Positions 1-64,000 of a stretch of DNA of 64,000 nucleotides are shown piece after piece; position 1 is the first letter of the stretch, and the number at the start of each line of letters is the position of its first letter. The notes beneath the pieces are model-generated. The model was not told where the DNA came from. It saw nothing but the letters and a program-made list of their open reading frames with translations, and searched no databases. The translations under genes and the position numbers were made by a program. Origin of the DNA: a virus; IMG/VR virus record IMGVR_UViG_3300045135_001049, positions 6,348 to 70,347 of that record; one strand, 5' to 3'.

Positions 1-84
1 AGCTTCCCATGCGGCTTGGGCTATATCTTTTGTCGGCTCGCCTTCGTAATGAAGGAAGTTTGTAAACCATTCTTCAAATGTCAT
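1..84 (-). CDS. small hypothetical protein (partial, runs off window)
   Basis: Read manually: MTFEEWFTNFLHYEGEPTKDIAQAAWEA...; start overlaps the end of the upstream ORF 74-277. Confidence 0.55.
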   Translation of the reverse strand, partial: MTFEEWFTNFLHYEGEPTKDIAQAAWEA

Positions 85-277
85 CACTCTTCTCCACTAC
101 AGGTATATCACGCCATTCTGTCTCTCGTACTCCTTCGTACCATTCAGACTCGTAACGCTCCCACTTCTGCTGAAGGATGCGACGAATTACGGTATCTTTA
201 GCAGAATCTCCGTAGTAATATCCCAATACGCTGCGTTCAACAAATTGTAATTCATTAGTTGGTATCCAATCAGTCAT
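74..277 (-). CDS. hypothetical protein
   Basis: 67-aa ORF; ATGA overlap with upstream ORF 274-453, GGAG SD. Confidence 0.65.
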   Translation of the reverse strand: MTDWIPTNELQFVERSVLGYYYGDSAKDTVIRRILQQKWERYESEWYEGVRETEWRDIPVVEKSDDI

Positions 278-453
278 ATAAAATACTCCGGGTATAGGTC
301 CATAATGTTTTCTTTAGTTATGCCTCTACGATTTAGTTCGGCACGAATGTATTCTAGCTCACGTTCCCAAGTGTCAGAAGTAACGTTGCTTGCTGCTCGT
401 CTAGCAATTTCCTGTACTAAATCTTCAGTTGAGTCATAAGCGTAACCAATCAT
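274..453 (-). CDS. hypothetical protein ending YPEYFI (not in ORF track)
   Basis: Read manually: MIGYAYDSTEDLVQEIARRAASNVTSDTWERELEYIRAELNRRGITKENIMDLYPEYFI*, 59 aa, fills the gap between 277 and 455 exactly. Confidence 0.75.
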   Translation of the reverse strand: MIGYAYDSTEDLVQEIARRAASNVTSDTWERELEYIRAELNRRGITKENIMDLYPEYFI

Positions 454-454
454 A

Positions 455-1711
455 TTATTTACCTGTTAATTTAATAGCTCGCATTTTTCCTTGATTCATT
501 TCAGGCATGATTTGACCGCCATCTTCGATAAGCCAGATAACTGGTTTCCCTAGTTTAAAGAAAGGCTGTATGTCATCTTCAAAAAGGTAGCCGTCAGTAG
601 TTACTACAAGAGCATCAAAATCAATCTTGTTTTTACGAAACTCTTCAATTGCTGGCGCTAGAATAGTACCACCACATCGAGTTCGTTCAACTGATCGGGA
701 GTCCCTGGTAAGCTTGCTTGGAGGACTAGCTTCAGTGTCCACTTGAACCATTGTTACTGGTGTATTAAACATATCGCAGATGCTAATGATCTCACCCCAT
801 AATTGTTTTAGAGCATCATCATTTACCGATCCCGACACATCTGAAATTACACCAAGTTCAAATACACGATTTTTAGTACGTCCTTTAATCCAGTTGGCAA
901 AAGGCATTCTTCTGTCTTTTCGGAGCAGTGTTTTTTTAATGTTGGCACGTTTGTTGCCTACAATAGCTCGTAAAACACGTTTCCAATCCACTTCTCGACG
1001 TACCATAAGGTTATCAAGCATGTTGGAATAATTACTAGGTAGAGTACCTTTTGATTTAATAGCCTCATTACCGGCTTTCTCCACCATATTTTTAGTTAAT
1101 TCTTGTTGAAGGGTTGGGTCCCCTTCTGTATCCATCCACAAATCGTGGTCATCCAGAGCAATTCCTCCAGCACCGTTACCTCCTTGACCTCCTTGTTGGA
1201 TCTGATCGTCATCAAGAATTTCGTAGTAGTACTCTGCTGTTTGATTCCAAAGAACATTTTCTTCTTTGGTTGGGATATTGTCTGGGTATAAGGCGTAACT
1301 AGGGAGATGATTTCTGGTAATTTCTTGGTTAAGAGCAGTATCACTAGCTACATTGTATTTCATAAAGTCTTTGTCGCCTACACGCAGCAAATGACCAAGC
1401 GCAATGTGGAGCATTTCATGTTTGATGATACCAATGCGATGTTCAAGTGGCATGTCTGAACAAAAACCCATAGTAGGTTCCATCTCACCGTCATCATTTT
1501 TAGCATAACCGATAACGGGAGATGGGTTAATGTACAAGTTGTAGTGGTCGTTTTTAAAGTTTACGCCAGCTGGAGCTTGTAATTGAGTTGAGAAGACCAC
1601 ACGACATTGAGCAAGTAAGTGCAAATAAAATACATATTCCCGAAAGTATGGGCTTGCTTGCATAGACATATTAGCAATAGCTTCGTCAAAAGCACTACGA
1701 TCAATAGTCAT
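455..1711 (-). CDS. HExxH metallopeptidase-like / vWA domain protein (DUF2201-type, N4 gp25-like)
   Basis: HEMLH zincin motif, Gly-rich linker and DDHDLW, C-terminal vWA MIDAS DVSGS, GGT and TDGY motifs. Confidence 0.88.
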   Translation of the reverse strand: MTIDRSAFDEAIANMSMQASPYFREYVFYLHLLAQCRVVFSTQLQAPAGVNFKNDHYNLYINPSPVIGYAKNDDGEMEPTMGFCSDMPLEHRIGIIKHEMLHIALGHLLRVGDKDFMKYNVASDTALNQEITRNHLPSYALYPDNIPTKEENVLWNQTAEYYYEILDDDQIQQGGQGGNGAGGIALDDHDLWMDTEGDPTLQQELTKNMVEKAGNEAIKSKGTLPSNYSNMLDNLMVRREVDWKRVLRAIVGNKRANIKKTLLRKDRRMPFANWIKGRTKNRVFELGVISDVSGSVNDDALKQLWGEIISICDMFNTPVTMVQVDTEASPPSKLTRDSRSVERTRCGGTILAPAIEEFRKNKIDFDALVVTTDGYLFEDDIQPFFKLGKPVIWLIEDGGQIMPEMNQGKMRAIKLTGK

Positions 1712-1730
1712 AGTAGTCTCCTTTTACATT

Positions 1731-2315
1731 TTAGTAGTGTTGTACTCGGTTACGTGCCTTAGCTTCACGAGTACCAGTGTAGTTACCTACCGCCTGGCCA
1801 GACTTTAGAGAGCCATTCTGGTTGAACACTCGGTTGTAAGTACCCCAAGTACCTGCAGACAGGCGAGTAACCATACCACGGTCTAGCTGTACTTCGCATG
1901 ATTCCTGAATCTCTGCTTCGCCAGCGTAACGAACGATAGTGTTCTTAGTAGGCTCTTTCTCACATACGTGGAATTCGTTGTAGTAGTTTTTAGACTTAAG
2001 GTACAAGCCGTTAGCTCGCATCAACCAGTTGATATCCATCTGAACAGCAACAAGTTTAAGGTTTGAACGGTGTACTTTTGCGTAAGAACCGGTGTTATAG
2101 ATCTTAGTAACGTTAAATAGTTTTACAAGATCAGCACGGCTGATAGTTGAACCTGCTTTAAACAGAGTTTTGTTTTTAGTAATGATATTATCGTAATCAA
2201 TCAGACGTTGCTGACGTTTTGTGATTTTACCCATACGACGAGAAGAAGCCCTAGATGTAGGAGCTGCTGCTGTAGTTGCGGTAATTACTTTTACTTTACG
2301 AGTTGATTTAGCCAT
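1731..2315 (-). CDS. basic hypothetical protein (possible nucleic-acid binding)
   Basis: K/R-rich N-terminus MAKSTRKVKV...; AAGGA SD before ATG 2315. Confidence 0.7.
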   Translation of the reverse strand: MAKSTRKVKVITATTAAAPTSRASSRRMGKITKRQQRLIDYDNIITKNKTLFKAGSTISRADLVKLFNVTKIYNTGSYAKVHRSNLKLVAVQMDINWLMRANGLYLKSKNYYNEFHVCEKEPTKNTIVRYAGEAEIQESCEVQLDRGMVTRLSAGTWGTYNRVFNQNGSLKSGQAVGNYTGTREAKARNRVQHY

Positions 2316-2343
2316 TTTAATGTTTTCCTTTGGTTTATTTAGT

Positions 2344-2547
2344 TTAATCTTCAATGCTTGCGTAGAATCGTGAAGTTCCCATCAAGTCATTCAAGTCATC
2401 ATAAGAAAGATGGTCTGCTGTTGCATAGTAATCGTCTGCAATAGACCCTTCCATGTAACCAAAACCTAACTTCTTAGACTTCTTTTTCTGAATTGCAGCG
2501 TGAGTCTGCAATTTCCGAATCTGTTTTTTGTTAATTTTCTTGCTCAT
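2344..2547 (-). CDS. hypothetical protein (basic N-half, acidic C-half)
   Basis: MSKKINKKQIRK...; GAGGA SD; overlapping operon organisation. Confidence 0.6.
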   Translation of the reverse strand: MSKKINKKQIRKLQTHAAIQKKKSKKLGFGYMEGSIADDYYATADHLSYDDLNDLMGTSRFYASIED

Positions 2548-2728
2548 AATCTTTTTCCTCAACAAATTGTGGACAACCAGATGCCATATTAGCAATAGCC
2601 ATAGGAGCACCTTCCCCGCCCCACCATGCTTCCGCATCATTGATTATTTGTGGCGTTAACTTTCTGCGACATTCCGTATTCCCGCATGGGGAATTACAAA
2701 AAGTCATATCTTTAAAGCCTATCATCAT
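2531..2728 (-). CDS. Cys-rich hypothetical protein
   Basis: DMTFCNSPCGNTECRR...CP pattern seen in small phage proteins. Confidence 0.6.
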   Translation of the reverse strand: MMIGFKDMTFCNSPCGNTECRRKLTPQIINDAEAWWGGEGAPMAIANMASGCPQFVEEKDYEQEN

Positions 2729-2951
2729 CTTCTCCTCTGAATGCAGCACGAAGTTTTTCGTTAAACTCTGCTTCCATACTCCGGTAAAACTCATTTACCT
2801 GAGCTTGTAGAGCAGCAGCCTGCACTAACATCCCTAGTTGAAAGGACGCATAGGCAACTACGCCTACGTAACCCAGCTGAATATAAGTTTCAGGGGTTAT
2901 GGTAATAAGATAAGCGCCAGCAATAGCAAGCACTAGATATATTAAACTCAT
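2712..2951 (-). CDS. hypothetical membrane protein
   Basis: Two hydrophobic segments at N-terminus. Confidence 0.6.
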   Translation of the reverse strand: MSLIYLVLAIAGAYLITITPETYIQLGYVGVVAYASFQLGMLVQAAALQAQVNEFYRSMEAEFNEKLRAAFRGEDDDRL

Positions 2952-3160
2952 TTCATTCCCTCGCATTTAACTCCCCATTCTTTATAGTCTGGGTGAATTC
3001 CCGCACATACATTTTCTTTATATGTACGTTCAAAAAGAACTGCGTCTTCGTAGTCCATTTTTCCTGCTATTCCCATAAAAGCCAAAAAAATAAGAACAAC
3101 GACAAGAAAAATAAGCCTTTCCATGATTTTTTGTGGAATTTGAGACATTATCTTCTCCAT
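2948..3160 (-). CDS. hypothetical membrane protein
   Basis: One TM segment followed by GKMDYEDA...C...PDY..C. Confidence 0.65.
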   Translation of the reverse strand: MEKIMSQIPQKIMERLIFLVVVLIFLAFMGIAGKMDYEDAVLFERTYKENVCAGIHPDYKEWGVKCEGMK

Positions 3161-3366
3161 TTAATTTCATGTTCATAAAAATCGTCGTTATCTAACGATC
3201 GATACTCCGTAATATTAATGTACCAGCCATACAGCATGTCCAAAGTACGTACATAAATAAGTACATCCTCCCATTCATACCCTTCTGAGACAAAAAATTC
3301 CTCTTTATCGACCATGTATTCTGGTTTAGTAATCCATACTGCCCAGCCAACAACTTTTGAGTCCAT
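3148..3366 (-). CDS. hypothetical protein
   Basis: MDSKVVGWAVW...; GGAG SD before ATG 3366. Confidence 0.55.
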   Translation of the reverse strand: MDSKVVGWAVWITKPEYMVDKEEFFVSEGYEWEDVLIYVRTLDMLYGWYINITEYRSLDNDDFYEHEIKWRR

Positions 3367-3483
3367 AACTTTCTCCAAATAAAAAAGAAAAATAGTTCCG
3401 TTTTTCCTAAGAATAAAAAATGGAACAATAATTTTCACTTGTATAGTAAGAATTAATCACTATATTCCCGCTTTATACAAAAG

Positions 3484-3489
3484 TATAAT
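3484..3489 (+). promoter_or_regulatory. sigma70-like -10 box (TATAAT) upstream of DUF1127 gene
   Basis: Consensus TATAAT 28 nt upstream of ATG 3517; AT-rich upstream, no clear -35. Confidence 0.5.
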
Positions 3490-3516
3490 ACACCCTCACA
3501 CACAAAGGAATTATTT

Positions 3517-3687
3517 ATGAAACACAAAATTAAAAGAACGATCCAACGCATTTTCATCTCAATGATTCGTGCGCAAGAAAAAAGAGCAGTCGAGCATATT
3601 CTTTACCGTCTTTCCAAACGAGAATTAGATGACATTGGTATTAGCCGTTCTGACATCTCTCGTATTGCTGCAGGTATGAAAAAATAA
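3517..3687 (+). CDS. DUF1127 (YjiS-like) small protein (not in ORF track)
   Basis: Read manually: MKHKIKRTIQRIFISMIRAQEKRAVEHILYRLSKRELDDIGISRSDISRIAAGMKK*; LxxLSxRELxDIGISRSDI is the DUF1127 signature; AAAGGA SD. Confidence 0.85.
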   Translation: MKHKIKRTIQRIFISMIRAQEKRAVEHILYRLSKRELDDIGISRSDISRIAAGMKK

Positions 3688-3712
3688 AGCCGATACCCCG
3701 AAGGGTACCGAC
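3680..3712 (-). terminator. rho-independent terminator (possibly bidirectional)
   Basis: Minus strand GTCGGTACCC-TTCG-GGGTATCGGC followed by TTTATTTTT. Confidence 0.8.
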
Positions 3713-3720
3713 TGACACAG

Positions 3721-3996
3721 TTAATCTAGTTCTAGTGACAACTGCTCTAAACGTTTGTTGATAATATTCAACGCATAGCTAGTTACTTCGATGGCATCTT
3801 CATCTACATAGCGATCGATTACCGATTCCTGTGAGATGGAGTCCATCCATTTATTGATTAGTCGACCGAATGCTTTCTTACGATTGCCTTCTGCAAGTGC
3901 TTCCACGATCACCTGATCATGTGAAGCCATGCTTACTAGACGGTTGACTACTTGCTTACGCTGTTTGTTTACTCGTGAACGACGTACTCTACGCAT
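3721..3996 (-). CDS. hypothetical protein, Arg-rich N-terminus
   Basis: 91-aa ORF with AAGGA SD, directly after RNAP subunit 2. Confidence 0.7.
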   Translation of the reverse strand: MRRVRRSRVNKQRKQVVNRLVSMASHDQVIVEALAEGNRKKAFGRLINKWMDSISQESVIDRYVDEDAIEVTSYALNIINKRLEQLSLELD

Positions 3997-4007
3997 GATA
4001 TTTTCCT

Positions 4008-5135
4008 TTACTTAAGTGCCATTGAGCTGGCTGTGAATGTACCTTCAAACGGTACTACTTTAGATTTTAGGTTATTCCATTCTTCTTGAGCTTTACCTGG
4101 TGAGATACCAATGCTAATGAAGAAGTCTTTTAGAATTTCTTTACGGTTCTCGTAAATCTTCTCTAGTTCTTCTCCATACCATTTACGCACATCAGCCGCA
4201 GCTGCAGGTGACACAATGAATGCGTCATGAATAGGAATACCCCATCCATACTTGTCCATAACTTTACCAATTACCTTATTGGCAACTTGGCTATCAAGGT
4301 TATGTACAAGCAAAGTCATGAAGTAACGCTTGAATTGCTTTAGATCTGGTACTCGTTTAGTATCCATATGCAATACAGTATTGTACTGCTTATCTTCGCT
4401 ATCCCAGATCTTGTACGCTCTAGCCTTCTCTCCTACATTTCGGTAGCGGTTACAGCTAACATCAAACTCTTCATTCCAGATCTTGACTTTCATTGAGCTC
4501 TTAGGTGCAGCATTGTTGATAATGAACTCCTTCAACATATTTGCTACACCGAATGGACCATCTGCCATTTCTTTAGTGTACAATGCAATATCTTCAGGAC
4601 CATACTGGATCCCGTTGTCTTGCCATAGTTCACCACATGTTTTGCTAGAGCCATACAGCATTGGTGTTGCTGCTTTCTTTAGCATTTGACGAGACATACC
4701 TTCTAGTTTCCAAGGATCTTCCAGAGTTTCTCCAATTACATTGGTCATCTCCATTAGACGCTTGTCACCCAATAGAATACCTTCATACTGCAGCATAGAT
4801 GCTGACGCATCCAGCTCAATAGGTACAGTCCATTTGTAGGTCTCATCACGGTAGTTGTGCTCACTGTGCACGGATAGGTGTCGTACTAGGCTAGATCCTT
4901 TCCCTTTCGGTATACGAAAGTAGTCGTCTAGCTCAGCATACAGACGCTCAAGCCACATGTTTTCATGTAGCTCTTTGCGATCTTCTTCATCTGCAAGATC
5001 AAGATCATGCAAGTTACCCATAATGTAGTCTGTTTGACCACATGCAACCTTAAGCTCAGTGTTACCTGAGCCTGGTTTGAATGAGCCTGATAGCTCTGCA
5101 ATGAATAGGAATACTGCTTCACATTCTGTACGCAT
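4008..5135 (-). CDS. N4-like RNA polymerase II, catalytic subunit (gp16-like, T7-type C-terminal half)
   Basis: Motif A PIELDASASMLQ, motif B RQMLKKAATPMLYGS, motif C IHDAF, plus VHNLDS. Confidence 0.92.
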   Translation of the reverse strand: MRTECEAVFLFIAELSGSFKPGSGNTELKVACGQTDYIMGNLHDLDLADEEDRKELHENMWLERLYAELDDYFRIPKGKGSSLVRHLSVHSEHNYRDETYKWTVPIELDASASMLQYEGILLGDKRLMEMTNVIGETLEDPWKLEGMSRQMLKKAATPMLYGSSKTCGELWQDNGIQYGPEDIALYTKEMADGPFGVANMLKEFIINNAAPKSSMKVKIWNEEFDVSCNRYRNVGEKARAYKIWDSEDKQYNTVLHMDTKRVPDLKQFKRYFMTLLVHNLDSQVANKVIGKVMDKYGWGIPIHDAFIVSPAAAADVRKWYGEELEKIYENRKEILKDFFISIGISPGKAQEEWNNLKSKVVPFEGTFTASSMALK

Positions 5136-5151
5136 GACGTACCTCCATTTG

Positions 5152-5898
5152 TTAATCTTCGTAAGTGATGACCAGTGCAGACCTGAAGTCTTTACTACTG
5201 ATCGGATTAGCCACTTTCTTTAATGCCTGACTAATAGCACGTCCACGGCTATCACTGATGCTATCACCTGTAGTGAAAGTCTCATACCTGTGATAACTAT
5301 GCCAATCGAAGATTCCACAAGATACTTTATCGTAACTTGCATCATCAGATTGCATTTCTGGATACTCCTGACGGATCTTATCCATAGATTTAGTAAGATT
5401 CAGCTTGACAGCCTTCTCATACTCTTTCAGTTTTGCCATATCGTATCCAAACTGAGTATTACCAGCATCACGGAATCCTGTACGCACTAATCCAGTACGT
5501 TTAGTCTTACCATTCTGCCTCACTAGTTTAGATGCCCTAGCTTCACGACACTCAAGCAGATATTTATCGTACTTGTAGTTTGCTTTGATGCTATTAAGCT
5601 CATCCACATCTACATAGTCGTACAATTTATCAGCATTAAGCTTCAGTGATGCCCATTTACGACCTGTTAGACTACGACTTTCTACCCAATTATGGGCACA
5701 TAGACGTCGTACAATGTCGTTATAGAGCTTTGGTCCCAGTTTGTCGTACCAGAACAGTCCGTTGGTATCGCTATCATTAAGGAAATTCATCCATACTGCT
5801 TTCCAGAATGAGCGGATTTCATTTTCCTGCTCTGGATAATCAGTAAAGATAGCTGAACCTGGATATTCTAGCCGTCCTTCAAGTAGTTGCTCACGCAT
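5152..5898 (-). CDS. N4-like RNA polymerase II, subunit 1 (gp15-like)
   Basis: C-terminal DSRGRA (DxRGR motif of T7-type RNAPs); adjacent to the catalytic subunit. Confidence 0.82.
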   Translation of the reverse strand: MREQLLEGRLEYPGSAIFTDYPEQENEIRSFWKAVWMNFLNDSDTNGLFWYDKLGPKLYNDIVRRLCAHNWVESRSLTGRKWASLKLNADKLYDYVDVDELNSIKANYKYDKYLLECREARASKLVRQNGKTKRTGLVRTGFRDAGNTQFGYDMAKLKEYEKAVKLNLTKSMDKIRQEYPEMQSDDASYDKVSCGIFDWHSYHRYETFTTGDSISDSRGRAISQALKKVANPISSKDFRSALVITYED

Positions 5899-5926
5899 GA
5901 GACTATCTCCTGAGTTTAGTTTACAT

Positions 5927-5955
5927 AAAAGAGTAGAGGGACTTTCGCCCCTCTA
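5927..5955 (-). terminator. rho-independent terminator
   Basis: Minus strand TAGAGGGG-CGAAAG-TCCCTCTA then CTCTTTT. Confidence 0.7.
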
Positions 5956-5968
5956 GGTGTTACGCGTA

Positions 5969-6616
5969 TTACAGTACAAATTCCACTTCTGCGATTGCTT
6001 CTTGAGCTTGCTCGTAGGCTTTCTCAGCAGTTTCCTGTGCACGTAGGAACTCTTTCTCAAAGTTCTCTTCGGTAATTGCTGACACATCAGCTACTACCCC
6101 TAGTTCCGATTGCAACACGCTAAGCACATTACGTACTGCAGGCACGTTGTACGGTACTTCGTCTACAATCACGTTGTTGTTACGTGAGTAGTAAGCTGGT
6201 GTACCGAATGCAGCTACTGTCTTCTCAATCAGTTCCATGTTCAGACCTGTCTCAATGAGAAGCAGATCTTTGTGTTCCTGGCAAGAGTACAGAATACCTG
6301 TAGCAATCTGATACATCAGGTCAACCTGTGTACCATAGTTGTAGCGGTGCTTACCTGCCCACTTACGCATATCATCTGTTTTACGGTTCTTGATAGGCAT
6401 ACTGCTAACCAGACCTTCACAGATACCGACCATTGACTGAAGTTTCTCAGTCTGTAGTCGACTAGCTTCCATTGCTGCACGTGCATTCAGTAGTTCTTCA
6501 CTACCTTCACGCTCAATAGTAGCTTGCAACAGTGCAACCTGTACTTTCTCACGGAGTTTCTCCGCATTGGCTGCTTTGATTGCTTCTGCTTTTGCTTTCA
6601 ATTCTTCGATGTTCAT
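5969..6616 (-). CDS. hypothetical coiled-coil protein
   Basis: 215-aa ORF, AAGGA SD, helical A/E/K-rich termini. Confidence 0.8.
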   Translation of the reverse strand: MNIEELKAKAEAIKAANAEKLREKVQVALLQATIEREGSEELLNARAAMEASRLQTEKLQSMVGICEGLVSSMPIKNRKTDDMRKWAGKHRYNYGTQVDLMYQIATGILYSCQEHKDLLLIETGLNMELIEKTVAAFGTPAYYSRNNNVIVDEVPYNVPAVRNVLSVLQSELGVVADVSAITEENFEKEFLRAQETAEKAYEQAQEAIAEVEFVL

Positions 6617-6654
6617 GTGATATTTTCCTTTTGTTTCAGTTAGTTAAGTTGTTT

Positions 6655-6924
6655 TTACACCATGACCCATGGACATGAGTCAGGTGTATATAGTATTTCC
6701 ATTCCATCATAGTCTTCTATGAAGTAACGGTCTTCGTCTATCTCGACAATAATGATATCCCCTACATTTTTGCAAGATTCGACACATTGGATAACTAATG
6801 GATCATGACGTTCTAGACCATAGTAATCTCGGTCAACTACACCATGACTTGCCATCCATATCCGCATTTCTTCGGTGAACATGAATCCACCCCAGTTAGC
6901 ATTGATTGCCACCTTAGTCGCCAT
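6655..6924 (-). CDS. conserved phage hypothetical protein
   Basis: KVAINANWGGF...RHDPLVIQCVE...IEDYDGME pattern is a widespread phage family. Confidence 0.75.
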   Translation of the reverse strand: MATKVAINANWGGFMFTEEMRIWMASHGVVDRDYYGLERHDPLVIQCVESCKNVGDIIIVEIDEDRYFIEDYDGMEILYTPDSCPWVMV

Positions 6925-7035
6925 ACACTAGCTCCCAATGTTGATACGTTACCTTAACCATCAGTACTTCAAGCGATGACTTCTCTTTCGAGTAACACAG
7001 ACGTCTCCCTGTGTTCTTATCCACTAGATACCACA

Positions 7036-7251
7036 TTACCATCTCCTTCTAGTTTGCTCATCCAGATCTTCGAACCAAGTATCCTGTTCGTAATCAAGCT
7101 CTAGATCTGCACCTGACTCAGATGCATAGGTTTCACATTCTATCTGGATCATGTCCAGCATATGCTCACATTCATTCGGATCATAATCTTCAGCATTACC
7201 CGCTGCTAGATAATCTCTAAACATATCCACAATGTATTCAGGATATCTCAT
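7036..7251 (-). CDS. acidic hypothetical protein
   Basis: 71-aa ORF starting MRYPEY; TAATG coupling. Confidence 0.65.
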   Translation of the reverse strand: MRYPEYIVDMFRDYLAAGNAEDYDPNECEHMLDMIQIECETYASESGADLELDYEQDTWFEDLDEQTRRRW

Positions 7252-7421
7252 TACATGTACTCCTCGTCGTCTATCTTACGAACGGTAAAGGTTGATTCAT
7301 ACTGTCCAGTCTCTTGGACATACTTACACATTGCAATGTAAGCCTCTTCTCCTGACGAGAATAAGCCAATCACTAGTTCTTTACTGTTATCCATTGGTTG
7401 CACTAGTTCATATGCTGTCAT
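7251..7421 (-). CDS. hypothetical protein (not in ORF track)
   Basis: Read manually: MTAYELVQPMDNSKELVIGLFSSGEEAYIAM...DDEEYM*, 56 aa, coupled by ATGA and TAATG overlaps. Confidence 0.65.
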   Translation of the reverse strand: MTAYELVQPMDNSKELVIGLFSSGEEAYIAMCKYVQETGQYESTFTVRKIDDEEYM

Positions 7422-7729
7422 ATAAATTCCTCTGGGTATTCCTCATAATAGCTGTCCACTAGATCTTCTACTTCGTCTATGTAAACCAAGTCTTCGTTAC
7501 CGAGCACCACACGTAATGCTGCTCGTTTACCGTTAGTAGTTTTATATTCAGAGCAAGAAGATTCGTTTATATACTTAATTTTTACAATGATCATACTGTA
7601 TATATCTGCCATTCTTAACGAAGTCGCAACTATATAGTCTATACGGTCATCTTCATGAGCATAGTCATACCAATCAATCTTACCTGTAGTTCTTTCCACA
7701 TAATAGTTAAAGCCATTATGATTTATCAT
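7418..7729 (-). CDS. hypothetical protein ending YPEEFI
   Basis: 103-aa ORF with AGGAG SD. Confidence 0.7.
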   Translation of the reverse strand: MINHNGFNYYVERTTGKIDWYDYAHEDDRIDYIVATSLRMADIYSMIIVKIKYINESSCSEYKTTNGKRAALRVVLGNEDLVYIDEVEDLVDSYYEEYPEEFI

Positions 7730-8125
7730 AGGCTATCTCCTATAAAAGGTCAGCAGTGTTAAAGTATACTACAACGTCACCTGTTCTATCTGAGGTGTAC
7801 CATACTTTGCATTCGTTATCTTGCTGACGCAGGTTGATGTAGACACCTTTAGGTATCTTGAAATACTTACGTGCCAGCATCTTGATCAGTGTTCTGTGGT
7901 TGATAGTTTCCATGTTGTTTACCTGTATGTGTTGTACTTAGGATTATGCAGATTTTGCATAATTAGGTGTGCTTAAGTTGTTGATAATATTACTTAGTAA
8001 AGTATGTGTACGAAGATGTACTCAAATACTAAGTGACTATCTGTATGATTAAGCAGGTCAAAATTGGTAGGAAATGGAGAATACTAGCCCAGATTGCTCT
8101 GGGACTAGCATATAATTGCGTGTAC

Positions 8126-8356
8126 TTACTCGTCTACGCGGAAATGTTGCATGATTTCCCCATGAGAGTACAAAGTCTTTCCATCAGTTCTGTGTTTGAA
8201 TGACTCAAAGTTTTCTGATCGATCGATTACTGCATCCCCAATAATCTTTTCTGCCTGTACCTGTGTAGTACTACGTAGCATTACTGCTAACGTGTTCAAT
8301 ACACTGGAGAATTTCCACAGTAGGACAATGCCTACTACTAACATTAATAGTTCCAT
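8126..8356 (-). CDS. hypothetical membrane protein
   Basis: MELLMLVVGIVLLWKF N-terminal TM; GAGGA SD before ATG 8356. Confidence 0.65.
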   Translation of the reverse strand: MELLMLVVGIVLLWKFSSVLNTLAVMLRSTTQVQAEKIIGDAVIDRSENFESFKHRTDGKTLYSHGEIMQHFRVDE

Positions 8357-8489
8357 TTGTTTTCCTCTTGAGTTAATGATCATTAAGATAGTCAGACTAT
8401 CCCACACAACCGTGACCAAGCCTGAACTGGCACCCCCCTTCGCTAGCGCTCAGGTGGCTATCACAACAGTGTCGTGTCGTGTCAGTGTC

Positions 8490-8520
8490 AAAAAAAAAAG
8501 GTGAGGACCCGAAGGTCCCC
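8490..8520 (-). terminator. rho-independent terminator
   Basis: Minus strand GGGGACC-TTCG-GGTCCTC then ACC and T10. Confidence 0.8.
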
Positions 8521-8767
8521 AACTCTTATAGTACTGTGATTGCGGCAGTGAATCCTGCGATGAATCCTAGCGATGCTCCGACTGTGAAGTAGAGTACCAC
8601 TAGTTCATTTGCTGCCTTACGTGCTCGACGAGTTACCATTGTTCTTTTCTCCTGTATGTACCATTGTTACTACACCATTAACGACGTAGTATAGACGTTG
8701 AGTGCCAGCTGTTTGACGCTGAACTTCTTTACATTTAGTAGCCATAGTCTGGTTCATGATGTACTCC

Positions 8768-9061
8768 TTAGCGTACTGACTTGATGTAAGCAACTAGGTG
8801 GTTTGCTGCTACAAGTGCTTCTACACCTGTGGCCTCTACACCGATTGCCTTGAGAAGTTCGTGGCTTGTCTCTACTCGTGAGATAGCTGCCTGACCTTCT
8901 GCGTTCTGTGCAAGCATACGACCTGCACCTGCTAGAGTACCGATTGCAGCGAACACTTCGCCCACTGCACCAGTAGTTTCTGAGTACACCATGCCGAGTC
9001 CACCTTTCTTAGGTTCAGCGATTGGTGGTAGTTGGATTGAGTTGTTCTGTTTAGTAGCCAT
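8768..9061 (-). CDS. early hypothetical protein
   Basis: 97-aa ORF, TAATG-coupled, GGAGG SD. Confidence 0.7.
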   Translation of the reverse strand: MATKQNNSIQLPPIAEPKKGGLGMVYSETTGAVGEVFAAIGTLAGAGRMLAQNAEGQAAISRVETSHELLKAIGVEATGVEALVAANHLVAYIKSVR

Positions 9062-9381
9062 TAGTAAGCCTCCACTTTAGCTAGTTGGGTAGTCACTGGC
9101 ATGTCATCTTTAACAAGCTCAGCGATGATGTAGGTAACCTCGTCCTTATCCCTACGGAATCCAGTCACAGCTTCAGTGAGCCACTCAGGATTGTGAGATG
9201 CGATGAGGTTGAGGTTGATGTTGTTGAGCTTGATCTGCTCTTCACCTTCACGATTCACACTTGCGTCTAAGCGAAGTACGAACTGTGCTGGTAGTTTAAC
9301 ATCGGTTTTTGTTTGGAAGACCTTGATAGGTTTGCTCTTCACGTTGCCGTTAATTGCACGGACTAAGATGGTATCAGCCAT
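9061..9381 (-). CDS. early hypothetical protein (first gene of leftward unit)
   Basis: MADTILVRA...; AGGAG SD before ATG 9381. Confidence 0.7.
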   Translation of the reverse strand: MADTILVRAINGNVKSKPIKVFQTKTDVKLPAQFVLRLDASVNREGEEQIKLNNINLNLIASHNPEWLTEAVTGFRRDKDEVTYIIAELVKDDMPVTTQLAKVEAY

Positions 9382-9439
9382 GGTATCTCTCCTGTTGGCG
9401 TTAATGGTACAGCCCCTGTGGCCACACCCGTACACAATA

Positions 9440-9960
9440 CTCAGGACTTAGAACACGCACCCCCCTCAGAAAAAAGGGACGTTACATCAGCAACCACGGG
9501 GGGTAGTCGGTCGCGTAAGCGGACGAGGGGGAGTAATGCCCTCTTACAAAATTTTAAAAATTTCCCACATGAAGTTGTTGAGAACTGTTCTCATTTAGGT
9601 ATGCAGAATTGCACACCTAGAATTTTTTAGGGGGTGTGCAGAATTGCGCACCTTGTATATATAAATATATGTAGTATGTTTTGCGCACCCTGTATCTTTA
9701 TACAGTGAAACTACCCTTTCACAAACACCCAACTAGTGAAAATATAATTGGTATATTAATCCCTAGTTCCCTTCCTTACAGGGAATACAGTCCCATATTT
9801 GCTTGACCCATACATAACCCATTTGACACTATAATGTCCTTTATATGACTCATTACGTCACAATAGACATAATAATGTCCCTTATCTGTCACCTTAGCTA
9901 AGCTGTGTTAGTTTAAAATAATTTAGGTTATTGTCCTGTAATGTCCGTGCAAGTACTGTG
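9440..9960. other. divergent intergenic region; probable genome terminus / terminal-repeat junction
   Basis: Strand switch between early genes (leftward) and late genes (rightward); in N4 gene order the genome ends lie between these blocks; rich in inverted and direct repeats. Confidence 0.55.
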
Positions 9961-9966
9961 CAAGGG

Positions 9967-9995
9967 TTGCGCAATAAGTGTGCAAGGGTTATAAT
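9967..9995 (+). promoter_or_regulatory. sigma70-like promoter
   Basis: TTGCGC-17 nt-TATAAT upstream of AGGAG/ATG 10022. Confidence 0.65.
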
Positions 9996-10021
9996 GCATA
10001 CATAGAAACTAGGAGATTGAT

Positions 10022-10204
10022 ATGCAAGTTATTGAAGAAGTAGAGCACGAAGATGGTTCGGCTACCTACACAATTGATATGACTGAGGAAGAGCGTAAGG
10101 CTGTAATGGAGCAAGGCCTATTATGGATGGTCGTTGCTGGTATTACTGAAGTTACCCCTACTGCAGTACTAGAAGCGTACATGCAGGAGAAAGATAATGG
10201 ATAA
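10022..10204 (+). CDS. hypothetical protein
   Basis: EHEDGSAT motif common in small phage ORFs; AGGAG SD. Confidence 0.7.
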   Translation: MQVIEEVEHEDGSATYTIDMTEEERKAVMEQGLLWMVVAGITEVTPTAVLEAYMQEKDNG

Positions 10205-10418
10205 TAACCAAACTATAATTGACTGGAAAGCAATAGAGAGTACTGCTCCTGGCAGCGTTATTGAAATACCAGAATACTCAGAATGGGTTTGTTACCTATT
10301 TGGAGGTAAACCGGATAACGGCATTATATGGCGACCACTAAAAGGAGAACATCCTAATTGGTTCTGGCGTAAGATGCAGTATTTTTGTTTTGGTAATAAG
10401 TGGGTAAAAGATGAGTAA
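10197..10418 (+). CDS. hypothetical protein
   Basis: PNWFWRKMQYFCFGNKW motif; overlapping operon. Confidence 0.7.
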   Translation: MDNNQTIIDWKAIESTAPGSVIEIPEYSEWVCYLFGGKPDNGIIWRPLKGEHPNWFWRKMQYFCFGNKWVKDE

Positions 10419-10593
10419 CCTAGTTAGATTTGTAAGAGTAGATGGTAATTTTAGAGATACTGTTTATATCAACCCTGATCGTGTTGCATACATAAAAGAG
10501 GGGAACTACCCCACCATATACCTGGATGCCGGTTACTTCATGAAGGTAGAAGGAAGTATAAAAGAAATAACAGATAAACTAGTAGGTAACTAA
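10411..10593 (+). CDS. hypothetical protein (FlbD-like small fold)
   Basis: VYINPDRVAYI...TIYL...VEGSIKEI pattern. Confidence 0.6.
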   Translation: MSNLVRFVRVDGNFRDTVYINPDRVAYIKEGNYPTIYLDAGYFMKVEGSIKEITDKLVGN

Positions 10594-10594
10594 G

Positions 10595-10981
10595 ATGAGT
10601 GTATCGTACTCTACTAACTGGATGGGTCCTGTATCTATGCAGTGGTACAAAGATCGTGGACTTACTGTTGGTATCTGCGAGAAACTAGGGGAAGACAGAG
10701 TGTTCTTTCCTAAGGGCTACAAAGCAGGTGACTGGTGGGAATACGATCAGATTACTACTAATTACTGTGCTGGACGTATTGATATCCGAGATAGTAGCAA
10801 GGAAGGTTACGATGGATGGGATGAATACAGCCTAGCTCCTATGCACTGCGAAGACTGGAATGCTCTTAGCGACTTCCTCTGGGATTTGCATGGTGAGACT
10901 GTAATACCGTACGATTCTTTAATCATGTTGTTTGAAGCGTGGTACGGCAAGAAAATTAGATGGTGGATTGATGAAGAGTAA
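10595..10981 (+). CDS. hypothetical protein
   Basis: 128-aa ORF in a tightly packed operon. Confidence 0.7.
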   Translation: MSVSYSTNWMGPVSMQWYKDRGLTVGICEKLGEDRVFFPKGYKAGDWWEYDQITTNYCAGRIDIRDSSKEGYDGWDEYSLAPMHCEDWNALSDFLWDLHGETVIPYDSLIMLFEAWYGKKIRWWIDEE

Positions 10982-11037
10982 ACTGTATTGGCAGCTCCGT
11001 AAGGCAATGACCTACAAGAGTATGAAGATGGGCTCTA

Positions 11038-11325
11038 TTGTTACTAGCTTTCGCCCTCACAAGTATGCACCAATTAAAATGCGTACTTACCCATGTAACA
11101 GATGGGGGGCGGGGTACTGGAGAAACAAACCTAGGAGATCAGTACTTGACTAAGAGATACGAAATTGCAGACGTCAGATTTAATAGTGGTATGGGCGCTG
11201 TCCTGTGTGACATATGTGGCATCATTATTAAGACTGGGTTTGACCATGAAGACAAACAGCACTTATGTCCAAGTTGCGCACTGGATGAGTTAGCAAGGCT
11301 GACACAGGAAATGGGATTAGAATGA
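11038..11325 (+). CDS. small Zn-finger protein (start probably downstream of 11038)
   Basis: RFNSGMGAVLCDICGIIIK...HLCPSC: two CxxC motifs. Confidence 0.55.
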   Translation: MLLAFALTSMHQLKCVLTHVTDGGRGTGETNLGDQYLTKRYEIADVRFNSGMGAVLCDICGIIIKTGFDHEDKQHLCPSCALDELARLTQEMGLE

Positions 11326-11528
11326 TTGCACACTTACCCAAACATTGGGTTGCCGGTATTTGTAAAGAGGAAGAGTGGGTTGGAGAGTTCTACGCTACCC
11401 CTGATGAGTTACTGGTATGGTGTGAAGACGAGTTTCAAGATGAGCTTGTCGTGCAATTAGTATTAGATCTGTGTGATGCACAGAAAGTATATGAAGAATG
11501 GTGGGAGAGAGTAAGGAAAAATGACTGA
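11322..11528 (+). CDS. hypothetical protein
   Basis: 68-aa ORF overlapping both neighbours. Confidence 0.55.
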   Translation: MIAHLPKHWVAGICKEEEWVGEFYATPDELLVWCEDEFQDELVVQLVLDLCDAQKVYEEWWERVRKND

Positions 11529-12240
11529 TTATTATGAAATACACCCATTAGCTAATATCGTAGCAATGGCAGGAACACGAGAGCAGCAAGCTCTTACACA
11601 AGACATATTGCGCAATGGACAGAACGAACCTGCTGTGTTGTGGCGTGGTAAGATTGTAGACGGTAGATGTAGACAGCTTGCATGTACAACGCTGGGCATT
11701 CCTCTGGAGACTCGTGCGTTAGGTGACAAGCTTACAGAAGAAGAAGTAGCCAAGGTTGTTAAGAGTTTGAATACTCGCCGTAACTTGACAGAAACACAGA
11801 AGATCGTTAGTGGTTACCTAGATCAACAACGAACCGGACAAACAAACGGGCAAATTGCAGAGGAATGGGCGGTATCCGTTCGTAGTCTGCAGAACTTCAA
11901 GCTAGTAGCTACGGCACGTCCAGAACTAGTGGAGCCTTTGTTTAACGGTGACAGTGTTGTGGTCATTGATCCGGACAAAGGTTACGAGGTTACTACTAAT
12001 AAAGTTAACACCTTAGCTCGTATTGTTAAGATGGAGCAGGAGAAAGGTCGGGTAAAAGTAGTGAAGCCTGAAGAAGTAGAAGCAATGCAGTACAGCGTTA
12101 ACAACTTGATTAGTACTGAACTAGGCAGAGCAGAACACAGAGACCTAGTGGCTGCTTTTAAACACACTGGTAATAAAGAGCAGATGTTTAGCGCAATGGC
12201 TGCTGAGCTGATGAACTACAAATACCAGGTTGCTGAATAA
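11521..12240 (+). CDS. ParB/Srx N-terminal domain protein with HTH
   Basis: IHPLA...DILRNGQNEP...IVDGRCRQLAC...SLNTRRNLTETQK (ParB-like) followed by QIAEEWAVSVRSLQ (HTH). Confidence 0.8.
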   Translation: MTDYYEIHPLANIVAMAGTREQQALTQDILRNGQNEPAVLWRGKIVDGRCRQLACTTLGIPLETRALGDKLTEEEVAKVVKSLNTRRNLTETQKIVSGYLDQQRTGQTNGQIAEEWAVSVRSLQNFKLVATARPELVEPLFNGDSVVVIDPDKGYEVTTNKVNTLARIVKMEQEKGRVKVVKPEEVEAMQYSVNNLISTELGRAEHRDLVAAFKHTGNKEQMFSAMAAELMNYKYQVAE

Positions 12241-12455
12241 TGACTAGCGAAGAAGCAACAAAGCATAAGCTTAGACAGATACGTGATATGTATATGGTTA
12301 TGGGTACCCCATTTAATGAAGACTATGAATGGGGGTTCTATAATGGTGTAGAAATTGCACTGGCTATGTTAGAGCAGCGTCCTGCGTTTTATATAGACAA
12401 AGAAGGTAAGCATAACCCACAAGACATAGCTAACTACCCTGAGTATTTCCTTTAG
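12240..12455 (+). CDS. hypothetical protein ending YPEYFL
   Basis: YEWGFYNGVEIALAMLEQRPAFY conserved-looking motif; TAATG-coupled. Confidence 0.7.
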   Translation: MTSEEATKHKLRQIRDMYMVMGTPFNEDYEWGFYNGVEIALAMLEQRPAFYIDKEGKHNPQDIANYPEYFL

Positions 12456-12465
12456 GAATAAGTAA

Positions 12466-12474
12466 TGCTATAAT
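12466..12474 (+). promoter_or_regulatory. extended -10 promoter
   Basis: TGcTATAAT. Confidence 0.55.
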
Positions 12475-12646
12475 GGACACATTTATTTAACCCAAGAAAC
12501 CCTTATAAATGAGTGCGTTATGCAAGAAGAATTAGAAAAAAGACTACGCAGAGAAAATGGTAGCTTAACCTACGAAGAGATTTTAGAAATTTTAGAGGCA
12601 GAACTATATGACAGTATTGATAGTCCGTACAAGCCTCTAAACTTTC

Positions 12647-13084
12647 ATGACGATGATGAAGATTTCTAAGGAAGGCCTTAGTCTAGAAGAAGATGTAGGC
12701 ATACTGTATTTAGTATACTTTGAGCTAGATGGTAAGCAGCTAGTTAAAATTGGCGTAACAGCTAGGACTATAGAAGAACGAGTATCAGAAATACTCATCA
12801 GCATATTTAAGAAATACCGAGAGTTCCCTTACTGCAGGCCTAAGAGATTTCGTAAGACTGGGAACGTATACGAAAAAGAGGCTCAGCTTCATGCATACTT
12901 TAAAGAGTATAGCTATGAGCCCGCCAACAAGTTTAGTGGATCAACTGAATTCTTTGACATTGACCTGGATAAGGTTGTTGAGGTGTATGAGAATCTACTA
13001 GATGGGAAGGAATTACATGAAAGTGGACAAGAGCAAGATCAGAACTCCGGACGAGGAGTATGCGTATCTATGGGCGAAGCTTGA
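12647..13084 (+). CDS. GIY-YIG superfamily nuclease (T5orf172/MUG113-like)
   Basis: LYLVYF...VKIGVT...R...EAQLH...SGSTEFF. Confidence 0.8.
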   Translation: MTMMKISKEGLSLEEDVGILYLVYFELDGKQLVKIGVTARTIEERVSEILISIFKKYREFPYCRPKRFRKTGNVYEKEAQLHAYFKEYSYEPANKFSGSTEFFDIDLDKVVEVYENLLDGKELHESGQEQDQNSGRGVCVSMGEA

Positions 13085-13235
13085 CACTATAGGAAACTTC
13101 TTTGCATGGGAAGTACACCCTAATGTTGTACGTAATGCAGACATGCAACGCAAAAAGATTTGGAAAAAACTTCAATTACTGGTTGACTCACCAGAATTCC
13201 AGGAATATAATCCATGGTATAAAGTCAATTCATAA
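13017..13235 (+). CDS. hypothetical protein
   Basis: AAGGA SD before ATG 13017; overlaps the tail of the GIY-YIG ORF. Confidence 0.55.
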   Translation: MKVDKSKIRTPDEEYAYLWAKLDTIGNFFAWEVHPNVVRNADMQRKKIWKKLQLLVDSPEFQEYNPWYKVNS

Positions 13236-13281
13236 GACCCTCCCCCCCAATAATAATAATATACTCTCTCCTTGTTTTTAC

Positions 13282-13308
13282 AGCCCCTTGCTTAGGGGCT
13301 TATTTTTT
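13282..13308 (+). terminator. rho-independent terminator
   Basis: AGCCCCT-TGCTT-AGGGGCT then TATTTTTT. Confidence 0.8.
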
Positions 13309-13357
13309 GTTATACTCCAGAAAAACATACACCCCTATACATATAATGGAGTAAATA

Positions 13358-14080
13358 ATGGGTCAGCTACTGACAATTGATGAAGTCAAACAGGCAATGC
13401 CTAAGAAAAAGAACTTCATTACCCAAGAAGCAGTGGATATTATTAACAAATCTATGAATGATCCTGAATTTCAGGGTGAATCACTGCTACAAACTGCGTC
13501 AACTTACGAGGCAGTATTAAAAGGTGCGCGAGCATCGGTACCAGAGTACCTAAATGCCATTAGATTCTGCGCATATATGACAACAAATGACTCAAATTAC
13601 ACGGAAGCTTACAAAAAAGTGTTTGCTGACCGTGATTTTGTGAAAGATCGCATTAATCTACCAACAACAGACCCAAAATACGCAGAATTAACCTCTGCAG
13701 CGTCAAGATACCGTAGAACTAAGCTAGTAACAGACATTCTTACTGCAAGTCAAGTACCATTAGACCTAATTTTTACCGGCCATCGCTACAAAGCTATTGG
13801 AATTCTTGCGGATGTTATGGAAAATGGGCGATATGACCGCGATCGTATCAATGCTGCTAAAGAATTACTTGCTGCCACCAAAGGACCAGACAACGTTAAG
13901 ATTGAATTAGACGTTGGTGTTAGTGAATCTAGTGCAGTACAGCAGCTTAACGACCAACTTGCAGAGATTGCAGGTCGATCACTTAAGCATCTTGAAGCAG
14001 GAGCCACTAGTTTGAACGAACTTGGTGCAATGAAAGTAGTTGATGACGACATCATTGAAGGTGAGTTTACAAATGGTTAA
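13358..14080 (+). CDS. N4 gp69-like protein (probable terminase small subunit)
   Basis: Position upstream of terminase; YLNAIRFC...AYKKVF...DRINAAKELL...KIELDVG pattern of N4 gp69 homologues. Confidence 0.75.
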   Translation: MGQLLTIDEVKQAMPKKKNFITQEAVDIINKSMNDPEFQGESLLQTASTYEAVLKGARASVPEYLNAIRFCAYMTTNDSNYTEAYKKVFADRDFVKDRINLPTTDPKYAELTSAASRYRRTKLVTDILTASQVPLDLIFTGHRYKAIGILADVMENGRYDRDRINAAKELLAATKGPDNVKIELDVGVSESSAVQQLNDQLAEIAGRSLKHLEAGATSLNELGAMKVVDDDIIEGEFTNG

Positions 14081-14285
14081 TTCTACTACAACTGCAGTAA
14101 CAGGTTCTATTACATCTAGTCCTTACTTAGTACAGGGTGATATTATGCCTGCTTCATTACATATCGAGGAAGAAGGTAGTATTAGCTTAGGCGATGACTT
14201 TACTATTAGTGTCAAAGAGTTGCGAGCTTGTATTAAAGCAATGCGTGATATTGCACGTCAAGAGTATCCTGAGGACTTTATCTAA
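14073..14285 (+). CDS. hypothetical protein ending YPEDFI
   Basis: Overlaps the gp69-like stop and the terminase start (TAATG). Confidence 0.6.
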   Translation: MVNSTTTAVTGSITSSPYLVQGDIMPASLHIEEEGSISLGDDFTISVKELRACIKAMRDIARQEYPEDFI

Positions 14286-15850
14286 TGTCAGAACAATATG
14301 TGCCAAGTGCGGAGGCAATGAAGTTTATTGCATTTATCCGAGCAGCCAACGTTGAAGACAACGCCAACGCCGAGATCCACTACAGACTAGCTGATAAGTA
14401 CTTTGGTACTGACAAGCAAGTATTAATTGAAGCATTCCGTGGTAGCGCAAAGTCTACTATGATGGAGTGGTTAGTAATTTACATTGCTGCTATGGGGAAT
14501 CTGCATAACTTTGGTAGGGTAAACTTTATTGCATTTATTGGTGACTCTATGGAAAACGGTACAAAAAACTTTTTCCGTAACGTTGTTGGTAAAATTGATA
14601 AATCTGAACTACTAAAACAGTTAATTAAGATCAAACGTAAGACTGATTCGGAGCTAGAATTAGAAAATGCTGATGGTGTTGAACTTAACCTCAAAGGCTA
14701 TGGCGCTAGTACAAACATTCGTGGTGTTCGTTATAAAGGCGCTCGTCCTGATATTGTTATCCTTGACGACATTACTACTAACGATGCTATTAATTCTGAG
14801 ACCATCCAAAACACAATCAACGATAACTTTTATAAATCAGTTATTCCGGCATTGCATCCAACCCGATATAAGATATTTTTCATTGGTACACCAATATCTG
14901 AACGAGATATTATTCATCAGCTTAGTGACAACCCTAAATGGGTAGTGCATAAGTTTCCTATTGCTGAGAAGTTTCCATGTGATGCGCAAGAGTTTGTAGG
15001 TAACTGGGAAGACCGATTCCCTTACGATGCGGTATTAGAAAAGTACGAAATGTACAAAGCTGCTGGTAAAGCCCAAGACTTCTACCAAGAATTTATGTTA
15101 GAAATCACGGACTTAACCACACTTCTTGTTGAAGAAGAAGACATACAGTGGTTTGATCCTTCTATTATTAAGAAGAATAAAGAGAGTTATAACTTCTACA
15201 TATCCACTGACTTTGCAACTAGTACTAAGAAATCTGCTGACTTTTCTACTATTGGTGTGTGGGCAATATCTAGCAATAATGACTGGTTACTTGTAGATGG
15301 TCAATGTATGCGTCAAACAATGCAAGAAAACATTGATGATCTGTTCCGTTACGTTAAGAAATGGAACCCGCTAAGCGTGGGCATAGAAAGCTCAGGGCAG
15401 CAGGGGGGCTTTATATCTATCATGCAAGAAATGATGATGAAGCGTAACGTATGGTTTACGTTTGCTAAGAAACCTGGCAGTAAAGATGTAGGTATTCGTC
15501 CTAACAAAGACAAGATCCACAGATTTGTTACAGGCGTACAGCCTAAATTTAAGCAGAACAAGATCTGGTTGCCTAAACCTGAAATGGCCAAACTTACCTC
15601 CCCTAGATTAGTGGAACTAGTTGAGGAAATGCACCATGAGCTTAGTAGACTCACGTTAGCTGGTGGTGTTAAAGCGTTAGCGCATGATGATGCTATAGAT
15701 TTGCTAAACCAGTTATCAGAAATGGATATTTACTTGCCATCAGAAAGTGCTGGCAGTATGTCGTCTACTGTTACTGAAGATGGGCTTATCTGGGAATCAA
15801 TATGGGAAGACGAAGACGAAGATTATACAGTTAATAGTACAGTGTTTTAA
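14285..15850 (+). CDS. terL: terminase large subunit (N4 gp68-like)
   Basis: Walker A AFRGSAKST, IRG, Walker B IVILDD, GTP coupling motif, RNaseH-like STDFA and HDDAID. Confidence 0.95.
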   Translation: MSEQYVPSAEAMKFIAFIRAANVEDNANAEIHYRLADKYFGTDKQVLIEAFRGSAKSTMMEWLVIYIAAMGNLHNFGRVNFIAFIGDSMENGTKNFFRNVVGKIDKSELLKQLIKIKRKTDSELELENADGVELNLKGYGASTNIRGVRYKGARPDIVILDDITTNDAINSETIQNTINDNFYKSVIPALHPTRYKIFFIGTPISERDIIHQLSDNPKWVVHKFPIAEKFPCDAQEFVGNWEDRFPYDAVLEKYEMYKAAGKAQDFYQEFMLEITDLTTLLVEEEDIQWFDPSIIKKNKESYNFYISTDFATSTKKSADFSTIGVWAISSNNDWLLVDGQCMRQTMQENIDDLFRYVKKWNPLSVGIESSGQQGGFISIMQEMMMKRNVWFTFAKKPGSKDVGIRPNKDKIHRFVTGVQPKFKQNKIWLPKPEMAKLTSPRLVELVEEMHHELSRLTLAGGVKALAHDDAIDLLNQLSEMDIYLPSESAGSMSSTVTEDGLIWESIWEDEDEDYTVNSTVF

Positions 15851-15858
15851 GTATTATG

Positions 15859-15944
15859 TGGTATAATACGTAAATGAGCACAGTAAAATTAGGTAGCGTA
15901 ATTATAGGGATATGATTGACTTCAAAAGTAAAAACCACTATAAT
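15859..15944 (+). promoter_or_regulatory. tandem sigma70-like promoters
   Basis: TGgTATAAT at 15859-15867 and TTGACT-17 nt-TATAAT at 15916-15944. Confidence 0.75.
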
Positions 15945-16022
15945 TACGCTTACATACTATAGTCAAATCTTAGTAGCACCTATCTAGACTACTAGCTCCA
16001 GCTAAACTTATAGGAATTTATA

Positions 16023-16646
16023 ATGAAAGTACAAGAGGTAGTAGACATAGCTCGCTACAGCGAATTAGCCAGTGTTGCTGTAAAAGACAATACTGCTGCT
16101 ATCGTATCCTTTCTAAATCTAGGGATGGTTGAGTTATACACTCGATTTCCAATTAAAACAGAAGAACATCTAGTAGAGCTTCAAGAAAATACTACTATGT
16201 ACGAAATGCCTGCAGACTTTATGTACGCATTATCGGCGTATGGTGAAGTGCCTGAAGACGCGCCTAAAACGGATACTCTAAGACCAGTACCAATTAATGA
16301 AGAAGATGATCCGTATAGTATCTTTTTTCCTGACTGGAACACAGTACAGATTCCTGCAGTTGCTAATGGTTCTTACATTTCTATTATTTATGTTGCTAAG
16401 CCTGCTACTATAACCCCAGATAACTTAGATGTTGAATTAGAGCTGCCTGATACTTTAATTGATGCTTTGGTAAGTTACATTGGCTACAGAGCTCACATGG
16501 GTATTAGGGGTGATGGACAATCCGATAATAACGCTCATTGGCAGCGATTTGATCGCAACTGCAAAAAAGCTAGAGAGTTGGGGGTGGCATTCCCTGTTGA
16601 TTCTTTAAGAATGAGTGAACGAATTACAGATAGAGGATTTGCTTAA
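16023..16646 (+). CDS. N4 gp67-like head-tail adaptor
   Basis: LNLGMVELYTRF...LPDTLIDALVSYIGYRA...RGF; follows terminase as in N4. Confidence 0.78.
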   Translation: MKVQEVVDIARYSELASVAVKDNTAAIVSFLNLGMVELYTRFPIKTEEHLVELQENTTMYEMPADFMYALSAYGEVPEDAPKTDTLRPVPINEEDDPYSIFFPDWNTVQIPAVANGSYISIIYVAKPATITPDNLDVELELPDTLIDALVSYIGYRAHMGIRGDGQSDNNAHWQRFDRNCKKARELGVAFPVDSLRMSERITDRGFA

Positions 16647-19600
16647 TGAGCAGACGCGTAAGTAGCCTAGATAAAACTACGGTTGGTATTGAACGTGATA
16701 TTGGTAGCCAGTACGACAATGTAAAAACTGTTGCTACAAATATTGATGACGTAGTACGTGTAGCTGATAGTATTGATAATATTGACCGCGTTGATCAAAG
16801 TATTGAAAACATCGATAGAGTGTTTGTGTCTATTGATAATGTTGATATTGTAGAAGATCATATTGACAATATTGACAGAGTAGCAATTAGCGCAGATCAT
16901 GTAGATGTAGTATCTACTAATATTGATGCTGTTCTTACTGTATCAGGTGATATTTCTAATGTAGTTAAAGTTGCAGAAGATTTAAATGAAGCTATTTCAG
17001 AAATTGAAACTGTAGCTAATGATTTAAACGAAACTACATCTGAAATCGAAACCGTAGCTTTTAGTATCGACAATGTTAATACTGTTGGTACCCACATTAC
17101 TAATGTAGATCGAGTTGCAACCTCTGCAGACAATGTTGACCGAGTGTCAACTTCTGCAGACAACTTAGATCGCGTATACACGTCTATTACTAATCTTGAT
17201 CGTGTATATACATCTATTGCGGAAGTAGACAGAGTATATTCTTCTATTACAGAAGTAGATCGTTTATACACCAGTATTGCTGAGATTGATCGAGTATACA
17301 CTTCAATTGGTAATTTAGACCGTGTACATACGTCAGTAGATAACCTAGATCGCGTTCATACAAGTATTGGTAATATTGATCGCGTAGAGGATTCAGCAGA
17401 CAATTTAGACCGCGTTCATACTTCGATTGATAATCTTGATCGTGTACACACAAGCATTGCAAATATCGACAGAGTAGAAGACTCAGCTGATAACTTAGAC
17501 CGTGTATTTACCTCTATCGACAATTTGGATAGAGTTTACACAAGTATTGATAATGTAGACCGTGTTGATCAATCTATTGCAGAAGTAGATAGAGTCTACA
17601 CTAGCATTGACAATCTAGATCGCGTTTACACCAGCATCGATAACTTGGACAGAGTTGATCAGAGTATTGACAACTTAGACCGAGTACATACTAGCATCGA
17701 CAATGTTGATAGAGTCGATCAAAGCATTGATAACGTAGACAGACTAGTTGTAGTAGACACTGAAGGTTCTGGCGTAGCTACTGTTGATTCTATCGATCGT
17801 CTTAACACCGGTACTACCCCTGATAATATTGATCGTCTTAATACTGGTGCAACAGCAAATAACATTGACCGTGTAGAAGATAGCGCAGACAACATTGACC
17901 GCTTACATACGTCTATTGCGGAGATTGATCGTCTTTACACTTCTGTTGACAATATCGATAGAGTTCACACTTCAATTGCTGAAGTAGATCGCGTATACAC
18001 CTCTATTGGCAATATTGATAGAGTCGACACGTCAATTGATAACTTAGATAGAGTACATACCAGTATTGATAAGCTGGACCGTGTACATACATCTATTGAT
18101 AAGTTAGACACTGTACATGATGATTTAACTCGCGTTGATACCGTAGCAGATAACATCCTAGATGTTAATCGTGTTGCAGATTCTGCCGACAATTTAGACA
18201 GAGTCCACACATCAGTAGACAACCTTGACCGAGTATACACATCTATTGACAATGTTGATCGTGTATCTACTTCTGCGGATAAACTAGACAGGGTACATAC
18301 TTCTATTGCTGAGGTAGATCGTGTTTATTCAAGTATTACAAATGTCGACCGTGTTTATACTTCTATTGATAACCTCGATAGAGTTTACACTAGCGTAGAT
18401 AACCTTGACAGGGTACATACTAGTATCGGTAACGTTGACCGTGTAGATGAATCTATCGATAAAGTTGACCGTGTATACACTAGTATTGACGAAGTAGACC
18501 GAGTTTATACTTCTATCGCTAATGTTGATCGTCTTAACGTTGTTGACTCGGATGGCTCACTAGTTGCTACGGTAGACTCTATTGACCGTCTAAACACAGG
18601 CGCTACTGCTAACAACATGGACCGATTAAACACCGGTTCTACTGCTAATAACATTGACAGAGTTGCTACTTCTGCTGATAAGCTTGACCGTGTACATACA
18701 TCGATCTCTGAACTAGATAGAGTTTATACCTCTATTGATAACTTGGATCGCGTTGATACATCGATCGATAACTTAGATCGGGTATACACTAGTATCGATA
18801 ACCTGGATAGAGTAGATCAGTCAATTGATTACATTGACAGACTACACACGTCTATTACAGAAATTGACCGCATCCACACATCTATCGCTAACCTAGATAG
18901 AGTGCATACTTCTGTTGATAACTTAGACAGAGTGCATACAAGTATTGACAATGTAGATACAGTTAACACTCATATCGCTAACGTAGATATTGTTGCAGAC
19001 AATATTGCAGATGTTAATACTGTTGCAACTGATATTGCTAAAGTAATTAAGGTAGCAGATGATCTTAATGAAGCTATTTCGGAAGTAGAAGTAGTTGCTA
19101 ACGACCTTAGTGAAACAACCTCTGAAATTGAAACTGTTGCAGGCAGCATTGCTAATGTTGATGCAGTAGGTACAGATATTGCCAATGTAAATACTGTTGC
19201 TGGTAGTATCACTAAAGTAAATACAGTTTCTGATTCTATTGACAACGTAAATCGTGTTTACACAAGCATTGCTAGCGTTGATAGATTAAACACTGGCAGT
19301 ACTGCAAACAATATGGATCGACTGACTACGTCAGCTGATAATATTGACAGAGTACATACCTCAATTACCGAAGTTGATAGACTTTACACGTCAATCGATA
19401 ACATTGACCGAGTTCACACTAGTATTGATAAGGTGGATAGGGTTAATACTTCAATCGATAATATCGATAGGGTTTATACTTCTATTGGTAATATTGATAT
19501 TGTTGAAGACCATATCACTAACATTGATACAGTTGCTGACAGCATCACAAATGCAAACACTGTAGCTACAGATATCGCAAACGTAAATACTGTTGCAACT

Positions 19601-22600
19601 AACATCGCAAACGTTAATACTGTTGCTGGTATTGACACAGATGTTACTACCGTATCTGGTATTAACACTGATGTAACTACTGTATCAGGCATTTCTGCAA
19701 ATGTTACTACTGTAGCTGGAATTAGTACAGACGTAACCACAGTAGCTACTAACAACGCAAATGTTACTACGGTTGCAAACAACGATGTTAATGTAACTAC
19801 TGTTGCAGGTATCGATTCAGATGTAACCACTGTTGCAGGAATTAGCGGCAACGTTACTACTGTAGCAACTAATGACGCTAACGTTACAACTGTTGCAACT
19901 GACATTGCAAATGTAAATACAACAGCAACCAACATTACTAACGTAAATACGGTAGCTGGTATTGATAGCGACGTAACAACTGTTGCTGGTATCAGCGGTA
20001 ATGTAACTACCGTAGCTACTAATGATGCAAACGTAACGACAGTAGCAACGGATATTGCAAACGTTAACACGACTGCAGGTAGTATTACAGGTGTAAATAC
20101 CGTAGCTACTGATATTGCCAACGTAAACACAACCGCAACTAATATTGCTAATGTGAACACAGTTGCGGGAATTGACAGTGATGTAACTACTGTAGCTACA
20201 AATAATGCTAACGTTACTACAGTCGCTGATGATATCGCTAATGTAAATACTACTGCTACAAACATTACAAATGTTAACACGGTAGCAGGCATTGACGCAG
20301 ATGTTACGACTGTAGCCGGTATTAGTGCAAACGTTACAACTGTTGCTACTAACGATACCAACGTTACTACAGTAGCTACAGACATAGCTAACGTTAACAC
20401 CACTGCTACTAACATTACGGATGTAAATACTGTTGCAGGAAGTATTACAAGTGTAAACACTGCAGCAACAGATATTGCTAACATCAACACAGTAGCTGGT
20501 ATTAGCTCTGATGTTACAACAGTATCTGGGAATAATGCCAATGTAACTACAGTTGCTACAGATATTAGCAACGTCAATACTACGGCTGGTAGCATCTCTA
20601 ATGTCAACACAGTTGCAGGTGATATTGCGAATGTAAACACTACAGCAGGAAGCATTGCTTCAGTTAACACAGTAGCAACAGACCTAGATCTAGAGACTTC
20701 TAACGTTGTAGTAGTAAGCACTAACATTACTGACGTTAACACAGTTGCTGGAAATATGACTAGCGTCAATACTGTTGCTACTGACATGACTAACGTTAAT
20801 ACTGTAGGTAGCAATATTGCAGACGTAACTTCAGTTGCGGATAACATGACTGAAGTATTAGCAGCTGACACTCATGCGGCTACTGCAACTACTAAAGCTG
20901 GAGAAGCCTCTGACAGCGCCGCTGCGGCGTTAGTAAGTGAAGGTAATGCGTCAGACAGTGAAGATGCTGCTGCGGCTTCAGCGCTCGCTGCGGCAGGCTC
21001 AGCTACTTCTGCACAAACTAGCTTGGAAACTTTCCAAGGACAGTACGCTTCTCAGGCTACTGCACCATCTAGTGCAGATATTGGTGACTTGTGGTTTGAT
21101 ACTAGCGTAGATGTTATGAAAGTTTATAGCTCTAGTGGCTGGGCATCTGCCTCTAGTTCTATTGAAGGCATTAAAACAGATTTTCAATTTGTTATGTCTG
21201 CAGACCAAACTGTTATCTCTGGTAATGGTTTAGTAATTGACACTGCTGGCCTGGTAAATGTTTATTTAAACGGTATTCGTTTACAGACTGCAGATTACAC
21301 AATTGATGCCCCTAATAACACTGTCACCCTAGCTTATGCTGCTGCTGCAGGTGACGAAGTAGAAGTAGAAGTATTTGGTAACTTTGCCGGTCAATCTGGC
21401 GCTGAAGTTGCTATTACCGGTGGTGTTATTACAGGTCTTGACGAGCTAAGTTCTGCTTCATTGCAGATTACTGGGGGCACTGGTACCCAAGGTACTATGA
21501 CTTGGAATACTGACGAAGAGACAGTAGACCTAGTTCTTGATGGTGCTACATTACAACTTGGTCAAGAAATTCATTACCATGTACGTAACAACACTGCTAC
21601 TAGTATTCCTAATGGTACTCCTGTTTACGCTTCAGGAACTTTAGGAGCTAGTGGTAGGATTACTGTAGCGCCATTTATTGCAGATGGTACTATTGCTGTT
21701 AAATACTTCTTGGGTGTTACAACAGAGGCTATTGCTGCTGGTTCAGACGGCAAAGTAACAGACTTTGGTAAAGTACGATCGTTTGATACAAGTGGCTTTA
21801 GCGAAGGAGACGTACTATACCCTAGCTCTACTGCAGCTGGTGAATTTACCAATACCGCTCCTGCAGCACCTAATTTAGCAATTCCTTGCGGTTTTGTAAT
21901 TAACTCAGCTAACAATGGTACAGTTTTTGTACGTGTACATCCTCAGGATGACAACGCTTACCAATTAGTTGCAGAACAAACGGCTACAAACATTAACAAT
22001 TCTGGCACTGATATGCTAAGTCTTGCTGATGGTTGGTACAAATGGGGTAGTACAACTCCAACTGACGCGCCGTTTAATTATGCTTCAATGCTCCAGTTAT
22101 CGGACACTAACCAAAAAATACAAATGGCGTTTGGCTCATCTGGTAGAGGCCGTTTGGCAATTCGCAGAGCTGACAGCGGTACGTTTTATGATTGGACAAG
22201 TGCTTGGACTGATGCAGACTTTGGCTCAGCTAAAATTTCAAATTGGGACACAGCTTATGGGTGGGGCAACCACGGAGCTGAAGGGTACGCGACAGAGGGT
22301 TACGTCACAAACGCAATTGCAGATTTAGTTGATAGTGCCCCAGGAACTCTTGATACATTAAATGAACTAGCGGCTGCGCTTGGCGACGATGCTAATTTTG
22401 CCACCACTGTTACTGATAGCATTGCGACAAAAGCTCCTTTAGCTAATCCTTCTTTTACTGGTGACATTACATTAAGTAGTCCTATAACAAGCCCGTCTGA
22501 AATTCGTATTAGTATGGGTGGCGGTACTTGGGTTGCAGGTACTGAGATAGGGCGTTATAGTTTTTACACTACAGATGGAAGTGGAATAGGCGCACGTGAG

Positions 22601-23764
22601 CTGGCTTCTGTTAGAGCTATTTCAGAGGATGGTGGTACTACTGCGAGCGGTGCTTTAGCATTCTACACCAGTGTTTATAACACTGCTGCTAGTGAAGCAA
22701 TGCGCATTAGCGCAAATAGGTATGTTGGTATTGGAGAAGCTGAGCCTGATCAACGACTTCACGTAAATGCCGGTACCACTAACGTAGCTGCAAAATTTGA
22801 ATCCACTGATTCCCAAGTTTGGTTGGCGCTTACTGATAATAACACTACTTATGGTACATTAATCGGTAGGGATACTGACGACAACAAACTATTTACTGTT
22901 GCTGATAATAATGTATACGAAAAGTTTTACATTACTGAAGATGGCCAAGCTACGTTTAGGTACAAACCTACGGCAAATGAAAATGGCGTTATTGATGTTC
23001 TGACACTTAGAGCGGATGATCCTAATAACGTAGTTGATTATCTATCTGGTGATGGTGTTGGTCTACTGTTTAAGATTGGTACAAATGACGTTAGTGGTTC
23101 TACATCTCAAATTGGTGCTAGAATTGCTACTTTACGTGGTTCTGGTACTGATACCAACTCTTCAACGTATCTTGGGTTCTATACATCTGATGATGACCAA
23201 ACTCTTGATAGAGTTGCTACGCTTGATAAGAATGCTCTTCGAATTAATGAGCAAGAGACAAACGCAGTCGGTTCATTTATTATTGGCAACGGTTCTGATG
23301 GCACAGCATTCTATATCAAAAAAGAGCATGATTCTACTAATAACTACTTAGCGTCTATTTACGCAGGTTATGGTGGTTCTTCGTTCTCTGATTTGAATAT
23401 CTATCGTGGTACTAACGGAGATTCAGATGCTTACGTTAAGTTTAGTAAGTCTGATCTAAGCGCAACATTTGGTGGAGATATTAATAGTTTATCTGATAAA
23501 AAACTAAAAGATAATATTCAGCCTATTGTAAATGCAACTGAAACTATTAATAAAATTAACGGGTATTCTTACGACTGGAAAAATGGTACAGGTAAAGGAC
23601 ATGGTGTTATTGCCCAAGAACTTGAAGAAGTTCTGCCTACCCTAGTTGCTGAGTCAGAAGGTACGAAAAGTGTTAAATACCTAGAGTTAATTCCATTCTT
23701 ACTTGAAGCAATTAAAGAACAGGATAAACGTATTAAAGAACTTGAACTTAAACTAGACAAGTAA
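16646..23764 (+). CDS. giant tail fibre with decad repeats and C-terminal intramolecular chaperone (peptidase S74)
   Basis: ~1400 aa of 10-residue repeats; SAPGTLDTLNELAAALGDDANF fibre motif; C-terminal SDKKLKDNI...GVIAQELEEVLP...LLEAIKE. Confidence 0.88.
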   Translation: MSRRVSSLDKTTVGIERDIGSQYDNVKTVATNIDDVVRVADSIDNIDRVDQSIENIDRVFVSIDNVDIVEDHIDNIDRVAISADHVDVVSTNIDAVLTVSGDISNVVKVAEDLNEAISEIETVANDLNETTSEIETVAFSIDNVNTVGTHITNVDRVATSADNVDRVSTSADNLDRVYTSITNLDRVYTSIAEVDRVYSSITEVDRLYTSIAEIDRVYTSIGNLDRVHTSVDNLDRVHTSIGNIDRVEDSADNLDRVHTSIDNLDRVHTSIANIDRVEDSADNLDRVFTSIDNLDRVYTSIDNVDRVDQSIAEVDRVYTSIDNLDRVYTSIDNLDRVDQSIDNLDRVHTSIDNVDRVDQSIDNVDRLVVVDTEGSGVATVDSIDRLNTGTTPDNIDRLNTGATANNIDRVEDSADNIDRLHTSIAEIDRLYTSVDNIDRVHTSIAEVDRVYTSIGNIDRVDTSIDNLDRVHTSIDKLDRVHTSIDKLDTVHDDLTRVDTVADNILDVNRVADSADNLDRVHTSVDNLDRVYTSIDNVDRVSTSADKLDRVHTSIAEVDRVYSSITNVDRVYTSIDNLDRVYTSVDNLDRVHTSIGNVDRVDESIDKVDRVYTSIDEVDRVYTSIANVDRLNVVDSDGSLVATVDSIDRLNTGATANNMDRLNTGSTANNIDRVATSADKLDRVHTSISELDRVYTSIDNLDRVDTSIDNLDRVYTSIDNLDRVDQSIDYIDRLHTSITEIDRIHTSIANLDRVHTSVDNLDRVHTSIDNVDTVNTHIANVDIVADNIADVNTVATDIAKVIKVADDLNEAISEVEVVANDLSETTSEIETVAGSIANVDAVGTDIANVNTVAGSITKVNTVSDSIDNVNRVYTSIASVDRLNTGSTANNMDRLTTSADNIDRVHTSITEVDRLYTSIDNIDRVHTSIDKVDRVNTSIDNIDRVYTSIGNIDIVEDHITNIDTVADSITNANTVATDIANVNTVATNIANVNTVAGIDTDVTTVSGINTDVTTVSGISANVTTVAGISTDVTTVATNNANVTTVANNDVNVTTVAGIDSDVTTVAGISGNVTTVATNDANVTTVATDIANVNTTATNITNVNTVAGIDSDVTTVAGISGNVTTVATNDANVTTVATDIANVNTTAGSITGVNTVATDIANVNTTATNIANVNTVAGIDSDVTTVATNNANVTTVADDIANVNTTATNITNVNTVAGIDADVTTVAGISANVTTVATNDTNVTTVATDIANVNTTATNITDVNTVAGSITSVNTAATDIANINTVAGISSDVTTVSGNNANVTTVATDISNVNTTAGSISNVNTVAGDIANVNTTAGSIASVNTVATDLDLETSNVVVVSTNITDVNTVAGNMTSVNTVATDMTNVNTVGSNIADVTSVADNMTEVLAADTHAATATTKAGEASDSAAAALVSEGNASDSEDAAAASALAAAGSATSAQTSLETFQGQYASQATAPSSADIGDLWFDTSVDVMKVYSSSGWASASSSIEGIKTDFQFVMSADQTVISGNGLVIDTAGLVNVYLNGIRLQTADYTIDAPNNTVTLAYAAAAGDEVEVEVFGNFAGQSGAEVAITGGVITGLDELSSASLQITGGTGTQGTMTWNTDEETVDLVLDGATLQLGQEIHYHVRNNTATSIPNGTPVYASGTLGASGRITVAPFIADGTIAVKYFLGVTTEAIAAGSDGKVTDFGKVRSFDTSGFSEGDVLYPSSTAAGEFTNTAPAAPNLAIPCGFVINSANNGTVFVRVHPQDDNAYQLVAEQTATNINNSGTDMLSLADGWYKWGSTTPTDAPFNYASMLQLSDTNQKIQMAFGSSGRGRLAIRRADSGTFYDWTSAWTDADFGSAKISNWDTAYGWGNHGAEGYATEGYVTNAIADLVDSAPGTLDTLNELAAALGDDANFATTVTDSIATKAPLANPSFTGDITLSSPITSPSEIRISMGGGTWVAGTEIGRYSFYTTDGSGIGARELASVRAISEDGGTTASGALAFYTSVYNTAASEAMRISANRYVGIGEAEPDQRLHVNAGTTNVAAKFESTDSQVWLALTDNNTTYGTLIGRDTDDNKLFTVADNNVYEKFYITEDGQATFRYKPTANENGVIDVLTLRADDPNNVVDYLSGDGVGLLFKIGTNDVSGSTSQIGARIATLRGSGTDTNSSTYLGFYTSDDDQTLDRVATLDKNALRINEQETNAVGSFIIGNGSDGTAFYIKKEHDSTNNYLASIYAGYGGSSFSDLNIYRGTNGDSDAYVKFSKSDLSATFGGDINSLSDKKLKDNIQPIVNATETINKINGYSYDWKNGTGKGHGVIAQELEEVLPTLVAESEGTKSVKYLELIPFLLEAIKEQDKRIKELELKLDK
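16700..20870 (+). repeat. 30-bp/10-aa degenerate coding tandem repeats (SIDNLDRVHT then NIANVNTVAG types)
   Basis: Directly visible in the translation; codons diverge synonymously. Confidence 0.95.
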
Positions 23765-23806
23765 CCTTACAAATTTTAAAACAGCTGAGTTCAAAAAGGA
23801 GCGAAG

Positions 23807-26800
23807 ATGGCTATTAAAGTACACGGCAACGCAGTTGCAGATTTTGAAGCAAAAGCAGTATTCCCTACTCATGGGTCTTCTGTTGACATTACCACTATTG
23901 GTAACACAAATGATGACGCAGTTAAACTGCCGCGTCTTGTAAAGAAAGGCGATAACTGGGACATTACCACCGCTAGTTATACTGGTAATTTTCAAAAGAT
24001 TTCTTCTCAAGGTGGTACTCCTTCTGGTATGTTTTTCAAACCAGATGGAAAAGTTATGTTTACAGTTGGTGAATCGGGAGACTCGGTTTCTGCTTGGGAC
24101 TTAACAACTCCTTGGAATGTTTCTACTGCTGTGTATCGTGAAAGACTTTATATTGGTTTTCACGCAAAAACTCCCCGTGGTATATATTTTAGACCTGATG
24201 GCCATAGGATGTATATCTATGATCTAACATACAGATCTCTTCGTGAGTATGTACTTGATGTTGCATGGTCAATTAACAGTGCGTCTTTCTTAGACAATGA
24301 CTCAGGTACTGTAGAACGTTATTATATTGGTTATCGTGATACTGCACCAAACGGCGTATTCATCACCCCTGACGGCGGTACTATGATTACTCTTGGCGAC
24401 TCTGGTAATGACTGGGATATCTTTACATTACAAGAGCCTTGGAAAGTATCTACTGCCGATCACGTTCAGAATTTTGGTTATGTTTCTTTAATTACTGGAG
24501 GCGGTGGAACAAGCTATGGTCGCCCATCAGGTTGGTCATGGAAACCAGATGGTACTGGTTTGATTATGACGGAGTATGCACCATCTATTGTTCATGAGTT
24601 TTCATTTTCGACTGCTTGGGATGTTACAACTGCATCGTATGTTAGATCATATACATTGCCAGGTATTTCAAGAGTAGACTATGCTGAATCAGTTGAATGG
24701 GGTTTAAATGGTAACTCTTTCTTTGTAGTTTGTATGCATAATGATATTATTGCTGAATTCACAGTATCTTCTGCTTACTCGTTAACTGGTGCAACTTTTG
24801 TTGGCGCACACTCTGTTGCCGACTTAATGCCTTCTCCTTCTTCACTTAAATTTGCAGACAACGGTAACGTTGCTTACATGACAGGCTCTAGTGCAGACAG
24901 AATTTATGCGTTTGACCTAGATTCCCCTTATAGCCTTGATAAATTAACATATCGTTCTAGTATGGATGTTGGTTTTCAATCAGCCACTCCAAGATCACTT
25001 TACATTAGAGATAATAATCTTGATATATATTGTACAGGTTCGTCTGGTGACGACATTAGACACTATACATTAAGTGCTGAACATGACTTAGCAAGTGTTA
25101 CAGGATCTATTTTACCTTTATTTGAGCATGCTAATGAGTACACTGGTCTATTTTTTAAACCAGATGGTACCCGCCTGTTTATGGTTAATAGTACAGGAGG
25201 CTGTGTAGAAGAATATGCACTGCAAAATCCTTGGCAAATTTCAGGCGCAACACTAGTACAACAAAAAGGTACAATTTCTCAACGTGACCCTCGTGGTATT
25301 TGGATTCGTGGTGACGGTAACAGATTGTTTATTGTTGGCGAGGCTGGTGACTACGTAGATTCATATTACTTGTCTACATCGTGGGATATTTCTACGATGA
25401 CGTTTGAGCGTAACTTTAGCATAGGTAGTAAAGAAACTACTCCTCGTTCTGTATTTTTTAAAACAGATGGATCAAAGTTTTGGGCGTTAGGATATAGCTC
25501 TGATACAGTGTGGGAATATGATCTCACTAACTCTAGACTAGTTTTTGAGTCTAATGTTGATATTGGATCTGATGCAGAAATTGGCGGAAACTTAACTGTC
25601 GGTAAAGAGATTATTGCGCAAGGTCGTATCGATGCAGGTGACGTAAGAACAGATTATATTAAAGTTGAAAACAATCTTCGTTTTGGTAATGACGGTGTTA
25701 TCAACCCAGCAATGGATACAGACCTTGCTATTTCTCAACGTGTAGGCGAACTAGGTCAGTTTGATTACAACGACTATGACACAAAAGTAAATGATGTTTG
25801 GATCAGCCCAGACGGTACTAAAATGTTTGCTCTTGGTGGTACTAATCGCAGAATGCATTATTTTACGCTTACTACTCCTAATGATATTAACACACGTGTA
25901 TATGATGGTTATGTTGACTTAGAAGCAATATATGGCGCTAAAGAACCTAAAGGTATGTGGTTTAATGATGCTGGTACACAATGCTGGATTGTTGACTATC
26001 AATCTTTTGTCGTAGCAAAACTAACGCTTTCTACCGCATGGGATGTAACTACGTTATCGTTTAATGGTAATTCTCCATACAGATCAAATGATGTATCTGG
26101 TTATTTAACTTCACCTACTGGTATTTTCTGGAAGCCTGATGGTACAAAGTTTTGGTTAACAGGGGATTCAACTAACGCTATTAAAGAATTTTCTACTTCT
26201 ACTGATTGGGTTATAACAGGCGCAACATACTTAGGGCAACTTGATACTGATGTATTAACTGGAACTACTGGTACTGGTCAATATGCACCTAATATTAGTG
26301 GTTTAGAATTTAGCGCAGACGGTACTAAATGTTACATCACAGGTAACTTTATTGACGCTGTTCTTCAACTAACATTATCTACTGCTTGGGATATTACTAG
26401 TGCTTCATTCGACTCTGGTTCTATCACTATGACTGGAGACTTGCCTCAAAGTTCTATCAACGGTATTTGGGTTAAAAATGATGGTCGAAGAGTTTATAGT
26501 ATTGATGGTGCAACACTCTATCATTATTATTTAAACACGGCACATGACATGTCAACTGCTGTTCAACAGCAAGGTATAACTCTCCCATACGGATTAGCGT
26601 CTGGCACTGGTATTCATATGAAAGACGATGGTACTGGCGGCGTGTTGTTTGATGGTTCATATATTGAAGGTGCTATTTACTTTACACTTTCTACTGCTTG
26701 GGATTTGAATACCTTTTCAATTGATGGTGGAAGTAGAAACGAATTAGATATATCTAGTAGATTATCGACAGTACAAGGGTTGACTCTTGATGATTCTGGT

Positions 26801-29800
26801 ACAAGAATGTATCTATGTGGATCGACTACTGCTGATGTTGTACAGTACAGTTTATCTTCAGCACATAATATTACCTCTGCAAGTCACGCAAATACTTTAG
26901 ACGTGTCTGCTGATTTTAGTGGTCTTACTCTAAGAGATAATGCTATTAGTAGTGATGGTACTAAACTATATGTTGTTGGTTCAGCAAATCCAAATTCTAA
27001 AATTGTTGTATATGATTTAAGCACAGCATGGAATATTTCTACTGCAACTAAGTCTTATGAGATTGCACAAGATATTCTTGACCCCTATGGTCGTCTTAGT
27101 ATTGATGATATTCGAGATATTAAATTTGGAAATAGTGGTACTAAATTTTACATAATCGATGCTGCCGCTGACAGAGTTTATCAGTATAATCTAAGCACTG
27201 CTTGGAATATTGAAGAATCTAGTTTAACTTATATTAGTGATTCTAGAACTCTAATTGATGGAACATGTGAAGGCGTTACGTTTGATTCTACTGGTACATA
27301 TTTGTATTTGATGGGTAATAGTACAAATAAAATCGGTCAATATCGCTTAAAAACTCCTTGGGAAATCTCTTCTATGGAGTATATGAAACAGTTGTGGATT
27401 GGTCATATTTTATCATCTCCTACATGTATCTATATTACACCAACAGGTAATAAACTTATTGGTGCTGGAACTATTGCGGATTCCGTTGTTGAATTCCCAA
27501 TGACAGTTAATTACCAGATTTCAAGTATTGCCACTGGTAATCATTTCCACTCAGATGAGTACGAAACTGCAACAAGTGCTGGTTTTATGTCCCCAGATGG
27601 TCAGTATATGTCATTAGTTGGTAGTGCTACTGACAGACAACAACTTTGGAAACTAGATACAGCGTGGGACCTTACTACAGCTAAATTGATGGGCTATAAT
27701 ACAGGCACTTCAGGTGACGCCTATATGAATGCTGTATACTACTCAGACGATGGTCAGTATGTATTTTACTATGACTATAAAAGCGATTTAATTAACAGAT
27801 ATACTTTAGGTACCGCTTGGGACCCATTCTCTGGGTACGGCAGTAGACAATACGTTGGTACAGCTTCTTTAGGTGGTGGTATTGATGGTCTTGCTTTTGC
27901 AGGTAATGGCACAAAAATGTATATCGCAGATGGTTCTTCCGACAGAATTAAATGTGTTACTTTAAGCACTGCTTGGGATTTGACTACTGCTGATCTTGGT
28001 GACTATGTATATGTTGGGGCTTATGAAGCCGCACCAGAAGGACTAGTTTTAAAATCAGATGGTACAAAAATGTATGTTGTTGGTTCTTCTGGAGATGAAG
28101 TTAACCAATTTAGTCTATCAACTGCATGGGATATTAGCACCGCTACTTATGAAAAGAACTTTAGGGTAAATGCTTTTGAAACAGCACCTGCTGGATTTAC
28201 TTTTAAAACAGATGGTACTAAATTCTGGTTCCTTGGTAATACGTCAAGATCAATTTATGAATACACCCTTTCTACTGCATGGGACGTTGCTACTGCTACA
28301 TATGTTGGTAGAGCGTACATTGGTGATCTGTCAGGTAACCCAGAAGGTATTGAGTTTAAAAAATCTAATGGTGGTACAATCTTTATCGTAGATAATAAAG
28401 ATAACGCTATCTATGAGTACAATAACATTACTGATTGGACAGTTATTGGGTCTGGTGGTATACCTCAACCAGACATTCTTGACTTAAAAGACTATGATGA
28501 CTTACCTACAGGTGTGCATGTTAAATCTGACGGTACACGACTAGTGGTAGTAGGTGACACATCTGAAGATGCTTGGCAGTTTGATATGTCAACTGCTTTT
28601 GATATTAAAACAGCAACATACAACAGTGTTAAATATGTGCCAAACTTTGGTAACGCTTATAGAACACATGATGTATTCTTTAATAAAACTGGATCCAAGT
28701 ATTATATCCTTTGTCAATACAGAAACATATTGGCACAATATGACTTAAGTACGTCATGGGATATCTCTACATCTACGTTAGAGTATGTATTAGACTTAAC
28801 TTATAACACTATGTATTACTACGCAAGTACCTCTAGCTTTGATGGTGCAACAGGTATTTGTTTTACAGATGATGGTACTAAGTTGCTTGTAACTAACTCA
28901 TACAATAATACTATTACTGCTATTGGTCTGGACATACCATACGATATTCGTTCTGCTAAATTAAAAACTCGTTCAGCATATATGGATGAAGCACAATCTA
29001 CTGGTGCAGGTTATGAGACAAACTTTGGTCAAATAGTATTTACGTCTGATGGTCGTAAAATGTTTGTTACTGGTCGTGATAAAAACGCTGTAAGAGAATA
29101 TGACTTATCAACTCCGTTTGATATTTCATCTAGTGTTTACAATGGTGTTCAAGTAGCTACAGGAATCGATGGGAATAACTATGGTCTGCATTTTAGCCCT
29201 TGTGGTTATCATATGTACACTACAGGTTATGATTCTGATCTTTTAAGATACCATAGATTATCATCTCCATTTGATTTAAGCACTGCAACAGCAGGTGCCA
29301 CAATGGGTCTTGGGGAATCTGGTAGTTACGTGTATGGTGATCACATACCTCTTGACGTATACGTTAGATACGATGGTAAGAAGTTGTACTATACTGGTGA
29401 ATACAGTACAAAACTAGTGGAATTTGATTTATCAACTCCATTTGATATTAGTACAGCAACTTTTAACCAATATCGTTCAGTAGCAGATGCTGGTCACTAC
29501 CCTAGAGCATTTACGTTTAGGGCCGATGGTACAAGAGTTTACTTTGTAGAAGATGAGCGTGACACGTTTATTGAATACAAACTAACTACGCCTTGGGATA
29601 TTAGCACCATGGTTCTTCATCGTAAGAAGAAGTTCCCATATGGTTTTTACAACCCACAAGGTCTTGCGTTTAGTGCTAATGGTGACTACGTGTACTTTAC
29701 ATCTAGGCACAACGAGACGATTGTGCAGGTGCCTATTACTGAAAACTATCTTTCTATTGAAGGGCAGGTTGCAGTCAATGGTGGGTTTACAATTGGCGGT

Positions 29801-30028
29801 AATATGATTACGACTAGAAACGTTAGTAACTATGGTAACTACGGGTTTGGTACTGACACACCGCAAACATCTATTGACGCAAGTGGTAGACAAGATGGTA
29901 TTGTTTTCCCAACAGGCACTACTGCTGAACGCCCAGGAAATGCTCCTGCTGGTACTGTCAGGTATAACACTGATAATAGTAAGTTAGAAATCTGTTTAGG
30001 TGGAGGCAGTTGGACTAACCTACACTAA
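23807..30028 (+). CDS. multi-beta-propeller virion/receptor-binding protein
   Basis: Dozens of ~50-aa blades (P.G..F..DG.K.Y.......Y.LSTAWDISTA); C-terminal PTGTTAERP...GTVRYNTD motif. Confidence 0.8.
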   Translation: MAIKVHGNAVADFEAKAVFPTHGSSVDITTIGNTNDDAVKLPRLVKKGDNWDITTASYTGNFQKISSQGGTPSGMFFKPDGKVMFTVGESGDSVSAWDLTTPWNVSTAVYRERLYIGFHAKTPRGIYFRPDGHRMYIYDLTYRSLREYVLDVAWSINSASFLDNDSGTVERYYIGYRDTAPNGVFITPDGGTMITLGDSGNDWDIFTLQEPWKVSTADHVQNFGYVSLITGGGGTSYGRPSGWSWKPDGTGLIMTEYAPSIVHEFSFSTAWDVTTASYVRSYTLPGISRVDYAESVEWGLNGNSFFVVCMHNDIIAEFTVSSAYSLTGATFVGAHSVADLMPSPSSLKFADNGNVAYMTGSSADRIYAFDLDSPYSLDKLTYRSSMDVGFQSATPRSLYIRDNNLDIYCTGSSGDDIRHYTLSAEHDLASVTGSILPLFEHANEYTGLFFKPDGTRLFMVNSTGGCVEEYALQNPWQISGATLVQQKGTISQRDPRGIWIRGDGNRLFIVGEAGDYVDSYYLSTSWDISTMTFERNFSIGSKETTPRSVFFKTDGSKFWALGYSSDTVWEYDLTNSRLVFESNVDIGSDAEIGGNLTVGKEIIAQGRIDAGDVRTDYIKVENNLRFGNDGVINPAMDTDLAISQRVGELGQFDYNDYDTKVNDVWISPDGTKMFALGGTNRRMHYFTLTTPNDINTRVYDGYVDLEAIYGAKEPKGMWFNDAGTQCWIVDYQSFVVAKLTLSTAWDVTTLSFNGNSPYRSNDVSGYLTSPTGIFWKPDGTKFWLTGDSTNAIKEFSTSTDWVITGATYLGQLDTDVLTGTTGTGQYAPNISGLEFSADGTKCYITGNFIDAVLQLTLSTAWDITSASFDSGSITMTGDLPQSSINGIWVKNDGRRVYSIDGATLYHYYLNTAHDMSTAVQQQGITLPYGLASGTGIHMKDDGTGGVLFDGSYIEGAIYFTLSTAWDLNTFSIDGGSRNELDISSRLSTVQGLTLDDSGTRMYLCGSTTADVVQYSLSSAHNITSASHANTLDVSADFSGLTLRDNAISSDGTKLYVVGSANPNSKIVVYDLSTAWNISTATKSYEIAQDILDPYGRLSIDDIRDIKFGNSGTKFYIIDAAADRVYQYNLSTAWNIEESSLTYISDSRTLIDGTCEGVTFDSTGTYLYLMGNSTNKIGQYRLKTPWEISSMEYMKQLWIGHILSSPTCIYITPTGNKLIGAGTIADSVVEFPMTVNYQISSIATGNHFHSDEYETATSAGFMSPDGQYMSLVGSATDRQQLWKLDTAWDLTTAKLMGYNTGTSGDAYMNAVYYSDDGQYVFYYDYKSDLINRYTLGTAWDPFSGYGSRQYVGTASLGGGIDGLAFAGNGTKMYIADGSSDRIKCVTLSTAWDLTTADLGDYVYVGAYEAAPEGLVLKSDGTKMYVVGSSGDEVNQFSLSTAWDISTATYEKNFRVNAFETAPAGFTFKTDGTKFWFLGNTSRSIYEYTLSTAWDVATATYVGRAYIGDLSGNPEGIEFKKSNGGTIFIVDNKDNAIYEYNNITDWTVIGSGGIPQPDILDLKDYDDLPTGVHVKSDGTRLVVVGDTSEDAWQFDMSTAFDIKTATYNSVKYVPNFGNAYRTHDVFFNKTGSKYYILCQYRNILAQYDLSTSWDISTSTLEYVLDLTYNTMYYYASTSSFDGATGICFTDDGTKLLVTNSYNNTITAIGLDIPYDIRSAKLKTRSAYMDEAQSTGAGYETNFGQIVFTSDGRKMFVTGRDKNAVREYDLSTPFDISSSVYNGVQVATGIDGNNYGLHFSPCGYHMYTTGYDSDLLRYHRLSSPFDLSTATAGATMGLGESGSYVYGDHIPLDVYVRYDGKKLYYTGEYSTKLVEFDLSTPFDISTATFNQYRSVADAGHYPRAFTFRADGTRVYFVEDERDTFIEYKLTTPWDISTMVLHRKKKFPYGFYNPQGLAFSANGDYVYFTSRHNETIVQVPITENYLSIEGQVAVNGGFTIGGNMITTRNVSNYGNYGFGTDTPQTSIDASGRQDGIVFPTGTTAERPGNAPAGTVRYNTDNSKLEICLGGGSWTNLH

Positions 30029-30035
30029 TGAATAA

Positions 30036-30060
30036 AGGGGGGAGCAATCCCCCTAGTTCT
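30036..30060 (+). terminator. GC-rich hairpin, probable terminator
   Basis: AGGGGGGA-GCAA-TCCCCCT (one bulged G) after the stop of the propeller gene; weak U tract. Confidence 0.55.
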
Positions 30061-30080
30061 ACATATTATTTTAATCAAGC

Positions 30081-30109
30081 TTGTGTTTTAATAGTTTAAA
30101 TTGTATAAT
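30081..30109 (+). promoter_or_regulatory. sigma70-like promoter
   Basis: TTGTGT-17 nt-TATAAT, then AGGA SD and GTG 30141. Confidence 0.65.
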
Positions 30110-30140
30110 ACATACGCTGATATTTATAGGAATTATTATT

Positions 30141-31667
30141 GTGGCAAAATCAAAGACCAGATTAGTAGCTGATTATTTAAGTCAGATTGATACTGATCCA
30201 GATACTGGTGAAGTAATCAGCTCATCGGACTATACTGACAGCGCTATTTCTGGGCTTATTAGTTCAGCTCCTGATGCATTAAACACTCTTGACGAACTAG
30301 CGGCTGCAATTAACGATGATGCTGGGTATTACACTACCATTACTAACGCCCTAGCTACTAAGTACGAGAGTGGCGACGATGTTTCTCTAGGCTCCGCTAC
30401 TTTCACTGGAGACGTTTTACTAAACGAGGCTACTCCGTTTTTACGCCTACAGGAAAACAGCGCTGGAGCGAAACGCCTAGACTTGTCTGTTAACAATTCG
30501 GCGCAGGCTAAGATTGAGGCAAACCAATCAGCCTCTACAATGATTTTTAACGTTAGCTCTTCAGAAGCGCTACGACTTAACTACAACGCTAATGGAGCAG
30601 TGTTTAACGAAGGCGGAGTTGACAGAGACTTCCGTATCGAGTCCAATGACAAAAGCCATATGTTCTACCTTGATGCAGGAAATAACCGCATCGGTATTAA
30701 CGACAGCACCCCGTACGCTACGTTTGATGTTACGCACAACGGTGTAGATGACTACATCATGCGCATTGACGGTGCATCAAACTACCAAGGTTGGAAAATC
30801 GCATCGTCTACAGACTACGGTAACGGTACCGTAATAATCGAAAACGTTACAGCCCCCGGTTCAGGTACTGCTAACGGCTGGACATGGTTTAAAAACAACG
30901 GAACCATCGGTTCAGGTGGTGCTACACGCCACAGCGTTAAAATTGATGGCTACGTAGACATCGGCCAAGCTACCACGTTGGGCGAAGGACTAGTTGTTAA
31001 ACAAGGTGCCGTTATTAACGATGACGGCGCTGACTATGATTTTCGTATTGAGTCTACCGGTAGCACTCACATGGTTTACGTAGACGGCGGTAATAGCCGC
31101 TTAGGTATACGTAATTCCTCTCCTGAGTACACGTTAGATGTTGTCGGCGACATTGCGATGGCTGCCGCTACCGCGATAGTCGGTAAAGACGGCACAGGCG
31201 GCGACACTCAACTTTTATACTGGAACGGAAATACCGCTTATTGGGGCCGCAGTTCTCTTGGCGGAAGCGTTGACCAGCATGAGTTTAGAACCGGAGGCAC
31301 AACTAGGTTATCCGTAAAATTAGGCGGAGAAGTAGGACTTAGCACCAATGTCGACTTACAGACTAACAGCTCTTCTACTTCATCCACCACTCAGGCTGCT
31401 ATCTACACATTCAGCGCGACTGATTACACGGGTGCGAAACTAACCGTTTGCGTAACGGACAGTACGGCAACTGAGCGTTACATCACAGAGCTTCTTGTAA
31501 CCCACGACGGCACAACCGCTGTGTCTACAGAATATGGGCAAGTCGCTACCAATACTGCGCTTGCAGCTTTCGATGTGGATATTGTTTCTGGCAACGTGCG
31601 TGTTTTAGCAACTCCGGCATCATCTAACAGCATGACCTTCAAAGTCATGTCCACGCAACTACTCTAA
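30141..31667 (+). CDS. tail fibre-like protein
   Basis: SAPDALNTLDELAAAINDD motif, duplicated N(E/D)xGxDxDFRIES...RxGI modules; start reassigned to GTG 30141. Confidence 0.75.
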   Translation: MAKSKTRLVADYLSQIDTDPDTGEVISSSDYTDSAISGLISSAPDALNTLDELAAAINDDAGYYTTITNALATKYESGDDVSLGSATFTGDVLLNEATPFLRLQENSAGAKRLDLSVNNSAQAKIEANQSASTMIFNVSSSEALRLNYNANGAVFNEGGVDRDFRIESNDKSHMFYLDAGNNRIGINDSTPYATFDVTHNGVDDYIMRIDGASNYQGWKIASSTDYGNGTVIIENVTAPGSGTANGWTWFKNNGTIGSGGATRHSVKIDGYVDIGQATTLGEGLVVKQGAVINDDGADYDFRIESTGSTHMVYVDGGNSRLGIRNSSPEYTLDVVGDIAMAAATAIVGKDGTGGDTQLLYWNGNTAYWGRSSLGGSVDQHEFRTGGTTRLSVKLGGEVGLSTNVDLQTNSSSTSSTTQAAIYTFSATDYTGAKLTVCVTDSTATERYITELLVTHDGTTAVSTEYGQVATNTALAAFDVDIVSGNVRVLATPASSNSMTFKVMSTQLL

Positions 31668-31681
31668 GGGGACAGTGAACC

Positions 31682-34036
31682 ATGAGTAATACAAAAGCAT
31701 TTAAGATCAAGAACGGCCTTGATCTACAAGCGTACGAAAATACGCTGTCAAGTACTGGTATACGTGTTTTCGTTTACAACACAAGTAAAGACTCTGATGG
31801 CGGCGCATGGAGAAACCGCTGCCAGCACACATCGTGGTACAATGAACCGCTAAATACTAATTATCGCGGGTCGCGTAGAGATTTTCCTGTTGTGGCGGTA
31901 ATTAAATGCGAAAACGGGGGTATTGTAATTTATGATGGTGATGATCCTACGCTCCCAATGTGGATGTCTATTCCGGCGTATTACAGCCACAACTCTTTGC
32001 TAGGGTATGGTTCCAGCGGTGGTATTAAAGGCATTTACATGCTTAACGGTACGCTATGTGCTTGCGCATCTAGTGCCACATCTGACTCTAGCGTAAACGG
32101 TTTAAATGTTATTAACTTTATCTCAGACAGTGCAAAACAGTTTGACGAAGCTGGGTTGAGCTACTGGCCCGGAACAATAGCCGAAAGGACCTCTACTTCT
32201 ACAAACCTAATGTGGTACACGGCCCCCAATGACATCAAAGGCCAGACTATTTCAAGGTACATGGTGAATGTTTCCATGAGAGTTTTGCCTAATGCCAAAG
32301 TGGATGAGGCAACAGGCTTACCGCAGCCGACTATCGTACTTATGACGAATGAGGGACTGAGTGTTGTTCACGACGATGATTTAGTCCGCAGCATAGGCTA
32401 CTCTAGCTACGATGACATGCGAAGCGGGGGTATCCTAGACGACGGTAGTTTGTGGTTTACCAGTGACGCTTCGTCGAACCAAAGATGGGTGCACGTTGAT
32501 AGAACCCTTCCGACCTCAAATTCTAGCCGTGGGGCGGGTTATAACGGGGATCAAGACGACGAAATGTACCACTGCGTAGACACTAGCTGGTACGCTGGTG
32601 AGAAAATGAAACTCGTTATTGGGCAAATTAACGGGGCGGCAACAGGCATGATGAACGATATTGTCGTCGGCGATAACGACCAAGGTTTTGACATTATTCA
32701 CCGCAACCCCCTTGATCCGAAGTACGGTATGGTTGCCCATATTCAATTAGACTACAATACTGGTTGGTTGCCCGGCGGTGCAGGGTATTACAACGGTTAT
32801 AGCGGTTATTCACGAGGTACGGCATTAGCCACTTTAGCGGGTACGGATGACTCAAACCATGTCGGTACCGAGTTAGCTAACCCTAGTAATAACTTTAGTA
32901 ATTGGAGTGAACGTGCTGGTAACGGCGCGGGCTTTACAATCGAAACCGATGGAACGGTAAGCGTTGTAAACGGCGATGGATCAACGGCTGCGTGGTTAGA
33001 TTATAACTTTAGCACTACAGCCGGAAAAACTTACACAGTCGATATAAATTACACTTCGGCGAGCGGAACCGGGTTAGGTATCTATGTTAACTACGGTAGT
33101 GGCCCTAACGGGTACGAGTGGGATAGAAAACACAGCTTTGTAGCTTCAGGCTCTAATACTGCTATATCTCTCTATAGGTACCAAGGGCACATTGGTTCAG
33201 GCACTTTGTCGTCCGTTAGCGTCCGAGAAGCGGTACCTGATCGAACTGTACACGACTTAGCGCCTCAAGTTTACGGTACGGTAACTGTTGAACCAGTGGC
33301 AACAGGCGCGGAGCTTGTTTGTTACAAAGGCTTTAACGGCAGTAATTACCTGAAACGGCCTTACACGTCTAAGTTAGATTTTGGTACGGGTGATTTTTGT
33401 TATAGCTTCTGGCATGACTGTACTGAGACAGCCCCAGATCGAATTTTAATGTCACACGGTCGATATAAATATCCGGGTTCGGGGTTAAGTATTTTGCAAC
33501 GTAACTCAGCCGGTACTGCGGACGAGTTTATTTTTTATATCGGCAACTCAGGGCACATAATTTATAAAGTTGAGTCCAGAGGATGGGAGCTATGGAACGT
33601 TGTGCGTAGACAAGGGCAGGTCTTTATTTATAGAAACGGTCAGCTTGAAGGTAGTTTTGCCAACAGCTCAAGCATCGACCTTTCTGCCGCAACCGTGAAA
33701 GACTTCTACATAGGCGCGGGTATGGAGACGAGTGTTTTCAACTACGGCGCAGGTCGCTTAGCTCTCTTTAGAGTATCTGGGCAAGCTCCTACCGAAGAAA
33801 ACATTATGAAGATGTATAACGATGAGAAAGCGTTGTTTAGACCGTATGCAAAGTGTACAATGGCTGGAAACCACAATGGAGTGACAGGATTGTCGTACGA
33901 TGATTACACAGGGTTGCTGCACGTAGGCTCTGCTTCAGCGCACAGTGTGTTTGGTGGGCTTCAGCTTGTTGATAGTACTGATGATACAGTCAACTATTAC
34001 GTTTCTGCAAGCAATGGCACAGTGGTAGAGGATTAA
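31682..34036 (+). CDS. LamG/concanavalin-A-like domain virion protein
   Basis: DFGTGDFCYSFW...WELWNVVRRQGQVFIYRNGQLE LamG-like C-terminus; YNTSKDSDGGAWR N-terminal motif. Confidence 0.75.
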   Translation: MSNTKAFKIKNGLDLQAYENTLSSTGIRVFVYNTSKDSDGGAWRNRCQHTSWYNEPLNTNYRGSRRDFPVVAVIKCENGGIVIYDGDDPTLPMWMSIPAYYSHNSLLGYGSSGGIKGIYMLNGTLCACASSATSDSSVNGLNVINFISDSAKQFDEAGLSYWPGTIAERTSTSTNLMWYTAPNDIKGQTISRYMVNVSMRVLPNAKVDEATGLPQPTIVLMTNEGLSVVHDDDLVRSIGYSSYDDMRSGGILDDGSLWFTSDASSNQRWVHVDRTLPTSNSSRGAGYNGDQDDEMYHCVDTSWYAGEKMKLVIGQINGAATGMMNDIVVGDNDQGFDIIHRNPLDPKYGMVAHIQLDYNTGWLPGGAGYYNGYSGYSRGTALATLAGTDDSNHVGTELANPSNNFSNWSERAGNGAGFTIETDGTVSVVNGDGSTAAWLDYNFSTTAGKTYTVDINYTSASGTGLGIYVNYGSGPNGYEWDRKHSFVASGSNTAISLYRYQGHIGSGTLSSVSVREAVPDRTVHDLAPQVYGTVTVEPVATGAELVCYKGFNGSNYLKRPYTSKLDFGTGDFCYSFWHDCTETAPDRILMSHGRYKYPGSGLSILQRNSAGTADEFIFYIGNSGHIIYKVESRGWELWNVVRRQGQVFIYRNGQLEGSFANSSSIDLSAATVKDFYIGAGMETSVFNYGAGRLALFRVSGQAPTEENIMKMYNDEKALFRPYAKCTMAGNHNGVTGLSYDDYTGLLHVGSASAHSVFGGLQLVDSTDDTVNYYVSASNGTVVED

Positions 34037-34040
34037 GAAT

Positions 34041-35258
34041 ATGGGTATTAAAAGAACAACCCCTTCTGTTGATGTACGCCAAGAGTTAGAAAAACTAAAA
34101 CGTCCTAGCGGCGTAAAAGGCGAGCAGGTCTTACGCGCTAAAAACGTGGAAGAAGCTTTCTACGCTGTCGGCGCAGGGCGTAGAAACATAGTTATTAACG
34201 GTGATATGCGAATTGCTCAAAGAGGTAACTCCAGCACTTTTAGTCAGTCTAATAAAGGGTACAAAACCGTTGACCGTTTTAAGGTTTGGGAACAAGGCGC
34301 TCCGACCACTGTGTTTAACTTAACACAGGAAGAAGACGCTCCAAGCGAGTTTAAGTATAGTACAAAGTTTGAATGTACTACCGCAAACACAGACGGTATT
34401 CCTAGCGGGGTACATCAGTATCTTCAGTATGACGTGGAAGTCCGTGATTGCTATGGGTGGGCATGGGGTACTTCAGATGCAAAACCTTTAACATTGTCGT
34501 TTTGGGCAAAGTCAAACGTAGGGGGGGCTTATGTTGTGCGCATGGAAACAACTAATGGGGTCGACCTAGATTACTTTACTGCTCCGTACAATTTACAAGG
34601 AACAGGCGCTTGGGAGAAAATTGTCTTACATATACCCCCTAACAAGATTTCTAATACACGAAACGCAGTTGATAGTGCTCAAGGTTTTACTATGAAGTGG
34701 ATTATTCAATCTTCTACTTCGTATTCTAGTGGTAATAAGTTGGTCGGATGGGTAGACAGCCCAAGCACAAACCAACTTGAAGCAGGTCAAGTGGCGGATA
34801 TAGGAGCTAACGTAGGTAACTACTGGCAGATTACGGGTGTCCAACTTGAGATCGGTAAAGAGGCAACCCCGTTCGAGCACCGTAGCTACGGTGAAGAGTT
34901 GGCGTTGTGCCAGAGGTACTATAAAAGGTTTGACCGTACAGCTGGTAATCATTCCAATACAGCGGACGCGTACTTACCCTTTGTTTGGATAAGCCCGAAC
35001 ACTACTGATATCGCTGCAACAGTACAACATAGCCCACCAATGAGAGCTAATCCCACTATTACATTCTCGGGGACTATAACCATAACACCTAGTATGACAG
35101 TAGGAACGAGTTTTACTTCTGATTCATGGAATGCTTCCGCAGGCGGGTGCAAGGCTTCGTACATTGCCCTGACAGGAGGGTCTGGCGGTACCACAGGTTA
35201 TGCTCGTCGGTCGTACTTAAACGCTTCTTCTTACCTGGCTTTTGACGCGGAGATATAA
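34041..35258 (+). CDS. carbohydrate-binding-like tail protein
   Basis: RNIVINGDMRIAQRG...TLSFWAKS...TGVQLEIGKEATPFEHRSYGEELALCQRYY, typical of marine phage fibre genes. Confidence 0.75.
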   Translation: MGIKRTTPSVDVRQELEKLKRPSGVKGEQVLRAKNVEEAFYAVGAGRRNIVINGDMRIAQRGNSSTFSQSNKGYKTVDRFKVWEQGAPTTVFNLTQEEDAPSEFKYSTKFECTTANTDGIPSGVHQYLQYDVEVRDCYGWAWGTSDAKPLTLSFWAKSNVGGAYVVRMETTNGVDLDYFTAPYNLQGTGAWEKIVLHIPPNKISNTRNAVDSAQGFTMKWIIQSSTSYSSGNKLVGWVDSPSTNQLEAGQVADIGANVGNYWQITGVQLEIGKEATPFEHRSYGEELALCQRYYKRFDRTAGNHSNTADAYLPFVWISPNTTDIAATVQHSPPMRANPTITFSGTITITPSMTVGTSFTSDSWNASAGGCKASYIALTGGSGGTTGYARRSYLNASSYLAFDAEI

Positions 35259-35260
35259 GT

Positions 35261-35776
35261 ATGACCTACAAAACTAATGAATTTTGTGTCACTAAAGGCG
35301 AAATGACTATCCCGATTGACCCAGCTAACCGTCACTATCAAGAAATACTTGATGACGTAATCGCACAAGGAGCGGATTGTTGGGACGGAGATATTCCGGA
35401 AAGCATTCAGGCTGATGCAGACGCTAAACTTTTTGCTCAGCAGTTGTCTGATTACAAACGCGCCATGAAACGCCTTGCGCAGTACACACTTGCTACTGGG
35501 CAGGAAGAAGTAACGGAGCAGCAGCAGGGCGCTGACGAAGAATGGAACGAGAGCACCGGTGAAATGGAGCCTGTCATGGTGTCTGTAGTGGTGCAGAAAG
35601 CGATAGAACCTATCGAAGCTACTATCGAAGTCTCCGAAGCAGACGCTAACGGAAACGTCACAACCACTACTATCGACAACCCTTTAATAACGCAGGATAA
35701 TGCAGAACGTGCTGAGGCACAAGCAGTTGTCGATGCAACCCCACAAGCCGTCATTGACGCATATAACGAGGAATAA
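35261..35776 (+). CDS. tail fibre-associated protein
   Basis: IPIDPANRHYQEI motif, typically follows CQRYY-type fibre genes. Confidence 0.65.
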   Translation: MTYKTNEFCVTKGEMTIPIDPANRHYQEILDDVIAQGADCWDGDIPESIQADADAKLFAQQLSDYKRAMKRLAQYTLATGQEEVTEQQQGADEEWNESTGEMEPVMVSVVVQKAIEPIEATIEVSEADANGNVTTTTIDNPLITQDNAERAEAQAVVDATPQAVIDAYNEE

Positions 35777-35778
35777 TC

Positions 35779-36123
35779 ATGACAGCACAAGTAACTTGGT
35801 CAATTAACGACCTAAAATACAATGTTACTGACGGCGGTGTATTTGAAGTTCGCTGGTCTTGCACCGCGACTGACGACGTAGAAACAGGCTGCACCGCTGT
35901 AGAAAGTGGCAAAGCAACTTGGGAATACGACACCGAAGCTGAGGACTGGGTAGCGATTGCTGACCTGACTGAAGAGACTGTCCTTGCTTGGGTTAAAGAG
36001 CATCTAGGTGTTGACAAAGTAACCGAAATCGAAGAGAATCGTAAAGGTAAAGTCGATGCTCAAGTAGCTCGCAAAGCGCAGGTTGTATCTGGTGTGCCTT
36101 GGGCTGCCGCTACAGCTGAATAA
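35779..36123 (+). CDS. tail fibre assembly-like protein
   Basis: TWSI...V.W...DLTEETVLAWVK...GVPW family motif. Confidence 0.65.
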   Translation: MTAQVTWSINDLKYNVTDGGVFEVRWSCTATDDVETGCTAVESGKATWEYDTEAEDWVAIADLTEETVLAWVKEHLGVDKVTEIEENRKGKVDAQVARKAQVVSGVPWAAATAE

Positions 36124-36142
36124 TTTAACTTACTTATAAGGA

Positions 36143-36382
36143 ATGATAACAATGGCTAAAGATGAAAAGAAAACCATTACTATCAATGATAAAGAATACG
36201 ATCTGTCTACTTTTTCTAAAGAAGAGATTACTATGTATAACCACATTCAGGATTTGAATCGTAAACTAGATTCTGCTCTGTTTAATGTAGATCAGCTGAA
36301 AGTAGGTCAGGATGCTTTCGCAAGAATGCTTCTGAATTCTTTGGAAACTCCACAGGAAGTGGAAGAAGCCCCAGCAGCTTAA
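36143..36382 (+). CDS. small coiled-coil protein
   Basis: ITINDKEY...HIQDLNRKL...FNVDQLKVG; AAGGA SD. Confidence 0.7.
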   Translation: MITMAKDEKKTITINDKEYDLSTFSKEEITMYNHIQDLNRKLDSALFNVDQLKVGQDAFARMLLNSLETPQEVEEAPAA

Positions 36383-36387
36383 TAGGT

Positions 36388-36410
36388 AAGGGGCTTCGGC
36401 CCCTTATTTA
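36388..36410 (+). terminator. rho-independent terminator
   Basis: AAGGGGC-TTCG-GCCCCTT then ATTT. Confidence 0.8.
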
Positions 36411-36546
36411 TCAATTCTGAAAGGTAATCTAGTGAAAGATAGCTGGATCTTAGTATGTAAAAACTCTTGGTATACAACGTATGTAAATACTAAAAGTCTA
36501 GAGTACAAAAGAGTACCTACCCCCTAGTTAATTAGAAGGATATCTT

Positions 36547-36918
36547 ATGTGGTCAGTATTAGCTAAAATATTTGGTAGTGGTGATGTTATTAAATCAGGT
36601 ATTCAGCTGATTGATGACATGCATACTTCTACAGAAGAAGAAATCATGGCTAAGACAAAAGCTAAGACTGACTTGCTTGCATCTTACGCCCCATTCAAAC
36701 TAGCACAACGATACTTAGCTTTGATGTTTGCTGTCAGCTTCTTAGGTACGTTTATGCTTGTAATGGGTATGACGTTGTGGGGTAGAGGTGATATTGAAGC
36801 AGTTAAGCAAGTGCTTGGTGACTTTTACATTGGTGAGATTATGCTCACTATCGTTGCATTCTATTTTGGTGGTGGTGCTTTTGAAGGCTTGCTGGAAAAA
36901 CGACAGGTAAAAAAGTAA
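36547..36918 (+). CDS. putative holin (3TM/GTA-holin-like)
   Basis: IDDMHTSTEEE N-domain, two hydrophobic helices, FYFG motif; coupled to the endolysin. Confidence 0.7.
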   Translation: MWSVLAKIFGSGDVIKSGIQLIDDMHTSTEEEIMAKTKAKTDLLASYAPFKLAQRYLALMFAVSFLGTFMLVMGMTLWGRGDIEAVKQVLGDFYIGEIMLTIVAFYFGGGAFEGLLEKRQVKK

Positions 36919-37289
36919 TGAGCTGGAAATATTTTACTGGAAAAGAAATGTCTTGCAGCCATTGTGGTGAATGTCATATGGACAAAGAGTTTATGAAAAA
37001 ACTAGACTTTTTACGTGAGTGTTACGGTAAACCAATGACTATTACTTCTGCCTATAGATGCGCTGAACACCCTATAGAAGCTCGTAAAAGCAAGCCTGGA
37101 GCACATAATACAGGTAAAGCAGCTGACGTTGCGGTATCTAGGGGCGAAGCTCACGAGTTACTTACCCTAGCTATGCAAGCAGGGTTTAGTGGTATTGGTA
37201 TCCAACAAAAAGGTGAAGGTAGGTTTCTTCACTTAGATACTTGTACAAATAATGAAATTTCTCCTCGTCCCACTGTTTGGAGTTATTAG
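36918..37289 (+). CDS. endolysin, peptidase M15A
   Basis: CSHCG...ITSAYRC..HP...GAHNTGKAADV...GIG...FLHLD Zn-peptidase motifs. Confidence 0.88.
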   Translation: MSWKYFTGKEMSCSHCGECHMDKEFMKKLDFLRECYGKPMTITSAYRCAEHPIEARKSKPGAHNTGKAADVAVSRGEAHELLTLAMQAGFSGIGIQQKGEGRFLHLDTCTNNEISPRPTVWSY

Positions 37290-37296
37290 CATACTG

Positions 37297-37305
37297 TGGT
37301 ATAAT
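37297..37305 (+). promoter_or_regulatory. extended -10 promoter
   Basis: TGgTATAAT upstream of the portal gene. Confidence 0.55.
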
Positions 37306-37363
37306 GAGTAAAATTTTAGTCGCTATATATTAGCATGCTATACCTTGAATATTGAAGGGAACT

Positions 37364-39358
37364 ATGAAAGTTAAAAAAGCAGAATTGCTCAGCGCTTTGA
37401 AAGCCGATTTGAAAGCAGCAGAGATCCTGAAACGTGAACAGGATACTGCTATTTACAAATGGAAAGCCGAGTACAATGGCGAGCCCTATGGCAATGAGCA
37501 AAAGGGCAAATCTGCTATTGTTTCTCGTGATATCAAAAAACAATCTGAGTGGCAGCATGCTACTATTGTAGATCCGTTTGTTAGTACTACGGACGTTATT
37601 AAGTGTACTCCTATCACATTTGAAGATGAGCTAGCAGCTCGTCAAAATGAACTTCTTTTAAACACGCAGTTTTGTCGTAAATTTGACCGCTATAACTTTA
37701 TGTCTAAAGCGGTTAAAGTCCTAGACCAGGAAGGTACCCTAGTTGTACAGACTGGTTGGGATTACGAAGATAAAGAAGTAACTACTATGGCTGAAATGGT
37801 TATTACCGATGAATACGGTAGAGAAGTCATTGTAGAGCAAGAAGTTACTGAAACTGTTGTTGTTAGAAATCAACCAACTGCAAAAGTATGTCGTAACCAT
37901 GACGTATATATTGATCCTACTTGTCAAGACAACCTAGATAACGCTCAATTCGTTATTTATCGTTACGAAACTGATATGTCTACTCTTAAAAAAGACGGTA
38001 GATATAAAAATTTAGAGCAGGTGTCTAACGCTAGCATTGACGACTACGATTACACTAATACCCCTGCTGACCCTACCTACTTTAAGTTTAACGATGAACC
38101 TCGTAAGAAGATGATCGTATATGAGTACTGGGGTAACTATGACGTAAACGGTGATGGTATCGCAGAGCCTATCGTATGTTCTTGGATTAAAGATACTATT
38201 ATTCGTCTACAGTCTAATCCATACCCTGACGGCAAGCCTCCATTTATTGTTGTACCATTTAACAGCATTCCTTTCAAAATGCATGGTGAAGCTAACGCTG
38301 AGCTGATTGGCGACAACCAGAAAGTTAAGACTGCTATTATCCGTGGTATTATTGATAACATGGCACAGTCTAACAACGGGCAGGTTGCTGTACGTAAAGG
38401 CGCCCTAGATCAAATTAACCGCAAGAAGTTTATTGCTGGTCAGAACTTTGAGTTTAACGGTACCCCTAACGACTTCTGGCAGGGTAGCTACAACTCTATT
38501 CCTGGCTCCGCATTTGATATGATTGGTTTGATGAACAATGAAATCGAATCCATTACTGGTACTAAGTCTTTTAGTGGTGGTATCAATGCTGGTGCTTTGG
38601 GTGCAACTGCTACGGGTGCTAGAGGGGCTCTGGACGCTACTGCTACTCGTCGGATGAACATTGTACGTAACATCGCAGAGAACCTAGTTAAGCCTCTTAT
38701 GCGTAAGTGGATGGCTTACAATGCTGAGTTCTTAGAGGACGAAGAGATTGTACGTGTTACTAACGAAGAGTTTGTACCTGTACGTCGTGACGATCTTGAA
38801 GGACGTATCGACCTAGATATTAGTATTTCTACTGCTGAAGACAATGCAGCTAAGTCACAAGAACTGTCATTCTTGCTACAGACTCTTGGACCTAATGAAG
38901 ATCCTGCGGTACGCCGTAGTATCATGGCAGATATTATGGAACTTATGCGTATGCCTGAACAGGCTAAACGTATTCGTGAATATCAGCCACAGCCTGATCC
39001 TGTGCAAGAGCAGCTTAAGCAGCTTGAACTTCAGCGTCTTATGCTTGAGAACAAAAAACTTGAAGCAGACATTGCTGATAAAATGGCTCGTGCAAATGAA
39101 AACACTATTGATGCAGAACTTAAGAAGAACAAAGCAGCAGTTGAAGCAGCTAAAGCTCGTAAGTTAACTAGTGAAGCTGATATGACTGATCTTAAGTTTA
39201 TTAAAGAAGATGAAGGCTTTGCTCACCTAGAACGTGTTGAGATGGAAGATCTTAAACATGCACAGCGTATGCAACAGGAAGAAGCAAAGCGTCAAGCAAA
39301 TTTGGAACAAATGCTAATCCAGCAACAAGCTGGCGATAAAAACATTGGGGTAATGTAA
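37364..39358 (+). CDS. portal protein (N4 gp59-like)
   Basis: GKSAIVSRDIKKQSEW, YIDPTC, YEYWG, PYPDGKPPF, ESITGTKSFSGG, KSQELSFLLQT. Confidence 0.92.
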   Translation: MKVKKAELLSALKADLKAAEILKREQDTAIYKWKAEYNGEPYGNEQKGKSAIVSRDIKKQSEWQHATIVDPFVSTTDVIKCTPITFEDELAARQNELLLNTQFCRKFDRYNFMSKAVKVLDQEGTLVVQTGWDYEDKEVTTMAEMVITDEYGREVIVEQEVTETVVVRNQPTAKVCRNHDVYIDPTCQDNLDNAQFVIYRYETDMSTLKKDGRYKNLEQVSNASIDDYDYTNTPADPTYFKFNDEPRKKMIVYEYWGNYDVNGDGIAEPIVCSWIKDTIIRLQSNPYPDGKPPFIVVPFNSIPFKMHGEANAELIGDNQKVKTAIIRGIIDNMAQSNNGQVAVRKGALDQINRKKFIAGQNFEFNGTPNDFWQGSYNSIPGSAFDMIGLMNNEIESITGTKSFSGGINAGALGATATGARGALDATATRRMNIVRNIAENLVKPLMRKWMAYNAEFLEDEEIVRVTNEEFVPVRRDDLEGRIDLDISISTAEDNAAKSQELSFLLQTLGPNEDPAVRRSIMADIMELMRMPEQAKRIREYQPQPDPVQEQLKQLELQRLMLENKKLEADIADKMARANENTIDAELKKNKAAVEAAKARKLTSEADMTDLKFIKEDEGFAHLERVEMEDLKHAQRMQQEEAKRQANLEQMLIQQQAGDKNIGVM

Positions 39359-39714
39359 TGAGCTACATCGAAAAAGCAAGACAGAATAAAGCCAATGCTG
39401 AAAAGGCAGCGGCTTTTGACAATATGCAGCAGCAGGCAAGAGATCGTGATATGCGTTCTGCTGGTGCTAATGAAGCATACACTGCGGTAGAACGTGAGAT
39501 GATGCGTAGAGCACAAGAGCAGCAGATGCAACAGCAAATGGCTGATGCTTACAATCGTCCAGAATTCCAAGGTCCACAACCTACTTCTGCTGATTGGGTT
39601 GATGGCCTAGCTGGTAGTGTGCGTAATGCGGGTAACGCAGTTGGTAACTGGTGGACTAACACCATGAACCGTGTAAACAAGATTGATCCTTTAACTAACG
39701 AACCTAGGAAGTAA
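39358..39714 (+). CDS. Gln/Ala-rich hypothetical protein
   Basis: TAATG-coupled to portal. Confidence 0.65.
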   Translation: MSYIEKARQNKANAEKAAAFDNMQQQARDRDMRSAGANEAYTAVEREMMRRAQEQQMQQQMADAYNRPEFQGPQPTSADWVDGLAGSVRNAGNAVGNWWTNTMNRVNKIDPLTNEPRK

Positions 39715-39715
39715 G

Positions 39716-39946
39716 ATGGAAGGTTTAGCTCAGCAAATGGCGCAACCTGCAGGTGACCCTGGTGCAGGTGTGACTGTAGAACAAGTTATTCAAATGTTAA
39801 TGCAAGGTGTAGATCCTGAAGAATTGGTTAAACAGGGCATTCCTCCTGAACTGATTATGCAGGCTATTCAAATTATTGAACAACAGATGGCAGCACAGCA
39901 GGCACCAGAACAGGGCCTAGCTGCACAGAGTGTAGGCGGAATGTGA
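39716..39946 (+). CDS. small protein with GLA motifs at both ends
   Basis: MEGLAQQM...EQGLAAQSVGGM; AGGA SD. Confidence 0.7.
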   Translation: MEGLAQQMAQPAGDPGAGVTVEQVIQMLMQGVDPEELVKQGIPPELIMQAIQIIEQQMAAQQAPEQGLAAQSVGGM

Positions 39947-39947
39947 T

Positions 39948-40214
39948 ATGGCTGGATTGGCTGAAGAGTTAGCTTGTAACAAACCTAAGCGTACCCCTAA
40001 CCATAAGACTAAGTCTCATGTGGTTAAAGCTTGTGAAAATGGTAAGGAAAAGACTATTCGCTTTGGCCAGCAAGGCGTAAAAGGCTCACCTAAAAAGAAA
40101 GGTGAGTCTAAAGCATATGCAGCTAGACGCAAATCTTTTAAAGCACGTCACGCTAAGAATATTGCTAAAGGTAAGATGTCTGCGGCTTACTGGTCGAACC
40201 GCGAAAAATGGTAA
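39948..40214 (+). CDS. small basic conserved phage protein
   Basis: KSHVV...KTIRFGQQG...ARRKSFKARH...SAAYW family motif. Confidence 0.8.
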   Translation: MAGLAEELACNKPKRTPNHKTKSHVVKACENGKEKTIRFGQQGVKGSPKKKGESKAYAARRKSFKARHAKNIAKGKMSAAYWSNREKW

Positions 40215-40693
40215 TTCAAAAGGAAGATGGCAGGTTCTATAAGAAGTGCCCTAGTTGTGAAGAAGAGCAGAGCTATTTGCGTAAAAACTATGCGGTAGAG
40301 TCTGAAAAAGCAGGAAAACTTTGTAAAAAGTGTGCTAACAGGAAGCCAGAAAATAATGCTCATAAAGGGTTTTATAAAGGAGTGTTAAGAGCTTCTTTCG
40401 TACACAAGTATAAAACCGGTGCTGAAACTAGGGGTATTGAGTGGGATGTGTCATTTGAATACTTAGCGGACTTGCTAATTGAACAAGACTTTAAATGTGC
40501 ATTATCTGGCGAAGACCTAGATGCAATGGAAGTATCTAATAATTGCTCTCTTGATCGCATTGATAGCAGTCAAGGGTATGTAAAAGGAAACTTACAATGG
40601 GTTACTTCTATGGTTAATATGTGTAAGCAAGGTTACACCCAAGACGAGTTTATTAATATGTGTAAACAAATTGCTGATAAGGTTAAATGGTAA
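40208..40693 (+). CDS. HNH-type homing endonuclease with N-terminal Zn finger
   Basis: CPSC...CKKC, A..RGIEW, QDFKCALSG, SLDRIDSSQGYVKGNLQWV...VNMCK. Confidence 0.85.
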   Translation: MVIQKEDGRFYKKCPSCEEEQSYLRKNYAVESEKAGKLCKKCANRKPENNAHKGFYKGVLRASFVHKYKTGAETRGIEWDVSFEYLADLLIEQDFKCALSGEDLDAMEVSNNCSLDRIDSSQGYVKGNLQWVTSMVNMCKQGYTQDEFINMCKQIADKVKW

Positions 40694-41043
40694 TGCCTTC
40701 TGATAAAGATTATAGCAATGAGAGTACTATTAAACTCTTAGCCATGCAGCAAGACAAGATGCATGACGACATAAAAGAGATTAACTCTTCGTTGCGCAGT
40801 GTTGCTGATGCTTTACAGAACCTAGCTGTATTAGAGCAGAAGCATGCAGATGCTATGGACACAATTAAACGTGCTCATAGTCGTATTGATAAAGTTGAAA
40901 CAGATGTAAAGACCGAAGTAAAAGGTCATGAAAAAAGAATACAGAACCTTGAGCTACACGACGCTAAAACTGTATGGATTGAACGGTTTGTAATGGTTAT
41001 TTTAGCGGGGATCTTGAGTCTGTGGGTTAAAGGCGGACTTTAA
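40693..41043 (+). CDS. coiled-coil protein with C-terminal TM anchor (possible lysis accessory)
   Basis: Heptad-rich body, AHSRID motif, C-terminal hydrophobic helix. Confidence 0.65.
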   Translation: MPSDKDYSNESTIKLLAMQQDKMHDDIKEINSSLRSVADALQNLAVLEQKHADAMDTIKRAHSRIDKVETDVKTEVKGHEKRIQNLELHDAKTVWIERFVMVILAGILSLWVKGGL

Positions 41044-41339
41044 TGGATACCTCTTTAGCCGTAGCTTACCTAGATGTAGTTAGTGCTCCTATACTTATTG
41101 TTTACGTTTTGTTTTCTTGTACTGCAAGAAAATACCCTTTTACAGTTAGATTTGGGGTATTTACAGCTGCAGTTGGAATGTTAGCACAATCTTATGTAGT
41201 GTTTGCTGGTATGGATCAACTACAGGGATTAGGTACTTTGTGGGCTTTAAAAGATATTGGCCTTAGTATTGTAGCGACATGTATAATTGTTAAATGTGCA
41301 TTCTGGACTATTAAACAACTAGTTAAGGGTAATAAGTAA
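41043..41339 (+). CDS. three-TM membrane protein (holin/antiholin-like)
   Basis: Three hydrophobic segments in 98 aa. Confidence 0.55.
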   Translation: MDTSLAVAYLDVVSAPILIVYVLFSCTARKYPFTVRFGVFTAAVGMLAQSYVVFAGMDQLQGLGTLWALKDIGLSIVATCIIVKCAFWTIKQLVKGNK

Positions 41340-41467
41340 TGGAACAAGGCCTAGCCCAACAGATGGTATATGGCGATGGTGAAGGCCAAAATACCAAACA
41401 TTACTACGCAGGGGTTAAAAAACCTGTGGTAAAAAAGAAAAAAAGCAAGAAAAAGGCTAAAAAATAG
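41339..41467 (+). CDS. 42-aa Lys-rich protein with N-terminal GLA motif (not in ORF track)
   Basis: Read manually: MEQGLAQQMVYGDGEGQNTKHYYAGVKKPVVKKKKSKKKAKK*; TAATG-coupled. Confidence 0.65.
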   Translation: MEQGLAQQMVYGDGEGQNTKHYYAGVKKPVVKKKKSKKKAKK

Positions 41468-41575
41468 TTGTAATCAAAGGTTTATGTGTTATATAATACG
41501 GTCGTATAAACAATAAACGTCTAACGTATTGTTTTATATGAGACATTTTTAATAACATAGACAAAGGATTCATTT

Positions 41576-41881
41576 ATGAACAACCTTAACGACCAGCAAA
41601 TTCTTGAAGTAGAAAATCGATATTGGGCAGACATGTGGGCTTCCCTTGAAAGACTAAAAGAAAATAAAGATTTCCAGAAAGTTATTCTAGAAGGTTATTT
41701 TCGAGATAAAGCCGTAAACGGTGTTAGTCTATTAGCCCAGGATGCTATTGTTGCAGGTGGTCATCGTACTGCTGTTATGGAAGATTTGATTGCTATCTCT
41801 AGCCTAGAAGACTTCTTTGTAACAATCGAGAACCTAGGTACTATCCCTTCTGAAGACGACGAAGACGAAACGATTCAGTAA
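41576..41881 (+). CDS. N4 gp58-like protein
   Basis: LERLKENKDFQKVILEGYF motif; position between portal and scaffold. Confidence 0.7.
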   Translation: MNNLNDQQILEVENRYWADMWASLERLKENKDFQKVILEGYFRDKAVNGVSLLAQDAIVAGGHRTAVMEDLIAISSLEDFFVTIENLGTIPSEDDEDETIQ

Positions 41882-41896
41882 GAAGGAGCATAGACC

Positions 41897-43132
41897 ATGA
41901 GAGATGAAGATTTATGGGATATGTCTGATGATGAGCTTGAGGCGGCCTTTAAGGAAGCCCAAGCTGCAGAACAGTCACCCGATACCGCACTGGAGGAAGA
42001 CGCTCCGGTACTTGAAGAATTTCCTGAGTCAGAACCTTCTATGGAAGACACTGACGAAGAAGTAGAATTTGAAGATGGTCCAGAACAATCTGAAGCTGAA
42101 GATGAAGATCTTGAACTTGAGGACTCCGGCCATGATGCTAGCGACGAATCCGAAACGGACGAAGTAGCTGAGGAAGACGATTCTGAAACTGAAGAGGATG
42201 ATCCCGACGGGGACTCTGAAACAGATGAAGAACCTAGTTCTGATGATGCTGAAGAAGATGAAGAGGAAGAGCAACCAGTACAGACGTACAAGTTTAAAGC
42301 CAACGGCAAAGATTATGAATTCTCTAGCGAAGAGATCGTAGATCAGTTTCCTAGAATCTTTGGGCAGGCAATGGACTACACCAAAAAGATGCAAGCCATC
42401 AAACCTTGGCGTAAAACCATTGATGCTATTGAAGGTGCTAAACTAAATCATGATGACGTAAGTCTAATGATCGATGTACTGAAGGGCGACAAAGGTGCAA
42501 TCACAGAAGTATTGAAACGAACAGGTGTTGATACCCTCGAACTAGATGCGGATGGAGAAAACCCTTATGTGGCTAAGGATTATGGTCGAGACGATAGTGC
42601 CTTGGCTATCAAAGACATTGTCGATGATATCAGCCAAGACGTAGAGTATGCAACGACCCATAATATTTTGTCTAAGGAATGGGACGATAAGTCGTGGAAT
42701 ACCATGGCCCAAAATCCTGAGATGATTAGACTGCTCCATACGGACGTAAAAAGCGGCATGTATAAAACTCTACAGCCGTTAGCTGAAAAGCTAAAAGTTT
42801 ACGATGGCGGCAATAAGTCGGACTTAGACTATTATAAAGAAGCTGCTCAACAGCACTTTAACCAAGTTGCTGAGCAAGAAGCTTACGAAGAGCGTCAAGC
42901 TACTAGACAGGCAGAGCGTGAAGCTAAACTAGCTGCTGCAGAAGCAGAGAAGGCTAGGTTAGAAGAAGTAAAAGCCCAGTCACAAAAGCGAACTGCTACT
43001 AAGCAAGCCTCTGCAAAGCGTAAAGCTGCAGCTCCTACTAAAGCGGCAGCGAGTCGAGATGTAATCGATTATCTTGATGATTCAGATGAAGCATTTGATG
43101 ATTGGTATAAACGATTACAAGAAGACATGTAA
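41897..43132 (+). CDS. N4 gp57-like protein (probable scaffold; often annotated tape measure)
   Basis: Very acidic N-terminus, FKANGK, DYTKKMQAIKPWRK, KRKAAAPTK; directly upstream of capsid. Confidence 0.8.
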   Translation: MRDEDLWDMSDDELEAAFKEAQAAEQSPDTALEEDAPVLEEFPESEPSMEDTDEEVEFEDGPEQSEAEDEDLELEDSGHDASDESETDEVAEEDDSETEEDDPDGDSETDEEPSSDDAEEDEEEEQPVQTYKFKANGKDYEFSSEEIVDQFPRIFGQAMDYTKKMQAIKPWRKTIDAIEGAKLNHDDVSLMIDVLKGDKGAITEVLKRTGVDTLELDADGENPYVAKDYGRDDSALAIKDIVDDISQDVEYATTHNILSKEWDDKSWNTMAQNPEMIRLLHTDVKSGMYKTLQPLAEKLKVYDGGNKSDLDYYKEAAQQHFNQVAEQEAYEERQATRQAEREAKLAAAEAEKARLEEVKAQSQKRTATKQASAKRKAAAPTKAAASRDVIDYLDDSDEAFDDWYKRLQEDM

Positions 43133-43193
43133 AATAAATCATCTTCGGGGAGCATAATGCTCCCCAACACAGCTATAATAGAGGACTATAAAA

Positions 43194-44324
43194 ATGGCTA
43201 CTAACGTATACGGTAACGGCGCAAACAGCACTGCTGGCGCTAATACTATTGTTCACTACTACGACCGTGCTGGTGTTAAAGCGGCTAACCGCGTTAACGT
43301 TTACGGTCAGTTCGCAGACCGTAAGTCTATGCCTAAGAAAATGGGTAAGACTTTCAAGATCTCTAAATTTTTGCACATGTACGACCGTGCACTGAACGAC
43401 GCTGAATTCTCTGCAAAAGGTTTCCTTTCTGCACGTGATATCGCAGACGTAAACACTGCTCTTTCTTCTGCAACTCTTGCTGAAGGTGCTGGTGCAGTTA
43501 ACAAACGTTCATTGCAGAAAGTTACAATGGAAACTAGCTTGGCTCGTTACGGCGAAATGATCGACTACACTGATGAAGTTGAACTTTTCTCTGAAGACGC
43601 TATCCAGGTTCGTTACCGTGAAGAACTAGGTGAGCTTGCAAACTCTCGCATGGAAGACCTTATCCAGCTTGATATGCTTGCAACTGGTACTGTAATGTAC
43701 TCTGGTGCTGCTGCTGCAATCGGTGATGTTGAAGATCGTGTATCTTACGACTTGATCCGTAAAGCTGTTCGCAAACTAGTTCGTAACCGTGCTCAGAAAA
43801 ACACTCAGCTGGTTACTGGCTCTAACAAAATCGATACTCAGACTGTAGCTAAAGCTTACTACGCTGTTATCGGTGCAAACGTTAAGGGTGACCTTGAAAC
43901 TCTGACTCGTGGTACTGTTGCTGACAACGGCACTACTGAGTTCGTTTACATCCCAGCTCACAAGTACGCTTCTGCTGCTACTCTGGCTGAAGGCGAAGTT
44001 GGTGCAATGCACGAAGTTCGTTTCATCGAGTCTGAGTCTGCTGTTGTATACGCTGGCCAGGGTGCTGCTGCAACTGACGCTTCACTGTCAGCTACTGGTG
44101 GTAACTACGATGTATTCCCTATCCTTTTCCCAACTCAGGGTGCATTCGCAACTGTTGGTCTGAAAGGTCAGGATAAGATCAAGTTCAACTCTAAGTCTCC
44201 TGAAGTAGTAGAAAACGCTAACCCATACGGTACTAACGGTTTCTTCTCTTACAATTTCTTCTACGCTGGTATTATCCTTGAAGAAGAAAAACTGCTTAAA
44301 GTTCTGGTTACTGCATCTGCATAA
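43194..44324 (+). CDS. major capsid protein (N4 gp56-like)
   Basis: MPKKMGKT, EDLIQLD, HKYA..GEVG...RFI, YDVFPIL, NPYG..GF.S; strongly biased codons. Confidence 0.93.
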   Translation: MATNVYGNGANSTAGANTIVHYYDRAGVKAANRVNVYGQFADRKSMPKKMGKTFKISKFLHMYDRALNDAEFSAKGFLSARDIADVNTALSSATLAEGAGAVNKRSLQKVTMETSLARYGEMIDYTDEVELFSEDAIQVRYREELGELANSRMEDLIQLDMLATGTVMYSGAAAAIGDVEDRVSYDLIRKAVRKLVRNRAQKNTQLVTGSNKIDTQTVAKAYYAVIGANVKGDLETLTRGTVADNGTTEFVYIPAHKYASAATLAEGEVGAMHEVRFIESESAVVYAGQGAAATDASLSATGGNYDVFPILFPTQGAFATVGLKGQDKIKFNSKSPEVVENANPYGTNGFFSYNFFYAGIILEEEKLLKVLVTASA

Positions 44325-44348
44325 TCTAACTTAGGCTGAGACTATAAG

Positions 44349-44372
44349 AACCCCGCTTCGGCGGGGTTTTTT
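44349..44372 (+). terminator. rho-independent terminator after capsid gene
   Basis: AACCCCGC-TTCG-GCGGGGTT then TTTT. Confidence 0.9.
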
Positions 44373-44464
44373 ATTAAAAAGCTTTACATTTGCGGTAATC
44401 CTATTATATAATGGTGCTGCATTAATAACCTTAACTCTAAATAACCTATGAAGGACTTAGAACT

Positions 44465-44950
44465 ATGTCAACATTACAAGAATTGAAACAAGAAGCTGAT
44501 GAGCTAGGTGTATCGTACGCTAAAAACGTATCTGCTAATAAACTGCAGGAAAAGATCGAAGCGTTTTACGAAGCACAAGAAACTTCAGGCCCTGCTTTAG
44601 AAGAGGTAGTAGCCAAAGAAGAGTCTAAACCTAAGTCAGCTGCTGCAAAAACATTAAGCGATAAGATTGCTGCTGCTAGAGCAAAAGCTGAAGAAACTCG
44701 CATTGTTACTATTATTGATAACGACCAGCGTGTTAACAACCAGACTACTACTTGTACCGTAAACTGTTCAAATGAATACTTTGATCTAGGTACAATTATT
44801 CTTCCTCTTAACGAGAAGATTGAAGTACGTGTTGGACACCTGAAGACGCTAGAGCAGGTAATGATTCCTCTGCACATGCGTGATAACAAGACAGGTCTTT
44901 CGACTGTCAAGATGCGTCCTCGTTACACTATTTCGTACGAAGACCGATAA
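44465..44950 (+). CDS. N4 gp55-like protein
   Basis: LQELKQEADELGVSY...KLQEKI N-terminal HeH motif; follows capsid as in N4. Confidence 0.72.
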   Translation: MSTLQELKQEADELGVSYAKNVSANKLQEKIEAFYEAQETSGPALEEVVAKEESKPKSAAAKTLSDKIAAARAKAEETRIVTIIDNDQRVNNQTTTCTVNCSNEYFDLGTIILPLNEKIEVRVGHLKTLEQVMIPLHMRDNKTGLSTVKMRPRYTISYEDR

Positions 44951-44954
44951 TTGA

Positions 44955-44978
44955 AAGGGCCTACGGGCCCTTACTTTG
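44955..44978 (+). terminator. rho-independent terminator
   Basis: AAGGGCC-TACG-GGCCCTT then ACTTT. Confidence 0.75.
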
Positions 44979-44997
44979 GTATATAAAAGGATGAGCT

Positions 44998-45360
44998 ATG
45001 AGCTGCGATGTAGCTAAATTTACGATCACTAAAGGTTTGGATAACACCTTTGTCTTTACCATCAAAGCTGATGGTTCAACCTTACCTATGGAAATTGAAG
45101 GTAGCGATACTTTTAATGCCCGTCTTATTACTTTAGCAGACGATTCCGTTGTGTTGACTAAATCCCTAGTTGTTACGGACGCCTTAAATGGTAAAGCTTC
45201 TTTGACAATTAGCTCTTCTGAGACTGACTCTCTAGTAAGCGATAAAGGCACAAAATCGGACCGTTACTATTTACGTCCTGTGTATAAGCTAGTTATTGAA
45301 TGCAACACTGTCAATAACGGCGATTTTATTGCAAAGGTGCCAGAAGTTTATGTCGACTAA
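44998..45360 (+). CDS. BppU-N-like beta-sandwich virion protein
   Basis: ITKGLDNTFVFTI...DALNGKASLTISSSET pattern. Confidence 0.55.
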   Translation: MSCDVAKFTITKGLDNTFVFTIKADGSTLPMEIEGSDTFNARLITLADDSVVLTKSLVVTDALNGKASLTISSSETDSLVSDKGTKSDRYYLRPVYKLVIECNTVNNGDFIAKVPEVYVD

Positions 45361-48300
45361 TGTCACTCCTACTATAGACGTAGAATTAGATACTACAGAA
45401 GTAACTAACTTAGATTCTACAGGGCAGATAACTGCTCCTGCAACTACAGAGATTAATTTAAGCGAAACAACGTCTAACGTTGAAGGGTACAAAAAAGAGT
45501 ACTCTGTTATAGGCGATGGTCTGTACGCTTCACTTTCTGTAGATGAAGCGCCTCTATGGCTAACTAGTTTAGTAGATGCTGTAGTAAACGCATCTATTGC
45601 AAATGGTATGACAAACTACGATTTGCTTGTACAAGATGTGCGTAACGCTATTGATTCTATTGATGTAGCAAAAAACACATATGTAGAGCAGATTGATGTA
45701 ACTACTTTAATTGACGGTATTGTAACTAGTAAACTAGAAACCCTTAACGCTACTTATGAAGGTGCTTTTGCTACTAAAGCAGAGCTTTCTACTGCCGTAG
45801 CTACTGCTACTCAATCCTTAGCACAAGACATTACAGACCTTTCTGTAGGTTTTGGTGAAGACTTAACTTCTCGTATTACCGCCGTACAACTAGCGTATGC
45901 TGATGAGGACAGTGCTCTTGCTGATGATATTACGGCTTTAGAATCTGCGTTTGAAGATCAAGAATCTAATGTAGAAGCAGTCTCTACTGCAACTAGTGGT
46001 TTACAAACTTATGTTGGTTTGACGGAAGATGGTGTTCCAAATGGTACAGGCATTCTTTCTTCTGTAGCGTTACTACAAAAACAAGCTGATGGTTTAATTG
46101 AAACTTTTGTTGGTACGCATGAACTTGTCAATAATGACATGGACGGAAATATTGACACAAATGAGTTAAGAACAAACCAGTGGCCTTATGCTTTGTGGCT
46201 TCCTATGGAAGGTACAGTAGATCCTACTTTTACAACTCGTACTGCTTATAAAGATAATGTAGCAGCATCATACCCAGTACCTGAACATACTGTTTACAAA
46301 AATACGGCTAATAATACTTTTTGGGAATACCATCCTGTTACTTATGGTGGTTGGGAACAAATCTTAGAAACAGAGTATTTACTAAGAAAAACAACTGTAA
46401 GGGATTCTCACTTAGGCGATTCTTATATTCGGTACGAAATCGTAAATGGAGCCACTAGTTATGAAGAATCTTACAAGTTTGTTAAAATTGATGTAGATAC
46501 TTCATCTCCTTTTAATACGGATAGTGAAGGGTACTCTTGGGCAGTTGTAAGCGACACTCCTGCGGATGCTGCTTACATTGAAGCGCTTAACGCTTACGCA
46601 CTGGCTGATGGTAAAGTTTCACAGTTTTACGCATGGGGTGGTCCTTATGCTCCTGCAGATTATACTGTTACAAACCCAGACGACACCACAGAAACTATTA
46701 ATGGTGACGACTTTAGTTACTGGTTTAAAGCAAACGGCGAACTACAGTATAAAGTCAACAACGCATGGGTAGCTGTGCCTATTGGCTACGGGGATGGTCC
46801 TCATATTGCAGAAGGTGATGTACTTACTGTATTTGACCCCGACACTAGAGATTACACAAATTACAGACGAAAAGGGACTAGTTGGGCCCAGGTAGGCCCA
46901 ACAGGAATTATTGCTAAGAGCAAATTTTTTGTAGATTTAGACGCTGATGTAAATGGAGCAGATGGTATTGCAGCTGCCCAAGCTAATCTAGAAATTACAG
47001 TCGAAACCTACGCTAAGAGTAGTAATAGTGAAAAATTATCTGGGTTATCTGCCCTAGATGTAGGGTGGACTACAGATGCTTCTGTTACTTATGCTGAATC
47101 AGATGCAAATCCTATAGGAGCTTGTCAAACTTTTACATATGCAGAAGCGGTTGCTTTTGCGGAGTCTAAAGGTTTAAGGCTTCCTACTCTTTTAGAGGTT
47201 AAAGGGGGTTTAGGCCAAGGTACGGGTTGTAGCTACGATTCAGCACAAATTTGGACTTCTACACCAGGGGTAACTCCTGGTACTCATTATAGTTGTAGAG
47301 GTAATTATTCAGATCCTGATACAGATATTATAGAAGAAGACGATACTGCAGTACGAGCATGTCGTTTTGTTGCTGATAGTCATGATAAATTAACTGCAGC
47401 AACTTTACACGCGCAAACTAAGTTTGAATATAATGCTCCTGTTACAATTAATGGTATCACACAGAATGCAGGTTTTGGTCTTGTAAACGAGCTAAGCTCT
47501 GTTGAAAATGGACCAGCAACAGGCAGCAGTGAATTCTGGGTGGCTGCTGATAGATTCAAAATAATGAATCCCGACAATACGGCTAACTATGCTGCGTTTT
47601 CTATTAATGACGATGGCGGGCTTACACTAAGCACTAGTTATACAGAAGCAACACGTAATGAACCTAGGGGCGCGTATAATAGCTCCACTAGTTATGTAAG
47701 AGGCGATGTTGTTACGTTTAACAACTCGAGCTACACAGCACTTAAAAGCCTTACAAATGTAACTCCTAGTAATGATGGTGTTAACTGGCAGCTCCTTGCC
47801 TCGCAAGGTATGACTGCTTTATTGTATGAGTGGGAAGGATCTGATGCTTGGCCTGCAAGTACAACTGAAGCTAGTGCAGACACGCATTCTTTTGATTCGA
47901 ATTTTGCAGGTAATGTAATTATCAGGGTACTTGCTAACGACGCGGAAGGCGGCGTTAGGATTAAATTTAATGATAGCGTAGAAGTACCATTTTCTCGTAC
48001 TCTTGGAAATGCCACTGATGAATGGTACCAGTTTAATTTTACTAATCTAGTAGCTGGTACAAATACTATTAAGTTTTGGGCTTCTACTGGTGATGGTGGG
48101 TCTGTTAAACGAATTGAAGTAGCGTTTGTAGGTGCTGAGGGTGTGGATGGGGCTTACACAGATTTTCTATTTACTAGAAAAAGTTCTACCCCTTCCGATC
48201 CTGACGGTGCTGATACTTGGTACACTAACGTAGTTGATGTGCCAAGTGGTGCTGGTGATTTATGGTCTATTAAAAAAGTAGTATCTGCTGGGGGCATTTC

Positions 48301-50845
48301 CACTAGCTATGTAGATAAACGTGTAATTGATGCACCTATTATACGTGAATTAACTATTTACAGTAATGCTACTAGCGGTACTGCTACTGTCCCTACAGGT
48401 AGTACTTATAATTTTAGTACTGATAGTCTTAGTATTGGCACAAATCCTACAAATTTTACTTGGAGTAGAAGTTTACCAGGTCTTAATAATACAGGCGAAA
48501 AAATATATGTTTCGACTGGCTTAGTAACCGGTAACGCAACTCAAACTAGCGTTAGTATTTCTTGGTCTGACCCAGTTGTTTATACCCAAAAAACTAATGG
48601 TGATATTTACCGTGAGGTAGTGCTTTACGCCAATGCTTCTAGCAGTCCTACTAAACCAGGAGCAACTGCAGGTTGGAATACTTCAGGTAGCTCTGTTGAT
48701 ATTGGAGCAACGGACACTACTCCTGCTTGGACTGTTAACCCAGCTACTCCTTCTGTAGGAGAGCTTACGTGGCGTACACAAATTACTTTAAGGCAACCTC
48801 AAGGTTCAGGAAATTGGGAGACTGTTGATAGTGAATGGGGTACTCCTGTACAACTTACAGGTTTATCTGGTGAAGCCACTGATACTATCTATACAGTATC
48901 AACTACAGCTCCAGCTACTCCAGCAGCTAGTTCTACTACCCCTTCTGGGTGGTCAGCTACATTACCTACTAAAGTAGATAATATCTGGGTATCTATCGGT
49001 ACTAAAGGGCAAGGCGGCACTACATATACTTGGGGTGCCCCTGTTATGCTTTCTGAGCATACCCCTAATATGTTGCTTGCACAAAAAACACTACCCTGGC
49101 CTATAGGTACTGGTAGTGCTGATACTGAAGGAGGTACTTGGACCTATTCTGGTCTTACTACTGAGAATAGTAGGGCGCTAGGAACAGACCCTTTTGGGGG
49201 CACTTCTGTTATATGGACTGCTACAAATAATGATACTAGTACTGGTCATGATGGTGGATTTAAAGGGTCTCCTAAAGTAGAAATAGACTCGTCAAAAACA
49301 TATCGCTTCACTCTATTTATGAAGCAAGAGTCTACTGGGGCTGTCAGGTATTTTGGCTGTCATGCTTATACTGACGGAAGTAATACTGCAGTTACTACTA
49401 ATACCGGTAGTAATACTACAAATCCTTATTTTAGATCTAGCTTTGATTTACCTTCAAATGACGAATGGTACCTATTAGTAGGGTTTTTAAAACCTTATGG
49501 CAGTACTGAAACTACAAATAGAGCTGAAACTGGTATTTGGCGGGTATCTGATGGGGTGCAAGTTAGTACCTCCAGCTTTAATGATTTTCGTATGTCTTCC
49601 GAGGCCATTAATAGTGCTCATATAAGAGCATTTTACTATAATGATTCTAGCACAAGTGCGAGATCAACATATTTTTGGGGCCCTCGCATCGATGTAATGG
49701 ACGATCGTGCTCCTACAATTACTGATTTATTGCGTAAAACACTACAAGGACAAACGTATAAAGAAATATTTTTATATGCTAATGCAGCTGAAGCTCCGAC
49801 CTTACCTCCAGTGGCTGATTATTTTGATGCTACGACAGGTAGCTCTGCAGTAGTTGCTGATGCAACATGGACGCCTTCTGTAGGAAGTCCTGACACGGGT
49901 GAGTCTACTTGGCGTACGTCTTTGACCCTAGTTAAAGTAAGTGACCAAACTCCGTGGACTAATCATGATGGTAGTTGGAATACTGCTATTAAAGTATCAG
50001 GGCATGATGGTGTAAGTTATACAGGTACGACAGAATATTATAAACTAACAAACTCAGATACTGCCCCCGATAGGTACTCAAGCGATACTACTATTGATAC
50101 TGGCTGGAGTACTAGTCCTTCTAGTCCTACATCTAGTAATAGGTACTTATGGAACTTTAACCGTAACTCTAGGTCCGATGGTAGCTTTGACGATAGTTCA
50201 GTATCCTTAATTACTAGTATGGTTAAAAGTATTAGTAGTATTACTGAGTATTATCAATTAGGTACTAGTGCTACTACGGCGCCTACAGATACTTGGCAAA
50301 CTTCTATAGCTAACGCAGGAGCTATTTCTGATAGTAAACCGTACCTATGGAATAAGACTGTTATTGCCTATACTGATGGAAGCACAAGTACTACCACGTA
50401 TACCTTGATAGCTGCTAAAGGTGCTGAAGGATATACTCCTGTAAAAGGTACAGACTATTTTGATGGGGCTCCTGGTAGCCCAGGTGCAGGTTTTTACCAT
50501 ACCGCTGCTTACACTTCCACTAGCAGTACTAACTCTACTATTACGTCCAGGTTTACTACTGTAGTAGGTAGAGCTCCTGTAGCAGGTGACGTATTTACAC
50601 AGGAAGCTAGTGATGGTAGCACGTTAACTAAACGTTATGATGGTAGTGAATGGGAAGCTCCTGCCCTTATTATAGATGGTAGTATGATTGTTGATGGTAG
50701 TGTTACAGCAGATCATTTAGCTGTTAACTCATTATCAGCGGTCAATGCTGATATGGGTACAATTACTGCAGGTACACTACAAAATAGTACAGGCACCTTT
50801 ATTTTAGACCTGACTGCTGGTACTATTACCATTAAAACATCATGA
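45350..50845 (+). CDS. large multidomain tail-tip / host-specificity protein (gpJ C-terminal-like)
   Basis: AGFGL...SEFWVAADRFKI (DUF1983-like), RGAYNSSTSYVRGDVV (CBM5/12-like), C-terminal IIDGSMIVDGSVTADHL...ADMGTITAG; start reassigned to ATG 45350. Confidence 0.75.
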   Translation: MSTNVTPTIDVELDTTEVTNLDSTGQITAPATTEINLSETTSNVEGYKKEYSVIGDGLYASLSVDEAPLWLTSLVDAVVNASIANGMTNYDLLVQDVRNAIDSIDVAKNTYVEQIDVTTLIDGIVTSKLETLNATYEGAFATKAELSTAVATATQSLAQDITDLSVGFGEDLTSRITAVQLAYADEDSALADDITALESAFEDQESNVEAVSTATSGLQTYVGLTEDGVPNGTGILSSVALLQKQADGLIETFVGTHELVNNDMDGNIDTNELRTNQWPYALWLPMEGTVDPTFTTRTAYKDNVAASYPVPEHTVYKNTANNTFWEYHPVTYGGWEQILETEYLLRKTTVRDSHLGDSYIRYEIVNGATSYEESYKFVKIDVDTSSPFNTDSEGYSWAVVSDTPADAAYIEALNAYALADGKVSQFYAWGGPYAPADYTVTNPDDTTETINGDDFSYWFKANGELQYKVNNAWVAVPIGYGDGPHIAEGDVLTVFDPDTRDYTNYRRKGTSWAQVGPTGIIAKSKFFVDLDADVNGADGIAAAQANLEITVETYAKSSNSEKLSGLSALDVGWTTDASVTYAESDANPIGACQTFTYAEAVAFAESKGLRLPTLLEVKGGLGQGTGCSYDSAQIWTSTPGVTPGTHYSCRGNYSDPDTDIIEEDDTAVRACRFVADSHDKLTAATLHAQTKFEYNAPVTINGITQNAGFGLVNELSSVENGPATGSSEFWVAADRFKIMNPDNTANYAAFSINDDGGLTLSTSYTEATRNEPRGAYNSSTSYVRGDVVTFNNSSYTALKSLTNVTPSNDGVNWQLLASQGMTALLYEWEGSDAWPASTTEASADTHSFDSNFAGNVIIRVLANDAEGGVRIKFNDSVEVPFSRTLGNATDEWYQFNFTNLVAGTNTIKFWASTGDGGSVKRIEVAFVGAEGVDGAYTDFLFTRKSSTPSDPDGADTWYTNVVDVPSGAGDLWSIKKVVSAGGISTSYVDKRVIDAPIIRELTIYSNATSGTATVPTGSTYNFSTDSLSIGTNPTNFTWSRSLPGLNNTGEKIYVSTGLVTGNATQTSVSISWSDPVVYTQKTNGDIYREVVLYANASSSPTKPGATAGWNTSGSSVDIGATDTTPAWTVNPATPSVGELTWRTQITLRQPQGSGNWETVDSEWGTPVQLTGLSGEATDTIYTVSTTAPATPAASSTTPSGWSATLPTKVDNIWVSIGTKGQGGTTYTWGAPVMLSEHTPNMLLAQKTLPWPIGTGSADTEGGTWTYSGLTTENSRALGTDPFGGTSVIWTATNNDTSTGHDGGFKGSPKVEIDSSKTYRFTLFMKQESTGAVRYFGCHAYTDGSNTAVTTNTGSNTTNPYFRSSFDLPSNDEWYLLVGFLKPYGSTETTNRAETGIWRVSDGVQVSTSSFNDFRMSSEAINSAHIRAFYYNDSSTSARSTYFWGPRIDVMDDRAPTITDLLRKTLQGQTYKEIFLYANAAEAPTLPPVADYFDATTGSSAVVADATWTPSVGSPDTGESTWRTSLTLVKVSDQTPWTNHDGSWNTAIKVSGHDGVSYTGTTEYYKLTNSDTAPDRYSSDTTIDTGWSTSPSSPTSSNRYLWNFNRNSRSDGSFDDSSVSLITSMVKSISSITEYYQLGTSATTAPTDTWQTSIANAGAISDSKPYLWNKTVIAYTDGSTSTTTYTLIAAKGAEGYTPVKGTDYFDGAPGSPGAGFYHTAAYTSTSSTNSTITSRFTTVVGRAPVAGDVFTQEASDGSTLTKRYDGSEWEAPALIIDGSMIVDGSVTADHLAVNSLSAVNADMGTITAGTLQNSTGTFILDLTAGTITIKTS

Positions 50846-50853
50846 GGTAATTT

Positions 50854-51567
50854 ATGTACACTGATATTCCATGGGATAGTGCAACAGCTCTTACACAAGA
50901 AGAGATTGACGCCCTAGGTATTACCCAAGAACAAATTGATGCAGCAGTAGCCGCTTTTGAACAACAAGAGCAAGTAAATATTACGGAAGAAGATACAGAG
51001 TTTGCCCCTGTAGACGCAGCAAAACAGTACCAAGAGTTCTTAAATAACATAGGAGCTAGGTACAATATTACTGGCGGTAAGTTTATAAAAGCTGATGATG
51101 GTGAGTTTTTAGCTACTGATAAACTTTTAGGTAAGGGTACAATTTTTATTGATAAGCGGAATAACGCATACTCAGTACTTAGCGATAATCCTTTCATAGG
51201 ACTACCTTACAGACTAAAAGACCAGAACTGCGCTATTATGACAGCTAAGTATTTAGACTATGCTACTAATGATGGTGTAGGGTACGAAAAACTAATGAAA
51301 GCAATACCAATGCGTAGGCTTATATATTATTTTCGGAATGCTGTTAATCCTTTACTAGAAGATATTGGGTTTGTTAGAGTACCTGTAGAAGAGATTGAAA
51401 TTAACGATATTATTGTATGGCAATTTAATAAAACAGCTACATCCCATATGGGGGTGTACTTAGGTAATAACAAAATGATACATCATATTCCTTCAATGAT
51501 TTCTTGTATTGATGATGTAGACCTCTCTAGTTCTAAAGTTTTAGGGGTTTATCGCTATGGCAGCTAG
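50854..51567 (+). CDS. NlpC/P60 domain tail protein (lambda gpK-like C-terminus)
   Basis: IGLPY...QNC...NDIIVW...SHMGVYLGNNKMIHH (Cys/His/His triad pattern). Confidence 0.75.
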   Translation: MYTDIPWDSATALTQEEIDALGITQEQIDAAVAAFEQQEQVNITEEDTEFAPVDAAKQYQEFLNNIGARYNITGGKFIKADDGEFLATDKLLGKGTIFIDKRNNAYSVLSDNPFIGLPYRLKDQNCAIMTAKYLDYATNDGVGYEKLMKAIPMRRLIYYFRNAVNPLLEDIGFVRVPVEEIEINDIIVWQFNKTATSHMGVYLGNNKMIHHIPSMISCIDDVDLSSSKVLGVYRYGS

Positions 51568-52255
51568 GACTTTCTATATTGATGAAGACAGCGGTAACAT
51601 ATTAATTGCGGATAATAATAATTACACTGCTGCTGAACTAGCTGATATGGCTGCTGACGTAACAGGTAACCTAGATAGCCTAGTATTTCATACTGATTTT
51701 AATTTTGTGACTATTCAAGGAGTTGTATCTATAAGTACCGTATCTGTTACCTCCTTGCCTAGGCATACGGAGACTTGGTCTGATGGAGGAGGTGGTTGTA
51801 AAATCATATGTTCAAAGTTGTTTGAATATGGATTACTACCTTCACATATTTATGCAGCGGATCAAGAATTTGGGTTTAAATTAAAAAATGAAAACCCAGA
51901 AGCTTATGCTGGTTATATTAAATGGGCCCAGTCAGTAGTTGATTGGATGGAAACTTCAGGCCCTAATATAATGTTTTGGATTAGAGATAAAGAACTAAGG
52001 GAAGAAAAACAAAGGAATTGTTTTATTAACCTAACTAAAACTATAGCTACACCTTGGGCACACCATATGGCTTATCTTATGGGATATGAACAAAAAGATA
52101 ATAAAACAGGTAAACGGCTAATGAGCCAAGGCCTAGCTATATGCAAATTGTTTGGCAAATACACTAATACAGAAAAAGAACAATCTATATTAGGTAAATA
52201 TTTAACACTATTTACTATAGGGCCTTATTTTTATTTATTATCGAGAATTAACTAA
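51557..52255 (+). CDS. tail-tip protein with GGGGC-KIICS domain
   Basis: Beta-rich N-terminal ~75 aa followed by a Gly linker and CKIICSKL...D..FG...GYIKWA helical domain. Confidence 0.6.
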   Translation: MAARTFYIDEDSGNILIADNNNYTAAELADMAADVTGNLDSLVFHTDFNFVTIQGVVSISTVSVTSLPRHTETWSDGGGGCKIICSKLFEYGLLPSHIYAADQEFGFKLKNENPEAYAGYIKWAQSVVDWMETSGPNIMFWIRDKELREEKQRNCFINLTKTIATPWAHHMAYLMGYEQKDNKTGKRLMSQGLAICKLFGKYTNTEKEQSILGKYLTLFTIGPYFYLLSRIN

Positions 52256-52524
52256 TGGGTAGTTTAGCAGTTCCTACCGTAAGAATAGATACAATAAACG
52301 CAGGAGTAAGCCCTGTTACTAACCCATCTAATTTATTACTAGAACTAGGGGGAGTATTGTATAACGAAGGTTACTTTTACAATAACGATATTTATCAAAG
52401 ACAAATATTTCCTACATATGATGCAAGTAATAATAATATTTATTTAAAAGTAATAACAGTAGCTTTTACAGGCAATGTTGAAGCTACTTCTTTTACTAAC
52501 GTAAAGGTACATGTAATTGGTTAA
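52255..52524 (+). CDS. small beta-rich tail protein
   Basis: TAATG-coupled to 51557-52255. Confidence 0.55.
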   Translation: MGSLAVPTVRIDTINAGVSPVTNPSNLLLELGGVLYNEGYFYNNDIYQRQIFPTYDASNNNIYLKVITVAFTGNVEATSFTNVKVHVIG

Positions 52525-53347
52525 TAAAGTAGAAATTACTCCAAGTAGAATTATTACAAGGGATAGCAGTGGTAACTCCACATTTGATACTAATAACTTG
52601 TATTTAAAAACAGATCCTACTGGTAGTATGCAAATTGGTGGTTATACCCAAGTACCTGGTTATAGAGCTTATTTCTTGTATACCCAAGAGGGTATTATAT
52701 ACTACCCTGAGAATACTGGATACGCTATGACCTTAGGTGATTGTCACAACTATAATGGTACCGTACCTGCTACTAACGCAGCGAGTGGGTATTATTCTTT
52801 TTATGCGCCAGCAGGTATAACAGAATGGATTTCTTCTTGCGGAATTACGATGCCGCAAGGTGCACCTTTATTTATGCTTATAGAAGGAACAACACCTATG
52901 GGGGCTATAAAGTATAAGAACAACTACGGGGATACTTATGCTGATGTTGGTACCGTTTACTTAAAGCTTGTTCAAATGGTTTTTAGGGTACCTAACCAGC
53001 AAGGTCAATTTTTTATGCTTCCTTTTATCGAAATTATGCATGATGAAATAGTTGACGCTTATAATACTTACGGCGAAGGTTACTATCAAGTTTATTTTTT
53101 ATCAGGTACTAATTGGTTTACGGCTAATCGTACTTGGGATCAAAAAGGGTGGAATGCTAATAATATCCCAGACCGTAGTAGTTTTACAGTAAATTCCTAC
53201 AATACTGGTACAAAAACCTTTTCTTTGTCTAGTATATTTGATACTAACAGTAGCAGTAGTAGATACTGGGGTAAGGTACTTAGTCCTTTTGTTTTACCAA
53301 AAATTGAAGTACCTCCTACCAATATAGGAATTGCGGTAACTCCATGA
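52517..53347 (+). CDS. tail-tip/receptor-binding protein
   Basis: N-terminal VEITPSRIITRDSSGNSTFDT motif paralogous to the next gene; TTG start. Confidence 0.6.
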   Translation: MVNKVEITPSRIITRDSSGNSTFDTNNLYLKTDPTGSMQIGGYTQVPGYRAYFLYTQEGIIYYPENTGYAMTLGDCHNYNGTVPATNAASGYYSFYAPAGITEWISSCGITMPQGAPLFMLIEGTTPMGAIKYKNNYGDTYADVGTVYLKLVQMVFRVPNQQGQFFMLPFIEIMHDEIVDAYNTYGEGYYQVYFLSGTNWFTANRTWDQKGWNANNIPDRSSFTVNSYNTGTKTFSLSSIFDTNSSSSRYWGKVLSPFVLPKIEVPPTNIGIAVTP

Positions 53348-53853
53348 GTTTAAAAATAACTAGTGATAAGATCATTATCCAAAACAGTAATAATGTTGAA
53401 AAATTTAATAGTTCTCAACGTTTGCTTTATCAAGTTGGTTACGCAACCGGTAATAGTACTTTAACATCTTCTAATTCTTGGAGATACATACCGCACAATC
53501 TTAACATTGACACAGATAATGATATTGTTACAATGTACATAACGTTGACAAGTGGTACTGGTTCTGTTGCTAGTAACTTTATTAACTTAAGGGTACCCGC
53601 TCAAAGCCCTATACCTATTGATGTAAACGCTCGTGCTGTTAATACCCGTTATGGCGCTGTAGACAGTACATGGATGACGGCGTATGCTAGTAGAGAAATA
53701 GCACATTTTTATGCAGGGTGGTTATCGTATGTTACTGTTCTTGATATGGGTTGGGATTCAGAACCAGGTATTAGTAAAGGAAGTACGCCAGCAGGGACTA
53801 ACCATTCATTAGGGTTTAAATGGGAAATATACGTATATAAATATACTACATAG
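53344..53853 (+). CDS. tail-tip protein
   Basis: N-terminal LKITSDKIIIQNSNNVEKFNS motif. Confidence 0.6.
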   Translation: MSLKITSDKIIIQNSNNVEKFNSSQRLLYQVGYATGNSTLTSSNSWRYIPHNLNIDTDNDIVTMYITLTSGTGSVASNFINLRVPAQSPIPIDVNARAVNTRYGAVDSTWMTAYASREIAHFYAGWLSYVTVLDMGWDSEPGISKGSTPAGTNHSLGFKWEIYVYKYTT

Positions 53854-53855
53854 GT

Positions 53856-54089
53856 GTGATAATGAACTTAGAAAATAAAGAAATTGACATAGAGTTTATG
53901 TCATCAAATATGGTAACAGGGGAATCAGTAGTAACTGTTTCTATTTCTAAAGAAGTAGCTCCGGAAATACTACAAAAAATAGGTACTTACAAGTTATCTT
54001 TTGCGGCTAGTACTTTTACTTCTATGGACGACCCTCAGCTGCTTATTGCTTTGCAAGAAAGATTATCAGTAATACCTGAACCAGTTTAG
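53856..54089 (+). CDS. hypothetical protein
   Basis: 77-aa ORF closing the tail-tip module. Confidence 0.6.
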   Translation: MIMNLENKEIDIEFMSSNMVTGESVVTVSISKEVAPEILQKIGTYKLSFAASTFTSMDDPQLLIALQERLSVIPEPV

Positions 54090-54091
54090 TA

Positions 54092-54120
54092 AAGACATAT
54101 TACAGTAAAGCTGGTATAAT
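54092..54120 (+). promoter_or_regulatory. sigma70-like promoter with extended -10
   Basis: AAGACA-17 nt-TATAAT with TGg immediately upstream of -10. Confidence 0.65.
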
Positions 54121-54150
54121 AGAGCAAACGTTTAACCCTAGGATTAAGAC

Positions 54151-55395
54151 ATGGCAGATATACAATTAGACAGTATCACTAATGATGCTGATACTGGAGT
54201 CTTTGACAAGCTCATGGCAGCTGTTAATGCCCAGATAGAAAGTCAGTACCTTAACAACAGAATCACCGGTAGTGACTACGCTAATGTCTACCTAGGTGGT
54301 ATGCAAGCTGTACTTCAGCAAAGTATGCAGTTTGCTCTTCAAGAACAACTTACTGAAGCTCAGATTGAAGATGTTGTAGCTGGTACTGCTCTTAAAACTA
54401 AGCAGTTAGAAATTGCTGGGCAGGAATTAGCAGCGAAAACTTATGAAGTAGAAACTTTACTACCAGATCAACATAACACTAATGTTGCTCAACAGACTAT
54501 TCTTGCAACTCAAGAAGAAGCTGAGCAATATAAAGTGGATAGTTTGATGCCTGCAGAGCTTGCTCAAATTCAGAAACAAACAGATGTTGCTGAACGTACT
54601 ATTACGGAACAGGAACTTACTGGTGCTAAGCAGCGTACTATTCTAGATACTGAAGAACAGGCTAAGCAATACGAAGTAGATAATATATTGCCTGCTAATT
54701 TAGCCCAAGTACAAAAACAAACTGACGTTGCTGAACGCGGAATGGTTGAGCAAGAAAGCACTGGCTCTAAACAGCGTCTAGTGTTAGATAAAGATATTGC
54801 TTTAAAGACTTACGAAAATACTGTTTTACAGTCTGATCAACATAATACTAATATAGCACAACAAACTTTATTAGCCACTGAAGAACAAGCTAAGCAGTAT
54901 GAAGTGGATAACATATTACCCGCTAATCTGGCGCAAATTCAAAAGCAAACTGATGTTGCAGAACGTGACATGGCAGAACAAGAAGCTACTGGAAGCAAAC
55001 AACGTCTAGTCTTGGATCAAGATATTGCTATCAAAGAATATGAAAATACAACTTTACAAGTTGATCAACATAACAAACTTGTAAAAGATGTAGATGTTGC
55101 TGAACGTGGTATGGTGGAACAAGAACTTACTGGCATTAAACAGCGTATTATTTTAGATACCGAAGAAGAAGCTAAACAGTACGAAGTAGATCACCTTTTA
55201 CCTGAACAGCTTACTAAGCTGCAGGAAGAAATTGATTTGCTACAGTCGCAAGATCAAGCGGTATACACTGATCGTGTTCTTAAGGACAAACAAGCTGCTA
55301 AGCTTGGTTTAGACAATGTTATGAAACAAGCTGAAGCTGCTCGACAGAGTGACCCTAGTTTTGTTTACACGCCTAACTATGAGGAGACTTTATAA
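54151..55395 (+). CDS. N4 gp54-like structural protein with internal repeats
   Basis: TGVFDKLM.A...QY.NNRITGSDYANVY signature; repeated EVDNILPANLAQIQKQTDVAER modules. Confidence 0.8.
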   Translation: MADIQLDSITNDADTGVFDKLMAAVNAQIESQYLNNRITGSDYANVYLGGMQAVLQQSMQFALQEQLTEAQIEDVVAGTALKTKQLEIAGQELAAKTYEVETLLPDQHNTNVAQQTILATQEEAEQYKVDSLMPAELAQIQKQTDVAERTITEQELTGAKQRTILDTEEQAKQYEVDNILPANLAQVQKQTDVAERGMVEQESTGSKQRLVLDKDIALKTYENTVLQSDQHNTNIAQQTLLATEEQAKQYEVDNILPANLAQIQKQTDVAERDMAEQEATGSKQRLVLDQDIAIKEYENTTLQVDQHNKLVKDVDVAERGMVEQELTGIKQRIILDTEEEAKQYEVDHLLPEQLTKLQEEIDLLQSQDQAVYTDRVLKDKQAAKLGLDNVMKQAEAARQSDPSFVYTPNYEETL

Positions 55396-55398
55396 GCC

Positions 55399-56277
55399 AT
55401 GGCTACTATTTCACTTACTAACACGCTAGACGTAGCTGATAAGTACGAAACGCTTGTACGACAATCGCTGTCTGGCACATCTGCATATATTCGTGCTAAA
55501 GAGACGATCCAGGATCTGGTAGACTCTGGTGCAATCGATGAAGCGCAGAAAGCTGAGATTATCAGCAATATTGTTGGCGGTATCATCAATAACATCACTA
55601 GCTCTAGTATGTCTACTGCAATGGCTTGGGCAAATGCGGAAAAAGAAATTGCGCTTAAGAAGCTAGAACTTGCTAAACAGTTGGATATTTTAGATCAAGA
55701 GAACTATGTAAAACAAGCACAAGTAAAACAAATTGAGAATACTATCCGACTAGCTAAAGTAGAGTCTAAACGTATGTTTGGTACTGCTACATTTGATAGT
55801 GAAGGTAACGTAACTTCTTTGGCTTCTGACGGTAAAGTCTACAAAGACATGGAGCTAGTTGATAGCAACATCAATAAGACTGCAGAAGAGATTGCCCTAG
55901 TTCAACAGAAAGTTACAGAGTCTCATGCAGCAGTACATAAGATTGTTGCTGATACTTACGTTAACTATGGTAACTACACTTATTCAGGTCTTGGTAGTAC
56001 TGGTATTACCGGTGTTGCAGCTAGCCACGGTGATTACAAAACTCTTAGTAAAACTCAGCAAGAGATTGCTATTGAACAAGCTAAAGGGTATGTATACAAC
56101 GCTTGGGCTAACGCTCTGACAGGTTCTGCTTCTATGTTGGGTACAGCTATTGCAGCTGAATACGCTGAGTTTGGTGCTAATCAGCCAGGCGGTATCTTGT
56201 TGGATACAATCCTTGATGCTGCTCGTAACTTGAAAGCAGCTACTACTACAACTGATGAAGCTACTCCTACGTACTAA
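55399..56277 (+). CDS. structural protein (gp54-related helical)
   Basis: 292-aa helical ORF between gp54-like and gp53-like genes. Confidence 0.6.
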   Translation: MATISLTNTLDVADKYETLVRQSLSGTSAYIRAKETIQDLVDSGAIDEAQKAEIISNIVGGIINNITSSSMSTAMAWANAEKEIALKKLELAKQLDILDQENYVKQAQVKQIENTIRLAKVESKRMFGTATFDSEGNVTSLASDGKVYKDMELVDSNINKTAEEIALVQQKVTESHAAVHKIVADTYVNYGNYTYSGLGSTGITGVAASHGDYKTLSKTQQEIAIEQAKGYVYNAWANALTGSASMLGTAIAAEYAEFGANQPGGILLDTILDAARNLKAATTTTDEATPTY

Positions 56278-56279
56278 TC

Positions 56280-58145
56280 ATGAAAAGACCACAGCCTGAT
56301 ATAGGTGATATCTTAAAGTCTGACTTTATTAACAATCTAGGTAGTACTAGGAAGTTTACAAGACTTTGGGGTACCACTTATATTGGGGGTGTGGAAGTTC
56401 TAAACCACCGTAGATACTACTACCCTCGAAGTGCTAGGCCTGCTAACTTTGAAAAGTTATTTAGGTACCTAGGTGCTTATGAGGATCTTAATAACAATGA
56501 TCCTAAAGGGGTGCAAAGTGCTTGGTTCTATCTTAATAAGAACAAAGGTTCAGGGTTACCTGTAGCAGAAGGTGGTACTTTAGAAGACTCGTACCACTTG
56601 TTTGTATCATATAACTTAGATCAGTTATGGTGGGATGAGGCTGATGGTGCGATGCCTGAAAACCTTACGCTCACTACGAGTATTGTTATTGAAGCGTTAA
56701 TAGATGGTTCTAGAACAGACACAGTTAGTACTACCCCTTTATTAGACCCTAGCTGGCCTACTGAACAACTTATTACCGCTATTCAAAATAACTACGAAAC
56801 TTTATGGGATACTTGTTTAATATCTCAACAAGGCGTAGGTGTTATTAATAAAGGCACCTTTACAAGCAGTGTAGCTAATGTTGAATTGCCTGACGAAGAT
56901 GACCTTTCTCCTGATGACCCGTGGCTAGCCGCGTTATCTAGATATGCGTTACGTAATAACGACGTCGTATGCACAATTAAAGATGTACAGATTGGTTACG
57001 CTAAGAGTAGTACAGGTAGAAGATACGCTACTTACGTTGTAGATATTGAAATACCTCATATGTCTTTTGATACTTCATCTGCTGTAGTAAACCAGATAGC
57101 GTTAGACCTAGGTAAGACGTATACAAGCCGTACAAGAACTCGTTTATCCTACCCTAATGGGTACTGGACTAAGCAAGAAATTACAGCTATGGATATTAGT
57201 GATCTGCAGGATGATCCTGATATTGTTACTCGTCCCTATCTTCTGTGGGAAAATGAAGCAGAAGAAGACGATTCTAGGTATAGTAATATTTGGCTTAACT
57301 CTGGCGGTACATACTATCTTAAGGCCGATGCAGTACGTAACCCCAGAAACTACGGACTTACTTATAAAGGTTTATTTTCTTACTTAGTAAGTCTTATAGA
57401 CTCTGGGTACAAAAAGAAAAAAGTTAAGTGGTGGAAGAAAGCTTTAGCAGTTGTAACTTTTGTAGTACTAGTAATAGTAAATCCATTTGGTGCTGCAACT
57501 GTATGGGGCGCTATTTTAGCAGCTGCTACAGTTCTGACACTATTAACATTGGCATTTGCTCTTGCAGGTATGGATGATTGGGCTGCTGCATTTGCAGAAG
57601 CTAACAAGATGATTGAGCCACTAGTTATCATAGCCACTATTATTATGCTAACCCAGAGTCTTCAAAAGATGGCACAAAAAGCTGCTGAAAAAGCGGCAGA
57701 AGAAGGTATTAAAGAGACTATTAAAGAGTTTGTTGCTGATTATATTGATGACTTTGTGCAAGAAATTGTTAAAGGCGCTACAGACGTATTTGCAGGTAAC
57801 CTTACAGCTTCGTCTTTATCTTTTTTGACAAAGGCAGTAAAACTACTTACATTACCTCAGCAAATAAAGCTAGAGGAATTGAAAGAAAAAAACAAAGATT
57901 TAAAAGCAGAATACGAACAGCTTACCCAAGAGTTGAGCAGAGAGTATGATGCTTTAAAAGGATTTATGTATATTTATGCTAGACCAGCTACTGCAGATTG
58001 GTCTATATATGCCCAAGAGTTTGATCAACCTTATGAACGAGGAGGCGGTCCATTAGCCATGGGTAATATACAAAGAACAACAAAACAGGCTTTAAGAAAA
58101 GCTAGCTACAATGAACCTGCGTTTGAAAACATACTGGTTGTGTAG
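56280..58145 (+). CDS. N4 gp53-like virion protein with TM segments
   Basis: KKKKVKWWKK followed by long hydrophobic helices; synteny. Confidence 0.7.
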   Translation: MKRPQPDIGDILKSDFINNLGSTRKFTRLWGTTYIGGVEVLNHRRYYYPRSARPANFEKLFRYLGAYEDLNNNDPKGVQSAWFYLNKNKGSGLPVAEGGTLEDSYHLFVSYNLDQLWWDEADGAMPENLTLTTSIVIEALIDGSRTDTVSTTPLLDPSWPTEQLITAIQNNYETLWDTCLISQQGVGVINKGTFTSSVANVELPDEDDLSPDDPWLAALSRYALRNNDVVCTIKDVQIGYAKSSTGRRYATYVVDIEIPHMSFDTSSAVVNQIALDLGKTYTSRTRTRLSYPNGYWTKQEITAMDISDLQDDPDIVTRPYLLWENEAEEDDSRYSNIWLNSGGTYYLKADAVRNPRNYGLTYKGLFSYLVSLIDSGYKKKKVKWWKKALAVVTFVVLVIVNPFGAATVWGAILAAATVLTLLTLAFALAGMDDWAAAFAEANKMIEPLVIIATIIMLTQSLQKMAQKAAEKAAEEGIKETIKEFVADYIDDFVQEIVKGATDVFAGNLTASSLSFLTKAVKLLTLPQQIKLEELKEKNKDLKAEYEQLTQELSREYDALKGFMYIYARPATADWSIYAQEFDQPYERGGGPLAMGNIQRTTKQALRKASYNEPAFENILVV

Positions 58146-58151
58146 TATAAT
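58123..58151 (+). promoter_or_regulatory. sigma70-like promoter
   Basis: TTGAAA-17 nt-TATAAT. Confidence 0.65.
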
Positions 58152-58195
58152 ACAATAATTGCGCAAATACACCTCTAAATTATAGGATTCTAAAA

Positions 58196-58603
58196 ATGAC
58201 TGTAGAGGAACTAAAACGATTAATTGACGCGGGTAAGTTAAACAATACCCAAGTAAGCGCGTTGGTTGATTCTGCCCAAGGAGAACTTTGGGATAACACT
58301 GCATTTGAAGATATTAATAATTCTTCTTTTATGGACCAATATGATTCTTATGACGCTCTTCGTGGTACAGGTGTTGATAACGCTGCTACCGCAGGAGGCT
58401 TAAAAGGATTATTTGGTGATAAATACATGATGGGTAATATTACCGGTCTTGCATCTACTCTTATGCAAGCCGCTGCTTTACCGTCAATGCTTGAGCAAGC
58501 TAAACTGCAAAATAAGTCATTGAAGTTTAACTTGAATACCGCTAAACAAGAGCAAGCTAGACGCAATAATAATATCAGCGCGTTTAACTCGTTTCGAGGT
58601 TAA
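58196..58603 (+). CDS. N4 gp52-like internal virion (ejection) protein
   Basis: Small Gly/Ala-rich protein; synteny upstream of gp51/vRNAP. Confidence 0.6.
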   Translation: MTVEELKRLIDAGKLNNTQVSALVDSAQGELWDNTAFEDINNSSFMDQYDSYDALRGTGVDNAATAGGLKGLFGDKYMMGNITGLASTLMQAAALPSMLEQAKLQNKSLKFNLNTAKQEQARRNNNISAFNSFRG

Positions 58604-58613
58604 AGGATAAGCA

Positions 58614-60509
58614 ATGTCTAGACAAGGTAACTACGTTACAGTCCCTGGTGGAAGCGCTAATTGGACTAAAGGTATTAGTGATTCTCTTACGGCGTTGTCT
58701 AAAAGCTATATTGGCCAAGGGGATGCTGAAGAAGAACGTGCTCGCTTAGCTGCTGCTGCCGAGGAAAATAAGCGTAGATTTGAGATTGAACAAGCTTATA
58801 AAGAAGCAGAAGCGCAACGTACTGCTGCGTTTAGACAAGCCCAACTAGACGCTACCTCAGCTCGTGATGCGGCTACTGTATCTGATAGAGAAGCTCGTTT
58901 AGCATTATTGCAGTCAGAAGAAGACCGTAAGCAAGCTGTTCATGATCAGACAGTTGCAGATGCAGCTACGGCTAGAGAAAATGATACTATTTTAGGATCT
59001 TTTACAGTACCTAATAACCTAGATATACTGGGTCCTAATGCTCAAGGTGTTTGGCAGACTCAGAATGAAGGACTAGCTGCTCAACGTGCAGATGCAGATG
59101 CAAACATTGAGCTAATCAATACTCGTCGTAATTTCTTAACTCCAGAAGGTGCGCTTAGTCCTGAAGGACAGGCAGAGTTTGATAGACGTTTTGCTGTACT
59201 ATCTCAAGCATTACCAGAAGAAGAAGCTCGTAGTAGAGCAATGAATCAAGTTACTACAATGCGAGATAATGCATTAAATAGTAATTATGAAACAGACATA
59301 AATGCTTTTTTGACAAACCAAGAAAGAGATTTGGGTATTGCAGCTAGTCGTTTACCTTATCTAGCTACTCAAGAAGAGTTTATTCGATACGGACAGCAAC
59401 AGTTAGCTGAAGCTGGCCATACTGCTCCTATGTCTGCTGAAGTTCGTCAAGACTTAGCAGCACGAGCAGAAGCACGTGGTTTACCTAAAGCAGCAGATTT
59501 AATTGCTTCAGGGCAGGCTGCTGATGTAGCTAAATACGAACGTGCTGTAGAGCAGGCAAAACTATTTGACAACTACTACACTAGACGTCAAGCAGCTAGC
59601 AGCAATGGTGGTAGAACATCTTCTACTGGTATGGATGCTTCTGATTTCAATGAGTTCGTAAACAACCTAGATGGCTGGGGTCAAGAAGATAAACAGCAGG
59701 CTATCCAGTTATTAACTAACCTTAGCCAAGATCCGGAAGTTCAGTCGGCTGGTATTCCTGTAAGTGTTTTACGTGAAGCAATCTTACTTACTTCTTTTGA
59801 AGGTACATTAACAGATAACAGAACTGTAGATCCTGAAAATCCTACAGATGTTACTAATGTAGTAAATCTAGCTAAAGCCCTTAACAGTGGGAGTACTACA
59901 GGCAGGACTTTTATTAATAAGTCTGACTACACTTTACCTGAGGTTACAGGTCGTAGTGCTGCAGATATTTTAGGTGGTCGTGTTAGTTCAGCAATTCCTA
60001 CAAGAACCGCCAGCTTACCGACTATGTATGAAAGTTTGGCTATGCCTGACCTTACTGCTCTTCAGTCGGAAGTTGCAGATCGTAACTTAGCTGCGCAAGC
60101 TGCTGCGGCTGAAGAGGCTGCTGTTGCTAGAGAAGCGCTAGCTACCACTGCAGCTGCCAAAGCAGATGCAATTCAAGCTGGTGACACTACTGTAGCTCCT
60201 TTAACTAGGGGAGAGCTGTCGGTATTGCCTAGTACAAGTAGACTTCCTAATACTGCAGAAGTAAACATGGATAGTTTACCTACTATTCTTGGTGAAGCTT
60301 TTGATTTAAACAGCTCTGATAGGGGCGTAGCTCGTGCTAGTAGAGATTTATTAACAACTCAACAAGATTTAGACATGCTAAATCGTGAACTGTTAAATCC
60401 TTCTACTTCTGAGCAAAGAAAGCAGCTTCTTAGAGATGTGTACATCCCTCAAACTGCTAATATGCGTTACCTCCAAAGAAGAGAACTACTGGAACTATCC
60501 GGTCAGTAA
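58614..60509 (+). CDS. N4 gp51-like internal virion (ejection) protein
   Basis: 631-aa Ala/Gln-rich helical protein immediately upstream of the giant vRNAP ORF. Confidence 0.6.
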   Translation: MSRQGNYVTVPGGSANWTKGISDSLTALSKSYIGQGDAEEERARLAAAAEENKRRFEIEQAYKEAEAQRTAAFRQAQLDATSARDAATVSDREARLALLQSEEDRKQAVHDQTVADAATARENDTILGSFTVPNNLDILGPNAQGVWQTQNEGLAAQRADADANIELINTRRNFLTPEGALSPEGQAEFDRRFAVLSQALPEEEARSRAMNQVTTMRDNALNSNYETDINAFLTNQERDLGIAASRLPYLATQEEFIRYGQQQLAEAGHTAPMSAEVRQDLAARAEARGLPKAADLIASGQAADVAKYERAVEQAKLFDNYYTRRQAASSNGGRTSSTGMDASDFNEFVNNLDGWGQEDKQQAIQLLTNLSQDPEVQSAGIPVSVLREAILLTSFEGTLTDNRTVDPENPTDVTNVVNLAKALNSGSTTGRTFINKSDYTLPEVTGRSAADILGGRVSSAIPTRTASLPTMYESLAMPDLTALQSEVADRNLAAQAAAAEEAAVAREALATTAAAKADAIQAGDTTVAPLTRGELSVLPSTSRLPNTAEVNMDSLPTILGEAFDLNSSDRGVARASRDLLTTQQDLDMLNRELLNPSTSEQRKQLLRDVYIPQTANMRYLQRRELLELSGQ

Positions 60510-60523
60510 CATCTATAAAATAG

Positions 60524-60560
60524 GTGTATCACACAGATTTAAAGTGTGGTACACTTTATT
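60524..60560 (+). terminator. hairpin / probable terminator
   Basis: GTGTATCACAC-9 nt-GTGTGGTACAC then TTTATT. Confidence 0.5.
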
Positions 60561-60586
60561 AATAAATAATAGCAGTTGGGAATAGT

Positions 60587-63500
60587 ATGTCTGGTGAATC
60601 TGATTACACTGGTAATGATAATTATGCTCGTTTCTTAGAAGAGCGCTCTTCTTACACGCCTGAAAGTCAGGCTACTCTTTATGGTACGTCCAATTTCCTT
60701 GACACCAGTGTTGCAGATAAAGCAGACTCGCTTGAACAAAGACGAGAAGAAAAGCTTGCTCGTTTAGGACAACAATCACAGTACAGTAATCTTTCTGATA
60801 CATATACCATCCTTGATGATGGTACTATGGAAAGCAATAGCAACAAGATCTGGAATGAATTATCTGGTGCTGAGTATACTTCTATCTGGGACTATGCTTC
60901 TAATAACTTAGCGTTAGCTCAAGATGACCAAGGCTACTACAATATCTCTACAGGCGAACGTTATGAAGGGCCTGTACGCCGTAGTTATGGTTATGGCACA
61001 CAAGATAGTGATACTGCGTTTAAGTTTGGTCTAGCACGTGGGGATCTCCCTAGTTCTGATGCTCGCTATACACCAGGTATGGTTGAAGACTATGGTTGGG
61101 CGCCAGGCGAAAGTGGTGTAGACGTTTCTAAACAACGCCACGATATTTTACTTCCAGACTACATTGCTACTACTATTGAAGGATTAGGTCATGGCCGTGC
61201 AGGCGCACGAGATGCGCGCCTAGTCCCAGACACAATGGATATCCAAAACTATGATCGTTATGGTTCTGGTGCTACTGAGTATTACACTTCTAGGGAAGCA
61301 TTCTTTGGCGACCCTGCATCCGAAGATTACGGTACTGCATTTACACCTGAGCAAGCTAAAGAATTTTTATACAGCTACGCTTCACAGGATAATGTTCGTA
61401 ATCCTTATTATCGTGGTAACTATTCAGATCAAGATTACTTGATGGCTTATCGTCAGCGATTAGCTGATCAAGCCTTACAGTCTCGTTATGACAATCAATC
61501 TGTTTTTAATGAAGTACTGCAGACAGGTGCGGCTATTCCTGCTGGCGCAGCAAAAGGTTTACTAGACATTATTGACGTAGGCCAAGAAGTACTTACTTAC
61601 TTGCCACAGCTTGCTGCCCGCATGTACACTGGTGACGATACCCTAGATATCGATCTGTTTGACGATGGCTACAAACAAGCTGCAGTAGAATTTGCTGATA
61701 GTCTTGTTGGGTATGATCGTAAACTAGGCGAAGTTACTTTACAAAGAGCTGCTGATGAATTCCAGAAGTCTGGTATTGATATTACCAGCTGGGACAGTAT
61801 TAAAGAAGCATTCACTAATCCTGACAAACTTGCCAATATTGGCGAAGCTGCTTGGTTAGTACTTACTGATCCTTCTGTTACTGCTGGTATGGTATCAGAG
61901 CTATTTGGTTCAGGTGGTGGTTTAGGTGCAGCTACTAAAGGTGGTACAAAGTTACTAGCAAAAGTAGCCCCTGGGGCTGAAAAGTTAATTAGTGGGGCAC
62001 TGCAGTCTAACTTAGCTACTGTAAGAACTGAAGTTGCTGCCGCACAAGCTGCTGGTGACGCTGCTAAGGTAGCTCAGCTGCAGCGTAGTTATACTATTGG
62101 CCAACGCTTTACTGATTTGCTAAAAGGTAGTGTATACACTAACGCTGATATGATGGTTCGTATGAACAATGATATTACAGCGTTCAAAGAAAATAACAAC
62201 GGTGAAGATCCAAGCGCTGAGCAAATGCTCCGCATGGCTGTACTGAACCGTATCGTATCTACTACTGAAATGATGTCTTTGAAGTCATTAGTAGGTATGA
62301 AAGATATACCAGGTGTTGTAGCAAAAGAAGCAGCTAAGCGAAGCTTAGTTAAAGCTACCGGTGAAACTGTTGGACGCCTAGTTAAAAGTGGTCTGATAGA
62401 AGGTACTCAGGAAACTGTAGATACCATTGTTGAACAGATCAACCAGAAGCTAGACGCTGCTGATTTTGAAGGTCAATCTTTACAGCAAATTCTTAGCGAT
62501 GCTAGCGCAGAAATTATGACTAGTATGGTTGCTGGTATGGCAGGTGGTGTACAGATTAGTGGCGGCAAAGCTGCACTAGACACTGTAGGCGCTGGCTTTA
62601 GAGCGGCAGGAAACACAGTAGGCTCTAGACCAACTCCACGTCCTCAGCAAGACACTCCAGAGTCTCGTGAAGCTGAGATGGATGTAGCGCGTAACGTAGA
62701 AGCTAACGTTGCTCGTATGGCTACTGCGACTACTCCTGCGGCTGCTTACTACTCTGCACAAGGTTCTGAAAATATTGAGTCTCGTCAACAAGCACAGGCC
62801 ACAGCTACTGAAGCTAGAGATACTCTGCTGGATGGTTCTAACACCGTATTTCAGTCTGATGAAGAGTTCACAGTAAAATTAGGCAGAGTAAAGGACCTAG
62901 TTGAAATTGCAGTGGCGGAAGATCCTTCTATTAAAGAAGAAGATCTTGTTGCTAGTGTTATCAAAGGCTTAAATGCGGCTAATGAGCAAGAACAAACGCA
63001 GGCTACTGAAGCTGTTTCTCAAGGTTTTAAAGACGGACAGCAGTTTGCTAGTATTAAGCCACTAGTAGAAGTAGCTAAAGATGTAAGCACTGGTGTAAGA
63101 GGTTTTGTTACTTACTTTACCGGCGCTAAAGCAGCATTGGCCGATGGCGATACTAAAGCTTACGAAGATAACATCAACAAACTAGAAAACTTTTACTTTT
63201 ATGAGTCTAACAAACTAGATCGTTGGGATGCAGGTGTCAAAGATGTACGCAGTAAGATTGAAACAGCAGTGGACAATGCTGTTAAGATGGGCAAAGCGAA
63301 AACACGCAGAGAAGCTCTCACAAACTTACTCACTCAGTACATTGATTCGGACAAACGTGCAACGGTTGCTAACTCTGATCGTCCTAATGCTCCTACTACA
63401 GACATTAAGTATGCTGATGTAGCAAACCAAATGTTAAATCCTAGATACAATTCTGGGATCTTTAAGCTTATGGGCAACGTTAAAAACGAAGTTGCTCAGA

Positions 63501-64000
63501 TGGGTAAAGTCTACGATTCGTTAATGGGCAACATTACCGAAGAAAACGTAGAAGTACCACCAGCTCCAGAAGTAGATACTCAGACTAGTGCAGAAGCAAC
63601 GCTATTTGAAGAAGATCGTAACTCTATTACCCAACGTGCAGTAACTGACGTGGGTCGTCAGGGTAGTGCATCTGTAAAAGGAGTGGATGACCGTAGAGAA
63701 GTTATTCTTAAGAGCATGGGTCAAGAAGCAGCAGACTTTTACATGGCCGAAGTTCAGCGTATCGCTGATGCAAATCTTGCAGATTACCAAGCTCGTAAAG
63801 CAGCTGAAGAAGAGCCTACCCTAGATGTACCTCCAGCTTCTGCCTACGAAGAAGACTTTGCTATTCCAGCAGAAGATAATCTGGACGTACCTCCTCCAGG
63901 GTTGGATGAAGGTTTTGACGTCCCTGCTGATGAAAACTTTGACGTTCCTGTAGAAGAAGACTTCGTAGTTGAAGAAGAAGACTTCGTAGTTGAAGAAGAA
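60587..64000 (+). CDS. virion-encapsidated RNA polymerase (N4 gp50-like), N-terminal part, runs off window
   Basis: Absent from the ORF track because it has no stop in the window: ATG 60587 MSGESDYTG..., frame consistent to the window end (~1138 codons); position after gp52/gp51-like genes; catalytic motifs lie beyond the window, so the call rests on synteny. Confidence 0.72.
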   Translation, partial: MSGESDYTGNDNYARFLEERSSYTPESQATLYGTSNFLDTSVADKADSLEQRREEKLARLGQQSQYSNLSDTYTILDDGTMESNSNKIWNELSGAEYTSIWDYASNNLALAQDDQGYYNISTGERYEGPVRRSYGYGTQDSDTAFKFGLARGDLPSSDARYTPGMVEDYGWAPGESGVDVSKQRHDILLPDYIATTIEGLGHGRAGARDARLVPDTMDIQNYDRYGSGATEYYTSREAFFGDPASEDYGTAFTPEQAKEFLYSYASQDNVRNPYYRGNYSDQDYLMAYRQRLADQALQSRYDNQSVFNEVLQTGAAIPAGAAKGLLDIIDVGQEVLTYLPQLAARMYTGDDTLDIDLFDDGYKQAAVEFADSLVGYDRKLGEVTLQRAADEFQKSGIDITSWDSIKEAFTNPDKLANIGEAAWLVLTDPSVTAGMVSELFGSGGGLGAATKGGTKLLAKVAPGAEKLISGALQSNLATVRTEVAAAQAAGDAAKVAQLQRSYTIGQRFTDLLKGSVYTNADMMVRMNNDITAFKENNNGEDPSAEQMLRMAVLNRIVSTTEMMSLKSLVGMKDIPGVVAKEAAKRSLVKATGETVGRLVKSGLIEGTQETVDTIVEQINQKLDAADFEGQSLQQILSDASAEIMTSMVAGMAGGVQISGGKAALDTVGAGFRAAGNTVGSRPTPRPQQDTPESREAEMDVARNVEANVARMATATTPAAAYYSAQGSENIESRQQAQATATEARDTLLDGSNTVFQSDEEFTVKLGRVKDLVEIAVAEDPSIKEEDLVASVIKGLNAANEQEQTQATEAVSQGFKDGQQFASIKPLVEVAKDVSTGVRGFVTYFTGAKAALADGDTKAYEDNINKLENFYFYESNKLDRWDAGVKDVRSKIETAVDNAVKMGKAKTRREALTNLLTQYIDSDKRATVANSDRPNAPTTDIKYADVANQMLNPRYNSGIFKLMGNVKNEVAQMGKVYDSLMGNITEENVEVPPAPEVDTQTSAEATLFEEDRNSITQRAVTDVGRQGSASVKGVDDRREVILKSMGQEAADFYMAEVQRIADANLADYQARKAAEEEPTLDVPPASAYEEDFAIPAEDNLDVPPPGLDEGFDVPADENFDVPVEEDFVVEEEDFVVEEE
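63953..64000 (+). repeat. 21-bp exact tandem repeat (EEDFVVE)
   Basis: GAAGAAGACTTCGTAGTTGAA x2 plus a partial copy at the window edge. Confidence 0.85.

Follow-up and report, generated by a model that had tools for sequence, protein, structure and literature searches.

Tagged genes in the window

The window, a 64,000-nucleotide stretch of a viral genome (positions 6,348 to 70,347 of IMG/VR record IMGVR_UViG_3300045135_001049), carries four open reading frames (ORFs) whose products share a C-terminal motif, YPE[Y/E/D]F[I/L]. These ORFs and their relevant neighbors are as follows.

74..277, minus strand: gene 3' of the tag ORF 274..453; its start overlaps the tag stop (ATGA at 277)
274..453, minus strand: tag ORF, 59 amino acids (aa), C-terminal end LYPEYFI
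455..1711, minus strand: fusion of a zincin (HExxH) metallopeptidase and a VWA domain (zincin-VWA), MIDAS motif intact
7036..7251, minus strand: ORF with N-terminal MRYPEY, outside the system
7251..7421, minus strand: gene 3' of the tag ORF 7418..7729; ATGA overlap at 7421
7418..7729, minus strand: tag ORF, 103 aa, C-terminal end EYPEEFI
12240..12455, plus strand: tag ORF, 71 aa, family A (phrog_23395), C-terminal end NYPEYFL
14073..14285, plus strand: tag ORF, 70 aa, family B, C-terminal end EYPEDFI
14285..15850, plus strand: large terminase (N4 gp68-like), beginning at a TAATG junction with the tag ORF
Genome positions 4146-5465 (outside the window), minus strand: MoxR-like AAA+ ATPase, partner of the zincin-VWA protein

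The four ORFs and their C-terminal ends, described in an earlier note on this DNA, were all reproduced from the sequence. A search for YPE.F. over six frames of the 70,347-bp genome returned exactly four matches, each running on to a single I or L and a stop codon. When the last 30 residues of the 97 ORFs were shuffled, the mean number of matches was 5e-5, and four or more were obtained in none of 20,000 shuffles. The contig is incomplete, with ORF 60587-64000 running off its end and the replication module of its relatives missing, so four tails is a lower bound. The N-terminal MRYPEY of ORF 7036..7251, which the note had connected with the motif, is a chance-level, nonterminal match; [YHFW]PE..[ILVM] occurs nonterminally once in 21,945 residues, against approximately 1.7 expected from a rough composition estimate.

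Tag ORF 274..453 lies 1 nucleotide (nt) downstream of the zincin-VWA gene, and a search of PHROGs and the phage collection revealed no homologue of its product. Homologue searches with the 7418..7729 protein likewise found nothing. The family A ORF directly follows a ParB-like gene and has no coupled gene, the next ORF beginning after a 64-nt gap. The family B ORF is flanked by an N4 gp69-like gene and the large terminase gene, and an alternative TTG start at 14040 would extend its product to 81 aa. As previously claimed, three of the four tails run into or touch the start of the following gene (ATGA at 277, ATGA at 7421, and TAATG at 14285). For the gene at 74..277, a GGAG is furnished by the tag codons CCG-GAG of the upstream ORF, and for that at 7251..7421, a GAGGA is furnished by GAG-GAA.

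Inspection of orthologues revealed that the tail is the most conserved part of both families. Across 15 orthologues of family A, the only invariant positions are M1, G32, N35, E38, P67, E68, and F70; across 7 orthologues of family B (24-42% identity), they are G40, P66, E67, and F69. An AF2 model of family A was obtained with a pLDDT of 92.5.

Distribution and modularity of the tail

In related phages, the tag is far commoner than the earlier note reported. The strict tail ends 4 of 97 ORFs in this marine phage (G000), 48 of 173 in G001, 7 of 141 in G002, 14 of 112 in G003, 17 of 72 in G004, 21 of 47 in G005, 30 of 381 in G006, 13 of 174 in G007, and 2 of 146 in Alteromonas phage AD45-P1, and the reversed motif ends no ORF in any of these genomes. 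With the wider consensus, [Y/H/F]-P-E-[L/Y/E]-[F/L]-[I/V/L]-COOH, 51 of the 173 ORFs of a complete 103-kb N4-like relative were recovered, and PE..[ILVMF] at the C terminus ends 76 of the 336 ORFs of the cultured Vibrio phage phiKT1024. C-terminal shuffling matched the observed count in 0 of 20,000 trials each for G000, G001, and phiKT1024. The tag is present in phages of known Vibrio and Alteromonas hosts; arrays were also found in jumbo contigs of 28% GC, and the tag is carried both by contigs of 27-28% GC and by phages of 35-44% GC.

The tag is absent from nine cultured control phages, in which matches to the DNA pattern were about as frequent as those to its reversed control (pattern versus reversed: AR9, 4 versus 7; KVP40, 5 versus 5; T4, 10 versus 7; N4, 7 versus 3; ZC03, 9 versus 3), and the matches in N4 and ZC03 mostly lack the aromatic and the hydrophobic last residues. 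A scan of cellular genomes gave no cellular arrays; among the 80 loci listed, 79 were single chance-level matches and 1 was a phage-like array. We found no published description of the motif. These counts point to an undescribed protein-tagging system, the tag closing up to a third of the predicted proteins of marine phages, whether or not they are related to this one. Neither the scale of the phenomenon (dozens of tags per genome, in more than one phage lineage) nor the possible phage-encoded reader discussed below was anticipated in the earlier note.

Position -6 is Y in 36, H in 10, and F in 6 of 55 tails, and position -5 is Pro in all 55. The last three residues are nonpolar in character. 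Upstream of the hexapeptide, a hydrophobic residue at -10 and K/R at -9 are conserved, with weak conservation out to about -13. Of 226 occurrences of the motif, 205 directly precede the stop, and none lies at a distance of 1-10 residues.

The bodies to which the tail is attached are unrelated. After removal of the last 8 residues, the 55 tailed proteins fell into 51 blastp clusters (E value of 1e-3), in agreement with the earlier suggestion of a short C-terminal signal shared by unrelated proteins. At the sensitivity of blastp, a single paralogous family was rejected, as the bodies lack similarity at that level and some have distinct Pfam domains. They include DUF7448 and nucleotidyltransferase-like domains and range up to 379 aa, most tailed proteins of G001 being 66-94 aa long. 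The DUF7448 body has 158 homologues in cultured phages, with alignments that end at residues 112-125 of 141, and all three homologues inspected lack the tail; the comparison for gain or loss of the tail that had been proposed thus gave a tailed body with tail-less homologues in other phages. Within families, the tail is stable: 19 of 22 multimember families with a tailed protein keep it in every member. The tailed genes mostly encode small, nonstructural accessory proteins in regions of early or middle type, with no capsid link, and the proteins appear to be cytoplasmic.

The sequences themselves demonstrate selection on the peptide, strict terminality, and modularity. The hexapeptide is probably the central part of a modular recognition tag that is confined to the C terminus and acts at the peptide level. 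Such a tag would span about 14 residues, including a hydrophobic residue at -10, K/R at -9, and the terminal hexapeptide, and would have been appended to many unrelated proteins in a gene pool common to certain marine phages. The free C terminus, the invariant Pro-Glu, and the hydrophobic end may be read by one common receptor, and a large set of phage proteins would then be handled collectively, by docking, remodeling, clipping, or timed removal.

Candidate readers and competing explanations

Only two families, the AAA+ ATPase and the zincin-VWA protein, occur in every one of the 9 nonfragment tag-bearing genomes. Pfam analysis assigned PF07728 (AAA_5 type) to the ATPase and PF13203 and PF09967 to its partner, identifying a MoxR AAA+/VWA pair, and the HExxH motif and the MIDAS residues DxSxS..T..D (D291, S293, S295, T349, and D373) show no variation among 54 sequences. 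The pair also is present in G009 and in the bin holding the L186 array; G009 and G016 both have a zincin-VWA protein of the clade described below. Phage phiKT1024 was located via its zincin-VWA protein and then proved to be rich in tags. In the zincin-VWA tree, the proteins of the 9 tag-bearing phages group in a single clade (94/92), separate from those of 6 tail-less phages, and this clade cuts across podovirus, myovirus, and jumbo lineages; the ATPase tree gives no resolution. Among IMG/VR zincin-VWA loci, a tail was found within 10 kb at 21 of 33 loci with at least 31% identity, the remaining 12 of these clade loci having none, compared with 0 of 17 at 30% identity or less (Fisher P = 8e-6). 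In G000 and G002, where tags are few, a tagged ORF immediately follows the zincin-VWA gene (naive joint chance, 0.002). Six cultured phages whose pairs are more distant had no tails.

Possession of the pair does not suffice for the tag, nor does the number of tags scale with it: AD45-P1 has the pair yet only 2-3 tails, and in the clade members G018 and G020 tails are few or absent (pattern versus reversed, 3 versus 0 and 4 versus 1). PhoH is nearly as widespread, occurring in 8 of 10 genomes. The tag-rich fragments G005, G008, G010, G011, and G013-G015 carry no pair, but as they are 5-25% complete they are uninformative. The association of tag and pair amounts to one event on the tree, so that it lacks statistical independence and could simply stem from a common pool of marine genes; a host protein could just as well be the reader. 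A phage MoxR/VWA pair with an N-terminal metallopeptidase has been noted by Iyer et al. (2021; PMC7824862), whose passages on the pair propose a role in virion assembly and do not mention a client tag.

On this evidence, we tentatively advance the MoxR/zincin-VWA pair as the reader, an identification that is possible but has the odds against it. The MIDAS site of VWA domains is a binding site for an acidic client residue, and that of the phage protein might bind the invariant Glu of the tag, after which the peptidase or the ATPase would act on the client, a step proposed from co-occurrence and synteny. The fullest form of the proposal, which we regard as rather doubtful, is a virus-encoded tagging scheme in which the phage's own pair would read the tag and clip, remodel, or remove clients on schedule, tag and reader traveling together horizontally among podoviruses, myoviruses, and jumbo phages.

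Alternatively, a conserved host machine may read the tag, either as a C-terminal degron recognized by an AAA+ protease such as ClpXP, ClpAP, FtsH, or Lon or for docking to a host hub, and early or accessory proteins of the phage would then share a fate or an address. We think this rather unlikely. The strict terminality and the nonpolar last three residues are in character like ssrA-type degrons, and the hub suggested in the earlier note fits, as does the presence of the tag in Vibrio and Alteromonas phages. However, the carriers at 27-28% and 35-44% GC probably have distant hosts, among which the reader would need to be strongly conserved; the lack of cellular arrays gives no sign of a mimicked cellular motif; and the sequence is unlike the ssrA (LAA), clamp (QL[S/D]LF), and SSB (DDDIPF) consensus.

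A second alternative dispenses with a common partner. The tail could be a structural cap, a C-terminal helix-Pro-turn that folds back and stabilizes small domains, its persistence reflecting either one rapidly diverging superfamily or module reuse. In the AF2 model of family A, the tail (residues 61-70) has a pLDDT of 94 and follows H60-65 as a short helix rather than being disordered, a geometry no less suited to fold capping than to a free docking peptide; the similar small size of the G001 proteins and the weak conservation to about -13 also are compatible with a cap. High pLDDT may, however, merely mirror conservation in the alignment. A cap need not include the last residue, yet the motif is terminal almost throughout and never 1-10 residues from the stop. 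Moreover, the bodies are unrelated, carry different Pfam domains, and reach 379 aa, and the DUF7448 body folds without a tail in other phages. We therefore consider a cap improbable.

The remaining alternatives concern translation, and here codon usage is informative. The note had argued from synonymous variation for selection on the peptide, and the four tails do vary (Pro, CCG/CCA/CCT/CCT; stops, TGA, TGA, TAG, and TAA), with Glu being GAG in all four. Across 253 tails, Pro is encoded by all four of its codons, Glu by both, and Leu by six, and each of the three stops occurs; this diversity, the retention of the tail in divergent orthologues, its strict terminal position, and the tail-less homologues of one tailed body uphold that argument. 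A start overlaps the stop or follows it within 20 nt in 208 of the 253 tails. In the 82 tails with an ATGA overlap, GAG is used in 70 and CCG in 50, and GGAG is formed in 45, whereas the 171 nonoverlapping tails have GAG in 25 cases (GAA in 146) and CCG in 11 (another Pro codon in 160), near the genome-wide values of 25% GAG and 10% CCG (Fisher P = 2e-28 for GAG and 1e-20 for CCG between classes). The peptide is equally conserved in the nonoverlap class. The Shine-Dalgarno sequence is a secondary overlay on codon choice, not the cause of the motif.

The nascent C-terminal peptide might itself modulate termination or reinitiation in packed gene arrays, for which the position of the motif at the last six codons, the frequency of nearby starts, and selection on amino acids all would be expected. 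This we judge very unlikely: the 45 tails with no start within 20 nt, including the 12455 copy and its orthologues, keep the motif, the stop may be any of the three codons, motif-free phages normally have tightly packed genes as well, and we know of no stalling peptide that resembles the tag. Scarcely credible is the coupling cassette raised in the earlier note, in which the Pro-Glu codons exist to give the next gene its Shine-Dalgarno sequence, as in three of the window's four copies and the ATGA-overlap class, since the motif is not confined to places where it supplies one (171 of 253 tails lack an overlapping start and use ordinary codons) and this would leave Y/H/F at -6, F/L at -2, and I at -1 unexplained.

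If the tag is a common address, dozens of functionally uncharacterized phage proteins would become accessible to experiment together, and cultured systems are on hand in phiKT1024 and its relatives and the Alteromonas AD45 phages. Should the candidate pair be the reader, the tailed proteins would be the first client set for a widespread, uncharacterized phage MoxR/zincin-VWA pair (to our knowledge, no client of it is known), and viruses would be able to run their own proteome-wide C-terminal tagging scheme. In practical terms, the motif is an easily searched marker by which one class of accessory genes can be picked out of marine viromes, and it is a candidate portable tag for protein control in marine bacteria.

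Comparison with known systems

The sorting tags LPXTG/sortase, PEP-CTERM/exosortase, and GlyGly-CTERM/rhombosortase consist of three parts, a motif, a transmembrane helix, and a basic cluster, and function at the membrane. Like these, the phage tag is one C-terminal signature on many unrelated proteins of a genome. Sorting tags occur only in genomes with a particular enzyme family and often are encoded beside it; the link between the phage tag and an enzyme is correlative only. Unlike sorting tags, the phage motif comprises the last six residues, with no helix and basic cluster after it, and its carrier is viral; no hydrophobic helix was noticed on viewing the C-terminal sequences.

C-terminal degrons and docking tails include the ssrA tag read by ClpX, the MuA C terminus, the SSB tail DDDIPF, and the tails of T4 gp33, gp55, and gp43 on the gp45 clamp, the last being a case of several unrelated phage proteins docking on one hub. 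They share with the phage tag a short linear motif at the extreme C terminus, and a free end fits the terminality seen in 205 of 226 occurrences. The phage tag differs in its invariant P-E core, in having no acidic run, Gln, or LAA, and in its scale of tens of proteins, up to about 30% of the ORFs of a genome. The terminus is [L/Y/E]-[F/L]-I rather than the LAA of ssrA. Identity with two other motifs was rejected: Y/H/F at -6 and Pro at -5 in 55 of 55 tails do not match the Gln-Leu of the clamp motif, and a single invariant Glu with a terminal I/V/L does not match the SSB tail.

The T4 capsid-targeting sequence is N terminal and is cut off by the prohead protease, and encapsulin cargo peptides bind an HK97-fold shell. 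These signals resemble the phage tag as short shared peptides that give unrelated proteins a common destination, but the phage tag is C terminal, sits on mostly nonstructural genes, and has no capsid link.

Finally, MoxR AAA+/VWA chaperone pairs are exemplified by RavA-ViaA and CbbQ-CbbO. Like these systems, the phage encodes a MoxR AAA+ ATPase with a VWA partner, whose HExxH and MIDAS residues are invariant; that such a pair may be linked to the C-terminal tag is the proposal of the present analysis.

The C-terminal tag and its spread

Four small ORFs of the window had been described as sharing a C-terminal YPE[Y/E/D]F[I/L]-stop motif, and both the ORFs and their ends matched that description exactly.

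274-453 (-), tagged ORF
7418-7729 (-), tagged ORF
12240-12455 (+), tagged ORF after the ParB-like gene (family A)
14073-14285 (+), tagged ORF before the terminase gene (family B)

YPE.F. occurs four times in the six frames of the whole 70,347-bp contig, in each case with I or L and then a stop. When the 30 C-terminal residues of all 97 ORFs were shuffled over 20,000 rounds, matches averaged 5e-5 and never reached four. With 79% DNA identity over the terminase region, the N4-like Alteromonas phages AD45-P1 to P4 are relatives of the contig. N4 gp68-like, gp69-like, and gp59-like genes are present in annotated relatives. Relatives are 96 to 104 kb in size and carry replication genes that the contig lacks. 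Since ORF 60587-64000 (+), of at least 1138 amino acids, runs off its end, the contig is a fragment, and four tags are therefore a minimum. This ORF has acidic EEDF-type repeats near its end. tblastn gave no match among cultured phages for ORFs 274-453, 7418-7729, and 14073-14285, and ORF 7418-7729 had no usable match in the ESM Atlas.

The tag is much more widespread than the earlier note suggests. Orthologue tails were read from 25 IMG/VR loci around terminase homologues, and those of two tagged ORFs of the window are retained with variation: FPEYFL, YPEFFL, YPEHFV, HPEYFL, and FPEYFV for the post-ParB ORF and YPEEFI, HPEEFI, MPEEFI, RPEDFV, and YPEEFL for the pre-terminase ORF. In G001, a complete relative of 103.5 kb with terminal repeats, the pattern matched 31 times and its reversed control 0 times. 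Tailed ORFs were counted per genome, and the reversed motif ended no ORF in any genome counted.

ORFs with a C-terminal [YHFW]PE..[ILVM] in each genome
Genome: tailed ORFs/all ORFs
G000 (whole contig): 4/97
G001 (complete relative): 48/173
G002 (compared virus): 7/141
G003 (compared virus): 14/112
G004 (compared virus): 17/72
G005 (compared virus): 21/47
G006 (224 kb, 28% GC): 30/381
G007 (28% GC): 13/174
AD45-P1 (Alteromonas phage): 2/146

The cultured Vibrio myovirus phiKT1024 (OM249648) gave 87+3 pattern matches versus 3 in the control, and PE..[ILVMF] ends 76 of its 336 ORFs. Among nine cultured control phages (AR9, N4, KVP40, T4, SBP1, ZC03, BF17, 2.275.O, and PhiImVa-1), the pattern was about as frequent as its reverse, apart from N4 (7 versus 3) and ZC03 (9 versus 3), where the matches were mostly not readable as the motif. 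A scan of one genome per prokaryotic species matched at least 120 stretches; among the 80 listed ones, which were examined, 79 were single chance-level matches, and the remaining one, on a 27%-GC contig that had been binned with an Ignavibacteria MAG, comprised 10 tails in an 8-kb array. In seven pattern matches at 38 to 66 kb of the IMG/VR contig of locus L301 (G021), Phe takes the place of the final Ile (PELFF, PEIFF, and similar), which may represent a local tag variant.

Composition was counted over 55 tails. Pro at position -5 and Glu at -4 are present in all 55, and Ile at -1 is present in 52; position -6 is Tyr (36), His (10), or Phe (6), position -3 is mostly Leu (32) or Tyr (13), and position -2 is mostly Phe (34) or Leu (11). 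Weaker preferences are L/I/F at -10 and K at -9, and the phiKT1024 tails have the same profile. Ten genomes have 226 occurrences in their ORFs, and the position is strictly terminal: the motif closes the ORF in 205, never stands 1 to 10 residues short of the end, stands 11 to 30 residues from it in 3, and is further inside in the other 18. The observation is real and very far from random, and its scale greatly exceeds the first description.

Modular bodies and a candidate reader

The claim that the tagged bodies are dissimilar was borne out: 55 tailed proteins without their last eight residues fell into 51 blastp clusters. Some match unrelated Pfam families (DUF7448 and nucleotidyltransferase-like domains), and most had no family match in profile searches that included Pfam. 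Families common to podovirus, myovirus, and jumbo contigs retain the tail, and 19 of the 22 multi-member families with a tailed protein are tailed throughout, the other 3 being mixed. The tailed DUF7448 protein of G001 bears on whether bodies gain or lose the tail, as had been asked of homologues. Among cultured phages (of Bacillus, Pseudomonas, Escherichia, and others), it has 158 homologues, with alignments that stop at residues 112 to 125 of 141, and all three homologues inspected lack both extension and tail; because of this, the tail is an add-on module of ~25 residues. The motif is best read, with fair probability, as a portable recognition tag placed strictly at the C terminus of unrelated accessory proteins.

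When ten genomes were compared all against all, only two families were shared by all nine that are not small fragments; these nine range from N4-like podoviruses to 28%-GC jumbo contigs and include a Vibrio myovirus.

Contig 4146-5465 (-), just outside the window, AAA_5 (MoxR-like) ATPase, in 9/9 genomes
Window 455-1711 (-), DUF2201_N zincin fused to a VWA domain, in 9/9 genomes

The zincin-VWA protein also is encoded by a tag-bearing 235-kb genome (G009) and by the bin holding the array of locus L186. In a 54-sequence alignment, HExxH and the MIDAS residues D291, S293, S295, T349, and D373 are invariant. phiKT1024 was reached via this protein, and its tag richness was found afterwards. In the zincin-VWA tree, the proteins of all nine tag-bearing phages form one clade (94/92) with phiKT1024 nested among the N4-like members (99/99*), and the six tail-less phages fall outside it, five as their own clade (100/99*) and AR9 as the outgroup. 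Over 50 IMG/VR zincin-VWA loci, a tail lay within 10 kb at 21 of 33 with at least 31% identity versus 0 of 17 with at most 30% (Fisher p = 8e-6). In G000 and G002, both tag-poor, one of the few tagged ORFs lies directly downstream of zincin-VWA. The co-inherited pair is the leading candidate reader of the tag, a role that we propose only tentatively.

RefSeq labels zincin-VWA "HNH endonuclease" in several phage records, including AD45-P1 (NC_021532); this is probably a propagated misannotation, since Pfam finds metallopeptidase and VWA domains only. A tagged family of 277 to 379 amino acids lies directly downstream of the ATPase in G004, phiKT1024, and G003 and could be a third conserved component.

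L066 (virus locus) 7155-7988, tagged family member
phiKT1024 129212-130351, tagged family member
L079 (virus locus) 12627-13493, tagged family member

Some members have weak nucleotidyltransferase-like matches, and tblastn with the 277-amino-acid protein next to the ATPase returned only a partial Lactobacillus phage match.

The main rival to the pair is a host machine that would read the tag. The pair is insufficient for tails: AD45-P1 has it with 2 or 3 tails, tails are nearly absent from the clade members G018 and G020, and 12 of the 33 clade loci have no tail within 10 kb. The association is effectively that of one clade, and so one evolutionary event, and may reflect no more than a shared marine gene pool. 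The ATPase tree has long branches and an order without resolution. A co-fold of zincin-VWA (54-row alignment) with family A (15 rows), Mg, and Zn scored 0.21 and 0.00, where the mark was 0.32, and speaks neither for nor against binding. phmmer found no matches to zincin-VWA or the ATPase among PDB sequences.

PhoH is common to almost as many genomes as the pair.

Contig 2036-2800 (-), outside the window (locus L098), PhoH-like ATPase

Its form tracks tag abundance, being short (236 to 254 amino acids) in the tag-poor G000 and G002 and long (455 to 475) in the tag-rich G001, G003, G004, G005, G006, and phiKT1024. PhoH was set aside as reader because it is absent from AD45-P1 and is a common gene in marine phages.

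Structural and DNA-level alternatives

The tail might instead be a structural cap. The AF2 model of family A (pLDDT 92.5) leaves room for this, since in it the tail forms a short helical stretch that follows H60-65 (pLDDT 94); Foldseek found no match to the model in the PDB or BFVD at E <= 1e-3. In families A and B, the tail is the most conserved part. The invariant residues are M1, G32, N35, E38, P67, E68, and F70 in family A (15 sequences) and G40, P66, E67, and F69 in family B (7 sequences, 24 to 42% identity).

A coupling cassette, in which the codons would supply a Shine-Dalgarno sequence, is refuted as the cause of the motif by 171 tails without an ATGA overlap that keep the peptide. As the earlier note stated, codons vary synonymously: Pro uses all four of its codons, Glu both, and Leu six, Phe and Ile occur as TTT/TTC and ATA/ATT/ATC, and each of the three stops is found. 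GAG occurs in 70 and CCG in 50 of the 82 tails with an ATGA overlap, forming GGAG in 45, versus 25 and 11 of the remaining 171 (Fisher p = 2e-28 and 1e-20 for the contrasts); genome-wide, usage is 25% for GAG and, among Pro codons, 10% for CCG. Synonymous sites thus are tuned toward a ribosome-binding site where one is needed, and the peptide is conserved regardless.

Neighboring genes and known systems

Other genes of the window were annotated as follows.

4008-5135 (-) and 5152-5898 (-), adjacent genes conserved in G002 and AD45-P1; the former has weak PHROG matches to RNA polymerase, and the two may be subunits of an N4-type middle RNA polymerase
12520-12669 (+), 49 amino acids, just after tagged ORF 12240-12455, ending in an acidic run with terminal Phe (HDDDEDF); no match in family profile searches
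12647-13084 (+), 145 amino acids, between the ParB-like and gp69-like genes, homologue of a gene that is labeled GIY-YIG nuclease in AD45-P1; probably a homing endonuclease

The end of ORF 12520-12669 resembles the acidic C-terminal tails found on ssDNA-binding proteins from phages and bacteria.

No description of the motif was found, by peptide strings or by concept, in the main texts of the literature searched, and the words "C-terminal" and "motif" are absent from the main texts of the phiTY18 and Pv27 genome papers. The tag hypothesis is directly testable because cultured phages carry the motif. Passages of Iyer et al. 2021 (PMC7824862) describe the MoxR/vWA-metallopeptidase pair in jumbo phages, offer a role in virion assembly as a guess, and mention no tag.
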